From: a virus | Taxonomy: Duplodnaviria > Caudoviricetes | Direction: 5' to 3' (one strand) | IMG/VR virus record: IMGVR_UViG_3300023047_000002 | Length of the DNA stretch: 64,000 bases | Shown here: positions 1-64,000 of the stretch, piece by piece | Layout of the letters: each line of letters opens with the position of its first letter | How positions within the stretch are numbered: the stretch's first letter is position 1 | Translations under genes and position numbers: made by a program | The notes under the pieces: model-generated | Told to the model about the DNA's origin: nothing | Database searches by the model: none | Seen by the model: the letters and a program-made list of their open reading frames with translations, nothing else

Positions 1-1
1 T

Positions 2-871
2 GCTCGAAACAGAACAAAAAACTGCATCAGGTGTGCTTTCCGATTTAATGCTCTTGTATGAGTCTCCTATCGGGTAGTTTACATAAGGATCATACAAGAT
101 CCCATAATTTTCATTTAGTGCTGTACGACCCACATAGGAAGCCGATGTAATTGAGTTCACAGGCAGATCGAGTTTTCCGATGTTACCGTCTGTGTCGGAT
201 TCCTTTACAGGCATCAGTTCCGTGAACTTCACCATATTACATGAGGCTGTTCCCGTAACTGTAACTTCCTTCAATGATGCATTGTCTGCATTTACCGACG
301 ATGTAGTTAGTGAAGTTCCAATATTTGAATACCCTGTTTTGAGGCTTTCAACTTTTTCTCTGAGTTCTGTAAACTGTTCCTCGACATAAGAACTTACTGC
401 ACTTACGTCTTCCACAGTTGCATTGACACCGTTGACGAAGGATACTTCTGAAACTGTGTCATCCTCTGCTTTTTGAGCAATCATCATAGAGAAGCAGATG
501 GTCGTTTGCTTATTCAATGTTATCCCAGCATCCCCAGTGTCACATACTGCGAACACTACATTCTTACTCTTGTACATGCAATGTAGAGAAAAAATGCGGG
601 CTACGGTTCCATTTCCATTGAACGATACGTAAACTCGAAGTGTGTTTCCTACAGATACGATGTTGCGAATCTTCCCTGTGCTTGCAGAAAAAGATTCAAC
701 ACCTGCATTATCAATGTCGTCTATCTGAAGTTCAGACACGCCACCACCTGTAAAAGTAATTCCTCGGTAAACGGCTTTTTTATTTACCATGTCGTATCCG
801 AAAGAGGCTGCCATAGCCATGCGTCCTGTTTTCGTGATTTGTGCTGCCGTAATGATTCCTTGTGCTGTCAT
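2..871 (-). CDS. Putative tail fibre/baseplate-attached structural protein, truncated at the window edge
   Basis: Not in the ORF track. ATG at 871 follows GGAG and the frame stays open to the window edge (MTAQGIITAAQITKTGRMAMAASF...). The 'ITxxG' start resembles tail-fibre N-termini. Confidence 0.5.
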   Translation of the reverse strand, partial: MTAQGIITAAQITKTGRMAMAASFGYDMVNKKAVYRGITFTGGGVSELQIDDIDNAGVESFSASTGKIRNIVSVGNTLRVYVSFNGNGTVARIFSLHCMYKSKNVVFAVCDTGDAGITLNKQTTICFSMMIAQKAEDDTVSEVSFVNGVNATVEDVSAVSSYVEEQFTELREKVESLKTGYSNIGTSLTTSSVNADNASLKEVTVTGTASCNMVKFTELMPVKESDTDGNIGKLDLPVNSITSASYVGRTALNENYGILYDPYVNYPIGDSYKSIKSESTPDAVFCSVSS

Positions 872-932
872 TGTCCACTCCAAAACTAAAAGAAAACATC
901 AAGACTTCTCGCATAGTATTGATATAACGATT

Positions 933-973
933 GTGGTGCTGTTTCTACATGTTTAATGTCCGTATGTTATAGA
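933..973 (+). promoter_or_regulatory. GTGGTGCTG-class promoter
   Basis: GTGGTGCTG, 26 nt, then TATAGA preceded by TGt. A leader hairpin follows at 988-1011, upstream of gene 1040. Confidence 0.7.
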
Positions 974-1039
974 TTGATTTTCAAATTGTGTGTCTCTTTT
1001 GAGACACACAATAAGTTTCTTAAATGAAAGGACAAAATC

Positions 1040-1885
1040 ATGTTTGCTAAATCTTTAGACCTCACACCTGAAAGTCTCACTTATGGATTCGAATTCGAGT
1101 TCATTGGTAATGCAAAACTGTCTGCACGCAAACGGTTCAAAGCCTACATGGAAGACCAAGGTATTCCATATGTTTTCACTGGGAAATACGGTGACAATGA
1201 AACAAATGCTTGGACGCTAGGAGCTGACAGTTCCGTCGGCGGCGATAAAACAGGCAAGCTATCAGATAATGGACTTTTCGGATATGAAATGGTCAGCCCT
1301 GTCTTACGAACAAATGATTTTAACCAAATCGAAATCGTACTGTCAGGCATCCGTAGCATACTTGCCGGTCAAGTGGACAGCACGTGCGGCACACATGTTC
1401 ATTTTGGAAATCTAGGTGGACTTACTCACAAAGACCCTATCCGTAATGGTAACACGGTATCGTCGTTCATGGATTCCATCGTGTGGTTGTATTCCAAACT
1501 CCAACCGTTCCTGTTCAACAACCTTGTTAAGAAAGACCGTGGGTGGAACCCGTTCTGTGGGCGTTATGTGGACGGTATGTACGAAAAGAACAAGTACCTC
1601 GCTTTGACTTCACGCGGTATCCATCGAACCTTGGAAGTACGTCTGCACCATGGAACATTGGATGCACATGAGATTATTCAGTGGTCTGAGGTCAATGCAA
1701 AGTTTCTTATTTACTGTGCCAAGAACGGTCCTAACGCCATGTTACCTACAATCCCTTCGTATCTTGAGAATGGCGAAATGAACAAGGAAACGTTCATACC
1801 ATTAATGACTAATCTCCTTGTCCAGTTTGGTTACGAAGAAAACGAGGCACAAAATCTTATTTCAGAACGCTTATACGAGCGATGA
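1040..1885 (+). CDS. Putative amidoligase (COOH-NH2 ligase family)
   Basis: Motifs TYGFEFEF, GYEMVSPVL, TCGTHVH and TLEVRLHHGTLD. Confidence 0.8.
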   Translation: MFAKSLDLTPESLTYGFEFEFIGNAKLSARKRFKAYMEDQGIPYVFTGKYGDNETNAWTLGADSSVGGDKTGKLSDNGLFGYEMVSPVLRTNDFNQIEIVLSGIRSILAGQVDSTCGTHVHFGNLGGLTHKDPIRNGNTVSSFMDSIVWLYSKLQPFLFNNLVKKDRGWNPFCGRYVDGMYEKNKYLALTSRGIHRTLEVRLHHGTLDAHEIIQWSEVNAKFLIYCAKNGPNAMLPTIPSYLENGEMNKETFIPLMTNLLVQFGYEENEAQNLISERLYER

Positions 1886-3133
1886 GAACGAAGCGTTTGC
1901 CCGTGACAGTTTGGAGACTTGCTGCGTGATTTCATACGGCATATCTCCAAACTCCATTTTAGGAGTCTGTTTTATTTCCTCCCACGTGTAAGCTCTCAGT
2001 TTCATCAATGAAAAGTTTTCCTGCCACTTTTCAAAAGACGATTTTGGTTCTACATCTTCGTCATCCTGAACAGTGTCGTCAGACACAACAGACTTAGTTT
2101 CACAACCTCCGATTTCAGATAACTTTAAGGGTCGTAGCTCTTTTGGTAGTAACTCCAACTCATCTTCTGTTAAAACATCTTGTACTTCTTTGCTTTGTTT
2201 TGGTGTTTTGTCAGATGCAATTACGTCGGTTGACAGTAAACGGTCTATCCATCTGCATTCGGTCATTTTCAGTTTATTTCTTTTCTTGAAAGCATCACTG
2301 GCAACAACCAAGGATTCATGTGATGGGAAAACAGAAGTGTCCATATCAAGTGAGGTTACGAACTGTGCAGCAAGTTTGTGAGGGAATCGTGCAATCGCCG
2401 CCTTAATATTATCGCTGCTATCACCAACGATTGCACGATACATCGGGAGTCTGTCAATGGGAACTTTGTGGAACTTTTCTTCAAACTGCTCCATATACGA
2501 CAGGCAATCGACTATTTGTTTTCCTGTATCAATAATCGTGTCGCTACCAAGGCACTGGAACATGTCATTGTCAGACGTTACAATAACTTTCTTTCCTGGA
2601 AGTAATCGATTCAGAGTAAAGATAATGTCGTCTGCTTCAAGTTCTGGGTTGTAGTGGATATGCACACGGTTATACATCGAAAGCTCAGCCAGAAGTGGTG
2701 GCATGTTCTCACGTATATTGTAAGTGTGCTTTCTGTTCTCCTTGTAATGCTTGTTAATCTGCTTACGTACAGGCTTGCCGTCAACTGCAACATATACTTC
2801 GTGTCCATGCGACAAGATTCCCGTAATCAGTTCTACAACGAACTGCGTATCTTTCCATACCTGTGAACCACTTCGGAAATATCCGTAGTACAGCAGATAA
2901 GACAAATCAAGGATGAACGAACGTCTGTCTTTTATGTAATCCGTAAAGCATGTTATGAATTTACCTTCTCTTGCATTGATGTCTTGTGCTTTACACTGTT
3001 CATCACATTCACTTGAAACTTTTGCATCTCGTGTGTTTTCACGAAAGCTGAACAAGGGCTTGTTTGGTGACGGCATTGAGCCGTCCTTTAACGAGTTGTT
3101 GAAGTTTTGAAGTAACGTTGTAAGGTCTTTCAT
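1871..3133 (-). CDS. 5'-3' exonuclease / flap endonuclease (PIN domain, T4 RNase H-like)
   Basis: Motifs VAVDG, YKENR, EADDII, VTSDNDMFQ and IVGDSSDNI. Confidence 0.85.
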   Translation of the reverse strand: MKDLTTLLQNFNNSLKDGSMPSPNKPLFSFRENTRDAKVSSECDEQCKAQDINAREGKFITCFTDYIKDRRSFILDLSYLLYYGYFRSGSQVWKDTQFVVELITGILSHGHEVYVAVDGKPVRKQINKHYKENRKHTYNIRENMPPLLAELSMYNRVHIHYNPELEADDIIFTLNRLLPGKKVIVTSDNDMFQCLGSDTIIDTGKQIVDCLSYMEQFEEKFHKVPIDRLPMYRAIVGDSSDNIKAAIARFPHKLAAQFVTSLDMDTSVFPSHESLVVASDAFKKRNKLKMTECRWIDRLLSTDVIASDKTPKQSKEVQDVLTEDELELLPKELRPLKLSEIGGCETKSVVSDDTVQDDEDVEPKSSFEKWQENFSLMKLRAYTWEEIKQTPKMEFGDMPYEITQQVSKLSRANASFSSLV

Positions 3134-3184
3134 GGTGTGTTTCTCCGAGATTTGTCATTATAGAAGCACGTTGCGAAGTTTTCA

Positions 3185-3225
3185 GTTTATCACGTATTTC
3201 GACATTGACTACATTCAGCACCACG
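3185..3225 (-). promoter_or_regulatory. GTGGTGCTG-class promoter
   Basis: Minus strand: GTGGTGCTG-N26-TAAACT with TGa extension, upstream of the exonuclease. Confidence 0.7.
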
Positions 3226-5916
3226 CTACCTAATCACGCCTTTAAGTGGACATCCGATGTTCTGGTATAATGGATGAGCACCGTATTTCAAATGAATATG
3301 TACTTGGTTTGAAGGATTTCCGGAAGACACAAATTCAGGTGTGTTGAATTTCGCAATAATTGTTGGAATCTGTTCGATGTCAAGCACGCTGGACGTAACG
3401 GGATTTATGAAGTTCATCATCAGCTGCGTAAAGTACCCTGCTGAGGAATCGTTTAAATCTTTGTACTTGATATCCTTTCCAGACGAGATGTCATACAACT
3501 CCACATCTTTTATTTCTGGTTCCATTGAACACACTTTTATTTTTCTACCATTGTCCAAAGTGTACTCGGTAAGTTTGTTGTTAAAGCGCATCACGTTCAT
3601 GTCATACACACCTTTTTGGAATCCAGAACCAACATCCCAGTTTATGAGTCCAAACATGAAGTTGTCTATCGGAAGATACCCATTCTCAAGATAGTGTACA
3701 TACTTGTCCCTTTGTGCGTCTGACAAAACCCATGACTCGCTCTTGTGTTCTTTAACGTACAGGTCTCTGTACTTGATGAGAGATGACAGCGTGTATGTCG
3801 TTACGGGAATCGCAACATTGTAAATACCTAACAGGGCATACAATTGTTGTACAATCACGTTCGTAAGAAGTCCTGGTGCAAGAGAAAATGTTATGTTTCC
3901 ATTCGTATCGACATCCTCTGCATCGTAACCGGTTAATGTGCTCGCAGGAACTTTGACATCGCTTTCCAAGAACGATGTCAAAATCTCATTTGTCATTAAT
4001 CTAGACGCACCGATAAAGGATTTAACGCTGTCAATAAACACACATTTACCTGAGCTGTTTATAAGCGCAAAGTAATACCCGTCACCCTCTGATTCATTAT
4101 CTTGAAGAGACTTTGGAAGTGAAAATCCAATAACCATTGAATCCATTGTGACAGGTATCGTATCTCCTTTTGGATCTTTCGTGTCAATACGGAGTTTTCT
4201 TTTGCGTTTGTTCTCGGCATCGTACAGAATAGAGCTTATAACATCTTTCGGGTTGAAAACGTATTGTGATAGTTGAGATAAGCCGTTCCTTGATGCATGT
4301 GTATTGTATGTATTGATTAATGACTTTACCAGACTTGAGGATAAGGTCATCGTAAATCCTGCACGTATTATCGGGTCCCTTGCCATTTCCTTGAACACTT
4401 CTTTCCCGCCAAGAAGTAATGTGGAAACGGGTCTTACTTGGGTCTCATACGTTTCTGTTCTGCTTATAAACGATCCAGAAGAAAAGTCATACTTGTTTAC
4501 AGCAGTCGTGTATGTTGTTGTCGAAGTTACGATACGTATTGGTTTCTTTATTGTCTCTGTGTCGGATTTGATTATTGACTTCACCTGTTTACCATTCAGA
4601 TAAAGAGGCGTCTCTGTATACTTCTGCTCAGAAAAGAACTCCTTTTTGTCGCGTGGTGTCAGCTGAGTTGCTTCATAACTTGCCATGTCATTGGTGTACT
4701 TAGTCATACCTTGTACCAATGCATCTTTGAGCTGCGTTATAACCAGACGGTTAGCCATTTCCTGGAGTGTTACTTTATTGTCTGCAAGCCACTTTTTCAG
4801 GTCAATGTATTTGAATTTTAGAGTGCCTCCACTTCCTGTGTGTGAAACGTTCTGAGACAGGAAATTTGAAAAGGCTATCAACACAAGATTCTTTTTGGCA
4901 TCTTCTGGATTTTTTGGATTGAAGAAATTTACCCATTCTTTCTCTGTCGGTACACGAGCCATCGTGTACTCAAACATACGTTCAGTTGGGTCTTCCATAA
5001 AGACATTTCCTGATGATGAAGTCGAACCGGGTGCCGTAGAAATCCACTTGACATTTTTAACATAAGACAGTCCAAGAGCAGGTGGAAGTTTCATTCCTGA
5101 ACAGACAGGATTTCTAAAATTGACAGGTATAAATGCGTCAATGAATGGAAGTGCATCATAGGCTTCAAATGGAATATAAAACAATGGGTTTGAAGGTACA
5201 AAGTTCTTGCACGCACATCGTCGGAACAATCCCTGTGTTAATTTCCCATCAACAAAAGAAGCGGTTTCCGCAGGATATTCAACCTCTCGTGAATACGTGT
5301 TGTTTGTTCGTTTTCTGCTTGTTACATCGTCAATCCACACGATACGACCACAAAGGAACTTTGCTGTTCGTTTCTGTAATAGAAATCCCTTGACGAACTT
5401 TTCATACATGTATCCGCTTTGGATGCTCGCGTTCTTATAATCCTTTGAAGTTGTCCATATACGTACTTTGAACCATCCATAGTAAATCCCAAACGGATAT
5501 TGCTTTCGAGTGAATGAGTCATCACGTAACAGGTTTCCGTCCTTTGAATTTACATAGTAGAACTGCCCGCCTTTGACGAATCTGACTCCGTCGGTGCACG
5601 CAAGGGCACTCATATTTAAATACATCTCAGGCGTAAGCCCTTCATCCAGCTCACGAACTATTCCTGAGTGACAGGACATATCAGACTGTATGCAGTCTTT
5701 CCCAACGTGCTTTCCTGATACAGGACGGAAAGACGGTAATGCGTAAGAGGCCATCTTTACGTTCAGAAAATGCTTGAAGGAATGTCTGACATACATGTTC
5801 CCAGAGCGAGCCACATATTTCTGCAGTAGTGTGTTTGACATTATGTCGTGATAGTGGACGCTTCTGTGTGAAACAAGGAATTTACCGCCATGAGATTTTC
5901 GTATTCTTATCGCCAT
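3226..5916 (-). CDS. Large hypothetical protein, probably virion structural
   Basis: ORF of about 896 aa; likely start MAIRIRKSH after AGGTG. Confidence 0.6.
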   Translation of the reverse strand: MAIRIRKSHGGKFLVSHRSVHYHDIMSNTLLQKYVARSGNMYVRHSFKHFLNVKMASYALPSFRPVSGKHVGKDCIQSDMSCHSGIVRELDEGLTPEMYLNMSALACTDGVRFVKGGQFYYVNSKDGNLLRDDSFTRKQYPFGIYYGWFKVRIWTTSKDYKNASIQSGYMYEKFVKGFLLQKRTAKFLCGRIVWIDDVTSRKRTNNTYSREVEYPAETASFVDGKLTQGLFRRCACKNFVPSNPLFYIPFEAYDALPFIDAFIPVNFRNPVCSGMKLPPALGLSYVKNVKWISTAPGSTSSSGNVFMEDPTERMFEYTMARVPTEKEWVNFFNPKNPEDAKKNLVLIAFSNFLSQNVSHTGSGGTLKFKYIDLKKWLADNKVTLQEMANRLVITQLKDALVQGMTKYTNDMASYEATQLTPRDKKEFFSEQKYTETPLYLNGKQVKSIIKSDTETIKKPIRIVTSTTTYTTAVNKYDFSSGSFISRTETYETQVRPVSTLLLGGKEVFKEMARDPIIRAGFTMTLSSSLVKSLINTYNTHASRNGLSQLSQYVFNPKDVISSILYDAENKRKRKLRIDTKDPKGDTIPVTMDSMVIGFSLPKSLQDNESEGDGYYFALINSSGKCVFIDSVKSFIGASRLMTNEILTSFLESDVKVPASTLTGYDAEDVDTNGNITFSLAPGLLTNVIVQQLYALLGIYNVAIPVTTYTLSSLIKYRDLYVKEHKSESWVLSDAQRDKYVHYLENGYLPIDNFMFGLINWDVGSGFQKGVYDMNVMRFNNKLTEYTLDNGRKIKVCSMEPEIKDVELYDISSGKDIKYKDLNDSSAGYFTQLMMNFINPVTSSVLDIEQIPTIIAKFNTPEFVSSGNPSNQVHIHLKYGAHPLYQNIGCPLKGVIR

Positions 5917-5972
5917 AGATTCACCTAATCTTTGCATCAATAACCAAAAAGACGACCCACTGATTTGATTGC

Positions 5973-6013
5973 GTGGTGCTGTGAGCTTTGATTCACAGTT
6001 ACACGATCATAAA
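5973..6013 (+). promoter_or_regulatory. GTGGTGCTG-class promoter (weak -10)
   Basis: GTGGTGCTG-N26-CATAAA, running into a degenerate IS-end hairpin. Confidence 0.5.
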
Positions 6014-6044
6014 TCCAACGGGATAAAGCCAGTTGGTAGTTCAC
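6011..6044 (+). repeat. Degenerate IS200/IS605 right-end hairpin
   Basis: CCAACGGGATAAAGCCAGTTGGTAGTTCAC matches the TnpB element right end. Confidence 0.65.
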
Positions 6045-6182
6045 AACAAATAATCAAGAGTTTCATGAGGTACATTCTCCGTGAAGCGGATTATTGTGAT
6101 GACTTTTAATCAAAACCAAAGGTAAAAAGTTTTTATGACTACAATTTTGCGTTCGCACAAATCATTAACAGGAGAAGACGTT

Positions 6183-6425
6183 ATGCTTATCAAGAAAGAA
6201 ACCAACAAGAAAAAACACACACCCGTACAGGTTGAAATGGTTGACCATGGTTCTCTCGCACATTATTTAGCGTTGGAGGGTTACTCTGCAGCTGAACTGA
6301 AAGTTCCTTTTGGCAACACATCTAATCATGAACTTTCAAACGAATCCTTTGAAGACGCACGTTCGGGTATTGCGTCTGTTGTTCGTAAAGCCTTGTCAAA
6401 CTATAAGAAACAGAGTGTGAAGTAA
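6183..6425 (+). CDS. Small hypothetical protein with basic leader (MLIKKE...)
   Basis: AGGAG lies upstream of the ATG at 6183. Confidence 0.6.
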   Translation: MLIKKETNKKKHTPVQVEMVDHGSLAHYLALEGYSAAELKVPFGNTSNHELSNESFEDARSGIASVVRKALSNYKKQSVK

Positions 6426-6428
6426 TCC

Positions 6429-7172
6429 ATGCAGTACGTTTACCGAGACAGCACAGGTGCTTTGGAAGCACATAGACGTAATCTTAAAGGGTTCGAGTTG
6501 TGTCTATGGGAATTACGCATCGCCGATACTGTAATGTATCCGCTGTCTAACCTTGCCCGCATCTTAGGGTACAGAAGAGTACAGGGGTTAAAGATGCTTC
6601 TGTCGCAAGCCCCTGAATTTCTTCTCACGATGGACGATGCGTTTCGTCCATACCTTCTTGATCGTATTGACTTCGACGCCTTTGAACCGACGTTTGAGGA
6701 GTTTGTTTCCGAACTTAATTACTTGGTTCCAGACGATATGTGTGAGTTCAAAAAGCGTTCCTGCTTCACGACAGTAGACGGAATCATGTTCATCTTGTCG
6801 CATAACACAATGACATCAGATCGCGTGAAAAAAGCTCTGTGTAATGTACTGGGCATAGAACGTAAAATCATTTGTCCTTCGCGTCCGGAGACGCATTTCT
6901 ATGATCGGATATGCTCAATGCTGTCACAGTGGGGATATAGGGTCGAACGACAGTATGCAGTAGGTACCTATCGCCTTGATTTCGCTGTATTTAACGAAGA
7001 CGGAAAGTTCAAGTGTGCCGTCGAGTATGACGAACCAGGACACCGATGGTACGATGAAGAAAAGGAACATGAACGTCAGGCATACCTAGGTAGGCATCAC
7101 ATTCGCGTTATTCGCGCAGACCTTAAAACAAAGCCAGAAGCCTTGTGTAAAGCAATCATAGACATAAGATAG
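6429..7172 (+). CDS. DUF559/Vsr-like endonuclease with BRO-like N-terminus
   Basis: RQYAVGTYRLDF...AVEYDEPGH...ERQAYL...VIR. Confidence 0.7.
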   Translation: MQYVYRDSTGALEAHRRNLKGFELCLWELRIADTVMYPLSNLARILGYRRVQGLKMLLSQAPEFLLTMDDAFRPYLLDRIDFDAFEPTFEEFVSELNYLVPDDMCEFKKRSCFTTVDGIMFILSHNTMTSDRVKKALCNVLGIERKIICPSRPETHFYDRICSMLSQWGYRVERQYAVGTYRLDFAVFNEDGKFKCAVEYDEPGHRWYDEEKEHERQAYLGRHHIRVIRADLKTKPEALCKAIIDIR

Positions 7173-7193
7173 ACAGATCGTGGGTAAACATAA

Positions 7194-9995
7194 ATGAGTC
7201 TTGAGAACTACAAAAACAGCACGTTTGTTAAAGCAGTACTTGCTATTGGAACGTACCAATTTGACTTTACGCGCATGAAAGCCGTACAGAGTGTGAACCT
7301 CATGCAGAACGTCTCCACAAGTTCTAAGTCCGGTATGGCTTCCGTAGATGGTACTATTACTGTAGTCGATTACTACGAAGACTTGTTTACTCTGTTGTCC
7401 GTTGTTGCATCCTCTAAGAAAGACGCAAATCTTGAAAATCTCGTAAATAACGTTAATCGTCCTGCCGTATCCTCAGGCAACACACCATATGGTATAGCCG
7501 CCGAAGGAAACTTCGGTACTATGGCAATCGGTATAAAATGTTACAGTGGAACACGTGTGTGGTTTCTGAATGTTACAGGATGGTCATATAGCATGGGTAC
7601 ACCGTCCACTGTCACATTTCAACTGAACATGAACTCGTCAGGAAATATGGGCAACACGTATCAGTCGTTGAAGGACTTTCACATGCTTGACTTCGGAAGC
7701 TCCCTCGAAGGTTCAAACATGTCTTACGACAAACACAAGCAAGCCATCCAGGATGCCATAAATTCACTGCAACCAACAGAAAGAAGTACTGACGGGACTC
7801 TTAACGAACCTTCTTTAGCGTCCATGCCTGACCAGTCATCTCCAAATATGTGCCGTGGTGTAGTTGGTGAGCGTTATTCAGAGCCTGAGGAAGTTTTCAA
7901 GGCGTTTAAAGACCTGTATAACGTTGATGTTCGCTTTGCTTCCTGTCTGAAAGGTACGGACAAATTATTCACGTTAGAAGAATGGATTTCTGAATTAAAA
8001 AAAGAAAAGAAGAAATTTTATTTCAGAAACGGTATGTACGAGTTTGTCGTACTGAACAGTTCGGCAAATGCTTCTTCTGCATCATCCATGTATGAGAGAG
8101 AATTTAGCAACATCATTGACAATTTATTCGCTGCAAAAGAAGGGTTAGAGTCTGTTTCAGACATGTCAAAGATCCCAGAATCTGATCGAGAGATTTACAC
8201 ACCACGTAAGGATGTGAACAATTCAGGATCGTACCTGGTTGCTGTAAGAAATGACGACGAGTCATTAACTCCGGCTGATATGGAAGGAACCGATTTATCG
8301 TTAGACCGTGTCGTGTTCCTTTACAACGCTCCAAAACCATACGGATTATGGAATAACAAAGTAGCCATACCGTTGGATTCAGTGTCTTCTACTGTTGACA
8401 GCAGTTTTTTAATGAACGTAAATTTCGATGTTCAAGATACGCCTAATGGAACAATGGTGTTTACGCCTAGCGGTCGTTTTATGGCAAACGACAATGCAAC
8501 AAGCACCTATATGAGACTCGCAATGATTGCACTCAGGAACAATACCGCTGGTGCAAAAGTTCAAATAACTTGCAGAAATTTCATCCATTGGGGTGACGGA
8601 CTATCACAGTATGCTGAGATTTACAGTTACACAAGTAATGGTCTTGCAGGTGTAGTGCAAGGGTTTTATCGTGTTGAAAGCGTTGCATTTCAATGGTCAG
8701 GAGGGGTTGTTTCAACCTCAGTACAGTTGGTCAATATGCCAACAGCATTGGAACAAAACGCTACGAATGCAGTCAGAGGCGGAGGTTCCAAAATTGCTGG
8801 AGCCCATGACGCAAGTGCATTACAAACACAAACCGGTATCATCAAGTCGTTGCTCAACTCTTCTGTAGAGGGAAGCAGTGACGGAACGCCTTCTGAAGAT
8901 TATGTTTCGTCTGAAGATAGAGGCGAACCCGATAACGATGGAGGAAGTATGGCTTCAAGTGCAAATTTCTGTTCGTATCTGTGCTCTAGTTACGCGAATC
9001 CAGTTCCCGTCTCCGTAGACAGAACTCCTGAAAACATTAAAAATGGTAAATTCGACAAAGCCATTGATGAACTTCTTTCTTCTGTCGGTACAAAAAGAGT
9101 TTTGGATGTGTCATCAGACTGGTTCAAGAAATACATTCTCGAAGAATGCAACATGGCACTTCTCGGTTTGCTTGGAGGTGCAGGTAACTGGGGATTCTCA
9201 AACGTCCCAAGTGGAGTACTTGACTGTATGACTTTGTGCAAAGACGGCCAAGTACGTAAAGGATGGGATGAACCTGATGAAAAGCATGGAAAGGGACTGT
9301 TCGATTACAAAGTTGGAGGACTCGGAATTGCCCATTTCGATTCTGGTGCATTGTACAACATTTATCGTTTAATAGGATTCCCTGCGAAGTACGCCACAAG
9401 AGAAATGCTTAACCTTATATTCTACGCAAATGCAAATAGTGCAGTATGGCAGGATATGAGTGACGGAAGCGGACGAAAAATTCCATACCTGGATAACGGC
9501 GGAAAGTGCATATGCGACTTCAACGGTATGGGAAAAAATGCTTCAAAACGTTCTGGTCTCTCCGCAAGATTTTCTGCGTCCAGTCCTTTTCCTTCAAAAC
9601 CGTGGCAGGATTGGGCACATGAAATTCTGTACGCACAAAACAGTGATGGCTCTTATCCGTATCAGAGGATTCTTTTCAGATATTGGGTTGACAATTTCTG
9701 GATGGAACAGCGTAACAGACTCAAGAATGCAACACTAAACGACATCTTCTGCATTGCACGTATCTCAAATTCTGTACCTGCCGTAGCATATACATGCTGT
9801 AAGCGTGACGGAACAGCGGTAGCTCCAAAAGCACAGTATAACGCATACTGCGTTGAGTATGCTAACACACGTGGAAAAACAGAAGAAGAAAAAGAAGAAA
9901 AAAGAGCTAGATATGCACGCCAGCTCGGAAATGGTCGCCGTGTCGGGGATTTGATTGGTTACTTCTATTCACAGAAAATGATCAAGACACTCTAA
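7194..9995 (+). CDS. Putative baseplate hub/tail protein with possible C-terminal lysozyme-like domain
   Basis: Hub-like segment GFYRVESVAFQWSGGVVSTSVQL, then a Ser/Gly linker and a C-terminal domain containing GGLGIAHFD. Confidence 0.45.
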   Translation: MSLENYKNSTFVKAVLAIGTYQFDFTRMKAVQSVNLMQNVSTSSKSGMASVDGTITVVDYYEDLFTLLSVVASSKKDANLENLVNNVNRPAVSSGNTPYGIAAEGNFGTMAIGIKCYSGTRVWFLNVTGWSYSMGTPSTVTFQLNMNSSGNMGNTYQSLKDFHMLDFGSSLEGSNMSYDKHKQAIQDAINSLQPTERSTDGTLNEPSLASMPDQSSPNMCRGVVGERYSEPEEVFKAFKDLYNVDVRFASCLKGTDKLFTLEEWISELKKEKKKFYFRNGMYEFVVLNSSANASSASSMYEREFSNIIDNLFAAKEGLESVSDMSKIPESDREIYTPRKDVNNSGSYLVAVRNDDESLTPADMEGTDLSLDRVVFLYNAPKPYGLWNNKVAIPLDSVSSTVDSSFLMNVNFDVQDTPNGTMVFTPSGRFMANDNATSTYMRLAMIALRNNTAGAKVQITCRNFIHWGDGLSQYAEIYSYTSNGLAGVVQGFYRVESVAFQWSGGVVSTSVQLVNMPTALEQNATNAVRGGGSKIAGAHDASALQTQTGIIKSLLNSSVEGSSDGTPSEDYVSSEDRGEPDNDGGSMASSANFCSYLCSSYANPVPVSVDRTPENIKNGKFDKAIDELLSSVGTKRVLDVSSDWFKKYILEECNMALLGLLGGAGNWGFSNVPSGVLDCMTLCKDGQVRKGWDEPDEKHGKGLFDYKVGGLGIAHFDSGALYNIYRLIGFPAKYATREMLNLIFYANANSAVWQDMSDGSGRKIPYLDNGGKCICDFNGMGKNASKRSGLSARFSASSPFPSKPWQDWAHEILYAQNSDGSYPYQRILFRYWVDNFWMEQRNRLKNATLNDIFCIARISNSVPAVAYTCCKRDGTAVAPKAQYNAYCVEYANTRGKTEEEKEEKRARYARQLGNGRRVGDLIGYFYSQKMIKTL

Positions 9996-10141
9996 CAAGG
10001 TCATCAAGCAATCACGCGTTTCTCATACCTGACGATTGTTCTTATACCACAACAAAACATTATGGCAAAAACCCGCACCATGAACGAAACTGATCAACCA
10101 TCTGAACACCAAGCGATGATGCACCCGTCTGACGTAAGATT

Positions 10142-10216
10142 TAACGACAGCCAATCTTTGAGTGGTAAAAACGTAGTAGAGTTTCAAAAACTCGATCAAG
10201 AGCTACGGGTCAGTTT
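10142..10216 (+). repeat. Remnant of the second omegaRNA/right-end family, lacking the terminal hairpin
   Basis: AACGACAGCCAATCTT...AAAAACGTAGTAGAGT...CTCGATCAAGAGCTACGGGTCAGTT matches the reverse complement of 46063-46147. Confidence 0.75.
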
Positions 10217-10496
10217 ACTCCCAAACCCATCTTGTTTTCGTGTGTGCAGTCACCTCTTCACGCTTTTTGTGCTCAAGCTGTCTCACTGACGCGATGTTAT
10301 ACTCATAAATTTTACGAGACACAACCATCGCAAAAAAGTTGCTTGATCCGATGTCTCCACAATCCGCGAAGTGTTCAGCCTCGCTAAAATTATCGAAATA
10401 GCGAGTCTTAGTCTCTCTGCGAGATTCACCGTTTCCGTCGCTGTAAGAATGAGAAATCTCGACGATCACCTTCCATAATTTTGTTGCATTTTCCAT
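10215..10496 (-). CDS. Hypothetical protein
   Basis: ORF with AGGAG RBS in a run of short co-oriented genes. Confidence 0.65.
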   Translation of the reverse strand: MENATKLWKVIVEISHSYSDGNGESRRETKTRYFDNFSEAEHFADCGDIGSSNFFAMVVSRKIYEYNIASVRQLEHKKREEVTAHTKTRWVWE

Positions 10497-10510
10497 TGTG
10501 CTTTCTCCTG

Positions 10511-10927
10511 TTAAGTTTTGTTTGCAAGGGATGTGATTTCATCCAATGCCGTTTCTATTGCCGACAATCCTTCCTTATCGTTACCATCGTATGTCTTTAG
10601 TCTGAGACGAATATCATCCACGAGTGTTTGTATCTTATTGTCTTTTGCTTGAGCGTTCTTCCTCCCACGTGCCTTATCAATTTCATCTTCAGAAAACTTA
10701 GCACGCATACACCATTCGCAATAATCGTATCGCATCATATAGCCACCCTCGAACTTACAGATTGCCATAAGATACTCTTCTCCATCTTTAATCGTGTTGT
10801 GGCAATAAGGATGTTCTTGGTTATAAGCATTATCGCATTGCAGATACGTAGCATTTTTCTTGGATCTAAAAGTCTTCACGCTTAGCGTTTCTTTCTTCAC
10901 GCTTAGCGTTTCTTTCTTTTCCATCAC
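10511..10927 (-). CDS. Hypothetical Cys/His (Zn-binding) protein
   Basis: C...YCH...YCEWC pattern. A 21-bp tandem duplication encodes KKETLSV twice. Confidence 0.6.
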   Translation of the reverse strand: MMEKKETLSVKKETLSVKTFRSKKNATYLQCDNAYNQEHPYCHNTIKDGEEYLMAICKFEGGYMMRYDYCEWCMRAKFSEDEIDKARGRKNAQAKDNKIQTLVDDIRLRLKTYDGNDKEGLSAIETALDEITSLANKT

Positions 10928-11106
10928 CGTTTTCCCATCCGGCAGTCATGTTTCGGTTTCCACAAAAGCTCTGCCGTTTTCAGTTTCCCAAGAATCGTGT
11001 GATAAACACCATCCTCTGAAACAGCACTTTGTGGAATAAACAGGTTGTAGTCGCCTCGCTTTTTCGAGCGAAACTTTACCTCGTTAAACTTGCCCTCCAT
11101 CAGCAA
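10924..11106 (-). CDS. Hypothetical protein
   Basis: Short ORF overlapping its neighbours. Confidence 0.35.
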   Translation of the reverse strand: MLMEGKFNEVKFRSKKRGDYNLFIPQSAVSEDGVYHTILGKLKTAELLWKPKHDCRMGKR

Positions 11107-11377
11107 TAAACTGCATCACGGCTTTTCGAGCAAGACCTTTACGCCTATGCTCAGGCATAACATAGATGCCATTGACATACTTGTCGATGATCATGAGAAA
11201 TCCAACAGGCTTACCCTCACACATGATAAGTCTATACCCGTCCGAGTCCACAGACCATTTACGCAGGTCAGGAAAACATAGCTTATCAATGGTTTCTCTG
11301 AATGCAAGATACATCTCTTGTTCAAGGTTATCATCCAAAATGCTTTTTAGCAGTTCAAAATTTTGTTCTGGAATCAT
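11084..11377 (-). CDS. GNAT acetyltransferase, possibly C-terminally truncated
   Basis: Acetyl-CoA motif GIYVMPEHRRKGLA. Confidence 0.7.
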   Translation of the reverse strand: MIPEQNFELLKSILDDNLEQEMYLAFRETIDKLCFPDLRKWSVDSDGYRLIMCEGKPVGFLMIIDKYVNGIYVMPEHRRKGLARKAVMQFIADGGQV

Positions 11378-11700
11378 ACGGTGAACTCCTCCTCATAAGA
11401 AGACCATCCTGTCCATCCCATCGTCGAAGGTGTGAATAAATTTGACAGCTCTTCAGATGACATAAGAATTGGTATTCCTTGTTTAGTATGACGTAACACC
11501 CTTAACTGTACTGTCAGTGCCTGTCCACGGAACATCTCGTCAGAAAGGTCGTTTAGGTAGGTTTTCTTTAAGGTGTTGACCACTGTTCTTACCTCTACTT
11601 CTGTTTCAAACGTGAGTCTTCCAGTCTCATACACGAAACCATCCTCATAAGCCACGGTTTGGATTAACTCGTAACCTTTACTTTTATCAGACATATTCAC
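11374..11700 (-). CDS. Hypothetical protein
   Basis: ORF with 4-nt overlaps on both sides. Confidence 0.6.
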   Translation of the reverse strand: MNMSDKSKGYELIQTVAYEDGFVYETGRLTFETEVEVRTVVNTLKKTYLNDLSDEMFRGQALTVQLRVLRHTKQGIPILMSSEELSNLFTPSTMGWTGWSSYEEEFTV

Positions 11701-12353
11701 TCCAATTCTACGGCATTGATAAGCAGCTCAGAAATTGAGGCTCCGGTGTCAGACACTTCGTCCCGTCGAAACTCGGCATCCTCAAGAGATACAAACACCT
11801 CGTGAACCATTTTATTGGTGAAATGGTCTTTGTAGTTAAGGCGGTAAAGAACAGAATGTGCATAATCAGAAACAAACAAAGGCGTAGGTGACTCATGACG
11901 TTCTTCAAGATAGAATGAACCACATGAAAGATTCATGTGGACATGAACCATACCTTTATCGTCACTACAGTCCTCAAAAGAAGCACACAGAGGAAAGATA
12001 TGGCTAATACGTATACGGTATCTCAGGGTTCCTGATGGGTGACAAACACACAAGGTTCCAGATGCTCTTGAAGACACTCCTGAATAGTTAATATCCATCC
12101 ATTTCTGCAATATTTTTGCAGTCTCAGTCGATACCGTGGTTATTACTTTCATCTCGTTCGCATCACATCCTGAAGTCTGACTAGATTTTAAAGTACATAA
12201 AGACTCAGAATTATCCGTACTGAAATGCCAGTCAACACAGTTCAGTTTTGCACATAACTTTCCTTCTACGATTCCTGGGATTTCCTCAAGCGTCAGAACG
12301 CCATGATCTTCAACCGATGTACTTTTAGAAAATATTCTTCCACAACCACTCAT
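11697..12353 (-). CDS. Hypothetical protein with tail-tube (gp19)-like segment
   Basis: LQKWMD...GTLCVCHPSGTLRYRIRISHIFP resembles the tube protein at 53369. Confidence 0.5.
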   Translation of the reverse strand: MSGCGRIFSKSTSVEDHGVLTLEEIPGIVEGKLCAKLNCVDWHFSTDNSESLCTLKSSQTSGCDANEMKVITTVSTETAKILQKWMDINYSGVSSRASGTLCVCHPSGTLRYRIRISHIFPLCASFEDCSDDKGMVHVHMNLSCGSFYLEERHESPTPLFVSDYAHSVLYRLNYKDHFTNKMVHEVFVSLEDAEFRRDEVSDTGASISELLINAVELE

Positions 12354-12429
12354 TTCTCAACCTCCCTCAAACAGTAACATCCACACACATACGTGGTAAA
12401 TATGGTTTTTCTTGATAAGCAGCGTTACG

Positions 12430-13395
12430 CTAAACCGTGTCTTTCCACGTTTTGTATGACACAAGCCAGTCCTTCGGTTCAACATTACCGCGTTTCGCGA
12501 GCCATCTCTCAGCCTCCGTAGGTTCAAGACGTTCTCCTATCAGTTTGTCTAATGCCGCATAGTCTTTCAGAATGAGGCTGTACAGAATGAACTTCGGCCT
12601 GGTTTCATCCTTTTTCGGTTGCCAGTCGTCGATGATTTTCTTTGCTCTTTCCCTCGTATACGTGATGTCTGGAATAGCATACTGCTTTATATTGTCCTCT
12701 CCATACACGATGAAATCATACGGTTTTACGTTTGCAGATAATCTTGCGATAAGCGAAACACAGGGTTTCGGTTCATATCCAGCCTTTTTCTTTTCGAGAT
12801 AGCTGTACAGCGTTTCATAGTCAACGTAAAACCCTTCTGGAATGTCTATGGACTGTTTCAAAACACTGGGCGACCATGAGAAACATCCCCATCTGAACAT
12901 ACGATTCGGATGGTGGTAAACACGCTTTAACCCATAACGCTTTACGAACTCATCGCGTTCAATCTCGTTAGGGATATGCGTTGATGTGGAGCACGTCATT
13001 CCTAAACGTCCGTCATGCCAAAGGTCAAATGCTTTGTCGATGCTTTCTGGCGTATACCGGTCATACGTAATCTTGTAAACCCGTTGTGCCAGCTCTTCGC
13101 TCGTCAGAATAACGTCGCGTTTCTCTTTCAAAGCATCAGCATACTCAAGTCGAAACGACCAGCACACCTGCTCGTACAGACGGTTCAGTTTTTCCTCTTC
13201 GCTAAGACGTTTGTTCGTCTCATACGTTTCATCCTCTTTTGTCACATCGTCGTCGCTATTGATGTCATCATTCCATTCGTCGTTATTCACATCATAACCA
13301 CGTTCTTTGAAGAAACGTTCAAGACGCTTGATTCGCTTCTCCATTTCGTCGATACGCATACCAAGTAAAAGTAACGCTGTTGTCTTTTCGCTCAT
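12430..13395 (-). CDS. Hypothetical protein
   Basis: 321-aa ORF with AGGAG RBS. Confidence 0.7.
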   Translation of the reverse strand: MSEKTTALLLLGMRIDEMEKRIKRLERFFKERGYDVNNDEWNDDINSDDDVTKEDETYETNKRLSEEEKLNRLYEQVCWSFRLEYADALKEKRDVILTSEELAQRVYKITYDRYTPESIDKAFDLWHDGRLGMTCSTSTHIPNEIERDEFVKRYGLKRVYHHPNRMFRWGCFSWSPSVLKQSIDIPEGFYVDYETLYSYLEKKKAGYEPKPCVSLIARLSANVKPYDFIVYGEDNIKQYAIPDITYTRERAKKIIDDWQPKKDETRPKFILYSLILKDYAALDKLIGERLEPTEAERWLAKRGNVEPKDWLVSYKTWKDTV

Positions 13396-13468
13396 CGTAT
13401 TTGCTCCTTACAAGTTTAAGGTAAGTTTAATGAAACTGCCCACATATGTTGAACACTGCAGTGCACAA

Positions 13469-13708
13469 TCATTCTGGACATCTCCACCAGCAAGAACGTT
13501 CCCAATCACGACGATCAGGCATACACCCTGACTTAATCACTAATGCATTATACTTAGCGTCAACTTCAAAAGAGTCTTCATTTACATCATAAATGTCTAT
13601 ATCTTCACCATAAGCATCACAATCAAAGGCTGTAGCAGGAATCGCATTGACAACTTCTAAATTGCCATCGAACTTCCTAAGAACTTCAATCAGTTCATTC
13701 ACTGTCAT
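13469..13708 (-). CDS. Small phage protein (MTVxELIE family)
   Basis: Starts MTVNELIEVL; RBS GAGGAG. Confidence 0.7.
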   Translation of the reverse strand: MTVNELIEVLRKFDGNLEVVNAIPATAFDCDAYGEDIDIYDVNEDSFEVDAKYNALVIKSGCMPDRRDWERSCWWRCPE

Positions 13709-13722
13709 GGTGATTTTCTCCT

Positions 13723-13902
13723 CTAATATTTGTCAGAAATGTCAATAATGACTGTATGACCGTTTACTTTGACATCGCATTCATCGAAGTCCTCAAGGTC
13801 TTTCCAACATGAGCCATAAGGATCTCCATTCATAAGTTGAATGCGAACCTGTGCACTCAGATCAAGCGAGGATAACTTCTCAATCAATTCTTTTACGGTC
13901 AT
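13723..13902 (-). CDS. Small phage protein (MTVxELIE family), 59 aa
   Basis: Not in the track. MTVKELIEKLSSLD... with AGGAG RBS; tandem paralog of 13469. Confidence 0.7.
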   Translation of the reverse strand: MTVKELIEKLSSLDLSAQVRIQLMNGDPYGSCWKDLEDFDECDVKVNGHTVIIDISDKY

Positions 13903-13913
13903 TACATTTTCTC

Positions 13914-14174
13914 CTATAACACTGTGTTGTTTATGTATTCTTTAATGCAGTTTTCAACAAATTCTGCTAATTCGTAAGCATACTGCTCAACTTCGTACTC
14001 ACTGTAACTGTGCTTTTCAATATCAGCTTTGCTGACCACTGATTGAGCATTAGCTTTTCCAATAATGGGACATCTATTAAACACATCATGCTCTAAGTCT
14101 TTAAGAAATTCTCTGTATTCTTCACGGGTCATTGCTCTTTCTCCCTTGTATACCGTTCCTAAAGAAGTTCCCAT
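13914..14174 (-). CDS. Hypothetical protein
   Basis: ORF; the likely start is MTREEY. Confidence 0.55.
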   Translation of the reverse strand: MGTSLGTVYKGERAMTREEYREFLKDLEHDVFNRCPIIGKANAQSVVSKADIEKHSYSEYEVEQYAYELAEFVENCIKEYINNTVL

Positions 14175-14560
14175 CCGACCAAATCCTCAGGCAGATGTAT
14201 TACCATGTGAGCGTAAAAATCTAACGGCAAACTGCTTACACTGTTTCGAGCATGTTCGACAACACTTTCACCTTCGCAAATGCAGATAAAGTCCATGCCG
14301 TCTCCGTCCAACGGTCTGTTCATGTTGACGTAACCGTAGATCCATTCTCGAAGAACGTTTGCTTCATGTGACGCATAAGATGGAGATACGTCCCACCCTT
14401 TGAAATTACGCCATTCGATCACATACACGTCACATCCTTCACATACAGAATGACGTATCATGTCCGGTTCACAAGGCTGCATTCTGTCCTGAACGAACAT
14501 CTTGAAGTCCTGATAAGCATGTTCCTGACACATCACATAAATGTCATAAAGCACTGCCAT
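14159..14560 (-). CDS. Hypothetical protein
   Basis: ORF with GGAGG RBS. Confidence 0.65.
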   Translation of the reverse strand: MAVLYDIYVMCQEHAYQDFKMFVQDRMQPCEPDMIRHSVCEGCDVYVIEWRNFKGWDVSPSYASHEANVLREWIYGYVNMNRPLDGDGMDFICICEGESVVEHARNSVSSLPLDFYAHMVIHLPEDLVGWELL

Positions 14561-14579
14561 ACGCTTCCTCCATTAAAGT

Positions 14580-15014
14580 TCACTGTCCATTAGGAACAAC
14601 AACAATTTCAAAGTAACACAACTCGTACTTGTCTGCTGACAGGATGTGGATACCGTCCACTTCAATACTATCTGCAATACCGAACGGGACGACTATAATT
14701 GTGCAACATTCACGAAATGATTCTTCCACAATTCTGCCACATGGCGTGTCCAGAATAAGAAGCTCAGCCATCAGTTGATGTTTGGATTCATCGATCCACA
14801 AGTTGACTATTTTCCCTGCTACATCTGGGTAATACAAATCAATATTATTTTTATTGTGTTCAGATTGAAGTACGCAGAGCATTCCTTCACGAAATTTATC
14901 GTCTTCATTGAACTGTTTTACGATACGTTCCATAAGACGTTTTGTGTACAGATTCCCTGATTGGAGCACTTTGTCATACCACACACTTTCTGACAAAATA
15001 CGGTGTTCGTTCAT
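14580..15014 (-). CDS. Degenerate prohead protease (T4 gp21-like) homolog
   Basis: GNLY...MAELLILDTPCGRIV is present; the usual GELxHP and SSRG motifs are not. Confidence 0.5.
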   Translation of the reverse strand: MNEHRILSESVWYDKVLQSGNLYTKRLMERIVKQFNEDDKFREGMLCVLQSEHNKNNIDLYYPDVAGKIVNLWIDESKHQLMAELLILDTPCGRIVEESFRECCTIIVVPFGIADSIEVDGIHILSADKYELCYFEIVVVPNGQ

Positions 15015-15101
15015 TACGCAACTCCTTGTAAGTATAAATGATGTTTAAGATTCTCAGATTGATGCTCCATATGCATGGTTAAAAGTCACGACCTGTTGGG
15101 A

Positions 15102-15142
15102 AGTATATAACTTCTTAGTCGTAGAAAAATCCGCAGCACCAC
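15102..15142 (-). promoter_or_regulatory. GTGGTGCTG-class promoter
   Basis: Minus strand: GTGGTGCTG-N26-TATACT, heading the 15014-10215 gene run. Confidence 0.7.
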
Positions 15143-15314
15143 GACAAGGAGTGAGTAGTTCGCCTAGTTGACAGAATCTTTGTGTTGCCTTGTGGTGAAG
15201 TATAAGACCACAAAGGTTTGGGTATCCTCAAAAAGAAAGAGCAAGAAAGCGAAACGCTTTCTTGCTCTTTCGTCAGCTACATATGGATGCATTTACTTGT
15301 TAGATAATGTACGA

Positions 15315-16282
15315 TTACCGTCTTCCTCTGATTCTGTTTACGTTTCTGCTGTAACGTGTTTCCATGCGAGTACGTTTCTCTTCATATTCGTCATACTCAT
15401 TATCTTTGAGAAGATCCTCGACCGCAGAACAGTTGTCTTCCGCCAAATCAATAATGTAATCATGGACGGCTTCACTCATTTCATCGAACATCTTAAACAA
15501 TTTCTGTTTAGAGCATGGGATAGTCACCTGCGTATAGAAGTCAAAATCCTCAGTCCACGCTTCTTCAAGATTTACTGACAAGGATTCGAGAATTGCTGAA
15601 GTGACATCGCGTCCACGGTAATCAGACAAATCTTCTGCGGCTTTTTCTACACAATCGTCTACCACGGAATCAAGGTTGTAATAATAACAGCTTAACACAT
15701 CTCCCTTAGCACCGTCTTCAAGACGAACATAGAACGGATTACCTCCGTGATGCTGATTGAAGATATAGCACATCTCATCACTTCTGAGGTCACTAGAAGT
15801 ATACCTGCCACCACTGTACTCTTCAATGGCAACAAGCAAATCCACTACATCATCAATACTATCAGAGACGTATTCTAATTTACGACCTCGCTTGAGATTA
15901 TATCTATGACTTATGGATTCCCCTATCTTTATTTGAGCCTTGCCGTCTTTGAGCATATTGTTCGTTGCATAAGCAACGATGTCGAGTGCCTTAAGAAGAG
16001 ATGCTTTGCTGATAGGTTTTCCAGCTTCAACGGCTTTCTTAGCCTTATCGTCTCTTTGTAACGCTTTGCATAAAAATTTGTAACATGCTTTGTCAGCACA
16101 ATAGAATCCATAACCGTAAGCACGTGTAAAACTAAGTCCCATATCCTGAAGCATAGTCACGATATCTTGAGAGTCCCAGGAATCCTCAGTGAGCTCAACC
16201 ACATTTCCTTTGACCTTTACGAACACACTGGATGGTAAGTTATTATCAGTTTCTTTTTTAAGGTATTTTTATTGACTAACAT
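15315..16282 (-). CDS. Acidic protein with basic termini; needs a -1 shift at A-AAA-AAG to join the RBS/ATG at 16282 to the main ORF
   Basis: GGGAGG-ATG at 16282 opens a 21-codon frame. The long ORF (15315..16226) is in the -1 frame. Confidence 0.55.
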
Positions 16283-16312
16283 TTTTACACCTCCCTTCTA
16301 CTTGAAATAATA

Positions 16313-16600
16313 CTAATTGTCATAGTCATAAGCGTAACACGGGCAGAACCCAGAGGAGTTGATAACTTCTGAACGTGGATTTGAAACGAAAGCTATACGG
16401 GTGACAAACTCTTTTAAAGTCCCATCATTACGTTCCAGGGTGGCAAATACTCCATTACGCTTCTTTACTCTGTACTGAACAGACAACCCAAGTTCATCTG
16501 TAATAAGGTCGTATGGCGTAAGACTGATTATTTGACCCTCAACAAAAACCGATGTACGGCTTTCATCTGTTTTATTCGTTTGTTTGTACGACATGAGCAC
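16313..16600 (-). CDS. Hypothetical protein
   Basis: 95-aa ORF. Confidence 0.5.
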   Translation of the reverse strand: MLMSYKQTNKTDESRTSVFVEGQIISLTPYDLITDELGLSVQYRVKKRNGVFATLERNDGTLKEFVTRIAFVSNPRSEVINSSGFCPCYAYDYDN

Positions 16601-16621
16601 ACCGTAAAATAAAGAGAGATG

Positions 16622-16720
16622 GAACTACCCACCGCCTTTAGGCGGTGGTATTCAAATCCATTAGAATTTGATTTGTACATTCTCACGAATTGGGCTTCAT
16701 GTTTCATTGAACCGTTGACT
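16622..16720 (-). repeat. Partial copy of the TnpB omegaRNA/right end
   Basis: About 95 nt colinear with 28646-28740 (GAACTACCCACCGCC...CATTAGAATTTGATTT...CATTCTCACGAATTGG). Confidence 0.85.
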
Positions 16721-16722
16721 GA

Positions 16723-17223
16723 CTATTTAAGTGTTTCCATAGGTGGGAATCTACTGTCAGTGTAAACCGTAATATCCTGTGATGCCATGCACTCTATGAT
16801 ATCGTAGATTTCATCAGCACAATGACTGCAAACCGTATGTTGTTCCTTGTATGTGATTCCTAAGCCCCCTCTGTTTTCATGTCTGAATTTGACGCGACAG
16901 GCATTAAACACATTCTCTTCATGATTAAACTCTTCCTCGTTAATCATCACTTGTTTCGTCCACTTGAGCTTGTTTCCCTTTACGAGTTTTCGTGCTATTG
17001 TGTTGAGCTGTGTCTCAAGCTCTGTACGCCAATGCTCATATGTCTCTGCTAAATCGTGACGATAACAAAGGCAATATTCCATCAGACACCAATTCTGCAA
17101 CACTTGTTCGGCATGGTCTGCCACAACCGCCTGAAACTTTGCCTTGTCCAATGCCATCTCAAAAGCACGTCGCCTGTTTATGTCTTCTTTTTGTTTTTTA
17201 ATTCTTATCATCTTTATTGCCAT
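16723..17223 (-). CDS. EMA...NWCL family protein (paralog 1)
   Basis: AFEMALDKAKFQ...QNWCLMEYC...HWRTEL, shared with 32878 and 33394. Confidence 0.75.
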   Translation of the reverse strand: MAIKMIRIKKQKEDINRRRAFEMALDKAKFQAVVADHAEQVLQNWCLMEYCLCYRHDLAETYEHWRTELETQLNTIARKLVKGNKLKWTKQVMINEEEFNHEENVFNACRVKFRHENRGGLGITYKEQHTVCSHCADEIYDIIECMASQDITVYTDSRFPPMETLK

Positions 17224-17235
17224 ATGAGACACTTC

Positions 17236-17607
17236 CTAAAGCATGTGAAGTTCACGAAGAATGCGTTTTGCTTCTGTCACATCAAATACGTCTGCATATT
17301 CTCCAGTATTCTCATCTGTTGCACACATGAGGATGTTGCCGAACAAAGGCTGCTGAAAGATGTGCATACGATAAGGAAGAATCGAAAATGCGTTGATGTT
17401 TCCGTCTTCCATATTCTCGCCGACAAACATACCCTCATCATCACAAATGAAATCATAACTGATGTTTGGGTTCTTTTTTGATTCTCCAACAGAGAACATC
17501 GTAATCAGGCGACAGTCAATTTTACTGCGGATGCTCTCCAAGGAATCGTCGATGGTGATAGTTTCGATTTTGCCGTTTTTCGGAATCCAAATCATTTTAC
17601 GTTTCAT
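17236..17607 (-). CDS. DUF3846-like protein
   Basis: SLESIRSKID...ICDDEG...N...LFGNILM pattern. Confidence 0.6.
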   Translation of the reverse strand: MKRKMIWIPKNGKIETITIDDSLESIRSKIDCRLITMFSVGESKKNPNISYDFICDDEGMFVGENMEDGNINAFSILPYRMHIFQQPLFGNILMCATDENTGEYADVFDVTEAKRILRELHML

Positions 17608-17696
17608 GCGTTTCTCTTGTCAAAGGCTCTTTCAAGAACTTTTTGGAACATGTCCAGAGTACGAAACTCATTCACTCCGTACTCATGGCATCCTTA

Positions 17697-17737
17697 ATGA
17701 TGACACTAATAAGATTTCGTTGCTTTTACAGCACCAC
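17697..17737 (-). promoter_or_regulatory. GTGGTGCTG-class promoter
   Basis: Minus strand: GTGGTGCTG-N26-CATCAT with TGt extension. Confidence 0.6.
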
Positions 17738-17843
17738 GAAAGCAACGAAACCTTATTAACTTGCACGGCGGAGTGTCGAGACGTGTCGATATGCAGAAAA
17801 GCCGTATAAAATCTATGGATGCTAACTTGCCGGTAACTTTCAC

Positions 17844-17900
17844 CAAAGGGCGAGCGGAAGCCCACGGGCTAAAGACCGTTGGCTTTCGGCTCACTTATGG
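17844..17900. repeat. Two IS200/IS605 left ends fused head-to-head over one hairpin
   Basis: TTCAC|CAAAGGGCGAGCGGAAGCCCACGGGCTAAAG on +, and CATAAGTGAGCCGAAAGCCAACGG on -. It supplies the amidase C-terminus and stop. Confidence 0.7.
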
Positions 17901-18546
17901 CAAACATACGTAAAATTCCTTGTGCGATACCACGTGCAAGAGCTTTCTTGTACTCATCTGTCGAAAGCAGCTCTACTTCATTCGCATGAGACATAAAACC
18001 GCATTCAACCACCAAAGACGGCATAGTAGTATGTTTGAGTGTGTAGTATGTGCTGTTCGCCTTAGCACCACGGTTAATTATTGGATGCTCCGTACCGTCT
18101 TTTTCTGTTACAGTAAAATCCTTTACCTGTTCCATGATACTTCTCTGTACAACAGAAGCGAACGTCTTTGACTTAGAGCTCGTAGAGAAATAAAATGTTT
18201 CAATACCGCTCGCTGTTTCACCTTTATACGAGTTGCAGTGAATTGAAACGAAGCACGTAGCTTTATCCAAATTGGCTATGTTACAGCGTGACGGCAATGT
18301 AACAGTGTCATCTGAAGCTCTGGTCATAATGACGTCAACAGGAGGTTTGGGGTCATCAGGACAAAAGTCGTTCATCATGAAATCACCAGTAAGCGTGTCC
18401 CGTGTCGCATACAGTAAATATGACGCTACGTATAAAGAGATATCGAGGACGATGTCTTTTTCTTTGTGCTTTTTATTATGTGACACAGCCCCCGGTGCAG
18501 ACCCACCATGTCCTGGATCTATGCAAATATTTGGTAATTTAGCCAT
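17869..18546 (-). CDS. N-acetylmuramoyl-L-alanine amidase (Amidase_3)
   Basis: Motifs IDPGHGG, EKD, VSIHCNS and LVVECGFM. Confidence 0.92.
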   Translation of the reverse strand: MAKLPNICIDPGHGGSAPGAVSHNKKHKEKDIVLDISLYVASYLLYATRDTLTGDFMMNDFCPDDPKPPVDVIMTRASDDTVTLPSRCNIANLDKATCFVSIHCNSYKGETASGIETFYFSTSSKSKTFASVVQRSIMEQVKDFTVTEKDGTEHPIINRGAKANSTYYTLKHTTMPSLVVECGFMSHANEVELLSTDEYKKALARGIAQGILRMFAISEPKANGL

Positions 18547-18601
18547 AAACAACACCTCCGTGCCCCAACAAACATATACTGTTTCGATAGATTCAGGGTC
18601 T

Positions 18602-18642
18602 GTGGTGCTGTTAAATCTGTGTAAGTCATCGTATGCTAAAAT
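18602..18642 (+). promoter_or_regulatory. GTGGTGCTG-class promoter
   Basis: GTGGTGCTG-N26-TAAAAT with TGc extension. Confidence 0.75.
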
Positions 18643-18703
18643 GACGATTTAAAGCAACGGTATTTCGTCGTTGCTCTTTTCTCAAATACTAGGAGAACAA
18701 ACA

Positions 18704-21079
18704 ATGGCATTAGAATCCACACGTACAATTAAAGAACTATCCGAAGAATGCGAAGCACGGAGACTTCACGTGAAACCAACAGGTAAGAATGGCAAATATT
18801 TAAAAGAGGATTATATACGTGCGTTACGTGCTGATTATCTTGTTGAGCGTTACGGCGAACCGGACGGAGTTCCGTTTCCTTTACGGTTCATGCTGACGAT
18901 GGACTGTCCGATGCTGTGTAAACGATACGCTGCGATTAAGAAACCATCAGAGCAAATTGCCATATGGAAAAACGACGGAAAATACGCAGTTGAAGAGAAA
19001 ATCGATGGTTGTTTTCATTATTCAACACCAGTTCTTCTCGCTGATGGAACCACAATGCCCATAGGAGAAATCGTTGAAAAGAAACTTTCAATAGAAGTGC
19101 TTTCGTTTGATGAAACAACGCAAACACTGGTGCCTAGAAAAGTAGTCAGTTGGTTTGACAATGGGTATAAAAAGGCTTCCCAGTGGTTGAGGTTGAAAAA
19201 TATAGGCAAGACCAACGCACCATTCAGAAATGTTCGCCATCAAGGTGTTTTAATAACTCGTAATCATTCCATTTGGTCGGAAGGAGGATGGTTACCTGCC
19301 GAAGCTGCTAAAACTGTGAACATGATTACTCTTGGCATGAATAAAACACAAAAGCAAGTCATGTATGGATGTGTGCTTGGTGACGGCACGTGTTCGTATT
19401 CACGTAAAGAAGACAAGAACGCTTATTTTCAGTTTGTTCATTCTGTGAAGCAGAAAGACTACTTTGACAAAAAAGCTCTTTTGTTTTCTAGGTTTCCTCA
19501 CAAAATTTCTGTAAACACATCTGGCTATGGTTCTGAGATTCATTCGTTTCGTGTAAATGCTTGTGCTGATGCCACAAGTCTTCGGACAAATGGATATTGT
19601 GATGGTCATCGTAAAGTCACACAAAGCTACTTATCCGAAGTTGGAACCCTTGGACTTGCTATATGGTTTATGGATGATGGTTCACGTATAAAAGAAAGAG
19701 ATGAACTTGCATGTCATTCAACAAATAAATTCTCTCGTGCAACCTTCTCAGCTTATCGGTACACTGAAAGTGACGTTCGAGAGCTTGTGTCGTGGTTAAA
19801 TTCCTATGGCTATGAGGCGTCTGCTCACATGACAACACGAAAAAGTAAAAATCTTGGGTATGTAATCCAGTTGTCATCCAGTGGGAGTCAGTTATTTTTC
19901 AAAGACATCGCACCATATGTTCCTGTCTCAATGGAATACAAACTGCCTTTGGAGTTTCGTGGGGGACATAAAGAGTGTTGGTGGGATAACAACTCACCGG
20001 ACTACAAAACTGTCTCGACACCTGTTACATGGAGCTTTAATGACCGCAGTAATTGTGACCGTACAATAACATCAACGAAGGCATACGATATTGAAGTAGA
20101 AGGATGTCACAGCTATGTGGCTAATGGTATGGTCGTTCACAATTCCAGAAGCATCTTGATTTATGATGCAGAACGTAAAGAGTTCGACTTTTACTCGCGC
20201 CACAATAGCGTTACAGACTTTTTGCCTATCTCGTACAAGAGCACTATCCGTACTTTCGGAACATTCACATCAGATACTAACTTCGTTCTCGACTGTGAAA
20301 TCATCGCAACCAATTCAAACACAAAAGCTCGTAAGACATGCACCACTCAGCTTAATTCAACATCTGCTTTGCTTGCGATGAACCCGGCAGAAAGTTTTGA
20401 AATTCAAAAGGATAGTCCGTTGATGTTCGTCATCTTTGACTGCCTTTACGATGGCGTTGATTTGCGTTCGCTTCCGTGGAAGGAACGTCATCCTCATGCC
20501 GAACGTCTTGCGAAAGAACTTTCCGACGCAGGGTTCCTATGCAAGATCAATCCATACGTGCTTGAAAACAAACGTGACTTCTATGAAAACATCATCCGAC
20601 AGGGCGGGGAAGGCATTGTTGCAAAATTGGTTGATGCACCTTACACATCAACAACTTCACGAACTAACGATATGATTAAAGTCAAGAGAACCATTCAATG
20701 TGATCTGCTCCGTGATTTGGACGCGTGGGTGTCTGGTTACACAGAAGCAACAAAAGGAAAAGCCAATGAAAACTATATCGGAGGTCTTTGTTTCTCCGTA
20801 AAGATTCGTGACAAGGAAGGAAACGTATCCGTTCGTGAAATCGGACGTGTTGCAGGTATTCCACAAGATCTCCGTATTGAGATGACTGATTACGACGATA
20901 ATGGAAACCCAAAGCTGAAACATGAATACTATGGTCGTGTTGCAACGCTGTCAGGGCAGGACATTTCCGGCGTCAATATGCGAATCACACATTGCACGTT
21001 GAAAGAATGGCGTCCTGATAAAGGACCATCAGACTGTGAAACACTCGAAATGTCTGAATTGGAAAAACTCATTCTGTGA
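18704..21079 (+). CDS. ATP-dependent DNA ligase, intein-containing
   Basis: Motif I EEKIDG|SR, plus LDCEII, FVIFDCL, GGEGIVAK, IKVKR and WRPDK. Confidence 0.9.
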   Translation: MALESTRTIKELSEECEARRLHVKPTGKNGKYLKEDYIRALRADYLVERYGEPDGVPFPLRFMLTMDCPMLCKRYAAIKKPSEQIAIWKNDGKYAVEEKIDGCFHYSTPVLLADGTTMPIGEIVEKKLSIEVLSFDETTQTLVPRKVVSWFDNGYKKASQWLRLKNIGKTNAPFRNVRHQGVLITRNHSIWSEGGWLPAEAAKTVNMITLGMNKTQKQVMYGCVLGDGTCSYSRKEDKNAYFQFVHSVKQKDYFDKKALLFSRFPHKISVNTSGYGSEIHSFRVNACADATSLRTNGYCDGHRKVTQSYLSEVGTLGLAIWFMDDGSRIKERDELACHSTNKFSRATFSAYRYTESDVRELVSWLNSYGYEASAHMTTRKSKNLGYVIQLSSSGSQLFFKDIAPYVPVSMEYKLPLEFRGGHKECWWDNNSPDYKTVSTPVTWSFNDRSNCDRTITSTKAYDIEVEGCHSYVANGMVVHNSRSILIYDAERKEFDFYSRHNSVTDFLPISYKSTIRTFGTFTSDTNFVLDCEIIATNSNTKARKTCTTQLNSTSALLAMNPAESFEIQKDSPLMFVIFDCLYDGVDLRSLPWKERHPHAERLAKELSDAGFLCKINPYVLENKRDFYENIIRQGGEGIVAKLVDAPYTSTTSRTNDMIKVKRTIQCDLLRDLDAWVSGYTEATKGKANENYIGGLCFSVKIRDKEGNVSVREIGRVAGIPQDLRIEMTDYDDNGNPKLKHEYYGRVATLSGQDISGVNMRITHCTLKEWRPDKGPSDCETLEMSELEKLIL
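19010..20143 (+). mobile_element. Intein (378 aa) with LAGLIDADG homing endonuclease in ligase motif I
   Basis: CFHYSTPVLLADG...TRNH...VVHN|S; endonuclease motifs GCVLGDG and AIWFMDDG. Confidence 0.92.
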
Positions 21080-21115
21080 TGATTTCACACGTTTAAAGGA
21101 ACACACAAAATAATC

Positions 21116-21156
21116 GTGGTGCTGACAAACGTCACGAGGATCTCTTGTGTTACACG
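21116..21156 (+). promoter_or_regulatory. GTGGTGCTG-class promoter
   Basis: GTGGTGCTG-N26-TACACG with TGt extension, followed by a 14-bp-stem leader hairpin. Confidence 0.7.
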
Positions 21157-21237
21157 TTATCTGTGACAACGAAATAATGTCACAGATAACGCATCAGAAT
21201 CCAGACAAACCTAACAAATCACATCACGGAGAAATCA

Positions 21238-24200
21238 ATGTCTGACGAACTTTATACCAATAATGATGAATGGATGGACAACCCTGAGGACATTAACGAT
21301 AACGACACCGAAGATAAAGAGGACGTTTCATATCTGTTCAACACACCTGACTTTCTTAAACCAAACACAGACACAGAATCTCAAAATGTAACCTTGTCAA
21401 CAATCATAAATTCAAGATTACAAGGTTATGGAGTTGTCAAGGATTTTGAAAACGAAGACCGTAAAGAAGTGGAAACGTCTCCTGATGAACAGCTTCGTGC
21501 TTCACTGAAACAGAAGACTTTCTCCAAGTCTGAAATTCAGAGGTCTATTGATGACTTTCGCCGTGAGGTACAAACAAAGATAACGACGAAAGACCTTGTA
21601 GACACAATCGTTGAAGTTGCGTCTGGATACAAATCCAAAGGAGACAAACTTGACCTGCTAGGATGGGATATCCTTGATACGGAAAAGAGACATTATAAGT
21701 ATGTGCCTTTACAAGCAATTACTGATTTCTCACGCCGCGATACGACCATCCGTAAAGCCGTATTTCGTAACAGTTTTGTGAACTTCATTAAAACAGGCGA
21801 GAAAAAGTTCGTTCCTGTTCTCGGCGATGAACTTGTTTCGTTCATAATTGAAGAAGTGTTTCAGTCACCTGACTTGTTACCTGCTTCACAAGGGTACGAC
21901 ATGTTTAGACGCATGGCACGTGGTGTACGTGGCGATGGTACTCCATTCTCAGTAAGTGAACTGGCAGACAGCATTAGATTCTCTTGCACACCGGATGCAC
22001 TGCGTGTCAAATTCAATACGCTTGTGTCTCAGAATAAAAACGGCGGTTCGACATTGGTTTCATACTACGCAAAACACAATATCAGTTTGGATAAAGAACA
22101 GCTGTCACGTGATTTTTCTGCACGGATTTCGACCTCCTGCAAGCGTGTTGTCGAAAGCGGTCAGTTCGGTTTTGTTCAAGAAGAAACCATCGACACTTTA
22201 AAAGCGATGGACTCTATTATTCAAGAGATGATAAAGCGTAACCTTTTCCATGTACTTATAGGACCCGCAGGGTCTGGCAAGGCGATGCCGAAAGACATGA
22301 AAATCCCAACCCCTGATGGTGAGAAAACTTTTGGAGAACTCAAAGTAGGAGACTTTGTATTTGACCGTAAGGGACACCCAACTAAAGTTTTAGGTGTGTA
22401 TGATCGTGGCGTTCGTCCGTGTTTTGAGCTTACTTTTTCAGACGGTAGAAAAACACGTTGCTGTGACGAACATCTGTGGACTTGTTATACTTCAAAAAAC
22501 AACTTCAAAACTCTTACATTAAGGGAGATGATGGAACTTGGAATCCGTCACGAAGGTCGCAAAGAAGGTGCGAGATTCCGTATACCAACAAACGAATGCG
22601 TCGAATATGAGCAAAAGACTTTACCCGTTCACCCGTACATCGTCGGTGCATTCCTCGGTGACGGGTGCTGTAAAGAACTCAACCTTACCTTGTCTTCAGA
22701 CGACATTCCAGTAGTGGAGAGGGTAGCAGCTCTCTTAAATGCTACATATAAAAAGACTAGCACACAGAATTATTCATGGATATTCATAAAGAACGGGCAC
22801 CCACTTAAAACTAAGGATGTGTTTAAAGAGGTTGCTCCATGTCTCATACAGGGTTCTAATGACAAGAGGGTTCCTTCAGATTACTTGTACGGTTCCCGTG
22901 AACAAAGAATTGCTCTTCTTCAAGGACTGTTCGACACAGACGGGAGTGTGTCATACAGGTCAAACGGGATGGCAAACTTCTCAACAACAAGTAAAACTCT
23001 GTATGAAAATGTGTCTTACCTGCTGAGAAGTCTTGGTGTGCAGGTTTCAAACAAGTCAAAACCTGTATGCCGTGGACGGGTAAAACATGACGGTACATGT
23101 TCAGTCGATTATACGCTCATTACTTACTTAAAACCAGAACAGTTTGAAATGTGTTTCTCCTTGCCTAGACAGTTAGACAAGCTAAAAACAGTATATGGCA
23201 CTTTCAAACAACCTGCAAAACGTACCGACCGTGTTGCCTTAGTTGATGTGCGTGAGGTTGAACCTTGTGAACAACAATGCATTTTAGTCGATAATGAAGA
23301 ACATCTATTTCTCGCCAACGATTTCATCGTTACACACAACACACATAAAGCAGTCAATGAATACTTCCCGACTCTGGAACAAAAACGAGGTAAAGGGACG
23401 TTGCTCGTATCTCTATCCACATTGGTTGCAATCAATGGAGCTGATCGTGCAACAAAACGTAATAAACCAACCAATCCTTGTTCCATTACCATGTTCAACT
23501 TCTGTAATAAAAATCCTCTTCGTTGTGCATGGGTTACTGGGTATGACACTTACTGTATTGACGAGTTCTCACAGTGGGGACTTGAGCAGCTTGACACGTT
23601 CATGTCGATATTAAAAAGAGCTTATCAAGAGCGTTCAAACCTTGTTATTCTTGGTGACCTTGTTCAGATAGGAACATTCCTTGGCAGAGGAAATCTGCTG
23701 TACATGCTGACTGCTAATTACCCATACACGGAACTAAGCACAAACCACAGAATTAAGGACGCAAGAATCAGCGAGGTCATTGACGATATAAGAATCAGAC
23801 AGACACGCTCTTTTGAACCATTTCGGATGGATCTTATTTCATTACAAGCCTTCCTGCACAAGAAACCCTCTAAAAGTGAAATGTGTATCACTGGAAGCAA
23901 CGCGTATGCCGGACTTGTGAACGAACTAAAACTGGAAGCAGAACTTAGACAATCCATTAACGACAAACTTCCGAACTTCTATGTGCCATCAGGAACCTCC
24001 GACTGGAATGATTATGACGTATGGAATCAAAACGAAGAATGGATTCGAACACGAATGAAAAAAACATCATTGAAGGTACGACCGAAAGAGAACTACAGAT
24101 TTGAACAAGGAATCGGTAAAAGCCTTCGTGCGTCATACAGCACAAAGTTTTTACGAAATGAAACATGCATTGCAATGATGTCATCAGAGTTTACCGTATG

Positions 24201-24579
24201 CGTCACTTCATGTGTATTCAAAACAAACGGAGTCTTCAAGACAGCAAACATTTCGTGGGGAGACTTCATTCAAAATTTCGTTCCATATTATGCAATCACT
24301 GTGAACAAAGCACAAGGGCTTGAATGGGATGACGTAGTTGTTCTGTACGGAAATCCTGAAAAATTGGACGAACGTCAAGGTGCATATGTTCCAAAGAAGA
24401 ACTACAACCTAAACAGTTCTGATGCAGTACAAGCAACCTACGTTGCCATATCAAGACCACGTGAAACATTACGAATTTATTACGATGGAGTACGGACAAC
24501 AAAACAAAACACACCCGTGTTCGCAAATCATCTGGACATCCTTAAAGAATTAGAACTTACTGTTACAAAAGGAGCTTAA
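21238..24579 (+). CDS. RecD/Dda-like SF1B helicase, intein-containing
   Basis: Motifs GPAGSGK|T, IDEFSQ, LGDLVQ, TNHR, YAITVNKAQGLEW and YVAISRPR. Confidence 0.88.
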   Translation: MSDELYTNNDEWMDNPEDINDNDTEDKEDVSYLFNTPDFLKPNTDTESQNVTLSTIINSRLQGYGVVKDFENEDRKEVETSPDEQLRASLKQKTFSKSEIQRSIDDFRREVQTKITTKDLVDTIVEVASGYKSKGDKLDLLGWDILDTEKRHYKYVPLQAITDFSRRDTTIRKAVFRNSFVNFIKTGEKKFVPVLGDELVSFIIEEVFQSPDLLPASQGYDMFRRMARGVRGDGTPFSVSELADSIRFSCTPDALRVKFNTLVSQNKNGGSTLVSYYAKHNISLDKEQLSRDFSARISTSCKRVVESGQFGFVQEETIDTLKAMDSIIQEMIKRNLFHVLIGPAGSGKAMPKDMKIPTPDGEKTFGELKVGDFVFDRKGHPTKVLGVYDRGVRPCFELTFSDGRKTRCCDEHLWTCYTSKNNFKTLTLREMMELGIRHEGRKEGARFRIPTNECVEYEQKTLPVHPYIVGAFLGDGCCKELNLTLSSDDIPVVERVAALLNATYKKTSTQNYSWIFIKNGHPLKTKDVFKEVAPCLIQGSNDKRVPSDYLYGSREQRIALLQGLFDTDGSVSYRSNGMANFSTTSKTLYENVSYLLRSLGVQVSNKSKPVCRGRVKHDGTCSVDYTLITYLKPEQFEMCFSLPRQLDKLKTVYGTFKQPAKRTDRVALVDVREVEPCEQQCILVDNEEHLFLANDFIVTHNTHKAVNEYFPTLEQKRGKGTLLVSLSTLVAINGADRATKRNKPTNPCSITMFNFCNKNPLRCAWVTGYDTYCIDEFSQWGLEQLDTFMSILKRAYQERSNLVILGDLVQIGTFLGRGNLLYMLTANYPYTELSTNHRIKDARISEVIDDIRIRQTRSFEPFRMDLISLQAFLHKKPSKSEMCITGSNAYAGLVNELKLEAELRQSINDKLPNFYVPSGTSDWNDYDVWNQNEEWIRTRMKKTSLKVRPKENYRFEQGIGKSLRASYSTKFLRNETCIAMMSSEFTVCVTSCVFKTNGVFKTANISWGDFIQNFVPYYAITVNKAQGLEWDDVVVLYGNPEKLDERQGAYVPKKNYNLNSSDAVQATYVAISRPRETLRIYYDGVRTTKQNTPVFANHLDILKELELTVTKGA
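22282..23340 (+). mobile_element. Class 3 intein (353 aa, Ala1) with LAGLIDADG endonuclease in the Walker A loop
   Basis: AMPKD...DEHLW...QQCILVD...IVTHN|T gives the W-C-T triplet; endonuclease motifs GAFLGDG and GLFDTDG. Confidence 0.88.
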
Positions 24580-24582
24580 AGC

Positions 24583-25347
24583 ATGAAGTATTTCGCAACT
24601 AAAGAACAGGCAAACATTTACTCAAAAGAAAATGGCGGGTTTGTTTGCAAGATGGAGAACCATGACATCTATGTTGTCCTTCCGACTGACGATAATGACT
24701 ATGATGAAGTGTCCATCATCAGAAGAACCTTTGAAGTGAAGAAAAAAGATGAAGAACAGAAGACATCCCGATTGATTCCCGTGTGGTTACTTGGAGAATC
24801 ACAAACACCTTCGCTCTTTTCCGTACCTGATTCTATTGATGGTGTTGATGAAAGAAAATGGGCACATTTTTTAGCCGTCCTGTCATTAAGCATTTGGTCA
24901 CAGGATCATAAGGAAGACAGACCTTATATTCTTTGCAACGGATTGATGCCGGATGTTTGCATAAATTATTACGTAACATGCACACAGGACGAACTAAAAC
25001 TGTGTAGATGTGATGATTCAAAAATCGTAGAGACCGTAAACAAACCACCGTATACTACTGATGGTTACCGTCCAGAATTCGGTCTGACTCCGTGGATTAC
25101 ACTATGCGATGCATTGAATAACGAAATAGAAAACCATAAAGCAAACAACGAAAAACACGCAGACCTTATGAATCTTAAAAAAGATATCATCAATGCGTTG
25201 GAAGCCTTTTGGGACAATATCAAGACATATCTTGAGACAGAAGACATTAACAAAACGGAGATGTTTGACTCCATAGATGATTTCGCACATAAAATGAAAA
25301 CAGGTATCAAGAACCTTACGCCGAAAGGACAGAAAACACTTTTTTGA
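24583..25347 (+). CDS. Hypothetical protein
   Basis: 254-aa ORF with AGGAG RBS. Confidence 0.7.
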   Translation: MKYFATKEQANIYSKENGGFVCKMENHDIYVVLPTDDNDYDEVSIIRRTFEVKKKDEEQKTSRLIPVWLLGESQTPSLFSVPDSIDGVDERKWAHFLAVLSLSIWSQDHKEDRPYILCNGLMPDVCINYYVTCTQDELKLCRCDDSKIVETVNKPPYTTDGYRPEFGLTPWITLCDALNNEIENHKANNEKHADLMNLKKDIINALEAFWDNIKTYLETEDINKTEMFDSIDDFAHKMKTGIKNLTPKGQKTLF

Positions 25348-25367
25348 GTCTCATAGGTATACTTGAC

Positions 25368-25416
25368 CAGAGGGCGAGCCGCAAGCCCACCTGCCTTTAG
25401 GCGGTGGGTAGTTCAC
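25368..25416 (+). mobile_element. 49-bp IS200/IS605 mini-element (left and right ends sharing one hairpin)
   Basis: TTGAC|CAGAGGGCGAGCCGCAAGCCCACCTGCCTTTAGGCGGTGGGTAGTTCAC. Confidence 0.8.
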
Positions 25417-25534
25417 TTTGGATTCAAAAGGTCGAAAATTTGACACGTTACCATTAAGCGGTAAAAAGGGTTCATCAGACGTGAGAAGCGAGTAACGTCT
25501 GATGAACCCTTTAACTTTTTGCAGGAGTACGACC

Positions 25535-25675
25535 ATGAAAGAATTTTTTGAAAAATACATCATCAATACTGAAGCAGCCATGAGTGGTGAATGGACTGAT
25601 TATGATGCATTCTGGTCTGCCGTGTGTCTCATGGTCGGACTGGTTGGTTTCATGGTGGCTGTGATTCTCATGTGA
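25535..25675 (+). CDS. Small membrane peptide (46 aa)
   Basis: AGGAG RBS, hydrophobic C-terminus, preceded by an 18-bp-stem hairpin. Confidence 0.6.
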   Translation: MKEFFEKYIINTEAAMSGEWTDYDAFWSAVCLMVGLVGFMVAVILM

Positions 25676-25729
25676 ACGATTCCTGAGGGCGAAATAAAAT
25701 CACATCCATAGAGTGGTCAGGTTTGCCTT

Positions 25730-25833
25730 GTACTAAAAAGTTACAAGCCTACCCTAGTAAATACATGGGTAAAATAAAAAATAGCGTAGAACGCAAATTA
25801 GAGGCATTCTACGCTATTTTTTATTTTACCCAT
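25730..25833. repeat. Dispersed intergenic element copy with a 27-bp perfect inverted repeat
   Basis: Colinear with the reverse complement of 52232-52304. Stem ATGGGTAAAATAAAAAATAGCGTAGAA pairs with its complement. Confidence 0.75.
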
Positions 25834-25848
25834 AAAAGGGTGTCGGAA

Positions 25849-26637
25849 TTAACGACGGCCTCTCGGAGCCGGACGACGGGGAGCTTCTTTACGCTCTTCG
25901 TTGCGAGCACGTTTGAGAGCCTGACGACGTTTGAATGCTTCCATACGCTGTTCCATATCACGACGAATTTTACGCTGACGGAAAGATTCTTTAGCTTCCT
26001 TGTCATCATCTTTGTCTTCATCTTCGCCATCTTCGTCTTCAGGATTGAAATATTCTTCAAGACTTTCAGCGAGTTCAGCATCCACATCTTCTTCTGTCTG
26101 TTCAAGAGAAACTTCAACGCTGTTTTCATCATCCAGGTCAATGATGATTTTTGCACCGTCTTCATCGACTTTGACAGGAACTTCAGCATCATCCATCATG
26201 CAGATAGCTTCGGATTCAGGAAGGTTTTCTTTTTCTTCATCATCGTATTCTTTTTCAGGGCAGTCATAGCCTTTAAGGGCATCAACAACCTTGTCAACGA
26301 TGTCTGCAACTTCCATTGTGTCGATAAGATTCTCAGCCTTGTCGTCTTCTTTCTCGTCTTCTTCATAACGGCGAGCACGGAGCGATCGACGGGCAATAAT
26401 TTCATCACGTTCCAAACGACGTGCAGGGCGTCGAAGGTTACCAACTTTGTGACGCGTCGAGCGTTCTTCACGAGCATCACGTTCCAAACGACGTGCAGGG
26501 CGAACAGTACGTGCATGGCGTTCTTCACGTTCATCTTTACGGAAATTTACGATTGTACGGCGTGCAGGACGTTCCTCACGTTCTTCACTACGAATACGGC
26601 TAACTCTACGAATGTTGTTTTTGCGAATCATAATCAT
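25849..26637 (-). CDS. Arg/Glu-rich scaffold- or core-like protein
   Basis: Repeated RPARRLERD, acidic centre and basic ends. Confidence 0.65.
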   Translation of the reverse strand: MIMIRKNNIRRVSRIRSEEREERPARRTIVNFRKDEREERHARTVRPARRLERDAREERSTRHKVGNLRRPARRLERDEIIARRSLRARRYEEDEKEDDKAENLIDTMEVADIVDKVVDALKGYDCPEKEYDDEEKENLPESEAICMMDDAEVPVKVDEDGAKIIIDLDDENSVEVSLEQTEEDVDAELAESLEEYFNPEDEDGEDEDKDDDKEAKESFRQRKIRRDMEQRMEAFKRRQALKRARNEERKEAPRRPAPRGRR

Positions 26638-26720
26638 TCTCCTCACAGAAATTTCGCGAATCTTCTGTCGTGTTTAAGGCGAAACACGAAACCAACGAAC
26701 TGTTTGATATACCAAGGTCT

Positions 26721-28223
26721 TTAACAAGACAATGATTTTGTGAAACTGTTTTCACCGAAAGTCAATGTTACAGTACCTGTTCCTGAATGGGCAAACATAC
26801 CCTGCACAGTCACAACGTCTTCACCTGTTTGAAACACAGCCATCGGAGGGAACATCATCATGGAATCGTCAGACACGTCGATATAAAGAGTTTTACGACG
26901 GTCAACAGGACGGTCAAGTTTCACGTGAAGTGAAAAAGTTTCTCCGACAACAATATCATCTGTAGCAGTGACATGAGCTATTGTGTATGGGAACTTTTCT
27001 TCATCGACACGACATGAAATTTCCTTATCGTTAAAATGTGCGGTAATTTCGTTTTCGTCATCCCAGATAACTACCGTAAAACTTTTCTCTTGCTCGTATG
27101 CATCAAACACAATTCTCTCCGGACAAACCATAAGACGATCAACAGAAAGCCGAACGATTGTCTGTTCAGTAACTTTTCGTGAAAACTTCAATTTCATTTC
27201 AAGGGGTTTTCCGACTGATATGGTTTCCGTCTCGCATGTAAATGACTCAAACTCCAATGGATATTCTGCCACCGTTACCTTTTTCTCTACGGTCTTTCCG
27301 TTATAGCTTGCACGGACAACAGTTTCAAGACCATAGAAGCTGTCAGAGAATGAAGCCTCTGTTTCTCCTTTATTTACGACAACAACGAGACTTGCTATTC
27401 CAAGTTCGTCTTCACATTCAACACGGAACAGCATGTCGAAAGGGGCTGCTTTAGGCAACACAATTTTTCCTTCAATGGATGAGGCATCAGAAAGCACGCT
27501 TTCAGGCAGCTCCAAGTCAAATACCGTTTTAGTGTAAGGACAGTCAGACAGACAAATACGATGGCACACTTTACAGAAGCAAGGAACGTCAGGATAAGTA
27601 GGATCAATAGTCGGATCATCACCAGTCCCAGGAGTGTCACCGGTGTCGGTAGGCGGAAGGTCATCCGTTGGTGTGTCCTCATCGTGACAATGACAGTAAA
27701 GATGTTCGTATCCCCAATGACCAAGCATGGATTCTCCACAGTCTTTTCCTTTACATCCTTCACATCCATCTTCACAGGTACATGGATTATAAAGATGTGA
27801 GTAATCATGCCAATCGTTAGGATTAGGCAAATCCTTCATATCATCAGCATTTGGAATGAAATCGCTTTCATCAGATGTACTCGAAGAGTCGGTACTTGTA
27901 TTGTCGGAACTTGAATCTGATGAAGACGTACCTGAACCGTCTGCTGTTTCACTTACTGTTCCTTTACGTAAGTACTCTGGAATAAACGTACCTCGGTATA
28001 TTTTATCCTCACTTACGTAATGCTTTTTCTCGTATGGTGCTAAGTTTAGTGGATCGGATGAAACAACAATGCAATGCTCATACATGCCGTTAGTCAGCTC
28101 TACCAGAACGCGGTCGCCTTGTGTAAAGGACTCCGACTCCACGACCTTGTAGAGTTTTCGGTAAACGGCATCATGTGTAATTGTCAAATGCGATTCACGT
28201 CTTCGTACAAAATCAATTCCCAT
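26721..28223 (-). CDS. Virion protein with Cys/His-rich linker and C-terminal Ig-like repeats
   Basis: Three beta-rich repeats follow low-complexity Ser/Asp/Thr/Pro and Cys-rich segments. Confidence 0.55.
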   Translation of the reverse strand: MGIDFVRRRESHLTITHDAVYRKLYKVVESESFTQGDRVLVELTNGMYEHCIVVSSDPLNLAPYEKKHYVSEDKIYRGTFIPEYLRKGTVSETADGSGTSSSDSSSDNTSTDSSSTSDESDFIPNADDMKDLPNPNDWHDYSHLYNPCTCEDGCEGCKGKDCGESMLGHWGYEHLYCHCHDEDTPTDDLPPTDTGDTPGTGDDPTIDPTYPDVPCFCKVCHRICLSDCPYTKTVFDLELPESVLSDASSIEGKIVLPKAAPFDMLFRVECEDELGIASLVVVVNKGETEASFSDSFYGLETVVRASYNGKTVEKKVTVAEYPLEFESFTCETETISVGKPLEMKLKFSRKVTEQTIVRLSVDRLMVCPERIVFDAYEQEKSFTVVIWDDENEITAHFNDKEISCRVDEEKFPYTIAHVTATDDIVVGETFSLHVKLDRPVDRRKTLYIDVSDDSMMMFPPMAVFQTGEDVVTVQGMFAHSGTGTVTLTFGENSFTKSLSC

Positions 28224-28623
28224 AGTCACTCCGATCCATCTTTATTCACCATTAATAACTAATGGCTACTATTAAATCACACCAAAACTGGTGTGGAGGG
28301 ATCTCTCATCGCAAGAAATATCTGCTTAAACAGGATGTTTCTTGCTCCGTTTATATCTCTGTCATGCACACGCTAGAAAGTTGGTGGCAGGAAACTATAT
28401 CCAGTACAGAAGATACCACGTATTACCATCGCCACCAACGTCAGAATGGTAAAGAATACAACGGCACAGAAGACGCCTAGAAGAATGTTTAAAAACGCAT
28501 CCATGTCGTTCACATTCCTGTACCTCTTCACAGGTATCACAAGGTTTCGTACAATCATTCCCGTCATCCTTGACCAGACAAATCATATCACAAACATTTC
28601 CAATGAACCCTTCCATCTTCAAA

Positions 28624-28815
28624 TCCATTCTCACGTTTGTTTGGTGAACTACCCACCGCCTAAAGTCGGTGGGCTTCAAATTCATTAGAATTTGATTTAT
28701 CCATTCTCACGAATTGGATTTCCTGTTTCAACGAACAGTCCACTCTACTAGAATTAAACCTAGTTTTGCTTCCCTGCCCTCCACAGGCATAAGTTCCGAT
28801 AGTTCCTACCGTACT
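28624..28815 (-). ncRNA. TnpB omegaRNA (scaffold plus guide CAAACAAACGTGAGAATGGA)
   Basis: Overlaps the tnpB 3' end and right end, as established for TnpB. The 5' limit is approximate. Confidence 0.75.
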
Positions 28816-30175
28816 TTTAATCTTGCTTATCGCGTCATTTCGCAAATTGATTGCCGCGTTGTGGTCACGATTATGTTCTACACCACATTCTGGGCAAATC
28901 CATTTACGAACGCTCAAATTCTTCACAGCTTCGTTCTTAAAACCACAATGACTGCACAACTGTGATGATGCGAACCACTTATCCGATTTAACCACGAAAC
29001 AGTTATGAAATTTGCTTTTCCATTCAAGCATATTCACAAACTTATTCCATGACACATCATTATAGTTTTTGGAATTGTGGCTGAAACGCATCATGCCTTT
29101 GATGTTCAACGTCTCAACACCAATCACTTCATAACTACGGACAAGACGTAAAGTTTCTTTCTCCATCCAATCACGTCTTTTGTTAGCTATGTGTTCCTCA
29201 AATTTTGCCAATCGTCGTCTAGCCTTTTCACGGTTTTTGGAGTCTTTCTTGGTTCTCGAAAAGTTCCTTTGCAAATGAGCCAGATGACGTTTTGCTTCTT
29301 GCTTGAATGGAACATAATTGTGTGCTGAGTGATTGTTTGAGTCAATGTAAGCCTTTGATGGTGAAAAATCCAGTCCGATAGCTTGGTTATCGTTACCAGA
29401 AAAAGACTTCTCTCTATCGTTCAAACTTTCATAGACGCAACAAATCGAAGCATAACAGCGTCCAGATTTTGTCACTTCGACGGTCAAATTCTTTCTCTTG
29501 ATGCCTTTAGTATGGAACCATGCAGGAATGTGGTTATGACGAAACGTTACTTTGCCAATCTTTGGAATTTTAAGCCACATCTCATGTTCTGAAATAAGAT
29601 CCTCCGACAGCATTACCTCGCTGAAAGAACAACCATCCTTTTTCTTCTTGAAACGTGGTTTTCCTTTCTTGCCCTTAAAGAACTCAGAGTATGATTTTTG
29701 AGCATCACGCCTAGCCTGTTGCAGAGCAACGGATGAAACTTCCTTCAGAAAAGGAAACAACTCACAAAGATCTTTCTCTAATGTGTATTTGAACCCTTTA
29801 TAAATCTTGTTCTTTTCGTCTTTGTTCAGGTTACGACCTTTGATGTTATCAGCGTAAAATTGTTCCCTTGCTTCGACGTATTTGTTGTAGACAAAACGAC
29901 GGCATCCACCAGTTTTGATGAACATTTGAAGTTGTTCTGGTGTTGGGTACAATCTGATTTTAAGACTACGCTTAATTTCCATTGGTAACTGACCTGTGTT
30001 ACTGACCGATATGTGTGGTGGCAAACACTCGGTCAAAGTGTCTTTCGGGGATCAGCCTAGCCACCAAACATATAAATAGCATAACATGATGCTTCTTTCA
30101 AGTGCTTGTTTCAATTAAATTGGCTAGCTTTCATCCCACGGTCTAAAGCCCTTTGGTTTTCAAGCTCACAGTATG
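28644..30175 (-). mobile_element. IS200/IS605-family (IS1341-like, tnpB-only) element
   Basis: Left end TTTAT|CATACTGTGAGC...hairpin at 30125-30175; right-end hairpin ending GTAGTTCAC at 28644; no tnpA. Confidence 0.88.
28660..29982 (-). CDS. tnpB: RNA-guided endonuclease TnpB
   Basis: KIRLYPT HTH; RuvC IGLD / GVETL / RDHNAAIN; Zn finger CSHC-CPEC. Confidence 0.95.
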   Translation of the reverse strand: MEIKRSLKIRLYPTPEQLQMFIKTGGCRRFVYNKYVEAREQFYADNIKGRNLNKDEKNKIYKGFKYTLEKDLCELFPFLKEVSSVALQQARRDAQKSYSEFFKGKKGKPRFKKKKDGCSFSEVMLSEDLISEHEMWLKIPKIGKVTFRHNHIPAWFHTKGIKRKNLTVEVTKSGRCYASICCVYESLNDREKSFSGNDNQAIGLDFSPSKAYIDSNNHSAHNYVPFKQEAKRHLAHLQRNFSRTKKDSKNREKARRRLAKFEEHIANKRRDWMEKETLRLVRSYEVIGVETLNIKGMMRFSHNSKNYNDVSWNKFVNMLEWKSKFHNCFVVKSDKWFASSQLCSHCGFKNEAVKNLSVRKWICPECGVEHNRDHNAAINLRNDAISKIKSTVGTIGTYACGGQGSKTRFNSSRVDCSLKQEIQFVRMDKSNSNEFEAHRL

Positions 30176-30269
30176 ATAAATGCCTCGCGATCATTCACAT
30201 TCCTGTAACTTTCAATCTGTATCCCAATATTCCGTATCATCACAGTCATCCTTGATCAGATAAGTTATT

Positions 30270-30695
30270 TTAGACTGATTTCCAATGAACCCTTCCATCC
30301 TCAAATCCATTCTCACGTTTGTTTGACAAGCCAGGCATCCTTTTTCCGTTTAATAATATCACAGCTTCGCAGTATAACTCATCATCACAGGACATGCCAC
30401 GAAGACACCCGATCATAATATGACAGGCATCATATACGGTTGTAAACACATTCAGATTACGCCACGGTAAAGGTTTTTTTGGGTAATGGTAATACTTGAC
30501 ACATAAAGTGCATTTCTTACTGTTTCTACCTGTTTGAACGCCAAGAAGTTCGCCTCTTGCAGTCACTGCATCGAGATGTTTGTCTCCATGTTGATTGATT
30601 TTAATGGTTTCTTCAAGCTGCTCTAAACTTACTTTGTCATTCCGTGCCATCGTGTTCTTTATCCTGAGTATTTTCCTTGTGGTTTTTCTGTTCAC
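30270..30695 (-). CDS. Hypothetical protein whose 3' end carries the TnpB guide match
   Basis: 141-aa ORF ending GLSNKRENGFEDGRVHWKSV. Confidence 0.55.
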   Translation of the reverse strand: MNRKTTRKILRIKNTMARNDKVSLEQLEETIKINQHGDKHLDAVTARGELLGVQTGRNSKKCTLCVKYYHYPKKPLPWRNLNVFTTVYDACHIMIGCLRGMSCDDELYCEAVILLNGKRMPGLSNKRENGFEDGRVHWKSV

Positions 30696-31473
30696 GCTCT
30701 GCCTCTGTTACCATCTCTAACATACGTGCAACCGTGTCAGGAGACATTGCAATAAGCATGTTATACAGCGAATCGACCTTCTTGTCATTCTCTGTCTGCA
30801 CGGTCTGTATCACTTTTCTAGCTTGTTCAAGAGTTTCCGTAGCTGTATCTTTCGCATTTCGGTAAACAGACTTTATCTGGTCAAAGTCCAGATGAAGAAG
30901 ATCATCCGGATTAAAGATTATCTGTTCTGCAGCATCAATGAAACGAAACAGACGTGGAAGACTGCCCAAGCGCATCGCAGAAAAGTAAGTCAAATACGCA
31001 TTGATTCGGCTTTGAATCGTAGGCATGTTGTCCACAACATCCTGTGGTAAGTCAGACAATACCTGCGTAAGTCCTGCAAACTGTATTTCAGGCTCTTCGA
31101 CGAATGGAACATTACGAATCGGTGCGTACTGAGTGATTGGAAATTCGTTCGACTGTACCTGTGAAGTAGTTTCAACAATGACATCCGGCTCTTTCTTTGT
31201 ATGTCGTTTTGTGCTTTTTTGAACGTATTGCGTCGTAGGTTTATTTTGAGACAACTTCTTTTCAGCAGCCGGTTTCTCTTTGGAAGACTTACGTACAGTT
31301 GTCTTAGAAGACTTCTTCACAGGAGGTTTTCGGGGTTTCACTGTCGATTTCTTTTTATTGGACACGTCAGTCTCAGTCGAATGTTTGTCCATATTTCCAA
31401 GAGACCATACGTCATCAACAGATTTGTCTTCCTTAATACGGGTCTTCTTTTCTGTGTCTTTTTTCTTAGCCAT
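30637..31473 (-). CDS. Hypothetical protein with Lys-rich N-terminus and helical C-terminus
   Basis: ORF with AGGAG RBS. Confidence 0.7.
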   Translation of the reverse strand: MAKKKDTEKKTRIKEDKSVDDVWSLGNMDKHSTETDVSNKKKSTVKPRKPPVKKSSKTTVRKSSKEKPAAEKKLSQNKPTTQYVQKSTKRHTKKEPDVIVETTSQVQSNEFPITQYAPIRNVPFVEEPEIQFAGLTQVLSDLPQDVVDNMPTIQSRINAYLTYFSAMRLGSLPRLFRFIDAAEQIIFNPDDLLHLDFDQIKSVYRNAKDTATETLEQARKVIQTVQTENDKKVDSLYNMLIAMSPDTVARMLEMVTEAEREQKNHKENTQDKEHDGTE

Positions 31474-31724
31474 TATGCGTATCTCCTAGTCAACAGCATT
31501 ACTATACGAAGTTATGATAGTTTGCTTTCTGCTCGATTTTAGTGACCTACCAAATGGCTAAAATACGTTTGCTTTCGGATTGAATCCTTATCAAATCCTC
31601 TAGTGAGCTGCAAGAAACTCTTGTATTCAAAGATGGATGCACTCTATAACATGGACAACATTATTGCCCATGTATGGGTCATCTCCATAAATATCCGTAA
31701 CCGAATTGAAGACACCTAAATACC

Positions 31725-32600
31725 ATGTACAGTTCAATACTGATTAACGTAAAAGACGAACACAGGTATCTCCCAGAATGGATTGAACACCATCTGAATC
31801 TTGGCTTCGACCACATCTACGTTGTTGAAGACTTCAACTCTTCAAGCCATAGGGAACTTATCGACAAGTACATACAGACGAAGACGTTATCGCTTCATCG
31901 CATGGAAGACTTTGGAATCCTCGACGAGCAGAAAAATTATACACCGTGGCGTCAGGTATGGATGTATAACAGATTTTTCACCTCAGGATTGGTACAGCCA
32001 CATAAAGACGAATGGTGCGTGTTCCTCGACACGGATGAGTTCCTGATGTTTAAAGACGGGTATACACTCAACAACTGGATATCCGACCTGGAAACGAAAG
32101 CACGTGAAACCGGCGATTGGTTTTCATACATCGTGTTGCGAAACTTCAATGCAAGTGGTCACATCTATGCTCCAAACGTACCTACAGTACAAGCATATAA
32201 ACAATGGGAATACAGAGACAACGACATGCTGTGCAAGTCAGTGGTCAATGTCTCAAGACCTTATAAATTCTTCTGTATCCAACGTGCGATGAGATACGAA
32301 CAAACACAGCCTAGCAAACCACATGCACAGGAATTAGATACAGGTAATGTGTGGATAAATCATTATTTCACAAAGTCATGGGAAGACTGGCTGATTCGTA
32401 TGAGACGTGGGTCACAAGACCCGAACCTTCGCAAACTTGAACAGTTCTTTGACATCTACAATAAAGATATGATGCGTTACAAATCACTTCTCATAGACTC
32501 ATTCTATATGTGTCAGGATGAGTGGATGCAGGGTGGAACTGAGTTCATACCACAAGAGATTGCTCCTTGTATTGATGTTCTGAAAAGCTCTCTTCCGTGA
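31725..32600 (+). CDS. Glycosyltransferase (GT2/GT92-like)
   Basis: VKDEHRYLPEWIEHHLNLGFDHIYV, DxD motif FLDTDEFL, and INHYFTKS. Confidence 0.85.
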   Translation: MYSSILINVKDEHRYLPEWIEHHLNLGFDHIYVVEDFNSSSHRELIDKYIQTKTLSLHRMEDFGILDEQKNYTPWRQVWMYNRFFTSGLVQPHKDEWCVFLDTDEFLMFKDGYTLNNWISDLETKARETGDWFSYIVLRNFNASGHIYAPNVPTVQAYKQWEYRDNDMLCKSVVNVSRPYKFFCIQRAMRYEQTQPSKPHAQELDTGNVWINHYFTKSWEDWLIRMRRGSQDPNLRKLEQFFDIYNKDMMRYKSLLIDSFYMCQDEWMQGGTEFIPQEIAPCIDVLKSSLP

Positions 32601-32644
32601 GCTACCCACAGCTCGAATCTGTTAAATGTCAGTTGGTAGTTCAC
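32597..32644. repeat. Degenerate right-end/right-end palindrome
   Basis: GTGAGCTACCCAC...GTTGGTAGTTCAC; contains the glycosyltransferase TGA stop. Confidence 0.65.
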
Positions 32645-32736
32645 CTCTCCTGAAAAATCTCCGATGAAGTCTGTGCAGTCATGTTAGGCGAAATTGACTC
32701 CCTTGAGTGTTATGCACGATGACATAGATCAGAAAT

Positions 32737-32786
32737 AAAAGACAAAAACCACAAGCCAAATAAAGGCTTGTGGTTTTTGTCTTTTT
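32737..32786. terminator. Bidirectional intrinsic terminator-like hairpin
   Basis: AAAAGACAAAAACCACAAGCC / GGCTTGTGGTTTTTGTCTTTT. Confidence 0.75.
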
Positions 32787-32787
32787 C

Positions 32788-32829
32788 ATGGTGCTGTTTT
32801 AATCCCTTGGTTTTCTTTTGTGGTAGTGT
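32788..32829 (+). promoter_or_regulatory. GTGGTGCTG-class promoter
   Basis: ATGGTGCTG-N27-TAGTGT with TGg extension, followed by a leader hairpin. Confidence 0.6.
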
Positions 32830-32877
32830 CGCTATAAGACAAAATGGGTTTGTCTTATATTATAGCAGAGGATTGAA

Positions 32878-33369
32878 ATGGCACTAATATGGAAAAAGAA
32901 ACGAATGATACGGTCTGAAAGGATTCATCGAATCATCGAGATGGCTCTTAAAAAAGCTAAATACCAAGATCGTGTCGCTGATTTGCTGCCACAGATTGCA
33001 CAGAATTGGTGTCTTTGTACATATTGCCGAATGTACGACCCAGACAACATAAATTACCGTGGGTGGCGTAAAGAACTCATCGCTCATATAGGAATGCTTA
33101 AATCGATTCCTGTAAAAGGCGATAAGGAAAAATGGACACGAGATGAAGTCATAAATACAAGCGAGTATAACAATGTGGATGTAATTCGCTGTGTATGTGA
33201 CTTCAAACTTGACGATGAGGATGAAATTGACTTCACGCAATCAATAAGAAAAGATCTGTATCGTGATTGTGCAGAGAATGCAGAAACAATCGTGTCGCTT
33301 ATCTCAAGTGATTCGTTGCCCTCAGAAAAGCTCTATAAGATATTCCCACTTAAAACAGATCGATTCTGA
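32878..33369 (+). CDS. EMA...NWCL family protein (paralog 2)
   Basis: IIEMALKKAKYQ...QNWCLCTYC...WRKEL. Confidence 0.75.
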   Translation: MALIWKKKRMIRSERIHRIIEMALKKAKYQDRVADLLPQIAQNWCLCTYCRMYDPDNINYRGWRKELIAHIGMLKSIPVKGDKEKWTRDEVINTSEYNNVDVIRCVCDFKLDDEDEIDFTQSIRKDLYRDCAENAETIVSLISSDSLPSEKLYKIFPLKTDRF

Positions 33370-33393
33370 CAGAAAATGAGGTGAACATTAATT

Positions 33394-33903
33394 ATGATAC
33401 GCATAAGTCATGCAGTTAAAAAACAACGCTTTATTCTTGAGATGGCTTTTAACAAAAGTCAATTTCAGACACGTGTGTTAAACCTTGCAAAGCAGATTGC
33501 TGAAAACTGGTGTCTCTGTCAATATTGCCATAAATATGAAAAGACTTTTCCTACGTATGTCCACTGGAAAAGCGAGCTTGAAGGATATCTTGACGAGTTA
33601 AACACAATGTCCATTGACAATGATAGATCACGTGAGAAGTGGAGCCTTGAAATTCTCAGAAAGGGAGACTTTGATGACGCTCAAAAAGTTTTCCGACAAT
33701 GCAAAAGGAAATTCATGATAGAGCATGTGCTGAACATGCCAAAAAATTCGCAGATAGAAGTGTGTGATGACTTTGCCAACATGATTGAGGATATCTCAAA
33801 ATGTATCGGAAGCGTTGACGGCATTGTCCCGTTCACATGCAAATGGTTTCCTGAAGTGTTGACAACCTTCGACATCCGATGGAGATCCGAACACAAATAT
33901 TAA
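33394..33903 (+). CDS. EMA...NWCL family protein (paralog 3)
   Basis: ILEMAFNKSQFQ...ENWCLCQYC...HWKSEL. Confidence 0.75.
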   Translation: MIRISHAVKKQRFILEMAFNKSQFQTRVLNLAKQIAENWCLCQYCHKYEKTFPTYVHWKSELEGYLDELNTMSIDNDRSREKWSLEILRKGDFDDAQKVFRQCKRKFMIEHVLNMPKNSQIEVCDDFANMIEDISKCIGSVDGIVPFTCKWFPEVLTTFDIRWRSEHKY

Positions 33904-33916
33904 AGGATGTGAATCA

Positions 33917-34525
33917 ATGGCACGACAAAATAAAACAATCAAACCTAATACAGAAGAGAAAAAGCAACAAGAGCAACAGGAACTTGAAGAGCTCAAGCTC
34001 AGAATGGATAAGATGAAAGCCGAAGAAGAGCGACTAAAAGCAAACACGGTTCCAACGGCTGAGTATCTTGAAAACATTCGCAAAACGCATAAAGACCCGT
34101 ATTGGATGTCGTATGAAGTGGTACAGATAAAGCTCGGATCACCCATACAGACGATTTTCACTAGCGAACATTACTACGAGGCATTCGACGTTTTCAAGGA
34201 ATACTTCGAGAAAGATAAACACGCCAGAATGGATTTGGTCGTTCGTGAGGTACGTGATGGCACACCTATTTTCAGAACAATCGTAGCTGAATTTGAGGTA
34301 GCGGGAGCACATGGGGATGTGACATCTGATGGAAGACAAACACTTTCATCGTTTGCTAGTCCGACCGATTATGGACGTTTTGGCCCTAGTGTGTACAATC
34401 AAACGTACAAAGATGCTAAATGGGCAGGATATGAGGCATACTCTCGCCCCCTAAAGACTTTCAGTTATGGAGATTGTAGCAGTGGTTTTGACCAGAAAAG
34501 CGAGCCGAAAGCCCACCCGCTTTAG
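33917..34525 (+). CDS. Hypothetical protein; C-terminus and stop supplied by a mini-element
   Basis: Ends DQKSEPKAHPL* inside 34493-34541. Confidence 0.7.
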   Translation: MARQNKTIKPNTEEKKQQEQQELEELKLRMDKMKAEEERLKANTVPTAEYLENIRKTHKDPYWMSYEVVQIKLGSPIQTIFTSEHYYEAFDVFKEYFEKDKHARMDLVVREVRDGTPIFRTIVAEFEVAGAHGDVTSDGRQTLSSFASPTDYGRFGPSVYNQTYKDAKWAGYEAYSRPLKTFSYGDCSSGFDQKSEPKAHPL

Positions 34526-34541
34526 CGGGTGGGTAGTTGAC
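34493..34541 (+). mobile_element. 49-bp IS200/IS605 mini-element
   Basis: TTGAC|CAGAAAAGCGAGCCGAAAGCCCACCCGCTTTAGCGGGTGGGTAGTTGAC. Confidence 0.8.
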
Positions 34542-34762
34542 TAAAGGTGGTGTGAACTTTCTTTATATGCAACAGTTTGAGAACCCATCCCTGAAGTATG
34601 AGACCCTAACGTATCTAAAACAGGTGATGTTTCTTTAGGCAAAGGTTGTGCTTGCGTCGTATCGTTTTCGTATAACAAAGCAAAAAGTACAGCGCAAACA
34701 ATGATAGTGAACACCATATAGATGCTTTTTATTATGTTCATTTCGGTTACCTGTATGTTCAA
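34541..34762 (-). CDS. Small membrane protein
   Basis: N-terminal hydrophobic helix; the stop abuts the mini-element. Confidence 0.5.
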   Translation of the reverse strand: MNIQVTEMNIIKSIYMVFTIIVCAVLFALLYENDTTQAQPLPKETSPVLDTLGSHTSGMGSQTVAYKESSHHL

Positions 34763-34773
34763 AAGTTGTATTC

Positions 34774-36333
34774 TTAATACAGAACGAATGCAGAAGCATT
34801 CGTGGACGTTCTGAAACTCGTGTATTTTGCAACAATGTCACTCTGAGACTTCATTTGCTGAAGACCATTCTCTTTACATACGTCGGCATCCGTACTAAAG
34901 ATAACATCACGCCATTTCTCAAAAACACGATAAGAAGTCATGTTGTCCGTACCCGCAGAGTTTCCAAAAATGCTTTTAATCTGGTTCACAAGAACTTTAG
35001 CATAAGACGCTTTGTCAGAAGTCTGCATTTGCTGTAATTGTGTACGAACCTGTGATGGGTCTTCCGTTTCAGGGCTATGTCCCATCTGTTGTTGTGCTTG
35101 TATCTGATTAGCAGGCTGCTGTGCATTAGCCACGACATCCTGACCATTTGCTGTTGCGGCATCAAGCAAAGCATTTCCTGTTGTGCCCTGTGTCGTCTGT
35201 GTGCCAGTTCCACCAGAAGTGCCCTTCATTGATTTACCAAGGGACTTGGCAAGATCGTCATCTAATTCTGCTGCACTGGCTAACGGTCTTAATGCACTCC
35301 ATGCATCATCTTTACTTGACTGTGATTCATGATTCCACGGAATAATAACCATGTTAATGCATGGAATACCATCAGTAGTCTGGTTGGTTCCAACAGAGAA
35401 TGTGCACCTTCCAAGCCATGGTAATTTATCTGTACGGACAGCAGACATGGATGCAATCAATTTTGCCTGGTAGTTAGAGCCGGACAACGCAGTCATTCCC
35501 TGCGTAAACTGTCCTTTTAGGAACAGAGGAGCGGCTTCTTCAAACATCTCAAGTAATGACTTCGAGTCTCTTTCAGTTTCTGACGTATTTGAGGTCGCAT
35601 TCTGATTATCGCCATCCGCTTCATACGCACGCAAAATCTTAAAAGGAATCATGTTTCCGTTCTTATCCCTGCGAACAAACGATTCCTTTTTACCGGCTTC
35701 GCCTGTATTACCTGTGTTTGAGGTTGTGTTGTCCGAACCTTTACTTGCTTGTGCCTGAGCTGCAAGAGCATCATCCTGCGTGCTCTGTGCCTGTTGAGTT
35801 TGTTTCGGTTCTTCATTAGGTTTGTTATCATCCACCTGATTAACAGATGCGACTTCCAATATCTGTAACAGGTAAATTGTCGCACCCTCAGCGTAACCTT
35901 TCGAGTCATAACATGCAGTACCAACCACAATTACGCTGTCATCAAAAGCGTCTCTGTTAATCATGTCGTAGAACGTATTGCTGTCTCCGCCAACGAACTT
36001 CACAGGGTTCGTCTGCGTAGAAATAAGACGTGTTTTTCCATTGACTGTTTTTGCCTCAAACCCTCTTATTTCTTCACCGGCAGTGGAAGGGAACTCGACG
36101 TACACCTGACCTTTTTGCTTTGCTACATCGCACAGACCTTCTCGGAACAACTTCTCTACTGTCTTGAGACGGCTTTCTTCGATACATGGTTTTGTTCTGC
36201 GATAGAATGACTTGCTTTTCAGCGACAGTTTGTTGAGTTCTAATGTACTTTCTGAATCATTGTCTCCACGTGCTTCTGTGAAAGTTATGTTTGTGGTTGT
36301 CATATTGGATTTATTTTTATTGAACAAAATCAT
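34774..36333 (-). CDS. Hypothetical virion-associated protein with Gln/Thr-rich linkers
   Basis: Likely start MILFNKNK after GAGGA. Confidence 0.65.
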   Translation of the reverse strand: MILFNKNKSNMTTTNITFTEARGDNDSESTLELNKLSLKSKSFYRRTKPCIEESRLKTVEKLFREGLCDVAKQKGQVYVEFPSTAGEEIRGFEAKTVNGKTRLISTQTNPVKFVGGDSNTFYDMINRDAFDDSVIVVGTACYDSKGYAEGATIYLLQILEVASVNQVDDNKPNEEPKQTQQAQSTQDDALAAQAQASKGSDNTTSNTGNTGEAGKKESFVRRDKNGNMIPFKILRAYEADGDNQNATSNTSETERDSKSLLEMFEEAAPLFLKGQFTQGMTALSGSNYQAKLIASMSAVRTDKLPWLGRCTFSVGTNQTTDGIPCINMVIIPWNHESQSSKDDAWSALRPLASAAELDDDLAKSLGKSMKGTSGGTGTQTTQGTTGNALLDAATANGQDVVANAQQPANQIQAQQQMGHSPETEDPSQVRTQLQQMQTSDKASYAKVLVNQIKSIFGNSAGTDNMTSYRVFEKWRDVIFSTDADVCKENGLQQMKSQSDIVAKYTSFRTSTNASAFVLY

Positions 36334-36379
36334 CGCAGTCCTCAATAAGTACGTCAGATGAAGACATAAGACAAAAAGA

Positions 36380-36860
36380 TTTCCTTTGAGATATGCAGTC
36401 TGCCCTTCCCAAAGGAAACAAATGGTTGCGTTAATTTGGCAACGCAACACCTACACATCTTTGATAACATCTATGGTTATCATGTCGCTATTTATTGCTG
36501 TAAGCCACCAACATGAAAGTCAGTGTAATGCGTATTGTCATTTACGACAACGACAATACGGCTTCCCCTCGACAAAGCATCAACTGAGTTGAACGAACTG
36601 GGGAGGCATCATAACGTTTCATTAAAGTTGATGCATAGTTCCTAAGAGATGAGTCTGTTCTCTTCAGTATGACATTTACTACGGGCGTTTTAGAGGTAGT
36701 ACACCCATATTAAATGCCATACCTCTGAGACGGACGAGACTGTGTGAATCAACGGATACGTGCGTTACACCTGTAATAAATGTCATACCTCTGAGACATC
36801 TAATGGAGGTTTAAAATGCCACACCTACGAGATACGTATCTAATGACCGGGAGGCATACA
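36380..36860. other. Structured non-coding region with 21-bp repeats (candidate ncRNA or origin)
   Basis: At least five hairpins, three direct copies and one inverted copy of TAAATGYCATACCTCTGAGAC. Confidence 0.5.
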
Positions 36861-36875
36861 AGAGAAAACCAATAA

Positions 36876-38555
36876 TCAAGACAACGACCAGTTTCCGTTA
36901 AGAAAATCGTTATACGAACCTATAAGACCCTTTCCTCCTTTTTCTGTGTTTTCTGCTGCTTCTTTCGTTGCTTTAGTTGAGGATTTATTACCGTTTTTGC
37001 TACGACTTTTTATTGTCTTTCCAAGACCTTTCTGCCAGAGTAATGATTTCTTAATATAGTCCATTCGGCTTCGGTCAATCTCTACGTAATCGCATGTGAT
37101 GGATGATCTGCACTCCGCCCCCATCAGACGGTCAATCAGTGCAAGGTGGTCTTTGAAGAGCATAATTTTGTACGAATCGATTGTACCTTCTACTTCAAGC
37201 AGATACACATGTTGTTTCTTGTATGCTGAATCGACGCGACAAATTCTACCGACTGTCTGAATAACATTCTGAACACTGAACGAGGTGTTAAACATGATAA
37301 TGTTATTCGCTTTCTGCAGGTTTCGTGAAGCAGTACCTGATGAAGTCATAATTACAACGTCACGCGGTTGCATGATTACTTCAATCTCAGAACGTTTGTT
37401 TTCAGGGATTTCTCCTGACAGGATATGGACTGTATGGACGCCAAACTCTGTTCGGTGTTTCTCAACAAATTCACGGACAAGTTCTACGGTCTCAAGGTAC
37501 TCGACATAAATCAAACATGCCTCATTTCGGTTCATCACAAGTTTTAACGTTTCTGACAAGAGCTTGAATTTGTTTGAGACAAAACCCTCAGGCAACGACA
37601 AGGTATTACCACCATCGTCTGTAATCGGATTGCCATCAACAACACGCTGCAAATCGTGAAGTCTTGCTCCCCAGTCCTTTTCATCCTTGGTCACCAGGAG
37701 ACCCTGTGCAGCACTAACATAAGCATCTGAAAGTTCATCATCTAATATGGTCTTCAGAAACGAGTACTCTACATCATAAGTTTTTGCACCCTTGATAGTT
37801 AGCATGTCGATGTACTTGTTCAGCTCTTCCATATTTTGGTAGCCAATGATTTCCTTGATTATACGCTTGTGCTGATACGGATTAAATGCCTGACCCTTTT
37901 TACGCATGTAAATCTCACGGTCTTTTGTCACACAATATCTGTCACGAAATGCGAACCATGAAGTAAACACACGAGGGAACGTGAAGTGGTACAGGTTATA
38001 AAGTCCCTCAATGCTGTTTACGAGTGGTGTACCGGTTAAGCAGTACACGCCAATACATTTCTGACGTACTGACCATAACGACTTTGACAACTCACTCTTT
38101 TCGTTCTGCAAGCAATGTGCTTCATCTATGAACAGGTATGTCGGGAATGTTTCTGTTATTCGTAACAAAGCTGGAACAATCTGTTTCAGATAGGTATGTT
38201 CCACAATGATGATTTCGTGGTTCATCACCTGTTCCCATGTTGCATCTTTGTTCTTTACCGTAAGCAAAAGGTATGGCTTTCCTATCTTCGTAACACACTC
38301 ACGTTCATACGCAATGGACGCAGCTTTCGGAACTGCAAAAATACATCTAACGGGTGCTTTAAACCCTTCAACGCCTTTAGCACAAAGCTCCATCGCATAA
38401 TGCAGCGACAGAAGCGTTTTGCCGCAGCCACACTGTAACGCAATGACTGAAGACTTCATCTTTCTCAGCTTATCAAGAGCCGTTTCTTGTTCTTGATTCA
38501 ACGAATATCCCGTGTATACCCACGTATCTCTAAAGTCAGTTTTTTTCTTTGCCAT
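36876..38555 (-). CDS. SNF2-like superfamily 2 helicase
   Basis: Motifs QCGCGKT, IDEAH, LTGTP and QTVGRICR. Confidence 0.88.
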   Translation of the reverse strand: MAKKKTDFRDTWVYTGYSLNQEQETALDKLRKMKSSVIALQCGCGKTLLSLHYAMELCAKGVEGFKAPVRCIFAVPKAASIAYERECVTKIGKPYLLLTVKNKDATWEQVMNHEIIIVEHTYLKQIVPALLRITETFPTYLFIDEAHCLQNEKSELSKSLWSVRQKCIGVYCLTGTPLVNSIEGLYNLYHFTFPRVFTSWFAFRDRYCVTKDREIYMRKKGQAFNPYQHKRIIKEIIGYQNMEELNKYIDMLTIKGAKTYDVEYSFLKTILDDELSDAYVSAAQGLLVTKDEKDWGARLHDLQRVVDGNPITDDGGNTLSLPEGFVSNKFKLLSETLKLVMNRNEACLIYVEYLETVELVREFVEKHRTEFGVHTVHILSGEIPENKRSEIEVIMQPRDVVIMTSSGTASRNLQKANNIIMFNTSFSVQNVIQTVGRICRVDSAYKKQHVYLLEVEGTIDSYKIMLFKDHLALIDRLMGAECRSSITCDYVEIDRSRMDYIKKSLLWQKGLGKTIKSRSKNGNKSSTKATKEAAENTEKGGKGLIGSYNDFLNGNWSLS

Positions 38556-38575
38556 GTTGTTTCCTACCTATATGA

Positions 38576-39199
38576 TCACCAGTCCGCATTAAACACAACG
38601 CATTCAGTATCCCAATCAATATCTCTAAGTATGGAACGAATACCTGTGAGCAGTTTCGACACATGGTCGAAGTGTGAATCAGAACACCTACAAGGAAATG
38701 CTTTGTTTGTTATTCGGTTGACATTACCATGAATACGATTTTTTGTTTTTTCGTCTGCGGTCACCGTGTACGAAATCAAAACACCAAAATCATCATATCC
38801 TAACACACAACCTTTCTGATTCTTTAAGTATTTCTCTATATCAATCAGGCATTTTTTAGCACTGTCAAGAAGTTCCTCACATTGTGCTCGTGTGATGACC
38901 ATATCTTTTGCATAATAATCGTCATCATACCCAAAGAACTCCAAAAGAAAATGGAACTTACGAAAGTAAAGAGCTTCAGAATCAAACGTCTCTGTAGAGT
39001 CACATGAAGCATTAAACTGAGAGAGAGCTTTGAACAAAGCTAGCTCTAGAGTACAGTCATTATTCTCTGCCCATACTTTAAGACGACCAAGTTCGTACAG
39101 AACACCTGCGTCATTCAATGAACAGGTCAATAAATCAGGATTGAACGGTTCAGAAGAAACGACTCTAGGCTTAACATAAAAATAAGCATCAAGACCCAT
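38576..39199 (-). CDS. Conserved phage protein (MGLD...YFRK...W type)
   Basis: Characteristic N-terminus and terminal Trp. Confidence 0.65.
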   Translation of the reverse strand: MGLDAYFYVKPRVVSSEPFNPDLLTCSLNDAGVLYELGRLKVWAENNDCTLELALFKALSQFNASCDSTETFDSEALYFRKFHFLLEFFGYDDDYYAKDMVITRAQCEELLDSAKKCLIDIEKYLKNQKGCVLGYDDFGVLISYTVTADEKTKNRIHGNVNRITNKAFPCRCSDSHFDHVSKLLTGIRSILRDIDWDTECVVFNADW

Positions 39200-39209
39200 A
39201 GTTCACATC

Positions 39210-39674
39210 TCACATGTCTCTGTAATTGTCTTCACCACGAACACTTCGGCAGACCTCCTCATAATTTTCAATGCCAAAACCACATTCGTACACTTCAAAC
39301 ACTTGCACATGTGTGTCTTTAAGACGACGTTGAAGTGACCGAGGAAGCTCCGAAAACGTGTGCTGCGAGGGTTCCTTGAAAAACCGGCAATCCGTAAGTG
39401 CAAAGTCACCACGTAAGTATTTACGAAGAATGGCGAATCGTTTCTTGCCGTCCACCACTTCATACGGTCTGTCTTTTCCTTTGAGATTTGGATTCTCACC
39501 GATAACGAATGGAATTACCGATGTGTCAATCAGAAGACTTTCGATGTAACAGGTAAAGTCCTCAAGATGATAACCTTGCAGAACGTCTTCATCTGGATCA
39601 ACGATGTAAGACGTATTAAGTAACTGATCAACCGTCATTTCCATTCGTTCGACTCTCACATTAGGAACAATCAT
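39210..39674 (-). CDS. DUF262 / ParB-like domain protein
   Basis: YIESLL...IP...YEVVDGKKR, a variant of DGQQR. Confidence 0.7.
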   Translation of the reverse strand: MIVPNVRVERMEMTVDQLLNTSYIVDPDEDVLQGYHLEDFTCYIESLLIDTSVIPFVIGENPNLKGKDRPYEVVDGKKRFAILRKYLRGDFALTDCRFFKEPSQHTFSELPRSLQRRLKDTHVQVFEVYECGFGIENYEEVCRSVRGEDNYRDM

Positions 39675-40274
39675 TTAATCCACTCCATTTTTATTTGGAA
39701 CAACTTCGCCATAAGAAAGCGTATGTGCAGGGTCAAGATACCATACAAGCATATCGAGTGAAACCTTTGCAAGATAAACGCAAACCTTGTTGAACTTTTC
39801 AAGATTACCAAACCCCATTCCGATGACATAACGCATTGCACTGATGCAACGCGTGCTTTCTTCTGGATTGCTAGATTCTGGCAAATCAGGTGCATCTGGA
39901 AGAGACGAAATCGCTTCATATGCATCACTATACAGTGCCTTTGAACAGATGCCTTCTGGCGTCAGCTCCGATAACGTGTTAATGAGATGATCCATGAAGG
40001 GGACAAAACCGTCCTTATTGATGGCTTCAAGAAACACTTGCTTGTCTAACGGTTTTACGCCATAGCACGTCACGTACTTGCCTCTACGTTTCTCCACTCT
40101 CGATGTAATGCGTTCGGAATAGGTGGCCTGTTCAATGGCAACCCATCTATTATCGAGAACGGAAAGCATGTCGATGATGGTTGGAAACACCCATACGATA
40201 AAACGTCTGTATTCAAGCTGTGACAGCTGTCTCATAATTAACTCCCTTTGCAGTCCAACTGTAAACACGACCAT
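39675..40274 (-). CDS. Hypothetical protein
   Basis: ORF; the likely start is MRQLSQ. Confidence 0.55.
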   Translation of the reverse strand: MVVFTVGLQRELIMRQLSQLEYRRFIVWVFPTIIDMLSVLDNRWVAIEQATYSERITSRVEKRRGKYVTCYGVKPLDKQVFLEAINKDGFVPFMDHLINTLSELTPEGICSKALYSDAYEAISSLPDAPDLPESSNPEESTRCISAMRYVIGMGFGNLEKFNKVCVYLAKVSLDMLVWYLDPAHTLSYGEVVPNKNGVD

Positions 40275-40593
40275 TCTTCACGATGTCGCCATTTCCAAGT
40301 TTTATTTCGACGATTTGACCGGCATACTTTTGCATTACACTCTTGATGCATTCAAGCTGCTTGCGTGAAAACGAACCGCGTTCGTTATACTGGTTCACAA
40401 GACTGGTACAGAACTCTGCATCATGCTTATTGAATCCTACGCCATTATTAAACGACGTAACAGAGTTGTCCTGTTCCGAGGCTTCCTGATACGCATAGAC
40501 GAATAACAACGCATGAATTGCTGTATCGTCCTTCTCGGAAATTTGGGTTTTGAGTTTCGTGACAATTTCTTTTTTGCTTGTGAATGTAGCCAT
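40213..40593 (-). CDS. Conserved phage protein (NGVGFNxxDA motif)
   Basis: NNGVGFNKHDAEF...SRKQ...KYAGQI; AGGAG RBS. Confidence 0.7.
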   Translation of the reverse strand: MATFTSKKEIVTKLKTQISEKDDTAIHALLFVYAYQEASEQDNSVTSFNNGVGFNKHDAEFCTSLVNQYNERGSFSRKQLECIKSVMQKYAGQIVEIKLGNGDIVKNGRVYSWTAKGVNYETAVTA

Positions 40594-40635
40594 GTGTTTG
40601 TCTCCTAATGGCGAAACGGTTTATCGACAAACACA

Positions 40636-40676
40636 TGTATAACACTCCCAACCTGTCAGAGGATGCACAGCACCAT
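40636..40676 (-). promoter_or_regulatory. GTGGTGCTG-class promoter
   Basis: Minus strand: ATGGTGCTG-N26-TATACA with TGt extension. Confidence 0.7.
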
Positions 40677-40684
40677 GACAAAGA

Positions 40685-41299
40685 TCATACGGATTCCGTT
40701 ATCATGTCATGCGGAAACCTACAGTTAAATTCGACCCCTAAAAATTCACCTTCGTTACCGTTGTAACGCACATAGCTCTTATAGTTAGCTGGGTACACGT
40801 CTTGTAGATTATACGTCCGAACAGTTTCACCGGTTTCTCCATTGATTGCAAACAAACGTGCCTTTCCTACGTGATCCATTGGTTTGTCATGGTAGTCATA
40901 AAACCACTTCTTCAATTGAGAATCTTGCTCACAGATAGCTTTGAACTTCATATAACTGAACAAGTGACCGTATAATTTACAAGTTTGACCAGTTCCTTGT
41001 ACGTCATACACATCATAAATAATCGAATTGTCCATCCCGTCTTTTTCAAACTTAACACAAAACACAGTCTGATGACTGTATCTTACATTAGACGGAGTAT
41101 ACGTCTCTTTCACATCGTCCAGACGACACCATGCTTTAACCTCATGTGGTTCATATTGTGAACTCCACCTATACTGATACCAATGATTGTTTCTCCATTC
41201 TGCCTCAGAGATGTTGCCCTTATCCGTCAGAATAATGTAGCTGCCGGACTCATCACCGGGTGTCTGTTTACCGTCATACCATGTAATTCCCATTGTCAC
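40685..41299 (-). CDS. Hypothetical protein: DUF551-like N-terminus plus tail-tube-like C-terminus
   Basis: ITWYD...VKAW, then LKKWF...ARLFAINGETGETVRTYNLQDVYP. Confidence 0.55.
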   Translation of the reverse strand: MTMGITWYDGKQTPGDESGSYIILTDKGNISEAEWRNNHWYQYRWSSQYEPHEVKAWCRLDDVKETYTPSNVRYSHQTVFCVKFEKDGMDNSIIYDVYDVQGTGQTCKLYGHLFSYMKFKAICEQDSQLKKWFYDYHDKPMDHVGKARLFAINGETGETVRTYNLQDVYPANYKSYVRYNGNEGEFLGVEFNCRFPHDMITESV

Positions 41300-41331
41300 T
41301 CTCCAACTATCGTAGTTTGGTTATTATCCTG

Positions 41332-41898
41332 CTAGTCCCACATGTCTAAATAATTTTCAGCGAGAAGCGAGAACCCTTCTTTTCGGATTCGATTATGCTC
41401 TTTCCATAATGATTCATCTGTGTCCTCTGTCTGGCCAGTCATATCAGAAAGAGATACTTCAAAAGCCATCTTTATCTTATTCAATACCTCATGCCATGTT
41501 TCAGGAGTCATTCCTGCTTTGTAACTCGCACCTTTTCTAATCCATACGTCCAAAGCAGGAATCGCAAATTCTGCCAAAGCACACCCGAACTCCCAACATG
41601 CGTATGGCGTAGGATATCCTTCCAACATGCAGAAGACAAAATCCATCGGATACCACAAGTCTCCGTCCTGTGCGGTTATTTCATGACACGTATCGTGAAG
41701 TGTCCATTTCGGAAACCAGGCATCCTCTTCAAGGTCGTCATCAGACGGAAACGTGTACGAACAAATGACCGTTTGACCGTCACTTAAACGAACCATGAAT
41801 TTGCCGAAATAAGGATTCCTATCGTCATTGAGTTCTGTTTTTACCTTGTACGGTCTTTCCTCTGAAAACTTTTTCCACTTGAATTGCTCAAGAGACAT
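41332..41898 (-). CDS. Conserved phage protein
   Basis: WHEVLNKIKMAFE...EGFSLLAENYLDMWD. Confidence 0.65.
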   Translation of the reverse strand: MSLEQFKWKKFSEERPYKVKTELNDDRNPYFGKFMVRLSDGQTVICSYTFPSDDDLEEDAWFPKWTLHDTCHEITAQDGDLWYPMDFVFCMLEGYPTPYACWEFGCALAEFAIPALDVWIRKGASYKAGMTPETWHEVLNKIKMAFEVSLSDMTGQTEDTDESLWKEHNRIRKEGFSLLAENYLDMWD

Positions 41899-41899
41899 A

Positions 41900-42213
41900 T
41901 TACACTATCCAATAAGTTATGTTGTCGTACATCATGCAAGGAACTTGGATGTCATATTCTTTCATATCCGCACCAATCCAATCCCATGTTTCTCTCTCCC
42001 CTTGTGTATTGCGTGTGGGCAACAGACGTTGCCCACGAGTCCTTATCGTTTCAGCAGAATGGCATTCCCATATTGGGCTATGTTCTTTTCAGCAAAGTAG
42101 TTATCCTTGCCCCATGCATCTGTCATATGAAGTTTAATCGGTTCGGCTTTATACCCATTCACCATCAAAGCGGCGATAAGGCATGTTTTCGCCTCAACCG
42201 TAATAACCACTTC
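41900..42213 (-). pseudogene. Possible 5'-truncated gene remnant next to the palindrome
   Basis: One frame EVVITVEAK...LLKR*GLVG...YWIV* with a single internal TAA and no start/RBS before the hairpin. Confidence 0.35.
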
Positions 42214-42251
42214 GTGAACTACCCACCCGCTTTAGCGGGTGGGTAGTTCAC
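42214..42251. repeat. Perfect 38-bp right-end/right-end palindrome
   Basis: GTGAACTACCCACCCGC-TTTA-GCGGGTGGGTAGTTCAC. Confidence 0.9.
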
Positions 42252-42255
42252 ACAC

Positions 42256-43260
42256 TTAAAATGTGTGTATTTCAAGGGGAGTTATCATCTCACGCAATTC
42301 TTCACCTTGAGTGATAGCATTAATGTATTTGTCCCCAAATTGCCTTAGCAGTTTTAAGCACAAATCCAAACATTTTATTACATCATTTGGAAATTCGTTT
42401 ATGTCATCTTCATAAAAAGCATTACCAATAGATTCAATGTAATTTTTGGATGTTTTCACAAGGTCAACAGAACTATTTGTAGTCTGCTCCAAGACACGTG
42501 TTAAAACTTTAGTGACACTCTTTTGAGTGTGTGAGTTCAAATCGATTTCATCAGGGAAAACGTTTGCATATTTTTGAAAGTCTGAATAGCTCATGGAGAC
42601 ACCAAGAATGTCTAAAACTGAGGTGTTCACTCTATCGAACAAGTCTTGATTCTTAAATCCATATATCACCTTTCGGTGCTTCGTTGTGTCTTCAAGACCT
42701 ATCTGCCTAAAATAATGAACACCGTCTTCGTCAAGTTCAAGTTGATCATGTTTATTTAAAATTTCTTCTGCATAAATATTTGGGATTGGATATCCGTTAT
42801 ATTTTTTCATCAAATATTCAACTTTGCCACTGACTTCTGCCCAATACCATCCTTCATAGTTTTTGATATCGTATCGGATCAGGGCTCTAGCGAACTCACC
42901 AGAACCCTTTATGTCCATATTTTTAGCGAGTGCAATGTTTTTATAACTACCATCTACAATTCGGAACACTTCTAATGCCATTATATCATTCTGGTGATTA
43001 GAAAGCTCAGACTCTTCGTAAGTGGTTGATGTGATTACCCTAAGTAATTTAGCACTTTTTAGAAACTTTTTTGGGTTGCTTGTTCCCAAATAACCACCAA
43101 TTGACGCATAAGCCTTTTCAATAATATCACGCATTTTAACGAAAAATGTTTCAACATCTGGCGGTGTAATATCATAGATTGCACAAATTTCCCATTGCAC
43201 ATGACTTATGGATTCCCCATAAGTCGAAGTGTGATGTCTGTTTTTTCTAATCAGTGCCAT
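42256..43260 (-). CDS. Phage protein with basic leader (AYxxIGG / WAEVSG / DGxHYxRxIG), function unknown
   Basis: GAGGT RBS; visibly AT-richer than its neighbours; flanked by IS-end hairpins. Confidence 0.75.
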   Translation of the reverse strand: MALIRKNRHHTSTYGESISHVQWEICAIYDITPPDVETFFVKMRDIIEKAYASIGGYLGTSNPKKFLKSAKLLRVITSTTYEESELSNHQNDIMALEVFRIVDGSYKNIALAKNMDIKGSGEFARALIRYDIKNYEGWYWAEVSGKVEYLMKKYNGYPIPNIYAEEILNKHDQLELDEDGVHYFRQIGLEDTTKHRKVIYGFKNQDLFDRVNTSVLDILGVSMSYSDFQKYANVFPDEIDLNSHTQKSVTKVLTRVLEQTTNSSVDLVKTSKNYIESIGNAFYEDDINEFPNDVIKCLDLCLKLLRQFGDKYINAITQGEELREMITPLEIHTF

Positions 43261-43340
43261 ATCGCTACCTCACTTCATTTAAGATAAAAGTCTCGATAGC
43301 AACCTTTCCAACCATTTCAATGTTGCTATCATCACACGAT

Positions 43341-43382
43341 CTTATAGCACACTATTTCTTACAGTATCTCTAACAGCACCAC
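43341..43382 (-). promoter_or_regulatory. GTGGTGCTG-class promoter
   Basis: Minus strand: GTGGTGCTG-N27-TATAAG with TGc extension. Confidence 0.7.
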
Positions 43383-43400
43383 GAAACAAAAAGTCTCCTA

Positions 43401-43422
43401 CTTTAGGCGGTGGGTAGTTCAC
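43401..43422 (+). repeat. Half right-end hairpin
   Basis: CTTTAGGCGGTGGGTAGTTCAC, between two divergent promoters. Confidence 0.75.
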
Positions 43423-43452
43423 GTAATAATGATAGCTGCACTTTCTTTTGGT

Positions 43453-43492
43453 GTGGTGCTGGAAAAAGGACGTTCGACTTCTGTGATATAGT
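43453..43492 (+). promoter_or_regulatory. GTGGTGCTG-class promoter
   Basis: GTGGTGCTG-N25-TATAGT with TGa extension. Confidence 0.7.
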
Positions 43493-43560
43493 AGTGTGAG
43501 TATGTAGCAACTGTGGGTGGTACGGTTGCTGTCGAATGGAAGTAATCCTAATATCTGGAT

Positions 43561-43941
43561 GTGTTGATTATGCGAAAACGTGATCGTTCAAACGCTTTTG
43601 AAATGACAACTTTGAGAAAAGCACGTTCTGGCTTGCCGGTAAACATATACCTGGACGACAGTGGATCTTATCTTAATTGTGATTATGAACCTAGAATCCA
43701 ATTTCAACCAAATAAAGGAAACTGTCCGGACATTCGTTCTCTGATACCTATGACAATTTCAGACGAACCTACTATTCCGATAAAGAATTATCAGTCACGG
43801 TTAAATGGTGTTGGAAGTAATGACATCTCTTTGATTATGTCATTCGTCATTGCAAACAAAACAAATCTTCTCAGATTATGTGACCGTAATGATGAATACG
43901 ATATCTCCAATTTTTTGGATGACATGGTTAAAGTCTCGTGA
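43561..43941 (+). CDS. Small protein with basic leader, DUF4160-like
   Basis: AFEMTTLRKARSGLPVNIYLD...PRIQF; the TGA stop lies inside an IS right end. Confidence 0.65.
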   Translation: MLIMRKRDRSNAFEMTTLRKARSGLPVNIYLDDSGSYLNCDYEPRIQFQPNKGNCPDIRSLIPMTISDEPTIPIKNYQSRLNGVGSNDISLIMSFVIANKTNLLRLCDRNDEYDISNFLDDMVKVS

Positions 43942-43972
43942 ATTACCCACCGTCTTTAGCGGGTGGGATTCA
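43938..43972 (-). repeat. IS200/IS605 right-end hairpin
   Basis: GTGAATTACCCACCGTCTTTAGCGGGTGGGATTC. Confidence 0.75.
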
Positions 43973-43998
43973 AAACAGAGTATCTGGTGAGGTGTTGC

Positions 43999-44982
43999 AT
44001 GTTTCGTTCATTTGAATCAGTTAAAATTGATGATCCTGTACTTGAACTTGAATGGGAAGACCTGTCATTGATTGGCGGAGCTACTGGTCTTGCCCTAAGT
44101 CTTAAAAACAGTCTTTCGAAGTTCCTAAGAAATTATGGAGAACACGACATTCTTGAAGACTTATATCATGCAGTGGCGCTTGGTCTTAGTAATCTCCAAG
44201 AAATCGGTATGTTTGACGGTTTTTTGTCAAATCCTAATATTGAGTTTCGTGGAAAGACTAATATTTCCATACAGAATAAACTTGATAGACATCACATACA
44301 TTCAGCAGGTCGTCCTCTTGAAAAGGTCTTTAACGACTTGATTGGTATTAGAATTATCGTAGAAGATTATTCAGTATGGGAATCTGTAAAACATAAGTTT
44401 GATTCATCGGTGTGTACTGTCGTTGACATGAGATGCGGAAAGTTCCCTGATGATGGTTACAGAGCTGTTCACGTTTACTTCCAAGCTGATCACTTGCATT
44501 ATCCTGTTGAACTTCAATTCGTGTCTGAGCATGACAGTCAGTTCAACGCATGGCAACACGACCATGCATATAAGTCATCATGGTTTGCTCCTTCTGTAGG
44601 AAAGAAATTGCGTGAGTTATACGATGACTGGAAAATTCAGACAGAGGATGAGTATGTGTCAGAGCTCACTAAACTGTCATCAATGGTTACGTACTCAGAA
44701 AAAAGGACGTGGGAAGGTACGAAACTTGTTGCGTGCAGATTCGGTATAAAGGGGTGTATAGGGTACATGCCTGAAACGATTCACGAGTTAATGTACCTTT
44801 ATCGTGAACTTTGTCCCTATTGTAGAAGACAGATTCCAACAGTCGATGTAACTGTCGTTAAGGGAGAGAGTTATGCTGAGTTTAGTCCATGTACGATCTA
44901 CGCTACCTATACTGATTTTTATGCGGCGATATTCCATGATTTGTTAAGAAAACCTGAACGGCACTCACGGTGTACACCATGA
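43999..44982 (+). CDS. RelA/SpoT-domain protein (small alarmone synthetase-like)
   Basis: Motifs RGKTNIS, DLIGIR, GYRAVH, VELQ and HDHAYK; GAGGTG RBS before ATG 43999. Confidence 0.85.
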   Translation: MFRSFESVKIDDPVLELEWEDLSLIGGATGLALSLKNSLSKFLRNYGEHDILEDLYHAVALGLSNLQEIGMFDGFLSNPNIEFRGKTNISIQNKLDRHHIHSAGRPLEKVFNDLIGIRIIVEDYSVWESVKHKFDSSVCTVVDMRCGKFPDDGYRAVHVYFQADHLHYPVELQFVSEHDSQFNAWQHDHAYKSSWFAPSVGKKLRELYDDWKIQTEDEYVSELTKLSSMVTYSEKRTWEGTKLVACRFGIKGCIGYMPETIHELMYLYRELCPYCRRQIPTVDVTVVKGESYAEFSPCTIYATYTDFYAAIFHDLLRKPERHSRCTP

Positions 44983-45082
44983 ACTACCCACCCGCTAAAG
45001 GCGGTTGGTATGAATTAGGATATTAAGGTGACATGGAGACATTAAAGACATCGTTACCACCGCCTAAAGGCGGTGGTAACGA
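44979..45082. repeat. Two IS-end hairpins (44979-45010 and 45051-45082)
   Basis: TGAACTACCCACCCGCTAAAGGCGGTTGG and the perfect TCGTTACCACCGCC-TAAA-GGCGGTGGTAACGA. Confidence 0.8.
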
Positions 45083-45431
45083 GTGCCTTCGAGACACAAT
45101 GATTAACATCATTCATCCACCAATTTATCGTTATTCACTCTTCTTCAATCTTCTTCAATCTTATTCTACTTGATGATGTGCCACGAGTCTGCAATTCTGT
45201 ACTCAGTTCTTTGTACTGTTCCGAAATGAGTATTTACTTTGTGGATTCTCTTCGGTTCGCTAGCTTTAGTAGAGCAAAGAGGATCAAACATACCGTAACG
45301 GCTATCATGGATTCTATAATAGATTCTATCGTCCACATGTCTCTCCTACATTAGGCAATTAACAAATTTTAAATCTAAACACAATTTGAAACGACCCGTG
45401 ATAGAATCCACTACTCAAGCACGAATAAGAG

Positions 45432-45872
45432 TTACATGTTCTGTTTTTGTTCGGTTGCAATGGAAACTCCACCCAACGTGTTAGCCCAATTCTCAGGGAA
45501 ATGACAGTAATACCAGAGGATACTGTAATTCCCTTTCCGTCTTCTCCAATAGAGAATAACTGATGGAATAGCTACCACAAATAAGTAAAGAGGACCCAAA
45601 AACAAAGACTGAACACTGTGACCTGACTCATGCCTTAATATGTCTTCCTTAGAATCCTTGTGCGTGAAAATAAAAGGTCCCAATGACCAACACGTGTGCC
45701 AAGGATGTTTAACCCTCCACACGGTCATACCTGTATGTTCATTTTTCCAAGGTTCGATATCATGGAGTACTATTAAAACGAGCAAGGCAGCAATCACTTG
45801 TGGTAACTGCCATAAAAACAAAAGCCATACAACAGGGGAACTCAAGTTCGCATAATTGAAATCTGCTTTCAT
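45432..45872 (-). CDS. Membrane protein with HExxH metallopeptidase-like motif
   Basis: WQLPQ...SLGPFIF...HESGHSVQSLFLGPLYL, with transmembrane segments. Confidence 0.7.
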   Translation of the reverse strand: MKADFNYANLSSPVVWLLFLWQLPQVIAALLVLIVLHDIEPWKNEHTGMTVWRVKHPWHTCWSLGPFIFTHKDSKEDILRHESGHSVQSLFLGPLYLFVVAIPSVILYWRRRKGNYSILWYYCHFPENWANTLGGVSIATEQKQNM

Positions 45873-45915
45873 AATGAAAAATCCTATTATGCCCCTGTAA
45901 GTACAACTGTTTGAT

Positions 45916-45964
45916 AATGATGCGAGCCGCAAACCCACAGGCTAAATCCGCGTTGGTAGTTCAC
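45916..45964 (+). mobile_element. 49-bp IS200/IS605 mini-element (degenerate)
   Basis: TTGAT|AATGATGCGAGCCGCAAACCCACAGGCTAAATCCGCGTTGGTAGTTCAC. Confidence 0.7.
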
Positions 45965-46028
45965 CGCATAGAAAAAGAGCTCACAGAATACTTTCCATGA
46001 GCTCTATCAGATGTATCAACAAACTAAC

Positions 46029-46369
46029 GTCAACTACCCACCGCCTTTAGGCGGTGGGCTTGTAACTGACCCGTAGCTCTTGGTCGAGTGTTTGACACTC
46101 TACTACGTTTTTTACCAACTTTCTTTTCAGAAGATTGGCTGTCGTTACATCGTGGGGTGATTGACTGCACCCCGTAGGCTTGAATCATGTTCAAGACCCA
46201 CTTAAACTTGAATCTTGGTGTTTAAGTTCAGAGAGTGCCTTCAGTCCAAGTACCAAACGGTTTTCTCTCAAAACCTTAAATACAAAATATCACTTAACAA
46301 AGCAAGCAAGATTTTTAGTTGGCTCGCTTACCCACGGGCTTTAGCCCGTGGGCTTCCGCTCGCCTTATG
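46029..46369 (-). mobile_element. 341-bp non-autonomous IS200/IS605 element retaining a probable omegaRNA
   Basis: Left end TTCAC|CATAAGGCGAGCGGAAGCCCACGGGCTAAAGCCCGTGGG; right end GTTACAAGCCCACCGCCTAAAGGCGGTGGGTAGTTGAC; no ORF. Confidence 0.8.
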
Positions 46370-46374
46370 GTGAA

Positions 46375-48339
46375 CTAATCTCTGATAAGTTCGACCGTAA
46401 GGTTCTCAGGCACAAAGTTGCTCGGTGTAACGACCGAACCGTCCTTGACATCCAAACGATAATTCATAGCAGAGATAATGCCTTCAAACTCATTCGGGAG
46501 CGAAGCACATCCAAACCCTTCATGGAACACCTTATCTCCCCAAGGTGACACTGTAACTGACTCGTCATTCTCAGGATTTTTGTACGTGAGTTGTACACGT
46601 GCATTGACATCCTCATCGAAGTTCAGAACTATCCACGGATGATGGGTGCCACTTGCATAGATAGCACCAAGGATATTGTGTTCTGCATTCACAAGAATTT
46701 TCTCATGAATCTGGACTTTGACATTTGCAGACTTCGTGAGATCTTTATCTGCAAACAACTCATACATGGTATCTCCTGCAGCTGCATCGCCTTGGACATA
46801 GAAGGTACGACCAATCCACTCAGCAACACTGTTTTCGATGACACGAACTTTAATGAACGTGTCTGTGCCATTACCGTCTTCCCAAACCTTGGCGGCTTTA
46901 CCATCGGCAAGTTTATTTCCATCCATGTCATAAGACGTAAAGGTGCAGCCAATATTGTTCCAGTTACCGGGTGCATTATTGACGGTATCCCATATATCCT
47001 CATCAGGATATTTCTCATAATATTTCTTCAAGCCACCATGTTCAAGAGATTCGTTGAATGCGGCAGCCTGTTCTTCTGCAGTTCCAAGTCCAATACACTC
47101 TGCACGTTTGTCGCCACCAAGCCAGTCAATAACTTCATGCGAGGAAAGAATGTCGCTTGCCTTTACGAAGTAAGCACCCTCAATGAAGTCCTCATTGTCC
47201 GCAGGACGTTCAGGAACGATGATAATATTTCCGTCTCTATCTTCATTGTACGACAGACACTCATAATAAACATCATCGCCATTACTGAATGCTTTGAGAC
47301 GAATAGCGAGGTCACCGATTTCACCATCTTCATTGAGGTCAGAACCACCCATAACAAGACCACGAGGTTTATCCGATTCATCCGCTTCAAAGTCAGCAAT
47401 AGGCATCGCAAGGTCGCTTTCAGGAACAACCAGAGTTGCGATTTGAACTTCAGGAGTTCCAATCTTGTTATATCCTGCAAGAGTCGGATCGCCATTGGCA
47501 TCAACAGGATACTGACAAATGTATTTCTTAATACCACTTTCCGTAAAAGAGCTGCGAAGATTTACAGGCAGAATGCTCTTTTCGCCAGTGTCTTCATCTG
47601 TAAGAATTGCCAGGGCAAGACCGATACGGACGATTTCAGTTGCATCGTCAAAGAGTCTTCCTTCGATATTGTATTCTACACCATCGACCATAACGGTACA
47701 GAACAACGGTGAGTCACCGAGTAACTCATGGTTCTTTTTCTCTTTTGCAACCGCACATCGAGTGCCTTCAATCAATGTATGGGTTTCACCGATTTTGGAA
47801 TCCAATGTTGGATGAAGAACCAAAACATGACCACTCTTGACAACGTACTGAGTACGCGGGTCATGCACAATGTCCTGACTCTCGACCACTTCTTCTGACG
47901 GAACAGGAAGCAAACTGCTTGTCCATACCCATTTCGATACAGGAGAGCGTTCCAGGAAATTACGTCCATGTGCATCGCCATCAAGTTTCTTCACCTGTGT
48001 GGTATCAAGTCGAACACGATAATAAACCTTTCCGTTTTTATCCGTGTAGCTGAACTTTGACATCACATCTATTTTGTGACCAAGACTTACGGTATCATCG
48101 CCAAAAGTCTCTTTCAGATACGGCAGAATCATTACCTCTGCATTACCCGGACAAACACGACCAACATGAAGGTACTTTGTTTCCGTACCCTCCCCACTTG
48201 CCAGTTCAAAGTCCTTAACATCCTCAGCAAATGATTCCGATATTGGTGCGACATTAGACGTTCCAAGACGTACTTCATGTTCAAAACTCCGAACAAAAAG
48301 AATTTTTTTCAATGCTTTCATACTTATACCGATGCTCAT
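46375..48339 (-). CDS. Acidic hypothetical virion protein
   Basis: ORF of about 654 aa downstream of the tape measure gene; basic leader. Confidence 0.7.
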   Translation of the reverse strand: MSIGISMKALKKILFVRSFEHEVRLGTSNVAPISESFAEDVKDFELASGEGTETKYLHVGRVCPGNAEVMILPYLKETFGDDTVSLGHKIDVMSKFSYTDKNGKVYYRVRLDTTQVKKLDGDAHGRNFLERSPVSKWVWTSSLLPVPSEEVVESQDIVHDPRTQYVVKSGHVLVLHPTLDSKIGETHTLIEGTRCAVAKEKKNHELLGDSPLFCTVMVDGVEYNIEGRLFDDATEIVRIGLALAILTDEDTGEKSILPVNLRSSFTESGIKKYICQYPVDANGDPTLAGYNKIGTPEVQIATLVVPESDLAMPIADFEADESDKPRGLVMGGSDLNEDGEIGDLAIRLKAFSNGDDVYYECLSYNEDRDGNIIIVPERPADNEDFIEGAYFVKASDILSSHEVIDWLGGDKRAECIGLGTAEEQAAAFNESLEHGGLKKYYEKYPDEDIWDTVNNAPGNWNNIGCTFTSYDMDGNKLADGKAAKVWEDGNGTDTFIKVRVIENSVAEWIGRTFYVQGDAAAGDTMYELFADKDLTKSANVKVQIHEKILVNAEHNILGAIYASGTHHPWIVLNFDEDVNARVQLTYKNPENDESVTVSPWGDKVFHEGFGCASLPNEFEGIISAMNYRLDVKDGSVVTPSNFVPENLTVELIRD

Positions 48340-48410
48340 CGTTCGTCTCCTACAAAGCCCCTTTAACAAACCACAAAAATTTTAACGTTACACGTTAGAT
48401 GTTGACAACA

Positions 48411-51400
48411 CTAAACTCCAAAACCGACAGCAGGACGGAAAGGCATAGCTGCATTTCGAAGTTCGTTTGTCCGACTGGTTCTATTCTGTTCCTTAACTTC
48501 ACGAGTCAATTCTCTTACCTCACGAGATAGTTCCTGCATGGATTCAGTAACCGCAATAGAATCAGCCTCATTCTTGCTAATAATTGATTGTTCCCTAAGG
48601 TAATTCAACTGCTGCATTGCAGTCAATTCCTTTAACGTTGCGTAATTATGTTCTATGGATTTGATGTAATCCTCGAATCCATCTTCAAGAGAACCGAACG
48701 CTGTAGGCATTCCGTCTCTTACACGGAATGTTCGTAACGGATTTATAGTTTCAATATCACCATCCTGCGTAACATCTACAAAGTTTTTACCAAGCAATTT
48801 TCTCATCACTGGATTCGTAAACAATGAACCTGCTTTGCTACTTAAAATGCCACGGACAAGAGCATCCTTTAAGATACCATTTCGACTTTGATGCCTGTAC
48901 TTGTTTTCCAAGAGGCCGAACGAAGAGATCATATTGAGCAAACTCAACGATTTTAAACTACTTTCGTCACTTCCACCAGAAGACATTACAGAAGACTTAA
49001 CAAGAGGAATCTGTGAAGTTGAAATTTCATCTCCTATGGGGTCTGTTTCACTTGCAACGCCGCTCGGAACAAAGTCCAACGCTTTTGAATAGTTTCCAAA
49101 GAGCGATTTAAAATACCCTGCGTATTTAAAATTCTTTTTCGGAATTTTGTTGTTCACAACGCCTGTGTTCTTAGTTCTCGTTGCTAGAAATACCTCTGGG
49201 TTATCATATTTCCCAGCACTGCCAGAGGCATTCCAGTATTTTCCATCCCCTGATGCAATTCCGACATGACCTGGTTTTTCTTTAACACCTGTGAATACAA
49301 TCATGCCAGGTTTAATGTCATCAAATCCTACACTTACCCAATCATCATCTTCAAGCAACCCTTTCACGTGTCTTGCAGCCCGAGTTACGTTTCCTTTTTT
49401 GTCACGCTTTTCTTTCAAATCATACCCGAATACGATTGAAGATACACCGTAAGAGAATCGGTTATACAAATCGTTTCTGCCGATTGATTTAAAAGCATTT
49501 GACACGAGCTGGTTACAAACAAATCCGTCCCATACATGTCCGTCACGAGGGTCTTTTTTTCCATGTAATTCATATTTCTTACCCTCATTCGAGGAAGCGA
49601 ACCTAAGCATACGTTCAATAACAGACTTTGCACCGTCAGAAAGTTCTTCATTAGTTTCACCTGTCGAAACTTTTCGTTCACTGGAAGCAAGACTATCTGC
49701 CATCGCCTTGAATGACTCACGAACATCTTGGGACACATCTGCACGTTTTGACATCGCACCAGCAAGGTATTTAACACGTTCAGGATTGTTCGCAGGTAAA
49801 ATGACCTCCACATTTCCGCCCTCTCCGACATGTGTTACTGTGTCCTTGTCAATAATGTTTCCGTTTGAATTGTAAAACACCTGACCTGCATTGGCTGCCG
49901 AAATAACATCAGCACGTGTTGAAGCTGTATTCTTATCAGACAACGTTCCTGCAATAGCCTCACCACCGGCTTTACCTGCGAAGGCTCCGCCTGTTATTCC
50001 TGCACCTATGGCCAGAGGGTTTCCGCCAGATGCAAGTCCTGCAGCAACACCACCACTAACTGCTCCTACGGCTGTTCCAACAGTTCCGTACTTAGCTACG
50101 TTCTCCTTATATCGTGCTTCAATAAGCTCACCTGCAATCTTCTGCTGTTGATTAGCAAGAGATGTTGCACGATTACCATACACTCTTTGTGACGAATCAT
50201 CTCCCTCGACTTGAGCCATCGAAGATCGTTGACGATTATCTTTAAGTTCCTTTGTAACGCGGTCGAGCTCTTCTTGTTTTTCTCTTCTGTCTTCTTCCTT
50301 ACAGACCGTCTTTTTTATTCCTTTAACCAACTCCACAACAGTCGTCACCAAACCAACGATAATAGCTAGAGGGCCTGCTACTTTTAACAGACCGCTACCT
50401 AGTTTAGTCACGCCGCCCTTTAAAAGATTACCTAACTTTCCTCCGGTTCCTTTCAGAAGATTGCCAATCTTTGTGTTACTTAAAAGGTTACTGACGGACT
50501 GTGCGGTCAGTAGGAAGATTACTGCATTGAAACCTTTGGTAATTATTTCTGCTGTAGAACCCTTACCATTAAATACCCACATAGAGCCGACAGCTCCTGT
50601 AAACTTCGACCCTATCCATGTCTCAACATTATCTTTCCACTGTTCCAACATAGGAGTTTCAAAACCTTTTTTGGCTTGTTCCGTGTCGGTAACCATGACA
50701 CCTTCTTTTCCATTGATGATCCTATCTAGCTTCATCACGTTGTCCATTGCTTTCTGGTCACCCGTGATTCCTGCTTGCTGCATGTCATGCTGAATACGTG
50801 CATCAAACGCACGTTTAACGTCTGTATTCCCATTTGCTATATCGTTACGTATTGCACGCACCATTTCCGCCATGGACATATTTTCATTGACAGACGCACC
50901 TGCATGAGAACCTATGTTGTACAGGTCTTTAAACAGCTCATCTTTTCCACGCATGTCGATACCCTGAATGTCTTTTCGGATATCATCCATTGCTGCCTTT
51001 TGTGATTCTTGCTGCGAAATACCCAAAGCCATATTCTGCTGGACTGCTTCTCCATATTCTTTCATTAGCTTTGAGGTTTCTGCATTATTCATCCCCTGCT
51101 GGCGTGACAGGGAAACCAGATACTTGAAGTCCTCATTCATCTTGGAAACATCAACACGATACGTGTTATCGCCTGAGGACATCTTCATAAACTGGTCCAT
51201 TATCTGCTTCTGTGACTCACTGTCCATGTCCATGGCATCAAGAGTCATCAAGGTGTTTTGGTCAACTTTCATACCGAACTTGTTCAAACCGACGACCATA
51301 TCCCGAGTCGTCGAATTCAAGTGTTCAGCATTGACGCCATTGTTCAACACCTGCTCTTTAATTGCCTTTACAGACTCCTCCATAGAAATGTGAACATCAA

Positions 51401-52178
51401 GACTGTCACGCACGGAATTACGGGCGTCCACAGTATTGTCCATAATGGCAACAGAAGTGTCTCGCGACATGTGATAATTACGACGCATTTCATCATTGAA
51501 TTGCTCAAACTTGGACAAACTGTTGGTTAAAAGACCTTGTATTTTCTTTAAAATCTCGACGATGACTGCATTCCTAGTTGCAACCATCTGTAAAGCAAGA
51601 GCCTCCTGTTCCTGTGATGTCTGACCTGTTTGGTTATCTGCTTTTGCTCCAAGACCAAAAGTATTTTGGTCAGAACTGTCATTACGCTGCATACGTAATG
51701 AATTGTCCAACGCCTGTTTGAAATTCTCTGCCTGTGTACCAATAGGTGTTCTACTCTGGTCATACTTACTTCCGCTACTTCCATTCCCCTTGCCTGAGTC
51801 AGCCATCGCAGGTAACGCATTGGTACCATTCTGAGAAGGTAATGGCGTACTTGGAGGTTGTGCAGGTTGTGGATTTGGTGTCTGTGTGCCAGGCTGAGAT
51901 TGCTGTGAGCTCCTGTTGCTTATCAGCTTGGAAAGCTCTCCCATAGCAGACGCCAGTGCGTCATTCGTTTTTTGTGTCTCTTTAATCGAGCGAAGAACAC
52001 CATTCAAAGCCTCTGCGGTCTTGCCCCAGAGTTTGGCCATGTTCTCGTCGGACTTCTTCTGCATCTCATGCAGACGTGTGTTTAGTACATCAATCCCATG
52101 ACGGACATCGTTGTCTGTTACCAGCACGGCATTTGTCTGTGTCACTGTATTCACTGTCGAAGAAGTCACTGTCGGCAT
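48411..52178 (-). CDS. Tail tape measure protein with NlpC/P60 peptidase domain
   Basis: Long helical Ala/Gly-rich protein with hydrophobic segments; FVCNQLVS...GHVGIASG; lies downstream of tube and sheath. Confidence 0.75.
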   Translation of the reverse strand: MPTVTSSTVNTVTQTNAVLVTDNDVRHGIDVLNTRLHEMQKKSDENMAKLWGKTAEALNGVLRSIKETQKTNDALASAMGELSKLISNRSSQQSQPGTQTPNPQPAQPPSTPLPSQNGTNALPAMADSGKGNGSSGSKYDQSRTPIGTQAENFKQALDNSLRMQRNDSSDQNTFGLGAKADNQTGQTSQEQEALALQMVATRNAVIVEILKKIQGLLTNSLSKFEQFNDEMRRNYHMSRDTSVAIMDNTVDARNSVRDSLDVHISMEESVKAIKEQVLNNGVNAEHLNSTTRDMVVGLNKFGMKVDQNTLMTLDAMDMDSESQKQIMDQFMKMSSGDNTYRVDVSKMNEDFKYLVSLSRQQGMNNAETSKLMKEYGEAVQQNMALGISQQESQKAAMDDIRKDIQGIDMRGKDELFKDLYNIGSHAGASVNENMSMAEMVRAIRNDIANGNTDVKRAFDARIQHDMQQAGITGDQKAMDNVMKLDRIINGKEGVMVTDTEQAKKGFETPMLEQWKDNVETWIGSKFTGAVGSMWVFNGKGSTAEIITKGFNAVIFLLTAQSVSNLLSNTKIGNLLKGTGGKLGNLLKGGVTKLGSGLLKVAGPLAIIVGLVTTVVELVKGIKKTVCKEEDRREKQEELDRVTKELKDNRQRSSMAQVEGDDSSQRVYGNRATSLANQQQKIAGELIEARYKENVAKYGTVGTAVGAVSGGVAAGLASGGNPLAIGAGITGGAFAGKAGGEAIAGTLSDKNTASTRADVISAANAGQVFYNSNGNIIDKDTVTHVGEGGNVEVILPANNPERVKYLAGAMSKRADVSQDVRESFKAMADSLASSERKVSTGETNEELSDGAKSVIERMLRFASSNEGKKYELHGKKDPRDGHVWDGFVCNQLVSNAFKSIGRNDLYNRFSYGVSSIVFGYDLKEKRDKKGNVTRAARHVKGLLEDDDWVSVGFDDIKPGMIVFTGVKEKPGHVGIASGDGKYWNASGSAGKYDNPEVFLATRTKNTGVVNNKIPKKNFKYAGYFKSLFGNYSKALDFVPSGVASETDPIGDEISTSQIPLVKSSVMSSGGSDESSLKSLSLLNMISSFGLLENKYRHQSRNGILKDALVRGILSSKAGSLFTNPVMRKLLGKNFVDVTQDGDIETINPLRTFRVRDGMPTAFGSLEDGFEDYIKSIEHNYATLKELTAMQQLNYLREQSIISKNEADSIAVTESMQELSREVRELTREVKEQNRTSRTNELRNAAMPFRPAVGFGV

Positions 52179-52212
52179 GGTATAAAATCTCCAAAGAACT
52201 CAAGCAAAAATG

Positions 52213-52312
52213 AAACACGTCCATAAAGGGGTCTATTTTGCGTTATACGCTATTTTCTAACACAGACGTGTATTTACCAGGGTAAGGTCGTAACTTTTTA
52301 GTACGGCGTAAA
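52213..52312 (-). repeat. Dispersed intergenic element upstream of the tape measure gene
   Basis: Matches 25730-25802 and 63973-63995. Confidence 0.7.
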
Positions 52313-52406
52313 TTTGAGGGGTATATAGACGAAAAATAAAAGGGGATTAACCTAACTGGAAAATCCCCTTGACGAAACCGAACCGTACTCTGAAAAGAAT
52401 CAATCA

Positions 52407-53348
52407 TTATCGAACAGAACGCAACACAAGTTTACGTCCTTCGTTCATTCGATACGAAGCCGAGTCACGAACCCAGTCAACAAATGCAGAAGCGTCCTTA
52501 ATGTCTTCAGCTGTTTTGACGGCGGTACCATCAGAGGTAATAACCATCGCCAGAGCATTGTTGTAAGGTACAACGTCTACAGTCAACTTATGAGGCATTC
52601 GGTCTTTGTCCGCATAATTTCCAGAATAAGAAACAAGCGAAGTCTCTGACAGGGATGAGCTATACACCCTTGTCAAATCAATGATGTAATCAGCACATAC
52701 GCTCTGCACAGAAGAGTCAATTGCACGTGCGATATTTTGAGATGTTTCGCGAAGATTCGTTGTAAGTGCGGTAACACCAACACCCAAATCGACAGAGTCA
52801 CCCTGAACATCGCTTTCAATGTGACCAACGAGTTCCATATATTCCGAAACCTGTGATCGAACGAAATCCAAGAAACTCTGAGAATCTATACGACTGTTAA
52901 TGACAGCCGAAATACCATCTTGACCCTCGATGTGCGTAATGATTCCACCGTTATCCACATCAACAGAAATCACCATTGCAGGTCTGTCATCCTCAGTTCC
53001 ATCAGACGAAGACGTAAGAGTGTCTGCATACGCTTTGAGATTCCAGGTTTCAGACCCGTCAGTATGATGAACAATATCCAGCGTAGCATCATTACCACAT
53101 CCGTTCTGAGTAAGAATACCATCAATGACCTTCTCCAAGGCCTCACGGGACTCTTCATCCTCAAAGATTTCAGTTGGCTTGTTCACGGTCAGTGATTCCT
53201 GCATAATTTCTGAATCCGAATCAATGTCACCATGATCAAAACTTTCGTACTTTGGTAATGAAAAGGAACGCTTGATTTCACGACCATAAACATCAGTAAG
53301 TGCTTCATTCTTATGAAGCAGGTTTGTTTCCTTATAGAGAGTAGCCAT
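52407..53348 (-). CDS. Hypothetical virion protein
   Basis: Acidic ORF in the tail gene cluster. Confidence 0.7.
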   Translation of the reverse strand: MATLYKETNLLHKNEALTDVYGREIKRSFSLPKYESFDHGDIDSDSEIMQESLTVNKPTEIFEDEESREALEKVIDGILTQNGCGNDATLDIVHHTDGSETWNLKAYADTLTSSSDGTEDDRPAMVISVDVDNGGIITHIEGQDGISAVINSRIDSQSFLDFVRSQVSEYMELVGHIESDVQGDSVDLGVGVTALTTNLRETSQNIARAIDSSVQSVCADYIIDLTRVYSSSLSETSLVSYSGNYADKDRMPHKLTVDVVPYNNALAMVITSDGTAVKTAEDIKDASAFVDWVRDSASYRMNEGRKLVLRSVR

Positions 53349-53368
53349 AAATCTGTCCCTCCATCAGA

Positions 53369-53965
53369 TTACGAGTCAGAAGTGGCAAGGGATACACGTT
53401 CAAGACGGTCACATGAAAAACTTGCGTTTATTGTCGTGAAACCGCCCTGCGTACCCATCTGTGGAATCTGTAACGATGTTGGAAACAGACCGTAAATTTC
53501 CCATGCACGGATAACAGAAGCATCAGGTGCAAACACAAACAACGTAGCCGTTGTTTTATAATTCACTGCAAGACCCATCAGTCGGTTTCCGTCAAAATTA
53601 TAAATCAAACGGAACCAGTCAAGAAGAAGATTCTGAACATCATAACCAATGGCATCAATACACGTGATGTTGAAAGCTCCGCCCATCTGCGGGTTCGTAG
53701 CAAAGTGCACCTGGTCATTACCACGACGTACCGGTGCTGCTGTAACACCAAGCTGAGGAAGACCTACAGACTGAACAGCAAGTCGGATAACTTCCTCATC
53801 GACATTCGTGAAAGAACGACGGGTACTGTTAATTTTATCAGGGAACTGTGTTTTCGGAAGGTCGATTTTAAGTTCCCAATGTGCGTCACGTTGAGGTTCC
53901 CAGTTTACACTGTTTGAGAAATGAGACGCACCGTAATACTGCGATAATTTTACATTGTCAGGCAT
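53369..53965 (-). CDS. Tail tube protein (T4 gp19-like)
   Basis: LAVQSVGLP...LLDWFRLIYN...YKTTATLFVFAPD...WEIYGLFPT. Confidence 0.85.
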   Translation of the reverse strand: MPDNVKLSQYYGASHFSNSVNWEPQRDAHWELKIDLPKTQFPDKINSTRRSFTNVDEEVIRLAVQSVGLPQLGVTAAPVRRGNDQVHFATNPQMGGAFNITCIDAIGYDVQNLLLDWFRLIYNFDGNRLMGLAVNYKTTATLFVFAPDASVIRAWEIYGLFPTSLQIPQMGTQGGFTTINASFSCDRLERVSLATSDS

Positions 53966-53985
53966 GATAAACCTCCTACTGATTA

Positions 53986-55116
53986 CTATTTCAGACGGTT
54001 GCGTCCGTTATACTTACCAGAAACACCAGGGCACATGCGTGTAAGTTTGACACCGTTTACATGAGCTTCAGTCATGACAGTCATCTGATGATTCTTAGCA
54101 TAAATGCGAATGTCGTTCGGATCTTCATTATTCGATTCCTGCGACAAAATGTCTGGGTTGACGTCCAACACATTTTCTTTCTTGGCATCTTTGTCAGAAT
54201 CACCTTCGATTTTATCCTCAGATTCCGAGAAATGGATATCATCACCGTCAGGAATAACCGAATTATCAGGAATCGCTTCTACAAGAGAGTTCAAATCAGG
54301 TACCTGAGTGTTGATTTCCTCTTCATCTTTCTTTCGTCTTTCAGGTGACTTTGACCACATCATAGCTTCACGAAAAGCACTCGTTGCACTCGAATCATCC
54401 GTGAAGTCTTCGAACTCTTTCGTTTTTGTGTAAATCTTTGCGAAAGGTTGGTCACCGCATTCAACGCAGACATCTACTCCTGCATTGTAAGCCTGCGCAC
54501 AAACTTTCATTGCATCCTGAAGCGAGTCAAATTCACCGCTGTACTTCTTACGTGTAGCTGAATGCTCACGAGTAATACACGACACCTTGTAAATAGGATG
54601 GTCATCTTCATTTGCCGATGCTTTGCAGATAGAAGAAACCTTGTGCACTTTCTCAGACTTCACTTTCATGCTTATAAGGCGAAGAGATTCAGACTTTCGT
54701 TTGCTGAGAAAGCAAATACGTGACGCTTTCATTGTGTCAGCATTAAGAGTGCCCTCGATACAAATAAGGCAACCTTTCTCAAGCGATTTGAGACAGCTCT
54801 CTGCAAGGTCACCTTTCGACACTTTAATGTGATAAGTTAAGACTTTTGTTTTATGGTCCTTATCAACAGTCGTGTTCATAACATCAAACATCAACGAACG
54901 CTTCATTTCGAGAGGGCTGCTGATACGACCGATGATGATGTCCTTTGTTCTTGCTTCGACAGCAAGGTCTTCCTCTGTTGCACCCATTGTTTTGCACAGA
55001 ATGTCGAACTCTTTTCGGTCTTCTGCTTCAACCAGAGAATCAGAAATCTCTGTTTTTTCATAACGCCGTACCGACATACGCTGCACACTATTTTTATGCT
55101 CTCGTTTAATAAGCAT
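53986..55116 (-). CDS. Hypothetical protein with SSB/OB-fold-like segment and basic leader
   Basis: LAESCLKSLEKGCLICIEGTL; start MLIKRE after AGGAG. Confidence 0.6.
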   Translation of the reverse strand: MLIKREHKNSVQRMSVRRYEKTEISDSLVEAEDRKEFDILCKTMGATEEDLAVEARTKDIIIGRISSPLEMKRSLMFDVMNTTVDKDHKTKVLTYHIKVSKGDLAESCLKSLEKGCLICIEGTLNADTMKASRICFLSKRKSESLRLISMKVKSEKVHKVSSICKASANEDDHPIYKVSCITREHSATRKKYSGEFDSLQDAMKVCAQAYNAGVDVCVECGDQPFAKIYTKTKEFEDFTDDSSATSAFREAMMWSKSPERRKKDEEEINTQVPDLNSLVEAIPDNSVIPDGDDIHFSESEDKIEGDSDKDAKKENVLDVNPDILSQESNNEDPNDIRIYAKNHQMTVMTEAHVNGVKLTRMCPGVSGKYNGRNRLK

Positions 55117-55252
55117 GGTTTTATCTCCTATATCGTATGAATTATTCAGAATTTCAAATTCACAATCCATGTAAACGTCCTGTACGGCGAGTAAACAGAT
55201 CCCAGAATTTACTGTCTGTTTCGATAGCCGTACAGGATATAACAGTGGTGTC

Positions 55253-58219
55253 TTAGATTGCTCCGGATTCAACTGTATTTGCTGACGAATCAACAATGAA
55301 ATCAACAGTAAAGATTTCAGCATCAGGAACGAACTGTAAATGAATCACGCCGTTGATTTTACGCTGTGCAATCAATTCTGGTGATGTCGTGTCGAAACCC
55401 ATTGCAACAGAATACTGTGCAAGACCTCCAAGTGCGTATATAGGTTCAAGAATGCTTGAAGAAACGTACTGTTTCCATTTCTGCCAAAGAGAACGGTCAT
55501 TAAGCGAGAATGTCAGTGTGTTCGTATACCGATCAACCTGCTGGTGGATATACACGAGAGTTCTTGCGATATGGGCTGCACTCAAATCGGTGTATTTGTA
55601 ATTCAAGGTTTCATTTCCGTAAATTTGAACACCAAGTACGCCCAAATCGAAAATAGGATTGATTCGATGATTGATAAGTTTATTTCGTTCTGTCTTTGTG
55701 GATGGATTGCGAATAACAGAAACACCGTCAGGAAGTTTACCACCCTGCTCACCGGCAACAGGATAGAACGTACCACGTGTACGATATGAAGCAAGGCCAC
55801 GCATGATGACGAGATAACATGGCGACATGTCAACACGTACAGTATTCGAAAGGACACCGTTATTCAGTTTCTGACAGGTCACACGAACCCAATCCCAATA
55901 CATCTCACAGTAAAAACTCTGATCACCATAAGTAACAGGCTCAGACATGCCGTATTCCCATAGGTCAGAAAATTCACCAAGAGAGTTTACCCAGTTGCAC
56001 GCATCATCCAGCGACATACCATATGGAGTTGTAAATATGCATGTCAAATCCTTACGGTCAGCTGCAATCTGTTTTAGGTAGTAATGTAATACACGTCTTG
56101 GAGACTCCTCCTCCTCTATTTTTTCAGGAAGATGGACAAGGTTTCCATCTTCATCTGTAACCATCGCAGAAAGCTCGGAAATAAAACATCCGTTATATGC
56201 AGGATTCTTGAACTCTTCAAAAGCACGCTGATAATCACCAACACCGAACGCCATTTTGCCCTGTGATAGAATAATTGGTTCTCCACAAGTATGTCCGCTT
56301 TTAACGACCGAACGTAAAGTCTCCACAACATCCGTACCATTAGCCTCATAGGGTTCCATGAGCGTAAACGACAGATAACTGCCCAATACAGAGTTCAACG
56401 ACTCCATGAAAGCACCGTTTGATAAACCCTCCGCCAGTGAAACACGTGTTGAAACAATCACATTCTGGTCAGGATTCGATTCATCATAATGAGAATACAG
56501 ACGCACATCCATTGCATACAGACCCAAAGATTTCGGTTTTAGCTGTATCAATTTTGTCATCAAGTAGAGTTCATCTGTGATACTCGAAATAACATCAGCA
56601 TAAGGCTTTGTCGCAGCCGTGTGTTTAACAGAAACCTCAAGACCATCTGTGAAAGGGATTTCAACACCCTCAGAATTCTTCTGCTTCTGGAATGTGACTT
56701 TTGTCTTGATTTCGCTGTCAACCATAACGGTCTCGACCTTGTAGTCAATCCCATCAACCATGTATGTGCACGACACAGGGCTGTTAGCCACATAAAGCCG
56801 TGTTTCACCAGAACCAGTAGATGCAAACGTAATCAGATTATTTGTCTTCGCATCTTCGTATTCCGTTGCATCGTAAAGTACTTCACCACCTAAAAGCGTG
56901 CAGGGCACGACACCCGGTAGAAAACGACCAAGCATGTCATCCGTTTTTACAGAAGCATCAACAGGATTACGTTTTTGATTGATTGCACATGCTAGTGCAA
57001 CATTCATCCCGAACTTCGTATTTGTTGAAGCCATCTTAACGCTTGACGGATATGTTGCAAACATACCGACAGGTGCAAGAGCACCCGAAGTGTCCGACCC
57101 AGTAGAGACTCTCGACAGAATCACGACATAATCATTGTCTTCAATGGCACTCTTGACATCTTCCTGCGAATACCAGTCAGTGTCGGTCGTGTCTATGGCA
57201 ATAATGGATTTCTGTGAAGCCCCCATAGCTGAAAGTTTCCCGAAAGCGTCTGCAAGATCAAATTCAGGTTCAGACGAAGGGAACGGAACAAAAATAAATT
57301 CGCCACACCCCGCAGAATTGAACCAGTACGTAATAATCTCATACACAGGCGAACTGTCATCAATTCCATAAATATTGCGAAGTTTAGCCAAGTCTCCGAT
57401 TTTCCAGATACCATGATAGTTACCGACGCCACCCTCAAGGGCAGTCCAGTCCGATAGCTCAGTTAAAAGCTCTTCATCGCTCTTGTCAAAAGAACCATAC
57501 ACTACAGTGTTTGAGTCAAACGAGTTAGCAACTGTATCACCACTGGAAGAAAGATTTTCAATCTCTTTGTATCCATCAGAACCCTTTTCACCTACATGTA
57601 CTGTATAAATGCTTCCTGTTTCGACACCATCCTGCATGGTGGATTCACGTGAAACCTTGACAGCAATGTTGTTACCGAAAGCACCCATTCGACGCATAAA
57701 AATTGTATTGGTTGAATCAAGTTCTTTCTTGGCTACCTTGTCAAGCGTACCGAAAGCAGTCTCGAAACCAAGCACAGGAATCCCATTCCCATTCGTTATA
57801 TCTGAAAGTTTCGTGTAACCGTCAATAAGAAGAACACCGTCTTCATCTGTACGCATTATATCTGTGAAAGTGTCTTTCTTTGAATCATCATTCAACAGAC
57901 AAATAAACTCAGCAGGATCACCAGAGGGTACTTTGCTGATATAAACAGAAAAACCAGTACGTACAATTTCACGAACTGCATAAAGGTCACGATACTTTTC
58001 AGGGTCAATACGTGGGTCACCAAACACACGGTCAAGCGTGTCTGTATCTTGAATAAATACAGGTTCATAAACAAGTTCCTCCGAATCTGACTTGGGCTTC
58101 GGTCCCCACGGCGTGACACACGCGAACAGTCCGGCGAAATCGGGTGCGTTCTTGATAAGCGAATTGTCCTTGATATATGTCTGGACATACGCCGCCTCTC
58201 TCGTAGTTGTAGGTTTCAT
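55253..58219 (-). CDS. Tail sheath protein
   Basis: TPWGP...VFGDP; C-terminal PVAG..G...RINPI...IYGNETL...RTL...FSLND. Confidence 0.88.
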   Translation of the reverse strand: MKPTTTREAAYVQTYIKDNSLIKNAPDFAGLFACVTPWGPKPKSDSEELVYEPVFIQDTDTLDRVFGDPRIDPEKYRDLYAVREIVRTGFSVYISKVPSGDPAEFICLLNDDSKKDTFTDIMRTDEDGVLLIDGYTKLSDITNGNGIPVLGFETAFGTLDKVAKKELDSTNTIFMRRMGAFGNNIAVKVSRESTMQDGVETGSIYTVHVGEKGSDGYKEIENLSSSGDTVANSFDSNTVVYGSFDKSDEELLTELSDWTALEGGVGNYHGIWKIGDLAKLRNIYGIDDSSPVYEIITYWFNSAGCGEFIFVPFPSSEPEFDLADAFGKLSAMGASQKSIIAIDTTDTDWYSQEDVKSAIEDNDYVVILSRVSTGSDTSGALAPVGMFATYPSSVKMASTNTKFGMNVALACAINQKRNPVDASVKTDDMLGRFLPGVVPCTLLGGEVLYDATEYEDAKTNNLITFASTGSGETRLYVANSPVSCTYMVDGIDYKVETVMVDSEIKTKVTFQKQKNSEGVEIPFTDGLEVSVKHTAATKPYADVISSITDELYLMTKLIQLKPKSLGLYAMDVRLYSHYDESNPDQNVIVSTRVSLAEGLSNGAFMESLNSVLGSYLSFTLMEPYEANGTDVVETLRSVVKSGHTCGEPIILSQGKMAFGVGDYQRAFEEFKNPAYNGCFISELSAMVTDEDGNLVHLPEKIEEEESPRRVLHYYLKQIAADRKDLTCIFTTPYGMSLDDACNWVNSLGEFSDLWEYGMSEPVTYGDQSFYCEMYWDWVRVTCQKLNNGVLSNTVRVDMSPCYLVIMRGLASYRTRGTFYPVAGEQGGKLPDGVSVIRNPSTKTERNKLINHRINPIFDLGVLGVQIYGNETLNYKYTDLSAAHIARTLVYIHQQVDRYTNTLTFSLNDRSLWQKWKQYVSSSILEPIYALGGLAQYSVAMGFDTTSPELIAQRKINGVIHLQFVPDAEIFTVDFIVDSSANTVESGAI

Positions 58220-58412
58220 AAGCATCTCCTTTTCGTTGTACAACGTAAAATCGTGCCCGTGCGGGTCAGCACCGATGTGCGCACAACAGGTGAAGACCTT
58301 AGATGCACATACGGCACGTAAATATATACGTCAAAATTTGATAAATAAACGTCATGATGTGCTTATGGCTAGGAAACAAAGACACATAAGACTTTCAGAC
58401 ATATACTGTCGG

Positions 58413-58613
58413 TCACTCGCCAACAGGTACAATGCGTGTCTCTATGCGATGGTCTTCACCACGAAGACATAGCAAAAAGTTTGTCCAGACACGACCCCTA
58501 AATGCATTGAAATGAGCAACAATGTATGAATCAAACGTCTTATACTGACGCCATTCAGAATCATTAACACGTTTCAGTTCAATCTGATACTTCATTGCAC
58601 TCAATCCTTTCAA
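58413..58613 (-). CDS. Small hypothetical protein
   Basis: MKYQIELKR... ORF. Confidence 0.5.
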   Translation of the reverse strand: MKGLSAMKYQIELKRVNDSEWRQYKTFDSYIVAHFNAFRGRVWTNFLLCLRGEDHRIETRIVPVGE

Positions 58614-58619
58614 AAAAGA

Positions 58620-58655
58620 AAAAGCCCGTTAGACAATATTGTCTAACGGGCTTTT
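58620..58655. terminator. Bidirectional terminator-like hairpin
   Basis: AAAAGCCCGTTAGACAATATTGTCTAACGGGCTTTT. Confidence 0.8.
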
Positions 58656-58681
58656 GATTTCACATAGAAGTAAATCTACAT

Positions 58682-59377
58682 TTAACAACGACGATAACGA
58701 CGTGTTCTCATCGTAGTTTTGCGTGATTCCTTGGCATCTTCTAAGGATTCTTCAAGGTTCTCAATAATGTCGTCAAGTTCGCCACAGACTGAGCTATAAA
58801 CATCATCAGCTTCGCCGGACACTTTGTCGTTGTAATACTCAACTTCCCACTGCAAATGTTTCACGCCAATAGCAAATACATTTTCAAAGTCTTCATCTGA
58901 ATTGATCACAGGAATGCCGTTGTCCAAAAACTGAACATCATCCTCGAATGAGAGGTCATCAAAAAGATCCGCAAAGGGAACTTCAATTTCATCAACACGA
59001 CCATGATCGTTCATGGCATAAGCAACGTCTTCGTCGAAATTGATGTCACGATATTCTTTTGCTTCATCCAGAGCTTCCTGAATAGCACTACGTGAGTTAT
59101 CTGCGGACATGAACGTATGACCTGTAACATCGCTAAGACGCAAAGATTCCGGATAAACCGTATGGAAAATCAGTGAGGTTTCCGTCACATCTTCGAGTTT
59201 CATGTAACCTTCATAAGGAAGTTCCTGACCGATACTGTCTCTTGTGGAAACATAGACTGAATCCCCGTCACTTGAACCACACTGGTCAAATGCTTCTGCC
59301 ACCATATCGTAAAAGTCGTCGCGGCCAATCTGCTTACGGCTTTCAAATTTACGTCTATTTCGTTGTTTCTTAATCAT
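58682..59377 (-). CDS. Acidic protein with basic termini (putative internal head protein)
   Basis: MIKKQRNRRKFES...AKESRKTTMRTRRYRRC; GGAGG RBS. Confidence 0.7.
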   Translation of the reverse strand: MIKKQRNRRKFESRKQIGRDDFYDMVAEAFDQCGSSDGDSVYVSTRDSIGQELPYEGYMKLEDVTETSLIFHTVYPESLRLSDVTGHTFMSADNSRSAIQEALDEAKEYRDINFDEDVAYAMNDHGRVDEIEVPFADLFDDLSFEDDVQFLDNGIPVINSDEDFENVFAIGVKHLQWEVEYYNDKVSGEADDVYSSVCGELDDIIENLEESLEDAKESRKTTMRTRRYRRC

Positions 59378-59378
59378 A

Positions 59379-60002
59379 CTAAACCTCCTCACCATTATCG
59401 TAATCATCAGGATAAATACCGTCGAGAAGGTAATCATTCGGGTTGACTTCTTCGATACGAAGGTTTTCACGTACATAAAGCTGTGGATCAACGTACAGAT
59501 AACCATAGGCGTCCAAGGCCTGATCGCAGAGATCATACCAACGGTCATCACCAATACGGTTACAGATTTCATCCATGCTCATGTCTTTTATGCTTTCGAC
59601 TTCTTCAGGTGTAAAGCCATATTTCTCAGGGTCATCGAGAATGGCGTCACGTGCATAATCACCCTGAATGTCATAGATTTCATCATCAGGAACGAGCAGG
59701 TAGCTCGCGTTTTCTGCGCACCAACCGACAGCAGTTTCAAGAATCGTTTCAAGAGCACTATCGCTACCCCATACGAGCATCGTGTCAAGGAAGTATCCAT
59801 GACCGGGCCAAATACCTACCTGAAAGAGATGATCGCAGTAATTGGCATCCTCTGGATTGATGCATCCGAACGTCGTGCGCATCTCACGTTCTTTACCATC
59901 GTAACTGCTCACGTAACCCTCGCAACGACGCTTTCCAGAAGTTTTCTGCTGTGCGCTTGAGTAATGTGTTCGTAACGTGTGTTTCTTAACTTCTTTGACC
60001 AT
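59379..60002 (-). CDS. Acidic protein with basic leader
   Basis: GGAGG RBS; starts MVKEVKKHTLR. Confidence 0.7.
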   Translation of the reverse strand: MVKEVKKHTLRTHYSSAQQKTSGKRRCEGYVSSYDGKEREMRTTFGCINPEDANYCDHLFQVGIWPGHGYFLDTMLVWGSDSALETILETAVGWCAENASYLLVPDDEIYDIQGDYARDAILDDPEKYGFTPEEVESIKDMSMDEICNRIGDDRWYDLCDQALDAYGYLYVDPQLYVRENLRIEEVNPNDYLLDGIYPDDYDNGEEV

Positions 60003-60393
60003 AACCAAATCCTCCCAAGAGATTATTCACTAAAGGCGAAACCATTATATACTTCAAAAATGACGATACCCACGACCGCAGCACCATCAAAGTATCGTTG
60101 TAATACATCTGCCGGAACCTAATGTCATGTTTGAAGTAAAACTCATGCCGTACCTCGTCATACGAAATACTGCGCAAAACTCTGTCACACTCCATTAATT
60201 TTGATTTCCGAAGTTCCATTTTTGGTATCTGCACAAAACACAAAATGCCTTGTGCCTGAACACGTTTAACAAGAACATCGGCATAACCGTTGTCGTATGG
60301 GTTCCTAATTGCAAATCTCATAGTACGACCGACCTGTGGTGCTGTGAAACAAAAGACACACATAAGTATGATAGAACTAATAGACGAGACCAA
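59986..60393 (-). CDS. Hypothetical protein
   Basis: ORF; the likely start is MRFAIR. Confidence 0.5.
   Translation of the reverse strand: MVSSISSIILMCVFCFTAPQVGRTMRFAIRNPYDNGYADVLVKRVQAQGILCFVQIPKMELRKSKLMECDRVLRSISYDEVRHEFYFKHDIRFRQMYYNDTLMVLRSWVSSFLKYIMVSPLVNNLLGGFGYGQRS
60336..60377 (+). promoter_or_regulatory. GTGGTGCTG-class promoter
   Basis: GTGGTGCTG-N27-TAGAAC with TGa extension. Confidence 0.65.
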
Positions 60394-60439
60394 AAGTCTT
60401 GGTCTTTTTGTTACTCACATGTGACTCAGAGGTAATGAC

Positions 60440-61582
60440 ATGAAAAAGGAAAAGTTTGAGACAAAAGAATTCATCACATTTGACACGGTATATGGCGACA
60501 ATCAGATAAACATCGACATACCACGTGAAAGATTTGACATTGAAAACTGCACGGTATGGCTCACATCGGAGCAGATAAGCGATATGTGCAATGTGACGGT
60601 CAACTTCATTAAGGCCACCCGTATAATGAAAAGCGGAGTGTTTGACGATGACACGTGTGTACGGTACGGAATGCCGGAGACGATGTACAACCTGTCTGTT
60701 TCACTCATGCTCCTACTAGAATACGCACCAACAGTTGCCAACAGATTCATCGCATTCGTTACTAAAAAACTCTGCGAACTCTACCTTGAAAACAGTCTCA
60801 AAGAGGAAGTCACTCTGAAAGAACTGCCGTTAAAAATGAAAGCCATCACGAACGAGTTCGAGAAGTTTAAAAAGAAAAACGAAGATTTGGAAGCACGGCT
60901 CAAACAAATGAGTGACGATATCGACTTGCTGAAACGAACAAGCAAACAATCAACTGACGATGTTATGAAAGTTCTTGAAACCAAAGTGAAGAAAGAAACT
61001 AACACAGACGCCGAGAAACTTCGACGTATCACCGAAAACGAAATGCAAAAGAGACTAAATCAGGAAAAGTTCTGTGATAACGTTGCCAACGACGAGTTTT
61101 TTACTGTTCCGGACTTCATGCACCTGCCATCCATCCAGAAGTTGTTCCTACTTAAAGGAATCAGTGACCAGTCACGATTATTCACCATGATTAAAAGTGT
61201 AATCACAACACAGGCCAACTACGGTGTTCGTGCAGAAATGTCCAAAACATTATGTATCTCTGCATACGAATCCAGTGAACTGTTCGACAAGATTATGTGC
61301 TCGTGGAAATCAGACAATCCAAGACCTATCGGTACGTTGGTTTCATTTCATTCAAAGGAAAAGATCGACAAGATTATTCGGCACGTAAAGACGTACACGT
61401 TTTATAGAGACGGTGAAACAAAGTACAACTGCCTTGCATCATACCCGTACAAACTTCTACGCGATGCCGTAAAAGCCGCAATACAATTCAACAAGTTCGA
61501 TGAAGTTCTGGACACGATAAAAAGCGTACTGGCAACGGATGATGAAATCGACAGCTTGGTAAAACAGTATCTCAACACATGA
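60440..61582 (+). CDS. DNA-binding protein with RhuM/antirepressor-like N-terminus and coiled coil
   Basis: TVWLTSEQISDM...YNL...ANRFIAFVTKKL. Confidence 0.6.
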   Translation: MKKEKFETKEFITFDTVYGDNQINIDIPRERFDIENCTVWLTSEQISDMCNVTVNFIKATRIMKSGVFDDDTCVRYGMPETMYNLSVSLMLLLEYAPTVANRFIAFVTKKLCELYLENSLKEEVTLKELPLKMKAITNEFEKFKKKNEDLEARLKQMSDDIDLLKRTSKQSTDDVMKVLETKVKKETNTDAEKLRRITENEMQKRLNQEKFCDNVANDEFFTVPDFMHLPSIQKLFLLKGISDQSRLFTMIKSVITTQANYGVRAEMSKTLCISAYESSELFDKIMCSWKSDNPRPIGTLVSFHSKEKIDKIIRHVKTYTFYRDGETKYNCLASYPYKLLRDAVKAAIQFNKFDEVLDTIKSVLATDDEIDSLVKQYLNT

Positions 61583-61587
61583 TACGA

Positions 61588-61614
61588 AAAAAGGCACTCA
61601 TTTGAGTGCCTTTT
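61588..61614. terminator. Bidirectional terminator between convergent genes
   Basis: AAAAAGGCACTC-ATTT-GAGTGCCTTTT. Confidence 0.8.
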
Positions 61615-61622
61615 CTTTTACG

Positions 61623-62231
61623 CTATCGTTTACCATAGCGGCTTTCTTGCTTCTGACCAAACATCTCTCCAAACCATTCTTCCATATCAGAAGCATAACT
61701 GGAATAGAGATTACCATTGCCTTTCACTTTAGTACCTCGACATACTGCAATAACAGGGTATGCCTCATCATAAGTGAGTTGACCTCTGTAAGAGCTTGAG
61801 TCTTTGCACATTTTCCTTATGGCAACAGCAACAGGCGTGTCATGCCAGTACACGTAAAGACAATGCTGTATTACGTCTTTACGGTTTGAGCATGCCGAAG
61901 CATCCGTGTAATAAGTTTCAAGTGCAAACCTATGTTCCAGTGAAGACTTTCCGAACAATCGTTCCAAAACTTCGAACAAAGCATCCCACACATCGGTACG
62001 TTTTTTGTCGTTAAGGCACCCGAAAGCGGCCATGGCGTACATATAATCATAAGCATCTAAACCGAGAAGGTTCTCTTCCAACCATTCAGAAAACTCCTGA
62101 ACTGATTTGTCACGGAACTTCCATGCGAGCTTCACCAGATACTTAAAATTCTTAAAGTCCGTAGCATTTAAGTAAGAAGCACCTAACGATTCCTTACGAA
62201 TCAAAGATTTTCTCTTGTATGTAATAAGCAT
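61623..62231 (-). CDS. Hypothetical protein with basic leader
   Basis: MLITYKRKSLIRKES after AGGAG. Confidence 0.7.
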   Translation of the reverse strand: MLITYKRKSLIRKESLGASYLNATDFKNFKYLVKLAWKFRDKSVQEFSEWLEENLLGLDAYDYMYAMAAFGCLNDKKRTDVWDALFEVLERLFGKSSLEHRFALETYYTDASACSNRKDVIQHCLYVYWHDTPVAVAIRKMCKDSSSYRGQLTYDEAYPVIAVCRGTKVKGNGNLYSSYASDMEEWFGEMFGQKQESRYGKR

Positions 62232-62244
62232 ACAGCATCTCCTG

Positions 62245-62628
62245 TTAATCAAAGTTGTTGTTTTCAGGCTCTTCTCCACCTTCCTCTGGTACAGGTTCTT
62301 CTCCTTCTGGTGCAGCTTCTTCACCACCCTCACCACCTGTTTCTTCATCAGAACCGTTACCACTGTCTTCGGCATTCTCAGCTTCAGCTTCTGCAGCATC
62401 CAAGTCAATACCGATATTAGACAAGGCTTCTTCGATACGGTCAATAACTGCCTCACCTCGTGCAACACGGTCAGACAATGTGGACACAAGTTCCTGCAAC
62501 TGTGCAAGAACCACATCGAAACCCAACGAGACACGGTCAGAAGGCTGACTGTCTTCCATTGCACGTGTCTTCGTCAATGACTTAACGAAATCCTGTGAAG
62601 CAATTTCAAGTTTATCGTTTCTGTACAT
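62245..62628 (-). CDS. Acidic Glu/Gly-rich protein
   Basis: GGAG RBS; coiled coil plus acidic tail. Confidence 0.65.
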   Translation of the reverse strand: MYRNDKLEIASQDFVKSLTKTRAMEDSQPSDRVSLGFDVVLAQLQELVSTLSDRVARGEAVIDRIEEALSNIGIDLDAAEAEAENAEDSGNGSDEETGGEGGEEAAPEGEEPVPEEGGEEPENNNFD

Positions 62629-62747
62629 AATGAAATCTCCAAATCATGTGCAAAAGGTGCACATGATTTGACTATTGTGCACCATAGGTTCTTTCTGTTA
62701 GATACAAGACAGTACTAATCCATATTCTCCCAACCATAATCGCCTTT

Positions 62748-62790
62748 GTGAACTACCAACCGCCTAAAGGCGGTTGGCTTCAGGTTTCAT
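62748..62790 (-). repeat. IS200/IS605 right-end hairpin
   Basis: GTGAACTACCAACCGCCTAAAGGCGGTTGGCTTCAGG, immediately after the stop of 62790..63254. Confidence 0.8.
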
Positions 62791-63254
62791 CAAACAAGAC
62801 TTAGCTTTCTTCGTAATTGAATACTTACCATGGCACTTGATCGTTCATATTTACGTGTTCTACTGCGAACAAATCTGGATTCCAAAGCACATTCAGAACC
62901 GCAACCGACGAGATCAGTCACTTTATCCAGAAGGTCACGTGACGTCCAACGAACCTTGCCGATAAGAACGTAGTCACCGCCCTCATCCTGTGGAGCAGCA
63001 AAGCATTTCGCCCAAACATTGTCGATTTCTACTTCACAGAACAACCCGTCCATGTAGTCGTCATCCGACGTGTTTCTTACAGTAACATACCCATAAGATT
63101 CATGTGGGATGACTTCCCATTTGTCGCCATCGGAGAAACTGTCAACGATGTTCAATGCCTGACAGATGTCCTGTGCCACATCAAGACGCCACTTAGCATC
63201 TTGTGCTTCTGATTCCTTACAAAAAACTCTATTTTTTAAGACCGGTTTTAACAT
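62790..63254 (-). CDS. Hypothetical protein with basic termini
   Basis: MLKPVLKNRVFCKES after AGGAGG. Confidence 0.7.
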   Translation of the reverse strand: MLKPVLKNRVFCKESEAQDAKWRLDVAQDICQALNIVDSFSDGDKWEVIPHESYGYVTVRNTSDDDYMDGLFCEVEIDNVWAKCFAAPQDEGGDYVLIGKVRWTSRDLLDKVTDLVGCGSECALESRFVRSRTRKYERSSAMVSIQLRRKLSLV

Positions 63255-63957
63255 CGATTCCTCCTTGTGGAACAAATTCCTCCCGTGGTGCGTGCACCTC
63301 AAGATCTGTAATAATACCTTTTGATTTGTCAGTATCTTTAACCTTAACGTGAATACCCATATCGTCAACCTGATACCTGCGATATTTACGGAAGATCCAA
63401 GCACGCAACGTTAATGACAAGGTAGCGCGATAAAAAGGTGTGTGCTCATCGAAATTGTCCAAATCAGAATTATCCTGAACACCATCAAAAAGCAAATGAA
63501 CGCTCATACCATCAATGATAGCGTCATCTGCATCGAACGTAAGGTATGGGAAACGCAAAAGATTTTCCTGTGCTTCAACGACAAGCTCATCAAAGTTATC
63601 CCTGTCAAGAGCGAGAATCTCAAGGTCGTACTTTAACTCATACGAACTATTCACAATGGTAAGGTCATCAGGATATCCATGCGAGGCTATCTGCTCAGGA
63701 GACATCATGTTCGTTCTTCTATCACCTGTCTTTAACTGTGAATACGTATTGTTGTCTTTATAAATCACAGGACATTGTGTTCTACGAAGAATCAGAACTG
63801 GAAATGAAATGTCCTGCCCCTCATAAATATTATTGTCACGTATTTCAGCGATGGAAATGCTCGCACGATTCACCCATACCGTGTTTGGATAAAAGAACTG
63901 AAACCGACGAAGAAGTCCCATATCGTAATCACGGATATCGACAATTTTACGTGCCAT
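63229..63957 (-). CDS. Putative tail completion/neck protein
   Basis: ISFPVLILRR...YELKYDLEI...FYRATLSLTL; lies upstream of the sheath cluster. Confidence 0.45.
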   Translation of the reverse strand: MARKIVDIRDYDMGLLRRFQFFYPNTVWVNRASISIAEIRDNNIYEGQDISFPVLILRRTQCPVIYKDNNTYSQLKTGDRRTNMMSPEQIASHGYPDDLTIVNSSYELKYDLEILALDRDNFDELVVEAQENLLRFPYLTFDADDAIIDGMSVHLLFDGVQDNSDLDNFDEHTPFYRATLSLTLRAWIFRKYRRYQVDDMGIHVKVKDTDKSKGIITDLEVHAPREEFVPQGGIDVKTGLKK

Positions 63958-64000
63958 TTTTAACTCCTAAACAAACACGTCCGTAAAGGGGTCTAGAATG

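Follow-up and report, generated by a model that had tools for sequence, protein, structure and literature searches.

Hairpins at the gene boundaries of a phage genome

The stretch of phage DNA analyzed here (64 kb; hereafter, the window) is ~91% coding according to a crude ORF map. It carries short hairpins at 17 loci listed in a preliminary description, all of which we found in the sequence as described, and every copy lies between genes or on the last codons of a gene. The three architectures reported there were likewise present, each over a single hairpin: left+right end motifs (copies 25368, 34493, and 45916), right+right palindromes (42214, a perfect 18+18, and 32597), and a left+left form (17844). 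Copy 45051 is a hairpin with neither end motif, and loci 28644 and 30125 are not orphans, being the right and left ends of one complete tnpB element. Three members lie outside the earlier list (31539–31585, 10138–10215, and 45074–45222).

The sequence CCCACCGCC occurs six times in the window versus 0.10 times expected, and the 22-nt palindrome five times (≤2 mismatches) versus 0. The signature CCMAC-N4-TWWA-N4-GTKGG, also at ≤2 mismatches, gave 18 matches, compared with a mean of 1.9 and a maximum of 6 in 100 dinucleotide shuffles, which places roughly 15 matches in the 64 kb above the chance level. Its density at this threshold was ~28 per 100 kb in the window, 3.6–7.9 in relatives, and ~3 in shuffles; this density of matches in the window is higher than that of REPs in E. 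coli.

About ten copies fold into strong hairpins. Five (30125, 31539, 32597, 43401, and 45916) folded no better than shuffled sequence and 6011 is weak, and the range from −21 kcal/mol to unfoldable forms a decay series in which five to six copies can no longer fold. Relative to transcription, about six copies are co-oriented, three opposed, three in divergent regions, and three palindromic; with ~5 copies on the plus strand and ~7 on the minus strand, no orientation rule was found. Several copies provide the stop codon (TGA or TAG) of a gene. An Rfam search found no family, a tRNA search found none, the exact 38-nt palindrome was absent from IMG/VR, and megablast of the 40–50 kb region against GenBank phages returned no match.

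Parent elements

We compared the window with phage R, its closest relative (~87% identical and colinear), with a second relative, L049, and with further phage genomes. The window holds one complete insertion sequence, IS-A, and one protein-less element, MITE-B:

28644–30175, minus strand: IS-A, complete tnpB-only IS605-type element; right end 28644–28680 (...GAAG-hairpin-TAGTTCAC), tnpB 28660–30036 overlapping the right end, decayed left-end hairpin 30123–30175; placed after TTTAT (30176–30180), the empty site in phage R reading TTTAT followed directly by CAAACAAACG.
46029–46371, minus strand: MITE-B, 343 bp, two-ended, with no protein gene; TTCAC precedes the left end, guide GAAG; last 145 nt match the 3' end and right end of IS-B (CAAG-hairpin-TAGTTGAC).

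The TnpB of IS-A matched PHROG 506 (E = 3e-91), the Pfam domains OrfB_IS605, Cas12f1-like_TNB, and HTH_OrfB_IS605, and ISDra2 TnpB structures (E = 5e-55); its D/E/D and zinc-finger motifs align and it is apparently intact. Copies of IS-A occur in genomes G003, G004, and G005, each at other loci. The second parent, IS-B, was found in G003, a related 252-kb phage, where it is organized LE-tnpA-tnpB-RE with the same hairpins as the window and its tnpA encodes a Y1 HUH protein (PF01797, E = 3e-34). MITE-B is 92% identical to IS-B of G003 and G004, and a 245-nt stretch of it shares 91% identity with another MITE, in G003; as a unit MITE-B is absent from phage R, which has a clean empty site. Copies in the window retain 94–145 nt of IS-A or IS-B interior. 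On our preferred reading there are at least two parent lineages, IS-A and IS-B, with one hairpin type in common. The preliminary description had correctly identified the hairpins with IS200/IS605 but had left the window's own tnpB parent, IS-A, unlinked to them.

Copies and their recency

The remaining copies and fragments are:

5997–6044, plus strand: ~48-nt single-hairpin mini, right end ...GTTGGTAGTTCAC, degenerate hairpin (−4.9 kcal/mol, z −3.0), atypical 18-nt left flank following TTCAC; between divergent gene starts; slot occupied by a 662-bp repeat array in phage R.
10138–10215, plus strand: hairpin-less piece of the 3' part of IS-B (omega-RNA zone), truncated immediately 5' of the right-end hairpin, 83% identical to IS-B positions 1734–1821; synteny places it at one border of a segment that phage R has in the opposite orientation.
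16620–16715, minus strand: final 94 nt of IS-A (tnpB 3' end and right-end hairpin), 84–85% identical to 28646–28744, fused directly to the 169-aa gene 16723–17232; block 16619–17236 is missing at this site in phage R, which has its gene elsewhere.
17831–17899, no strand assigned: left-end/left-end palindrome (core 17844–17894) plus 15 extra nt, within the last codons of gene 17869–18555; −12.2 kcal/mol; guide/cleavage rule kept on both strands (GAAG/TCAC, AAAG/TTGC); clean empty site in phage R.
25368–25416, plus strand: 49-nt left+right single-hairpin mini after TTGAC (−11.2 kcal/mol), guide CAAG pairing 3/3 with the flanking TGAC; 506-bp repeat array in the phage R slot.
31539–31585, minus strand: decayed left+right mini, unfoldable (z 0.1), between divergent gene starts.
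32597–32644, no strand assigned: right-end/right-end palindrome with enlarged loop, left border of a three-gene cassette; its GTGAGC gives the TGA stop to glycosyltransferase gene 31725–32600.
34493–34541, plus strand: 49-nt left+right mini with perfect hairpin, after TTGAC (−12.2 kcal/mol); right border of the cassette, overlapping the stop of 33917–34525; near-identical minis at other loci in G003 (196898) and G004 (130964).
42214–42251, no strand assigned: perfect 38-nt right-end/right-end palindrome (−21 kcal/mol, z −9.5).
43401–43422, plus strand: half copy (loop, right arm, and right end), no fold, between divergent starts.
43938–43975, minus strand: right-end copy, GAAT-hairpin-TAATTCAC, arms mismatched; source of the TGA stop of gene 43561–43941, whose 84% homology to G005 ends exactly at the edge of this element (43938).
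44979–45013, minus strand: right-end copy whose arms exactly match two different hairpin variants, CCCACCCGC and GGCGGTTGG; gives the stop to RelA/SpoT-like gene 43963–44982.
45051–45222, minus strand: perfect 32-nt palindrome 45051–45082 (−17.2 kcal/mol) abutting an internal tnpB fragment of IS-B (45074–45222); sole copy with a clear T-rich tail.
45919–45967, plus strand: 49-nt left+right mini (locus 45916), arms non-complementary, no fold (z 0.1), exact edges ambiguous by 3 nt; clean empty site in phage R.
62748–62785, minus strand: right-end copy, GAAG-hairpin-TAGTTCAC, perfect hairpin (−12.6 kcal/mol), between two minus-strand genes; 791 unrelated bp there in phage R.

None of the 17 copies is common to the window and phage R or L049, and phage R has clean empty sites for IS-A, MITE-B, 17844, and 45916, with small ambiguities at 17844 (15 unexplained nt) and 45916. 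The lack of copies shared with phage R, together with these four empty sites, indicates a recent lineage-specific burst and not a conserved set of domesticated sites; all insertions are shown to be confined to the lineage of this phage. The proposal that the family is domesticated was therefore not upheld, since no copy is shared with either relative and the copies range from perfect to unfoldable. Long-term vertical persistence at orthologous sites, by which REP/RAYT families are recognized, was not observed.

Insertion geometry and guide pairing

Measured from the hairpin foot, the left cleavage site falls 17–19 nt upstream (5'), or 22 nt where the IS-B left end is full-length (G003 and G004), and the right site 8 nt downstream (3'); the corresponding spacings in IS608 are 19 and 10 nt (PMC3201880). 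Guide and cleavage sequences of IS608 pair through A+16:T−3 and A+17:T−4 (PMC5934647), and we applied the guide rule g1:c2, g2:c1, g4:c4 from the same study, for which a chance match has a probability of 1/64 in each case. All eight right ends of IS-A, IS-B, and MITE-B obeyed the rule at 3/3 positions, and they covary by a compensatory swap (GAAG/TCAC versus CAAG/TGAC). Among the left ends, seven of 11 pair 3/3 with the flanking target, via five different guide/target pairs, and the remaining four match at only one or two of the three positions, so that 27 of 33 positions pair overall. Two-ended insertions show no target-site duplication, and the adjoining tetranucleotide pairs with the element's 4-nt guide. 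By these sequence features, the insertion mode of the two-ended elements is that of the Y1 HUH transposase TnpA. Continuity with tnpB and tnpA, the geometry, and the guide pairing bear out the earlier identification of the hairpins as IS200/IS605 ends, and hence as predicted TnpA substrates.

Left target and right cleavage site read almost alike (TTSAC), which allows one hairpin to bear both end motifs. Guides of the 49-nt units generally pair better with the left target than with the unit's own right cleavage site, mildly favoring an origin by collapse over movement of the units as such; against collapse stand the near-identical minis at unrelated loci in three phage genomes.

Variable gene content at hairpin junctions

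Two of the hairpins border a block of genes:

32645–34492, plus strand: three-gene ORFan cassette (32878–33369, 33394–33903, and 33917–34525) with a hairpin at each side.

The cassette is missing from phage R and L049, no Pfam family was found for it, and its first two genes are paralogs of gene 16723–17232. We rejected a composite transposon as its origin because the flanking ends are not left then right on the same strand. An inversion-endpoint origin of the palindromes was also rejected, the block inverted relative to phage R (11.1–18.5 kb) ending elsewhere.

We curated a junction table by hand, because IS fragments that matched IS copies at other places misled the automated classification. 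In this table, of the 12 junctions that carry an element, 9 show some further difference from phage R, versus 11 of ~58 other junctions (Fisher p ~3e-4). Variable junctions without a hairpin number 13, and a variable island of 4.2 kb (42.2–46.4 kb) contains eight hairpins and genes in mixed orientations. The preliminary description had called the copies recombination joints, an idea that finds partial support: gene content does differ at many copy junctions, and a cassette is bracketed by copies, but three to four copies are insertions alone. Simple IS decay had been expected to leave unconserved copies with no link to gene gain or loss; the copies are unconserved, but such a link is present. 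As judged from this comparison, the association exceeds what would be expected of pure junk and leaves room for a function of the copies.

Terminator features and the source of transposase

A T-rich tail is clear at 45051 and weak at 25368, and 14–15 of the 17 copies have no T-tract; hairpin plus T-run totals in the copies were not above those of shuffles. Three copies lie between divergent gene starts, and the phage's own, different and conserved T-tract terminators stand beside some copies (e.g., 45976–46005 and 32738–32784). With so few T-tracts, unfoldable copies, and placement between divergent starts, the proposed terminator role is not supported, and genome annotators should not label hairpins of this kind as terminators.

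The window contains no tnpA, as had been stated, both tblastn and a six-frame profile search being negative. The gene was absent from the near-complete phage R, was not found in G004, G005, or G006, and is present in G003. No single-copy RAYT gene flanked by repeats was found, the sole Y1 gene lying within the tnpB-bearing IS of G003. The same right-end motif occurs in many gut/rumen Clostridia MAGs and ~80 IMG/VR contigs, in some cases adjacent to TnpA homologs of 50–67% identity, and the host is probably a member of the gut or rumen Clostridia. A strict end pattern was absent from 185,579 species genomes, and a relaxed pattern was common. Among 50,697 sequenced phage records there were 403 TnpB and 104 TnpA matches, indicating that IS605-type genes are common in sequenced phages; our literature search found no report of IS605 miniature elements in phage genomes, and work on TnpB in huge phages had no bearing on these hairpins.

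Origin of the hairpins

We consider it likely that the hairpins are subterminal hairpins of IS200/IS605 (IS605-type) elements together with their reduction products, a selfish litter that multiplied recently in a single uncultured phage of large size, and not built-in terminators. TnpA would be supplied in trans by another part of the genome, a co-infecting phage, or the host. Elements may shrink stepwise by internal deletion, from the IS to a gene-less form of ~340 bp and on to the 49-nt one-hairpin unit, through template switching at the left and right hairpins, which are nearly identical, or recombination between the two; right-only stubs, palindromic forms, and chimeric arms would be products of the same processes. 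Copies would persist where insertion is tolerated, that is, in intergenic DNA and on last codons where the element supplies a TGA or TAG stop. As portable homologies of ~40 nt and breakage-prone hairpins, they mark, and probably promote, some mosaic joints, such promotion presumably being a by-product and not an evolved function. The IS200/IS605 ends, the lack of tnpA in the window, and the variable junctions carry over from the preliminary interpretation, but domestication and termination do not.

The junction data could also be read as an integron-like or portable-joint system, in which the hairpins are working sites of cassette exchange (by TnpA strand transfer or hairpin-directed recombination) and the phage would gain and swap accessory genes through them. 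Such a system would accommodate the three-gene cassette between two hairpins that is missing from two relatives, block 16619–17236 (a right-end stub with a gene found elsewhere in phage R) inserted at a hairpin edge, the eight hairpins of the 4.2-kb island, the G005 homology of gene 43561–43941 that stops exactly at hairpin 43938, the arms of 44979 that exactly match two different variants, and the excess of altered element junctions. We nevertheless regard it as unlikely: the cassettes have no left end upstream and right end downstream on one strand, as TnpA would need, gene orientations are mixed, 13 variable junctions are without a hairpin, at three to four copies the insertion is the sole change, and no cassette was found at two places with identical flanking hairpins; permissive sites may simply gather both hairpins and indels. 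A 49-nt minimal transposon is conceivable because TTSAC serves both as target and as right cleavage word in this family, and we offer as speculation that the 49-nt units are the smallest working IS200/IS605 form and, with the stubs, are cassette-exchange hubs of large phages, a transposon-derived counterpart of the integron attC.

Domesticated REP-like elements, kept to end or stabilize transcripts as first proposed, are in our judgment improbable. Their placement outside genes or at gene ends, a density like that of bacterial REPs, the ~10 copies with strong hairpins, the T-rich tail at 45051, and the stop codons supplied by several copies would fit, but none of the 17 copies is conserved in relatives, five to six cannot fold, 14–15 lack a T-tract, three are located between divergent gene starts, the copies point both with and against transcription, conserved phage terminators adjoin copies (45976–46005, 32738–32784), and a RAYT-type single-copy gene was not found. 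We give slightly less credence to a distributed set of guide RNAs, in which the scaffold-keeping copies 16620–16715, 46029–46273, and 10138–10215 would make omega-RNAs and phage TnpB nucleases would cut rival phages lacking the insertion (homing/exclusion). The apparently intact TnpB with its aligned motifs, the 245 nt of MITE-B that are 91% conserved with the G003 MITE in genomes only ~65% identical, and the description of omega-RNA-encoding PATEs (PMC10055086) are in its favor; however, most copies (38–49-nt units) are without a scaffold, which leaves the family as a whole unexplained, and the cognate TnpB of IS-B type is missing from the window. Intergenic DNA often contains short GC-rich hairpins, but the idea of chance palindromes or ordinary phage terminators that resemble IS ends has next to no probability and is refuted by the 18 signature matches versus 1.9 in shuffles, the end motifs shared among copies, the physical continuity with tnpB and tnpA elements, and the guide/cleavage covariation.

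Comparison with known systems

On our preferred reading, that of IS ends and their reduction products, a large phage genome has been densely colonized by gene-less relics of a single-strand transposon. A sister genome places the insertion sites to the base, giving a natural series from full IS to 343 bp to 49 nt; the relics provide a concrete, testable link to mosaic joints in phage genomes and raise the question of how transposase is supplied to a phage that may lack the gene.

Like IS608 of Helicobacter pylori and ISDra2 of Deinococcus radiodurans, the elements bear a subterminal hairpin at each end with a 4-nt guide upstream of its foot, insert without duplication, have a tnpB that overlaps the right end, and, in the relative's IS-B, encode a Y1 HUH TnpA; as in IS608, cleavage is asymmetric, the left site lying outside the element and the right site inside. 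Unlike IS608 and ISDra2, they reside in a large phage, their left target nearly equals the right cleavage word, and no transposase was found in the window or the closest relative. Gene-less IS200/IS605 derivatives (PATEs) have been described in Haloquadratum walsbyi (PMC3119063) and in Geobacillus stearothermophilus (Meers et al. 2023, PMC10055086). Like PATEs, the copies encode no protein, carry the left and right ends of the family, and are predicted to need TnpA supplied in trans; the omega-RNA region is retained in some, and MITE-B (343 bp) matches this description in full. Most copies, unlike PATEs, are 38–49 nt with a single hairpin, and many are stubs, palindromes, or chimeras that are probably immobile. 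The 49-nt units have both end tips, yet one hairpin, and are candidate mobile units.

As in REP/REPIN systems with RAYT (PMC3116915, PMC3337134, PMC5581495), dense, short extragenic palindromes are tied to IS200-type Y1 transposases, and palindromic doublet-like forms are present. The differences are that no repeat-flanked single-copy RAYT was found, that the copies are not vertically inherited (0/17 common to the sister phage), and that each retains recognizable IS left or right end tips. An integron cassette array has an integrase with attI, and attC sites at the borders of co-oriented cassettes; gene orientations at 42.2–46.4 kb are mixed. The promoter-early stem-loops (PeSLs) of T4-type phages are promoter and terminator cassettes with no transposon link and reportedly were described by Arbiol, Comeau and Krisch in 2010 as shuffling joints. 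In both, short stem-loops recur where genes meet in large phages (lytic ones in the case of PeSLs) and border variable gene modules; unlike PeSLs, the copies are transposon ends, mostly without promoter or terminator features.

Dispersed hairpins with IS200/IS605 ends

The dispersed hairpins of the window are real. They form a well-resolved family left by IS605-type elements that multiplied in a recent burst and then decayed in a jumbo phage. At all 17 loci of the preliminary description there is a GC-rich stem of 9 bp closed by a TTTA or TAAA loop. CCCACCGCC occurs six times in the window against 0.10 expected, a 22-nt palindrome (≤2 mismatches) five times against 0, and the signature CCMAC-N4-TWWA-N4-GTKGG (≤2 mismatches) 18 times (100 dinucleotide shuffles averaged 1.9 and never exceeded 6). 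As had been described, left+right, right+right and left+left architectures each occur, and no copy reaches further into an ORF than its last codons; a crude ORF map makes the window ~91% coding. Members additional to the 17 are:

31539–31585, decayed mini (minis are left+right units on one hairpin, ~49 nt)
10138–10215, hairpin-less fragment
45074–45222, internal tnpB fragment

Window copies are physically continuous with sequence of two parents: IS-A, a tnpB-only element of the window, and IS-B, a tnpA+tnpB element that is complete in the related contig G003. The bounds of IS-A (28644–30175) were set by homology to copies elsewhere in G003 and two other relatives' contigs, G004 and G005; the 3′ end of its tnpB enters hairpin 28644, and upstream of the gene stands hairpin 30125. 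The encoded protein matches Pfam OrfB_IS605, Cas12f1-like_TNB and HTH_OrfB_IS605 and the ISDra2 TnpB structures 8h1j and 8exa (E 5e-55); in the alignment its two CxxC pairs and the motifs GLD, VET and RDHN, which would hold the catalytic residues, fall in conserved columns. IS-B in G003 runs left hairpin, tnpA, divergent tnpB, right end (...CAAG-CCAACCGCC-TTTA-GGCGGTTGG-TAGTTGAC), and this tnpA is the only Y1 HUH transposase gene found (PF01797, E 3e-34). The protein-less IS-B derivative MITE-B has a 91% identical partner at another locus in G003.

28660–30036, minus strand, TnpB ORF (PHROG 506, E 3e-91)
16620–16715, last 94 nt of IS-A
46029–46173, last 145 nt of IS-B
46029–46371, MITE-B, 343 bp, protein-less, two-ended

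Guide-directed insertion and the transposase source

In IS608, cleavage occurs 19 nt 5′ of the left hairpin foot, outside the element, and 10 nt 3′ of the right hairpin foot, and a 4-nt guide 5′ of the foot reads both sites (PMC3201880), with pairs A+16:T-3 and A+17:T-4 (PMC5934647). The corresponding distances in the family are 17–19 nt on the left, or 22 nt where the IS-B left end is full-length, and 8 nt on the right. We scored pairing at three positions, g1:c2, g2:c1 and g4:c4. IS-A right ends read GAAG...TCAC in 4/4 and those of IS-B and MITE-B CAAG...TGAC in 4/4, a compensatory swap at g1:c2. Because the left-end cleavage word is flanking phage DNA, a match there reports real guide-directed insertion; a full 3/3 match has a chance of 1/64. 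The family shows the features expected of IS200/IS605 ends, the identity first proposed for it.

Guides and cleavage words (guide/word, positions matched)
IS-A left end, window: AAAA/TTAT, 3/3
IS-B left end, G004: GAAA/TCTT, 3/3
MITE-B left end: GAAG/TCAC, 3/3
25368 left end: CAAG/TGAC, 3/3
17844, two strands: GAAG/TCAC and AAAG/TTGC, 3/3 each
45916 left end: CAAA/TGAT, 3/3, edge ambiguous
34493 left end; IS-A left end in G004: 2/3 each
IS-B left end and MITE left end in G003: 1/3 each

Searches by tblastn and with a six-frame profile from 10 homologs confirmed that the window has no tnpA and returned none in G004, G005 and G006. A relaxed right-end pattern is frequent in gut/rumen Clostridia MAGs and occurs in ~80 IMG/VR contigs, and some of these loci encode TnpA homologs with 50–67% identity. 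Among 50,697 GenBank phage records, 403 matched TnpB and 104 TnpA, so IS605-type elements in phages are not new in themselves. In HGM20068, a MAG labelled Enterobacterales, the right-end motif ends >20 contigs (L068–L147, e.g. CAAGDP01 contigs), the pattern of a high-copy element breaking assemblies.

Recent expansion and decay

The window belongs to the genome of a large tailed phage and carries genes for a tail sheath, a DNA ligase split by a LAGLIDADG endonuclease, helicases and numerous ORFans. Searches of the window for tRNAs and against Rfam returned no match, and megablast of 40–50 kb gave no near match among GenBank phages; its relatives are IMG/VR contigs of 55–252 kb. The closest relative is made up of G004 and G006, which come from the same metagenome and abut at window 3926/4055; we infer that they are a single genome, phage R, which is colinear with the whole window at ~87% identity except for one inverted block (11.1–18.5 kb).

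That block spans 11106–18546 (~7.4 kb); one endpoint region (9991–11106) contains the IS-B fragment 10138–10215, and at the other (18546–18704) no family element was seen. Of a pair of ~1.1-kb insertions (19008–20165 and 22284–23337), one lies inside the ligase gene, which holds the LAGLIDADG endonuclease, and the other inside a 1113-aa helicase/terminase-like gene; both are missing in phage R, which points to further selfish elements of intein or homing-endonuclease type.

The relatives do not support the proposed domestication: 0/17 copies are present in phage R, and likewise in a second relative, L049. Alignment with phage R yielded four clean empty sites:

17831–17899, 0 bp in phage R
45919–45967, 0 bp in phage R
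46029–46371, 5 bp in phage R
IS-A, where phage R reads TTTAT then CAAACAAACG, joining the target word to the right flank

Signature density (≤2 mismatches) is ~28 per 100 kb in the window, 3.6–7.9 in relatives and ~3 in shuffles, so the family expanded recently in the window's lineage. In single-stranded folding, ten or eleven copies are strong (−10 to −21 kcal/mol), 6011 is weak, and 30125, 31539, 32597, 43401 and 45916 are no better than shuffles. Several copies (45916, 6011, 17844 and 43938) have non-complementary arms, and 44979 joins exact copies of two distinct arm variants. In left+right minis the guide tends to suit the left target more than it does the cleavage word at the right end of that unit, as expected if a two-ended element had collapsed by recombination between its near-identical hairpins. 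Minis of almost the same sequence are found at unrelated G003 and G004 loci as well, so they may move as units.

A ~150-bp stretch in which a small Cys-rich gene starts directly adjoins the IS-A right end on its 3′ side and recurs upstream of the left end at 84% identity (28380–28643/30181–30325); phage R has one copy, after TTTAT. In the upstream copy, 25 nt still match the presumed TnpB guide perfectly, but the word next to them is CTTGT. This homology–IS–homology layout is suggestive of a circle carrying the IS and its flank that integrated by homologous recombination, or of aberrant homing repair.

A CRISPR mini-array-like layout, with a ~210-nt conserved scaffold followed by 32-nt direct repeats (TACACCCATAWTAAATGYCATACCTCTGAGAC) and ~34-nt unique spacers, has no match in Rfam and occurs once in the window (36475–36806) and six times in phage R (G006 95998–96669, 74052–74559, 83021–83304, 59478–59729 and 21767–21993 among them). 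Two phage R arrays occupy the intergenic slots of window minis 6011 and 25368.

Proposed roles as terminators and recombination joints

The hairpins had also been read as terminators, but a clear T-rich tail is found only at 45051 (25368 is marginal), and terminator-like sites are no more numerous than in shuffles. Three copies (6011, 31539, 43401) have divergent gene starts on either side, copies run both with and against transcription, and the phage's own T-tract terminators have sequences unrelated to the family; the terminator at 45976–46005, conserved in phage R, is merely flanked by two insertions. The reading as domesticated terminators is not supported.

The proposed role as recombination joints is partly supported, by a tie to variable junctions. 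The three-ORFan cassette at 32645–34492 is bracketed by hairpins and missing from phage R and L049, the block 16619–17236 fuses an IS-A stub to a gene located elsewhere in phage R, an island with five hairpins (41966–45447) differs wholly from phage R, and homology of gene 43561–43941 to G005 stops at a hairpin edge. Counted by hand curation, 9 of the 12 junctions that bear an element differ from phage R by >250 bp beyond the element, compared with 11 of ~58 other intergenic junctions (Fisher p 3e-4). Because 13 of the variable junctions lack a hairpin, and hairpins and variation might both collect at permissive sites, the link stays an association, suggestive but unproven.

Three diverged paralogs (16723–17232, 32878–33369 and 33394–33903) each adjoin family hairpins in the window and share 33–37% identity with phage R copies (G006 61.5 kb, G004 12.0–12.5 kb). 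The 126-aa ORFan 43561–43941, just upstream of a RelA/SpoT-like gene (43963–44982), has 84% DNA identity to G005 62558–62914 in genomes otherwise ~67% identical, which suggests recent exchange.

Relation to known systems

As a whole the family does not fit terminators, nor does it fit REP/RAYT systems, which are defined in part by copies that persist vertically and by a RAYT gene in single copy, neither of which it shows. In the literature searched, we found no description of the one-hairpin 49-nt variant. MITE-B has the characteristics of PATEs (PMC10055086; PMC3119063).

Follow-up and report, generated by a model that had tools for sequence, protein, structure and literature searches.

A transposase-less TnpB element between duplicated gene ends in a phage genome: a candidate RNA-guided, self-immune homing cassette

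The window (the whole 64-kb stretch of DNA analysed here, from a large uncultured gut phage) carries a transposase-less TnpB/omegaRNA element of the IS200/IS605 family, which we read, with moderate confidence, as packaged into an RNA-guided homing cassette that would be immune to its own nuclease through a change in the TAM. The argument rests on the junctions of the element, on a perfect match between its putative guide and an intact neighbouring gene, and on a mosaic of alleles in related phages whose breakpoints cluster at the target site.

Boundaries and junctions of the element

The limits of the element were set by blastn against the copies in L001, L027 and L019 and by contig break points in public runs, and its TAM was read from the sequence and from the junctions of the copies:

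28644..30175, minus strand: tnpB-only IS200/IS605 (IS1341-type) element, 1,532 bp

30176..30180, minus strand: TTTAT, which abuts the left end on its 5' side and is the TAM for insertion site 2, within the truncated copy of gene Y

The left end begins with CATAC at 30175 and the right end closes with GTTCAC, whose last base is 28644; the blastn alignment to L001 covers 30178..28643 of the window. The right end ...GTAGTTCAC is common to all copies, and the next flank base varies among them (c, c, c, a, g, t and g). Because the copies share this terminus with differing flanks, and because contigs from four public runs break at 28643/28644, we place the right end at base 28644 and the start of the guide at 28643, running downward. 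The contigs from these four runs all belong to relatives, and public runs also show a contig break point at 30180. In a mini-derivative contig from run X1 the match to the window continues through 30180. Seven independent left-end junctions of close copies read TTTAT (three), ATTAT (three) and TCTAT (one), giving the consensus WYTAT, and the TTTAT-like TAM proposed in an earlier note on this DNA is thus recovered from the copies, whereas a TAM unrelated to TTTAT had been named there as a refuting outcome. At these seven junctions insertion lies 3' of a conserved TAM-like motif without target-site duplication; neither short direct repeats nor flank duplications were found at the other copies (L001-L003, L019, L022, L026 and L027), and the 150-bp repeat at the window locus is not a target-site duplication.

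No Y1 (HUH) TnpA is encoded within the element, where tnpB is the sole ORF, which makes it the tnpB-only (IS1341-type) form; PF01797 (Y1 TnpA) was detected in one related phage only, the jumbo phage G003. The window holds one full-length copy. It also carries about 15 solo right-end hairpins and mini-elements. A search of the GenBank phage collection in near and distant modes gave no match to the window.

The nuclease and its predicted guide RNA

The coding region was assigned by Pfam, phmmer and motif positions, the scaffold by RNAalifold, a single-sequence fold and a weak RAGATH-18 match, and the guide source by the sequence and the right-end boundary:

28660..29982, minus strand: tnpB CDS, 440 aa, intact

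28644..28870, minus strand: predicted omegaRNA scaffold, overlapping the 3' end of tnpB and closing with the right-end hairpin

28619..28643, minus strand: putative guide source, 25 nt that adjoin the right end on its 3' side, CAAACAAACGTGAGAATGGATTTGA

TnpB contains the domains HTH_OrfB_IS605, OrfB_IS605 and Cas12f1-like_TNB (PF12323, PF01385 and PF07282) and aligns with the ISDra2 TnpB structures 8bf8 and 8h1j at E 5e-55 (phmmer). As the earlier note had stated, the RuvC D/E/D residues are intact (D205, E290 and D373, split over three motifs in a full-length protein), and both zinc-finger pairs are present (C343/C346 in CSHC and C363/C366 in CPEC), so that the protein has the RuvC triad and the zinc ribbon (TNB) of an IS200/IS605 TnpB. 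Its predicted activity is RNA-guided, TAM-dependent double-strand cleavage.

The consensus fold of the scaffold from seven copies (RNAalifold) has 66 pairs, eight of them with compensatory changes, and the single-sequence fold has a z of -4.2; from Rfam the scaffold drew only RAGATH-18, at 28720-28787, a weak, sub-threshold match. These folds point to a structured omegaRNA that overlaps the 3' end of tnpB and ends at the right end. A 13-nt stretch of the scaffold, CGTGAGAATGGAT at 28699..28711 on the minus strand, is identical to positions 9-21 of the guide and target.

The duplicated gene end and the self-protospacer

The element lies in the neighbourhood of two genes, X and Y, of which gene X was delimited from 16 homologue clusters and their alignment, intact gene Y from ORFs and homologous ORFs in L004, L010 and L013, the truncated gene Y' by alignment, the self-protospacer by sequence comparison and its TAM position by allele comparison:

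30270..30653, minus strand: gene X, a conserved phage protein of 127 aa

28373..28558, minus strand: intact gene Y, a hydrophobic protein of ~61 aa that follows gene X in relatives

30176..30325, minus strand: repeat copy A, with gene X codons S-N-K-R-E-N... to the stop, then a spacer, then ~25 codons from the start of gene Y

30167..30240, minus strand: gene Y' of copy A, truncated after ~25 codons by the element's left end

28491..28643, minus strand: repeat copy B, in which a displaced 3' piece of gene X precedes the beginning of intact gene Y

30301..30325, minus strand: self-protospacer, a perfect 25-nt guide match in intact gene X

30326..30330, minus strand: TAM position of the self-protospacer, CTTGT, in the codons GGC-TTG-T of G-L-S

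The element thus sits between diverged direct repeats of ~150 bp, each of which spans 53 nt from the 3' end of gene X, a spacer and ~75 nt from the 5' end of gene Y. Positions 28619-28643 are identical to 30301-30325 (25/25), the first 48 nt of the repeat agree at 47 positions, and the likeness extends over ~150 nt, to the left end; 28554-28643 and 30236-30325 are 84% identical over 90 nt at a spacing of 1682. A 16-nt version of the guide has two sites only in the window, the flank and the match in gene X. In copy B the gene X fragment at 28588-28643 reads NKRENGFEDGRVHWKCL and then a stop. The match of the guide to the phage's own gene, noticed earlier at the same lengths and identities, is confirmed by this comparison, as are the contrast between TTTAT at the left end and CTTGT at the matching site and the presence of an intact gene X beside an intact nuclease gene.

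Gene X had been placed at 30270..30695; an intact gene is there, but its start is most likely 30653 (MARNDK..., as in the homologues) and not 30695. The guide target falls in its most conserved C-terminal motif, PG[LIV]SNK[KR]ExGFEDG. Gene X has no Pfam or PHROG family match, and a PDB fold search with its AlphaFold model (pLDDT 66) gave nothing at E <= 0.001. In several lineages (L029, L032 and L042) the gene X-Y region is a hot spot for insertions. An alternative-frame ORF across copy B (28395-28685) was rejected as a real gene, its conservation being explained by gene X coding and the gene Y ribosome-binding site. The ORF that crosses the right-end junction, used as a search query, returned only the window's own protein and no second contig.

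Alleles in relatives and the change at the TAM

The TAM position of gene X reads TTTAT, CTTAT, TGTAT or AATAT in relatives, and TAT is kept in all of the eight allele classes except the cassette-linked one (window copy A, L010-12 and L014); the carrier's own site has TTGT in place of TTAT. The earlier note had called this TAM synonymously recoded. The change is indeed synonymous, GGC-TTG-TCA and GGT-TTA-TCA both encoding G-L-S in the gene X frame, but "recoded" is too strong: neighbouring alleles of the donor clade read GGCTTAT, which points to a single derived change in the cassette allele, A to G at TAM position -2, in a direction that we infer from these alleles. TTGT at the self site would protect the resident gene X from its own TnpB; since some TnpBs tolerate weak TAMs (PMC11043419), we keep this immunity as an inference.

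An element-free relative, L004, has GGTTTAT followed by 25/25 of the guide target, so the target occurs in a nuclease-free allele, and the TAM-bearing allele whose absence had earlier been named as a possible refutation does exist. L004 is the only relative found with both the TAM and a perfect target: scans of IMG/VR with the guide or target, with a degenerate gene X motif and with the right end returned one real relative (L004/L005) and two chance matches, and one metagenome scan led back to the L004 contig. In L013, which has the closest backbone allele, TTTAT is present, but target and guide disagree at positions 9-11, 16, 17 and 20, and this target would probably escape cutting. An element-free allele of the same backbone is present in a bovine gut run.

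Mosaic ancestry of the locus

The window consists of an L013-like backbone, with flanks 99% and 96-99% identical, and a block of 1,682 bp. Identity to L013 is 284/287 in the 5' part of gene X, drops to 46% over the 41 nt that precede the target and to 69% over the tail of copy A, and returns to 96/97 in copy B, which from +33 onward is 99% identical to the L013 backbone. The tail of copy A is instead 94% identical to that of L014, a much more distant phage from another sample, in which the 5' part of gene X is only 66% identical to the window; the CTTGT allele, the gene tail and the TTTAT left-end junction are all shared between the two. Recombination breakpoints therefore cluster at the target site, and the identity profiles against L013 and L014 place the ends of the foreign block at the nearest conserved sequence blocks on either side, within ~45 nt and ~32 nt of the target. 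The profile (99% to 46-69% and back to 99%) is that of co-converted short flanking tracts, and the same cassette stands in divergent backbones. Because the left end of L014 is just 84.5% identical to that of the window, the two cassettes, judged from sequence, do not stem from a single recent transfer, or else an exchange of the element itself has taken place.

L010 is copy A-like up to +65 and copy B-like afterwards, and looks like a derivative that lost the element and retained the immune allele. Among the 16 gene X homologue clusters none showed the element at site 1, the guide's own site, and the right junction (right end and copy B) was seen in this assembly only. The earlier proposal that the locus is a hybrid of two insertions fits, in that both junction sites do read TTTAT in the relevant alleles, but the site-1 parent is missing from those clusters.

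Proposed mechanism

The mobile unit would comprise a replacement 3' end of gene X (with TTGT, not TTAT, at the protospacer), a 5' stub of gene Y, tnpB with its omegaRNA, the displaced original 3' end of gene X as guide source, and intact gene Y. The omegaRNA would read through the right end and take CAAACAAACGTGAGAA... as guide, with which TnpB would cut gene X in co-infecting relatives that have TTAT and the target, such as L004, and the break would be repaired from the cassette-bearing genome. Repair may use the conserved YCEA block, ~45 nt upstream, as its left arm and copy B's GFEDGRVHWK block as its right arm, so that the whole 1.68-kb block would be copied in together with the TAM change. 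The resident gene X would be spared because its TAM reads TTGT, and we expect the cost of the element to the phage to be low because X and Y both stay whole. A probable origin of the layout is recombination within the element that joined a site-2 genome (TTTAT in gene Y) to a site-1 genome (TTTAT in gene X), and later recombination between the repeat copies could delete the element, leaving an immune, element-free allele such as L010. Two other origins of the layout were rejected: a tandem duplication older than the insertion, which would require the element to land exactly on the duplication joint, and unequal crossing-over between two copies in one genome, which gives products of different shape.

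Alternative explanations

The locus may instead have been left behind by TnpA-mediated IS200/IS605 insertions and a duplication through ordinary phage recombination, with the self-match a by-product, TTGT neutral and seen through survivorship, and TnpB idle or serving only transposon retention. We regard this as unlikely, albeit the most serious of the alternatives. It accords with the roughly 15 solo right-end hairpins and mini-elements of the window, with the Y1 TnpA of the related jumbo phage, which suggests that classical transposition is active in the phage group, with the copies that lack flank duplications, with insertions in the gene X-Y region in several lineages, and with the mismatch between the guide and the L013 backbone target. 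What it leaves unaccounted for is that the foreign block ends ~45 nt and ~32 nt from the target, that the cassette allele alone of eight has lost TAT, that the 25-nt protospacer is perfect while the remaining repeat is 69% identical, and that the same tail and junction stand in the 66%-identical backbone of L014; these features are expected from break-driven conversion and are not predicted by neutral recombination.

We find it improbable that the assembly joined a site-2 strain and a site-1 strain within a shared 1.5-kb element, so that the duplication lies on no single genome. In none of the listed public runs did half or more of the window's sampled words occur, and no RNA run was among those listed, so the source reads were not found, and the confinement of the right junction to this assembly, with no second contig from the junction-side ORF, would fit such a chimera. 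Yet both flanks belong to the same L013-like backbone with syntenic neighbours, either gene X or gene Y would have been disrupted in each parental strain (and the 16 gene X clusters include no site-1 strain), the A/B recombinant L010 is most simply explained if both repeat copies were once on one molecule, and the 64-kb window has only one full-length copy. Least probable of all, in our estimation, is a domesticated or dead TnpB that cuts no DNA and is at most a TldR-like RNA-guided binder on gene X. TnpB-derived repressors do occur in phages (PMC10705468), and the guide does match a site in the phage's own genome, but D205, E290, D373 and both CxxC pairs are intact in a full-length protein, the match is at the 3' end of a coding region and not at a promoter, and the broken TAM at the self site would prevent binding too.

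Comparison with known systems

Set beside known systems, the proposed homing cassette shows the following likenesses and differences:

(i) ISDra2 TnpB with its omegaRNA (reRNA) from Deinococcus radiodurans (PMC8612924; PDB 8bf8, 8exa and 8h1j) has the same domain order, RuvC triad and zinc finger, and aligns over the whole protein. Its guide RNA likewise begins in the 3' part of tnpB and continues past the right end into the flank, and its TAM is likewise the motif 5' of the left end, features that are read here from sequence. Its TAM is TTGAT, whereas that of the phage element is TTTAT-like; the phage element has no tnpA, is hosted by a phage genome, takes its guide from a duplicated gene end and has, in cis and at a distance of 1.68 kb, another copy of the target that lacks the TAM.

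(ii) TnpB2 of ISGst2 from Geobacillus stearothermophilus (Meers et al., 10.1101/2023.03.14.532601) has the same TAM, TTTAT; its cleavage is very sensitive to TAM mutations, and it cuts the empty site, where recombination restores the element (10.1101/2023.03.14.532601). That restoration takes place on the sister chromosome after TnpA excision, whereas the target proposed here is the allele of a co-infecting phage, and the phage element carries its own, putatively immune copy of the target gene end.

(iii) The spread of IS605 among plasmid copies is driven by TnpB without TnpA (PMC11870625) and has been termed "transposon non-restorative homing" (PMC13565253). As proposed for the phage, an element-free homologue is cut and repaired from the element-bearing molecule. 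The plasmid case was shown experimentally and is a simple insertion, whereas the phage case is deduced, with a flanking duplication that keeps both neighbour genes whole and a putative immunity through the TAM change.

(iv) The free-standing homing endonucleases of T-even phages, SegF, SegG, SegB and Mob, carry out intronless homing and localized marker exclusion (PMC155333, as cited in PMC13565253). In these systems the nuclease gene likewise lies between conserved genes, its target is a conserved stretch of a neighbour gene, a few substitutions close to the site set self apart from non-self, and short flanking tracts are co-converted. Those enzymes, of the GIY-YIG or HNH families, recognize DNA through protein, whereas the TnpB-family nuclease would use a guide RNA and a TAM, and immunity here would come from the TAM alone, the 25-nt target being unchanged.

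Significance

In bacteria TnpB is known to cleave the empty donor site, and in plasmid populations it is known to drive the spread of IS605; TnpB homing in phages has so far been only a theoretical entry in reviews (PMC13565253). The locus offers a compact natural test case, in which one gene family includes the carrier, one allele predicted to be susceptible, another predicted to be immune and differing in the TAM only, and an apparent element-loss derivative that retains the predicted immunity. Three questions become testable: is one TAM base enough to tell self from non-self, can an RNA-guided nuclease behave as a homing endonuclease of the T4 Seg type, and does the flanking duplication let an element occupy coding sequence at no cost? 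We suggest tentatively, as a possibility that we would not yet favour, that phage tnpB-only elements of this layout form a distinct class of RNA-guided "intronless homing" cassettes, which would move between phages without a transposase and carry a TAM-less (or recoded) spare end of the target gene, with the original end, now displaced, as guide; on that view, the 13 nt shared by guide and scaffold would record a break repair for which the element itself was the template, so that the element would reshape its own target allele. The finding bears on a possible path by which TnpB-like nucleases, at first agents of selfish homing, may have come to serve in conflicts between mobile elements, as happened on the route to CRISPR effectors.

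Locus anatomy

The locus lies on the minus strand of the window, where gene X, the conserved phage protein gene that holds the target, is followed by gene Y, which encodes a small hydrophobic protein. Two diverged copies of a repeat, spaced 1,682 nt apart, flank the element.

Features of the locus
30270-30653, minus: gene X
30176-30325, minus: copy A (150 nt), with the last 17 codons and the stop of gene X, a spacer and ~25 codons from the start of gene Y; ends in TTTAT
30175 down to 28644, minus: element, 1,532 bp, with tnpB as its sole gene
28660-29982, minus: tnpB
about 28491-28643, minus: copy B, a second version of the 150 nt of copy A
to 28373, minus: remainder of intact gene Y, then a 502-aa gene

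The bounds of the element find support beyond the window itself, in other copies and in public-run contigs: window 30178 to 28643 aligns with L001, an IMG/VR contig with a 91% identical TnpB copy; GTAGTTCAC is the terminal sequence in all 13 element copies, with the flanks diverging right after; and the break point 28643/28644 appears in contigs from four public gut runs. The element is absent from three relatives (L010-L012).

Sequence and anatomy both mark the element as a tnpB-only IS200/IS605 member of the ISDra2/ISGst2 kind, without tnpA, as is also the case for IS1341-type elements. Its TnpB has the three Pfam domains of the family, aligns over its full length with structures of ISDra2 TnpB (E 5e-55), and keeps D205, E290, D373 and both CxxC pairs. 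About 60 protein clusters reach at least 75% identity to it, so gut metagenomes contain many members of the family. Over its last ~230 nt, the element forms a conserved hairpin set (66 pairs, 8 with compensatory changes across seven copies, terminal hairpin included); the single-sequence fold of this omegaRNA stretch has z = -4.2, and its sole Rfam match, RAGATH-18, is sub-threshold.

Self-match and TAM

The expected guide, the 25 nt directly after the right end, recurs at 30301-30325 inside intact gene X (site 1), where it is preceded by CTTGT; the pentamer 5' of the left end, in gene Y (site 2), is TTTAT. The earlier note's claim that the guide matches the phage's own gene with an altered TAM is thus borne out, and a 16-nt version of the guide has no third place in the window. 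Copies A and B are identical over the first 25 nt and at 47/48 positions over the first 48, dropping to 69% past the gene X stop codon.

Read from independent left-end junctions of close element copies, the TAM is TTTAT in the window and L014 (same site), in L029 and in a mini-derivative from public run X1; ATTAT in L027, L019 and L002; and TCTAT in L001, so that the core is TTAT and TAT never varies. Because another TnpB tolerates weak TAMs (PMC11043419), we infer, rather than assert, immunity of the TTGT site. TTGAC stands in place of TTTAT before two mini-elements in the window, which probably belong to another subfamily.

Positions 9-21 of guide and target (CGTGAGAATGGAT; guide copy 28623-28635, target copy 30305-30317) are identical to omegaRNA scaffold 28699-28711, a stretch conserved in six of seven aligned element copies; among 25-mers drawn at random from the window, just 0.5% have at least 13 nt in common with the element. 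The 7 nt that come next in the target (TTTGAAG) are present in the element too, after an 18-nt hairpin that follows the 13-nt stretch. The K-R-E-N version of the target is an outlier, other gene X alleles reading K-K-E-[T/S/I/A], and in the minimum-energy fold the scaffold arm pairs with the 3' part of the guide. The identity may stem from a patch of repair with the element as template, or from chance.

Target alleles in relatives

Homologues of gene X form 16 clusters, and the best-conserved motif of the gene, PG[LIV]SNK[KR]ExGFEDG, falls exactly at the target. The preceding bases were read from contigs of nine of these clusters.

Bases before the target
GGTTTAT: L004, then 25/25 of the guide; no element
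GGTTTAT: L013, target differing at six of its first 20 positions
GGCTTAT: L030, L032
GGTGTAT: L031
GGAATAT: L029, L042
GGCTTGT: window copy A, L010-L012, L014

TAT is missing solely from the cassette-linked allele, one of eight allele classes, which stands one base from its own clade (GGCTTAT), an A to G change at TAM position -2. The TAM-bearing allele predicted for relatives does exist, in L004, the one perfect susceptible allele found. L013, the nearest backbone, has mismatches at guide positions 9-11, so it probably escapes the predicted cutting and would be spared by TnpB. In relatives, one or two genes for N6/N4 DNA methyltransferases separate gene Y from the 502-aa gene (L004 4714-6252, L010 3720-4466); the window and L013 have none there.

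Ancestry of the block

Identity of window segments to relatives
Gene X 5' part: L013 284/287; L014 66%
41 nt before the target: L013 46%; L010 97%
Copy A tail: L013 69%; L014 94%
Copy B after the stop: L013 96/97

Further out, the backbone is 96% identical to L013. From these alignments, the window is an L013-type phage carrying a foreign block of 1,682 bp, whose ends lie at the nearest conserved sequence blocks on both sides of the target: YCEA, about 45 nt before it, and, within about 32-48 nt on the downstream side, GFEDGRVHWK. Three more sets of contigs fit this picture. A bovine-gut contig is the element-free form of the window backbone, with 30364 joined to 28643 and 41 other letters between; L014, which comes from a different sample and whose gene X is very unlike that of the window, shares with the window the CTTGT allele, the tail and, before its contig ends, the TTTAT left-end junction; and L010-L012, copy A-like up to +65 and copy B-like afterwards, fit the product expected if the repeat copies recombined, with the element dropped and the TAM change kept.

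Other traces of the IS family

The window holds about 15 further traces of this IS family, solo right-end hairpins and mini-elements of ~50 nt (6032, 16632, 25404, 32609/32632, 34529, 42226/42239, 43410, 43950, 44991, 45952, 46041, 62760) and a tnpB 3'-end fragment (16639-16719). A related 252-kb phage contig (L033, G003:C1:185873-186235) encodes a Y1 (IS200-type) TnpA (E 3e-34) adjoining a distant TnpB-like ORF. Downstream of gene Y, the gene-X phage L029 has two different TnpB elements (2344-3762 and 4170-4955), one encoding a TnpB of 472 aa from a different subfamily, the other a window-family copy inserted after TTTAT. In run X1, from a bovine gut sample, a 480-nt contig (record 5; matching window 28750-28814 and 30127-30180) is a TnpB-less miniature derivative, its left end running into the right-end region through 111 other letters that take the place of tnpB. 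Between L022 (1-280) and L019 (1-1320), TnpB is 100% identical and the right flank is shared, but the left flanks are unrelated from element position ~17; this is a second recombinant between insertions or else a chimeric contig. In L013 (1-28 and 4553-4585), L032 (3835-3864) and L042-L044, contigs terminate within IS-end hairpins or element left ends; repeats of this kind evidently break up assemblies of genomes in this phage group.

Origin and proposed mechanism

The layout would arise most simply if two insertions, one at site 2 that gave the left part and one at site 1 that gave the right part, crossed over within the element, and the Y1 transposase of one related jumbo phage and the solo ends in the window indicate that ordinary transposition can supply both insertions. 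The hybrid of two insertions that the earlier note proposed is consistent with TTTAT at both sites in the relevant alleles; its site-1 parent is missing, in that no site-1-only genome occurs among the 16 gene X clusters.

With anatomy, TAM consensus, alleles and mosaic ancestry read directly, the most likely mechanism is guided cutting of relatives' gene X with repair from the carrier. Weakening points are the L013 mismatches, the single perfect susceptible allele, a left end only 84.5% identical between L014 and the window, and a right junction seen in the window assembly alone. The main rival, a passive relic seen through survivorship, is a less probable but substantial alternative to guided cutting. 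An assembly chimera we consider very improbable, because both flanks are the same syntenic backbone, either parental form would have had a broken gene, and the simplest account of L010 places both repeat copies on one molecule in the past.

A full-text literature search found no report of TnpB homing between phages, which a 2026 review treats as a theoretical case only (PMC13565253). In its working, the proposed system would come closest to TnpB-driven IS605 spread between plasmids (PMC11870625) and would resemble the intronless homing of T4 Seg endonucleases. An expressed guide would lead TnpB to the conserved end of gene X wherever a co-infecting relative has it flanked by TTAT, and repair from the carrier genome would copy the whole block into the cut relative, biasing inheritance, while TTGT would spare the carrier's own gene X and the duplication would leave both X and Y whole.

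Follow-up and report, generated by a model that had tools for sequence, protein, structure and literature searches.

IS200/IS605-related palindromes at the gene joints of a hypervariable accessory island in an uncultured phage genome

Organization of the accessory island

The window is a 64-kb stretch of the 243-kb genome of an uncultured phage. Its accessory island (positions 42214–46374, ~4 kb) contains eight hairpin loci of one family, all of them where the original prediction had located them; the whole window contains 17. Eight of these 17 loci, and seven of the 13 strict matches to the core hairpin pattern, lie within 4.16 kb (binomial P ~5e-6); shuffled sequences are expected to give 0.07 core matches instead of 13. 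GTAG adjoins the stem in this family, which amounts to 17 copies per 64 kb. Hairpins come after the stop codons of their genes, and nearly all gene joints of the island carry one. Intervals contain one gene each, as had been predicted: a 334-aa ORF (minus strand), a 123/126-aa ORF (plus strand), a RelA/SpoT gene and a doubtful 56-aa ORF. The putative Glu-ended leaders reported for cassette proteins are likewise present.

The left flank is a window-specific remnant (41967–42213, minus strand), missing from contigs L001, L121 and L122, which adjoins the first palindrome and includes a 55-aa ORF fragment (42043–42210) whose frame runs into the palindrome on three-frame translation. What had been taken for a beheaded gene at 41900–42213 is a mere ORF fragment, with no full-length homologue among the loci compared. 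The first palindrome (42214–42251) is perfect, with 18-nt arms and a DNA fold of −13.3 kcal/mol. It is of the right-end (RE) type, a hairpin followed by TAGTTCAC, when read on either strand, and is located 4 nt beyond the stop codon of the 334-aa gene. This gene, X1 (42256–43260), and 135 nt upstream of it form an acquired segment (42256–43395, minus strand). Six contigs match the segment with 92.4% nucleotide identity across 1140 nt; their copy of X1 comes after genes for a DDE transposase and an N6/N4 methylase. Homology to this donor module stops 4 nt from the palindrome at 42214 and 6 nt before the loop of the next, half hairpin. The X1 product has no match in Pfam, PHROG, PADLOC or NCBIfam. 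The first cassette is indeed AT-richer, as originally described (GC 0.355 vs 0.419 for the window; lowest 1-kb value in the window). A promoter of its own, also proposed, found no support in the count of sigma-70-like sites, which are not enriched (11 found vs 13.3 expected); nor was a conserved promoter found within the hairpin repeat.

The half hairpin (43396–43422, plus strand) consists of loop, right arm and TAGTTCAC only; acquired DNA occupies the place of its left arm. A candidate promoter module, P (43423–43569, plus strand), begins directly after TTCAC and is located upstream of gene Y; positions 43418–43490 are common to the window, L121, where they precede a different gene, and L152. 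The TGA stop of gene Y (43570–43941, plus strand; 123/126 aa) falls within the GTGAA flank of the adjoining hairpin. An unrelated phage contig of 228 kb, L153, carries a gene 84.6% identical to Y, and the homology stops exactly at 43937. The hairpin that follows (43938–43975, minus strand) is chimeric, RE-type and imperfect, its left arm CCCACCGTC being mismatched to its right arm GCGGGTGGG, and its fold is just −5.9 kcal/mol.

Gene Z (43999–44982, plus strand; 327 aa) has a RelA/SpoT domain (Pfam PF04607) and a weak match to DUF6718. Its stop lies inside the TGAAC flank of a second imperfect, chimeric RE-type hairpin (44979–45015, minus strand) with left arm CCCACCCGC and a right arm of the type found in the perfect copy at 62756. 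A perfect palindrome with 15-nt arms (45051–45082; DNA fold −12.8 kcal/mol) is terminator-like on the minus strand and is the sole family copy with a T-tail; the matching hairpin of L125 is followed by TGGTTCAC instead. The 3′ foot of this hairpin is the left breakpoint of the segment with the doubtful 56-aa ORF (45083–45372, minus strand), which is missing from L125 and L152. The gene for a membrane protein with the HExxH motif HESGH (45432–45872, minus strand) had been counted as a cassette. It belongs to the core genes and is conserved in all relatives at 77–99% nucleotide identity, and its most likely start is 45872 (146 aa), not 45938. A mini-element of ~49–50 nt (45917–45967, plus strand) consists of a GCGAGC box, a degenerate hairpin and TAGTTCAC; it is present in L121 and cleanly missing from L001, L122 and L133. 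This left-end box is absent at the RE-type or palindromic hairpins 42214, 43396, 43938, 44979 and 45051. The stem-loop at 45976–46005 (minus strand) was rejected as a family member; it is an ordinary intrinsic terminator, serving the 664-aa gene, and is conserved in relatives. The last element of the island (46029–46371, minus strand; 343 bp) is non-autonomous, of the IS200/IS605 type, with an RE at 46029–46062 and a left end (LE) at 46320–46374.

Relationship of the hairpins to insertion sequence ends

The prototype of the family is the RE hairpin of a tnpB-only IS200/IS605 element outside the island (28646–30180, minus strand). Stem, loop and TAGTTCAC tail of this RE are the same as in the island hairpins. 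The element product carries Pfam OrfB_IS605, Cas12f TNB and HTH domains and matches ISDra2 TnpB structures over its full length (E 5e-55), with RuvC residues aligned. The element has a 139-bp duplication at its flanks and is missing from the related contig G001. The same RE adjoins tnpB in another phage, G002, and was found in 12 IMG/VR contigs. The hairpin is confined to the IS end in G002 and absent from G001; solo copies have therefore spread in a lineage-specific manner.

The 343-bp element reads, on the minus strand, TTCAC, LE, 17 nt and a hairpin, and terminates in a second hairpin and TAGTTGAC. Its LE is homologous to that of the tnpB element; both elements have subterminal LE and RE hairpins with asymmetric spacing and, the 139-bp flank duplication of the tnpB element aside, no target duplication, as do IS200/IS605 ends. 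The 343-bp element is missing from each of the seven other contig types compared, including L121 at ~98% identity, which suggests recent mobility. Protein-less units with ends like those of a resident IS, present or absent at an otherwise identical site in the manner of PATEs and MITEs, thus occur here. Outside the island, a protein-less element at hairpin locus 17844 (17831–17899) is missing from G001, and a three-ORF block (32592–34558, plus strand) lies between same-strand mini-elements (32592–32644 and 34493–34541); L001 and G001 have 100 bp in its place.

Comparison with relatives

Six related contig types were compared with the island as a whole. Five independent assemblies agree fully (100% identity) in the window arrangement, which is therefore no assembly artefact. 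Gene shuffling, as originally proposed, is supported in that the island is hypervariable among relatives. Three hairpin-bearing lineages have three gene sets (window, X1, P-Y and Z; L121, P-X2 and U; L152, X2 and P-Y), with a hairpin or TGAACTAC remnant at nearly all joints. Hairpin-free contigs L001, L122, L126 and L133 have a collinear methylase-type order across 80–97% identity. Array turnover is complete at ~2% core divergence with hairpins, whereas arrays without them are collinear at 3–20%. Neither the same gene order in relatives without hairpins nor breakpoints departing from the ends, the two outcomes named in the original prediction as speaking against it, was found.

Cassettes travel laterally, to judge from nucleotide identities, two being closer between lineages than core genes are. 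L152 and L121 share 97.3% identity in X2 and 89–91% in their core genes; Z is 96.5% identical in L127, which belongs to the same run series as the ~90% lineage and has no hairpins at its Z copy. Hairpin-free copies of Z, Y and X1 exist in other settings (85–96% nucleotide identity; L127, L153, L135–L140), and gene-boundary mosaicism therefore works without hairpins.

Breakpoints lie in or within a few nucleotides of hairpins on both sides of Z and of X1, at the right edge of the L121 array, at the X2 joints and on both sides of the 32.6–34.6 kb block. The island is tightly packed, and every gene-boundary joint is near some hairpin. The left edge (41898) of the large replacement between the window and L121 has no hairpin. 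Between the window and G001, nine of 12 gene-sized differences are not hairpin-bounded; hairpins are therefore not the general driver of this genome's mosaicism.

Z is exactly missing from L124, L125 and L152, which represent three sequencing runs. These contigs have one hairpin where the window has hairpin, Z and hairpin, and the single hairpin equals the left half of 43938 plus the right half of 44979. The remaining halves, the right arm of 43938 and the left arm of 44979, are perfect partners; rejoined, they fold at −12.1 kcal/mol, vs −5.9 kcal/mol for either hairpin as found. Few arm variants exist, and such a match would arise by chance roughly once in five to ten cases. Breakpoints had been expected at the TTCAC/TTGAC ends. 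Many do lie in or near the hairpins, but the one resolvable crossover, that of Z, is located at the hairpin apex (loop) and not at the TTCAC cleavage site; it is a single event, placed by few SNPs in a relative diverged by ~10%.

Comparison with known systems

The closest topology is that of the promoter-early stem-loop (PeSL) cassettes of T4-type phages (Arbiol et al. 2010, PMC2839356; Comeau et al. 2014, PMC4122927), in which an ORF lies between two repeats in one phage and a single chimeric repeat occupies the site in the other (PMC2839356). The island shares the dispersed short stem-loop repeat at ORFan boundaries in hyperplastic regions, the repeat-ORF-repeat state (Z in the window) against one chimeric repeat (L124, L125, L152), and a proposed mini-circle intermediate with one repeat. 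It differs in that its repeat consists of a transposon right end instead of combining promoter and terminator, and has no strong sigma-70 early promoter and, in most copies, no T-tract (only 45051–45082 has a T-tail); its circles are predicted only.

With IS200/IS605 ends (IS608, ISDra2) and PATEs/MITEs (PMC3201880, PMC7290912), the island shares a hairpin the same in kind as the RE of the resident tnpB element, protein-less LE/RE units of 343 bp and 49 nt with insertion polymorphism, and the asymmetric spacing of cleavage site and hairpin known from IS608. In contrast, no TnpA was found in the DNA searched, the cassettes lack the same-strand pairing of an LE with an RE, canonical excision is not possible for most island copies, as they are solo REs or RE/RE palindromes, and the copies flank unrelated cargo genes. 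REP, BIME and REPIN elements with their RAYT transposases (PMC2817692, PMC3116915, PMC3733652) are similarly short, GC-rich extragenic palindromes with GTAG by the stem, present in many copies at gene 3′ ends and related to IS200/IS605; the island copies differ in occurring in a phage genome, with no RAYT gene seen in the DNA searched, and in marking breakpoints of gene content between strains.

Integrons and CALINs also have single-gene units, each followed by an imperfect palindrome, and a circle with one palindrome that enters a resident site would be common to both. An integron analogy, which the original prediction had invoked, is not supported when taken strictly. An IntI-type tyrosine recombinase was not detected in the island and flanking ORFs or in 48 other window ORFs, genes lie on both strands with their own upstream regions (X1 brought 135 nt), the palindrome lacks attC architecture, cassettes have no left end, and the cassette genes occur elsewhere without a palindrome.

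Origin of the array

That the hairpins cause the exchanges is something we infer, as is any enzyme taking part. The best reading, considered somewhat probable, is PeSL-like recombination at IS-end-derived, REP-like palindromes in a hyperplastic accessory island. By analogy, it follows the cassette logic of T4-type PeSLs, but with a transposon end as the repeat. In a lineage-specific burst, IS200/IS605-derived palindromes have colonised the island as solo REs, ~50-nt mini-elements and one 343-bp LE/RE element. Palindromes at gene 3′ ends and joints would then act as preferred joining points. Two same-sense hairpins may recombine, the intervening gene being lost as a circle with one hairpin; in the reverse reaction, a gene-plus-hairpin circle would enter a resident hairpin. 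Foreign DNA may also be joined in where a break or a template switch occurs in the middle of a palindrome. The predicted circle junction was not found in IMG/VR assembled contigs, a result of little weight. Dedicated apex-directed recombination is improbable: a gene circularised with a single perfect IS605-RE hairpin would be taken into resident hairpins through strand exchange where the loop meets the right arm, catalysed by an unrecognised phage or host enzyme, e.g., a HUH-type nickase acting in the loop or a TnpB-linked activity. Were it true, the island would be a phage 'integron' without integrase, made of domesticated transposon ends.

PeSL-like recombination has to be weighed against passive hairpins, an explanation regarded as possible but rather unlikely. 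The hairpins would be selfish PATE- or REP-like insertions in permissive gaps, maybe kept as RNA 3′-end or terminator structures; ordinary illegitimate recombination and selection for intact genes would make the island hypervariable, and breakpoints would meet hairpins only since both occupy gene boundaries. Placement after stop codons, as in REPs, is consistent with this, as are the clean insertions at loci 17844, 45917 and 46029 with all else unchanged, the predominance of window/G001 gene-content differences not bounded by hairpins, the hairpin-free movement of cassette genes (L127, L153, L135–L140) and some variation among hairpin-free relatives too. Against it stand the Z breakpoints inside hairpins with reciprocal arm chimerism, the lost left arm at 43396, the two mini-elements bracketing the 32.6–34.6 kb block and the contrast in turnover between arrays with and without hairpins.

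The mechanism originally proposed, in which a Y1 (HUH) TnpA or a RAYT from the host or an unseen part of the phage moves cargo as single-stranded circles at TTCAC/TTGAC, appears doubtful to a marked degree. The array would build up because each RE ends in a target copy. Both the 343-bp and the tnpB element have IS608-like geometry (PMC3201880), with cleavage motif, 17 nt and hairpin at the LE and hairpin and 8 nt at the RE; in both, a change in the flank motif goes with a change in the four nucleotides 5′ of the hairpin (GAAG/TCAC, CAAG/TGAC, AAAA/TTAT; hairpin-side motif first). The TTCAC boundary coincides with the joints at the promoter module, the last Y codon and the Z stop codon, and GTAG follows the stem as it does in GTAG-tagged REPs (PMC3733652). 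However, neither a Y1_Tnp domain nor a RAYT gene was detected in the 48 window ORFs scanned, in 98.6-kb G001 or in the 96%-complete 228-kb G002, which shares one cassette with the window. An LE box is missing from all five internal hairpins, and no cassette is therefore an LE-to-RE unit; the guide/cleavage rule fails in the mini-elements; the empty site of L121 has TTGAC and not the LE-side TTCAC expected of canonical insertion; and the Z crossover lies at the loop. Peel-and-paste transposition makes no flank duplication, and the 139-bp one at the tnpB element is not such a product. Least probable is exchange driven by TnpB, which with guide RNAs from RE copies would cut rival genomes in co-infection, repair from the genome with the hairpins then co-converting neighbouring genes. 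Homing endonucleases of T-even phages cause co-conversion of neighbouring genes. Yet the island hairpins are the last stem-loop only, lacking the ~100-nt upstream scaffold, no Rfam RNA family was found, and co-conversion tracts should be ragged-edged and not joined at hairpins. In its favour, TnpB appears intact by its full-length match and aligned RuvC residues, a homing model has been published (PMC10055086), and tnpB-only elements are common in these phages. The 20 nt after the tnpB-element RE recur unchanged in the G001 empty site, preceded by TTTAT, the LE-flanking motif in the window; a second window copy of this putative 20-nt target has CTTGT in place of TTTAT.

Phage genome and relatives

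The window is part of an uncultured large phage with a large terminase (21238-24579), tail sheath (55253-58243) and helicases. No near match was found among GenBank phages (megablast). A 243,109-bp ENA metagenome contig (L146) is 100% identical to the window across 16.4 kb, as are four shorter contigs from other samples; the arrangement of the island (42214-46374) is therefore not an assembly artefact. The flanking 664-aa protein recovered one relative only from the IMG/VR and JGI collections; useful relatives came through a protein index and contig look-ups, and homologues of this protein led to six further contig types. Nucleotide identity to the window is about 98% for L121, about 90% for L124, L125 and L152 (from three runs), about 88% for L122 and L123, 85-91% for L001 (record G001) and L133, and 77% for L126 (a 237.8-kb NCBI contig). 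L001, L122, L126 and L133 share the order 654-aa gene, HESGH gene, N6/N4 methylase (opposite strand), small ORFs and 188/189-aa gene, collinear at 80 to 97% identity, with some variation in the small ORFs. Homologous DNA of these four holds no copies of the window's hairpin family.

Hairpin family and its source

All hairpins named in the original prediction are present in 42214-46374. The window has 13 copies of the core pattern, a 9-bp GC-rich stem with a TTTA/TAAA loop (0.07 expected by chance). With degenerate copies included there are 17 hairpin loci, 8 of them inside the island (P ~5e-6). The family consensus (GAAG, stem-loop, TAGTTCAC) is the right end (RE) of a tnpB-only IS200/IS605 element at 28646-30180. 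Its protein carries the Pfam domains OrfB_IS605, Cas12f TNB and HTH and matches ISDra2 TnpB structures over the full length (E 5e-55), with RuvC residues aligned. The same RE lies 3' of tnpB genes in G002, another 228-kb phage, and was found in 12 other IMG/VR contigs. The island's boundary repeat can be traced to the RE of a TnpB insertion sequence and, without a visible transposase, has multiplied within a single phage lineage.

Five forms occur: full elements with left end (LE) and RE; 50-nt mini-elements (GCGAGC box, one hairpin, TAGTTSAC); solo REs, with GTAG adjoining the stem; RE/RE perfect palindromes (42214 and 45051); and one half copy (43396). All five internal hairpins of the island are solo RE or palindromic, without the left-end box. 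Sigma-70 and terminator scans gave no enrichment, and Rfam gave no match at gathering scores. The LE of the 343-bp element (46029-46371) and that of the tnpB element are homologous. Read on the minus strand, the 343-bp element has TTCAC, 17 nt and a hairpin at the LE, and a hairpin then TAGTTGAC at the RE, the same asymmetric spacing, far on the left and near on the right, as described for IS608 (PMC3201880). It is missing in all relatives, L121 included. The 49-nt mini-element at 45917-45967 has a copy in L121 and is missing in three other relatives; its insertion boundaries are placed approximately, because the two empty sites differ at the joint. The locus at 17831-17899 is absent in G001. 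The inner part of the 343-bp element (46195-46281) has an inverted 83% match at 10138-10215, possibly one more element remnant.

On each side of the tnpB element lies a copy of about 139 bp of duplicated flanking sequence (window 28500-30330). The 20 nt after its RE (CAAACAAACGTGAGAATGGA) are unchanged in the empty site of G001, there preceded by TTTAT, which is also the motif flanking the LE in the window. A second window copy of the 20 nt (about 30306-30325) is preceded by CTTGT rather than TTTAT. These flanks look like TnpB guide/TAM homing with self-protection. TGA stops of three unrelated genes fall in an element flank: a glycosyltransferase (32598-32600; flank GTGAGC), Y (43939-43941) and the RelA/SpoT gene (44980-44982), the last two in GTGAA or TGAAC. 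This would fit a target or end motif containing a stop codon.

Island genes and arrays

One ORF per interval was predicted and is present: X1 (334 aa, 42256-43260, minus strand), Y (123/126 aa, 43570-43941), Z (RelA/SpoT domain, PF04607; 43999-44982) and a doubtful 56-aa ORF. X1 is indeed AT-rich: it is the kilobase with the lowest GC in the window (0.355 vs 0.419 overall). The supposed beheaded gene before it is no more than a fragment of an ORF, its frame continuing into the first palindrome. The HExxH gene, taken for a cassette, encodes a 146-aa HESGH membrane protein (45432-45872, minus strand; start probably 45872) and is core, because every relative keeps it.

The window array reads remnant, palindrome, X1 (minus), half hairpin, P (upstream module, 43423-43569), Y, hairpin, Z, hairpin, palindrome, 56-aa segment, HESGH. 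That of L121 reads P, X2, TGAACTAC remnant with LE-type hairpin, U (177 aa), RE palindrome, HESGH; that of L152 reads X2, TGAACTAC remnant, P, Y, one hairpin, hairpin, HESGH. Thus each of the three hairpin-bearing lineages has a different array. X2 of L121 is a homologue of X1 (28% identity) in opposite orientation. The X2 genes of L152 and L121 are 97.3% identical, although core genes of this pair reach 89-91%; Z is 96.5% identical to the copy in L127 (run series of the ~90% lineage). Cassettes therefore moved laterally between diverged phages. U has no relative in IMG/VR.

Pfam, PHROGs, PADLOC, NCBIfam and ESM Atlas were uninformative on the function of the 334-aa protein, and its AlphaFold model was of poor quality (pLDDT 56). 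Its gene neighbourhood suggests a restriction enzyme, partner of the methylase. Among genome contigs it matched only two fragmentary MAGs, so no host is assigned. Contigs L135-L140 share a conserved module of a DDE_Tnp_1 transposase, N6/N4 methylase and 334-aa gene. Its outer contexts are of at least three kinds, phage-like and bacterial-looking, and the 334-aa protein keeps the same basic, Glu-ended N-terminus. In contigs L129/L130 a RelA/SpoT homologue (51% identical) shares its island with Fic, ArdA and an S-AdoMet-lyase-like gene, and no hairpins of the window's family occur there; this looks like an anti-defence neighbourhood.

Breakpoints at hairpins

The RelA/SpoT interval 43968-44979 is exactly missing in L124, L125 and L152. 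Their single hairpin joins two halves of window hairpins, the left one from 43938 and the right one from 44979. Both window hairpins are mismatched, at -5.9 kcal/mol each, whereas perfect copies fold at -11 to -13. The 43938 right arm matches the 44979 left arm exactly, the two together making a perfect RE hairpin (-12.1 kcal/mol); the 44979 right arm is of the type of the perfect copy at 62756. Such a pattern would be expected if a circle of Z and one perfect hairpin had crossed with a resident hairpin, either at the loop or directly 3' of it. Deletion of Z, the opposite event, would yield an identical pattern.

Six contigs carry a 93%-identical X1 protein downstream of a DDE transposase and N6/N4 methylase, in three outer contexts, one bacterial-looking. 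Nucleotide homology to them covers window 42256-43395 (92.4%). Its two ends lie 4 nt from the 42214 palindrome and 6 nt short of the loop in the half hairpin, which has no left arm. Homology of Y to an unrelated 228-kb phage contig stops at 43937, one base short of the hairpin. The 56-aa segment (45078-45372) is missing in L125, its left edge being the 3' foot of the 45051 hairpin. Outside the island, a three-ORF block between two same-strand mini-elements (32592-34558) is replaced by 100 bp in G001. A 169-aa gene (16723-17232) with the hairpin at 16622 forms an insertion relative to G001 (16619-17236); in G001 this gene (89% nucleotide identity) lies between homologues of a 207-aa and a 199-aa gene, with no hairpin.

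Mechanism of exchange

The best-supported reading, judged somewhat more probable than the others together, is recombination at transposon-end palindromes in the manner proposed for promoter-early stem-loops (PeSLs). The extended perfect palindromes (42214, 45051 and one in L121) and apex-centred joints suggest that breaks or template switching would occur at the palindrome centre, the apex position being drawn from one event and a handful of SNPs. The predicted circle junction was not found in IMG/VR. Purely passive hairpins are a serious rival, considered rather improbable. Proximity of breakpoints to hairpins could by itself reflect crowding at gene boundaries. Across the whole window, nine of 12 gene-sized differences from G001 have no hairpin at their edges, and none lies at the left edge of the replacement between the window and L121. 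X1, Y and Z each occur elsewhere hairpin-free, so gene mobility in general does not depend on hairpins. What exceeds simple proximity is the chimerism of the hairpins flanking Z and the truncation of the one by X1.

The canonical TnpA route, put forward originally, is a weak candidate. The Y1_Tnp domain is absent in 48 scanned window ORFs, the 98.6-kb record of a close relative and the 96%-complete G002; cassettes have no left ends; the empty site in L121 is TTGAC where TTCAC is expected; and the tnpB element has the 139-bp flank duplication. Guide/cleavage co-variation fits the two full elements and is not taken as proof of TnpA, because it fails for mini-elements and solo REs. TnpB homing possibly contributes to the exchange, but leaves the joints at hairpins unexplained.

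Comparison with known systems

To our knowledge, gain and swap of accessory (anti-defence, takeover) genes in large phages is poorly understood, and PeSL shuffling of T4-type phages is the only worked-out model. In RB49 two PeSLs enclose an ORFan, the counterpart in phi1 being one chimeric PeSL; mini-circles were also observed (PMC2839356). Shuffling in the island would work alike, with a repeat that has no promoter part. The elements belong to the IS200/IS605 PATE kind. Solo copies behave like REP sequences, with GTAG adjoining the stem (PMC3733652); no RAYT was seen here. The island is not an integron: that reading was rejected, as no integrase appeared among the island and flanking ORFs or the 48 other window ORFs scanned, and gene orientations are mixed. 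Particular to the island are the transposon-end origin of the repeat and the breakpoints inside hairpins. Natural variants here catch single-gene gain and loss inside repeats and join three separately studied fields, IS200/IS605 and TnpB biology, REP-like palindromes and phage mosaicism. They offer a concrete system to ask whether transposon ends can become co-opted recombination landmarks, and the tnpB element nearby is a case in which RNA-guided homing among competing phages could be tested.

Other differences from G001

The window is inverted relative to G001 at about 10000-18550, with several internal replacements. Window-specific inserts lie inside the ligase ORF (19009-20164; LAGLIDADG homing-endonuclease match) and the large terminase ORF (22285-23336); because both are missing in G001, they are probably intein or homing-endonuclease insertions. 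G001 has a TnpB-like ORF (L001rc 11963-13761, contig about 55283-55477; 561-aa open frame) between homologues of the 664-aa and 1255-aa genes. Its site is 19 bp only in the window, and the G001 element does not use the window's hairpin family. A repeat of another kind, about 310 bp, occurs once in the window (36475-36806) and four times in G001 (G001rc 2306-2610, 15304-15587, 24242-24545, 38879-39130); two of the G001 copies occupy the positions of window hairpin loci 6011 and 25368.
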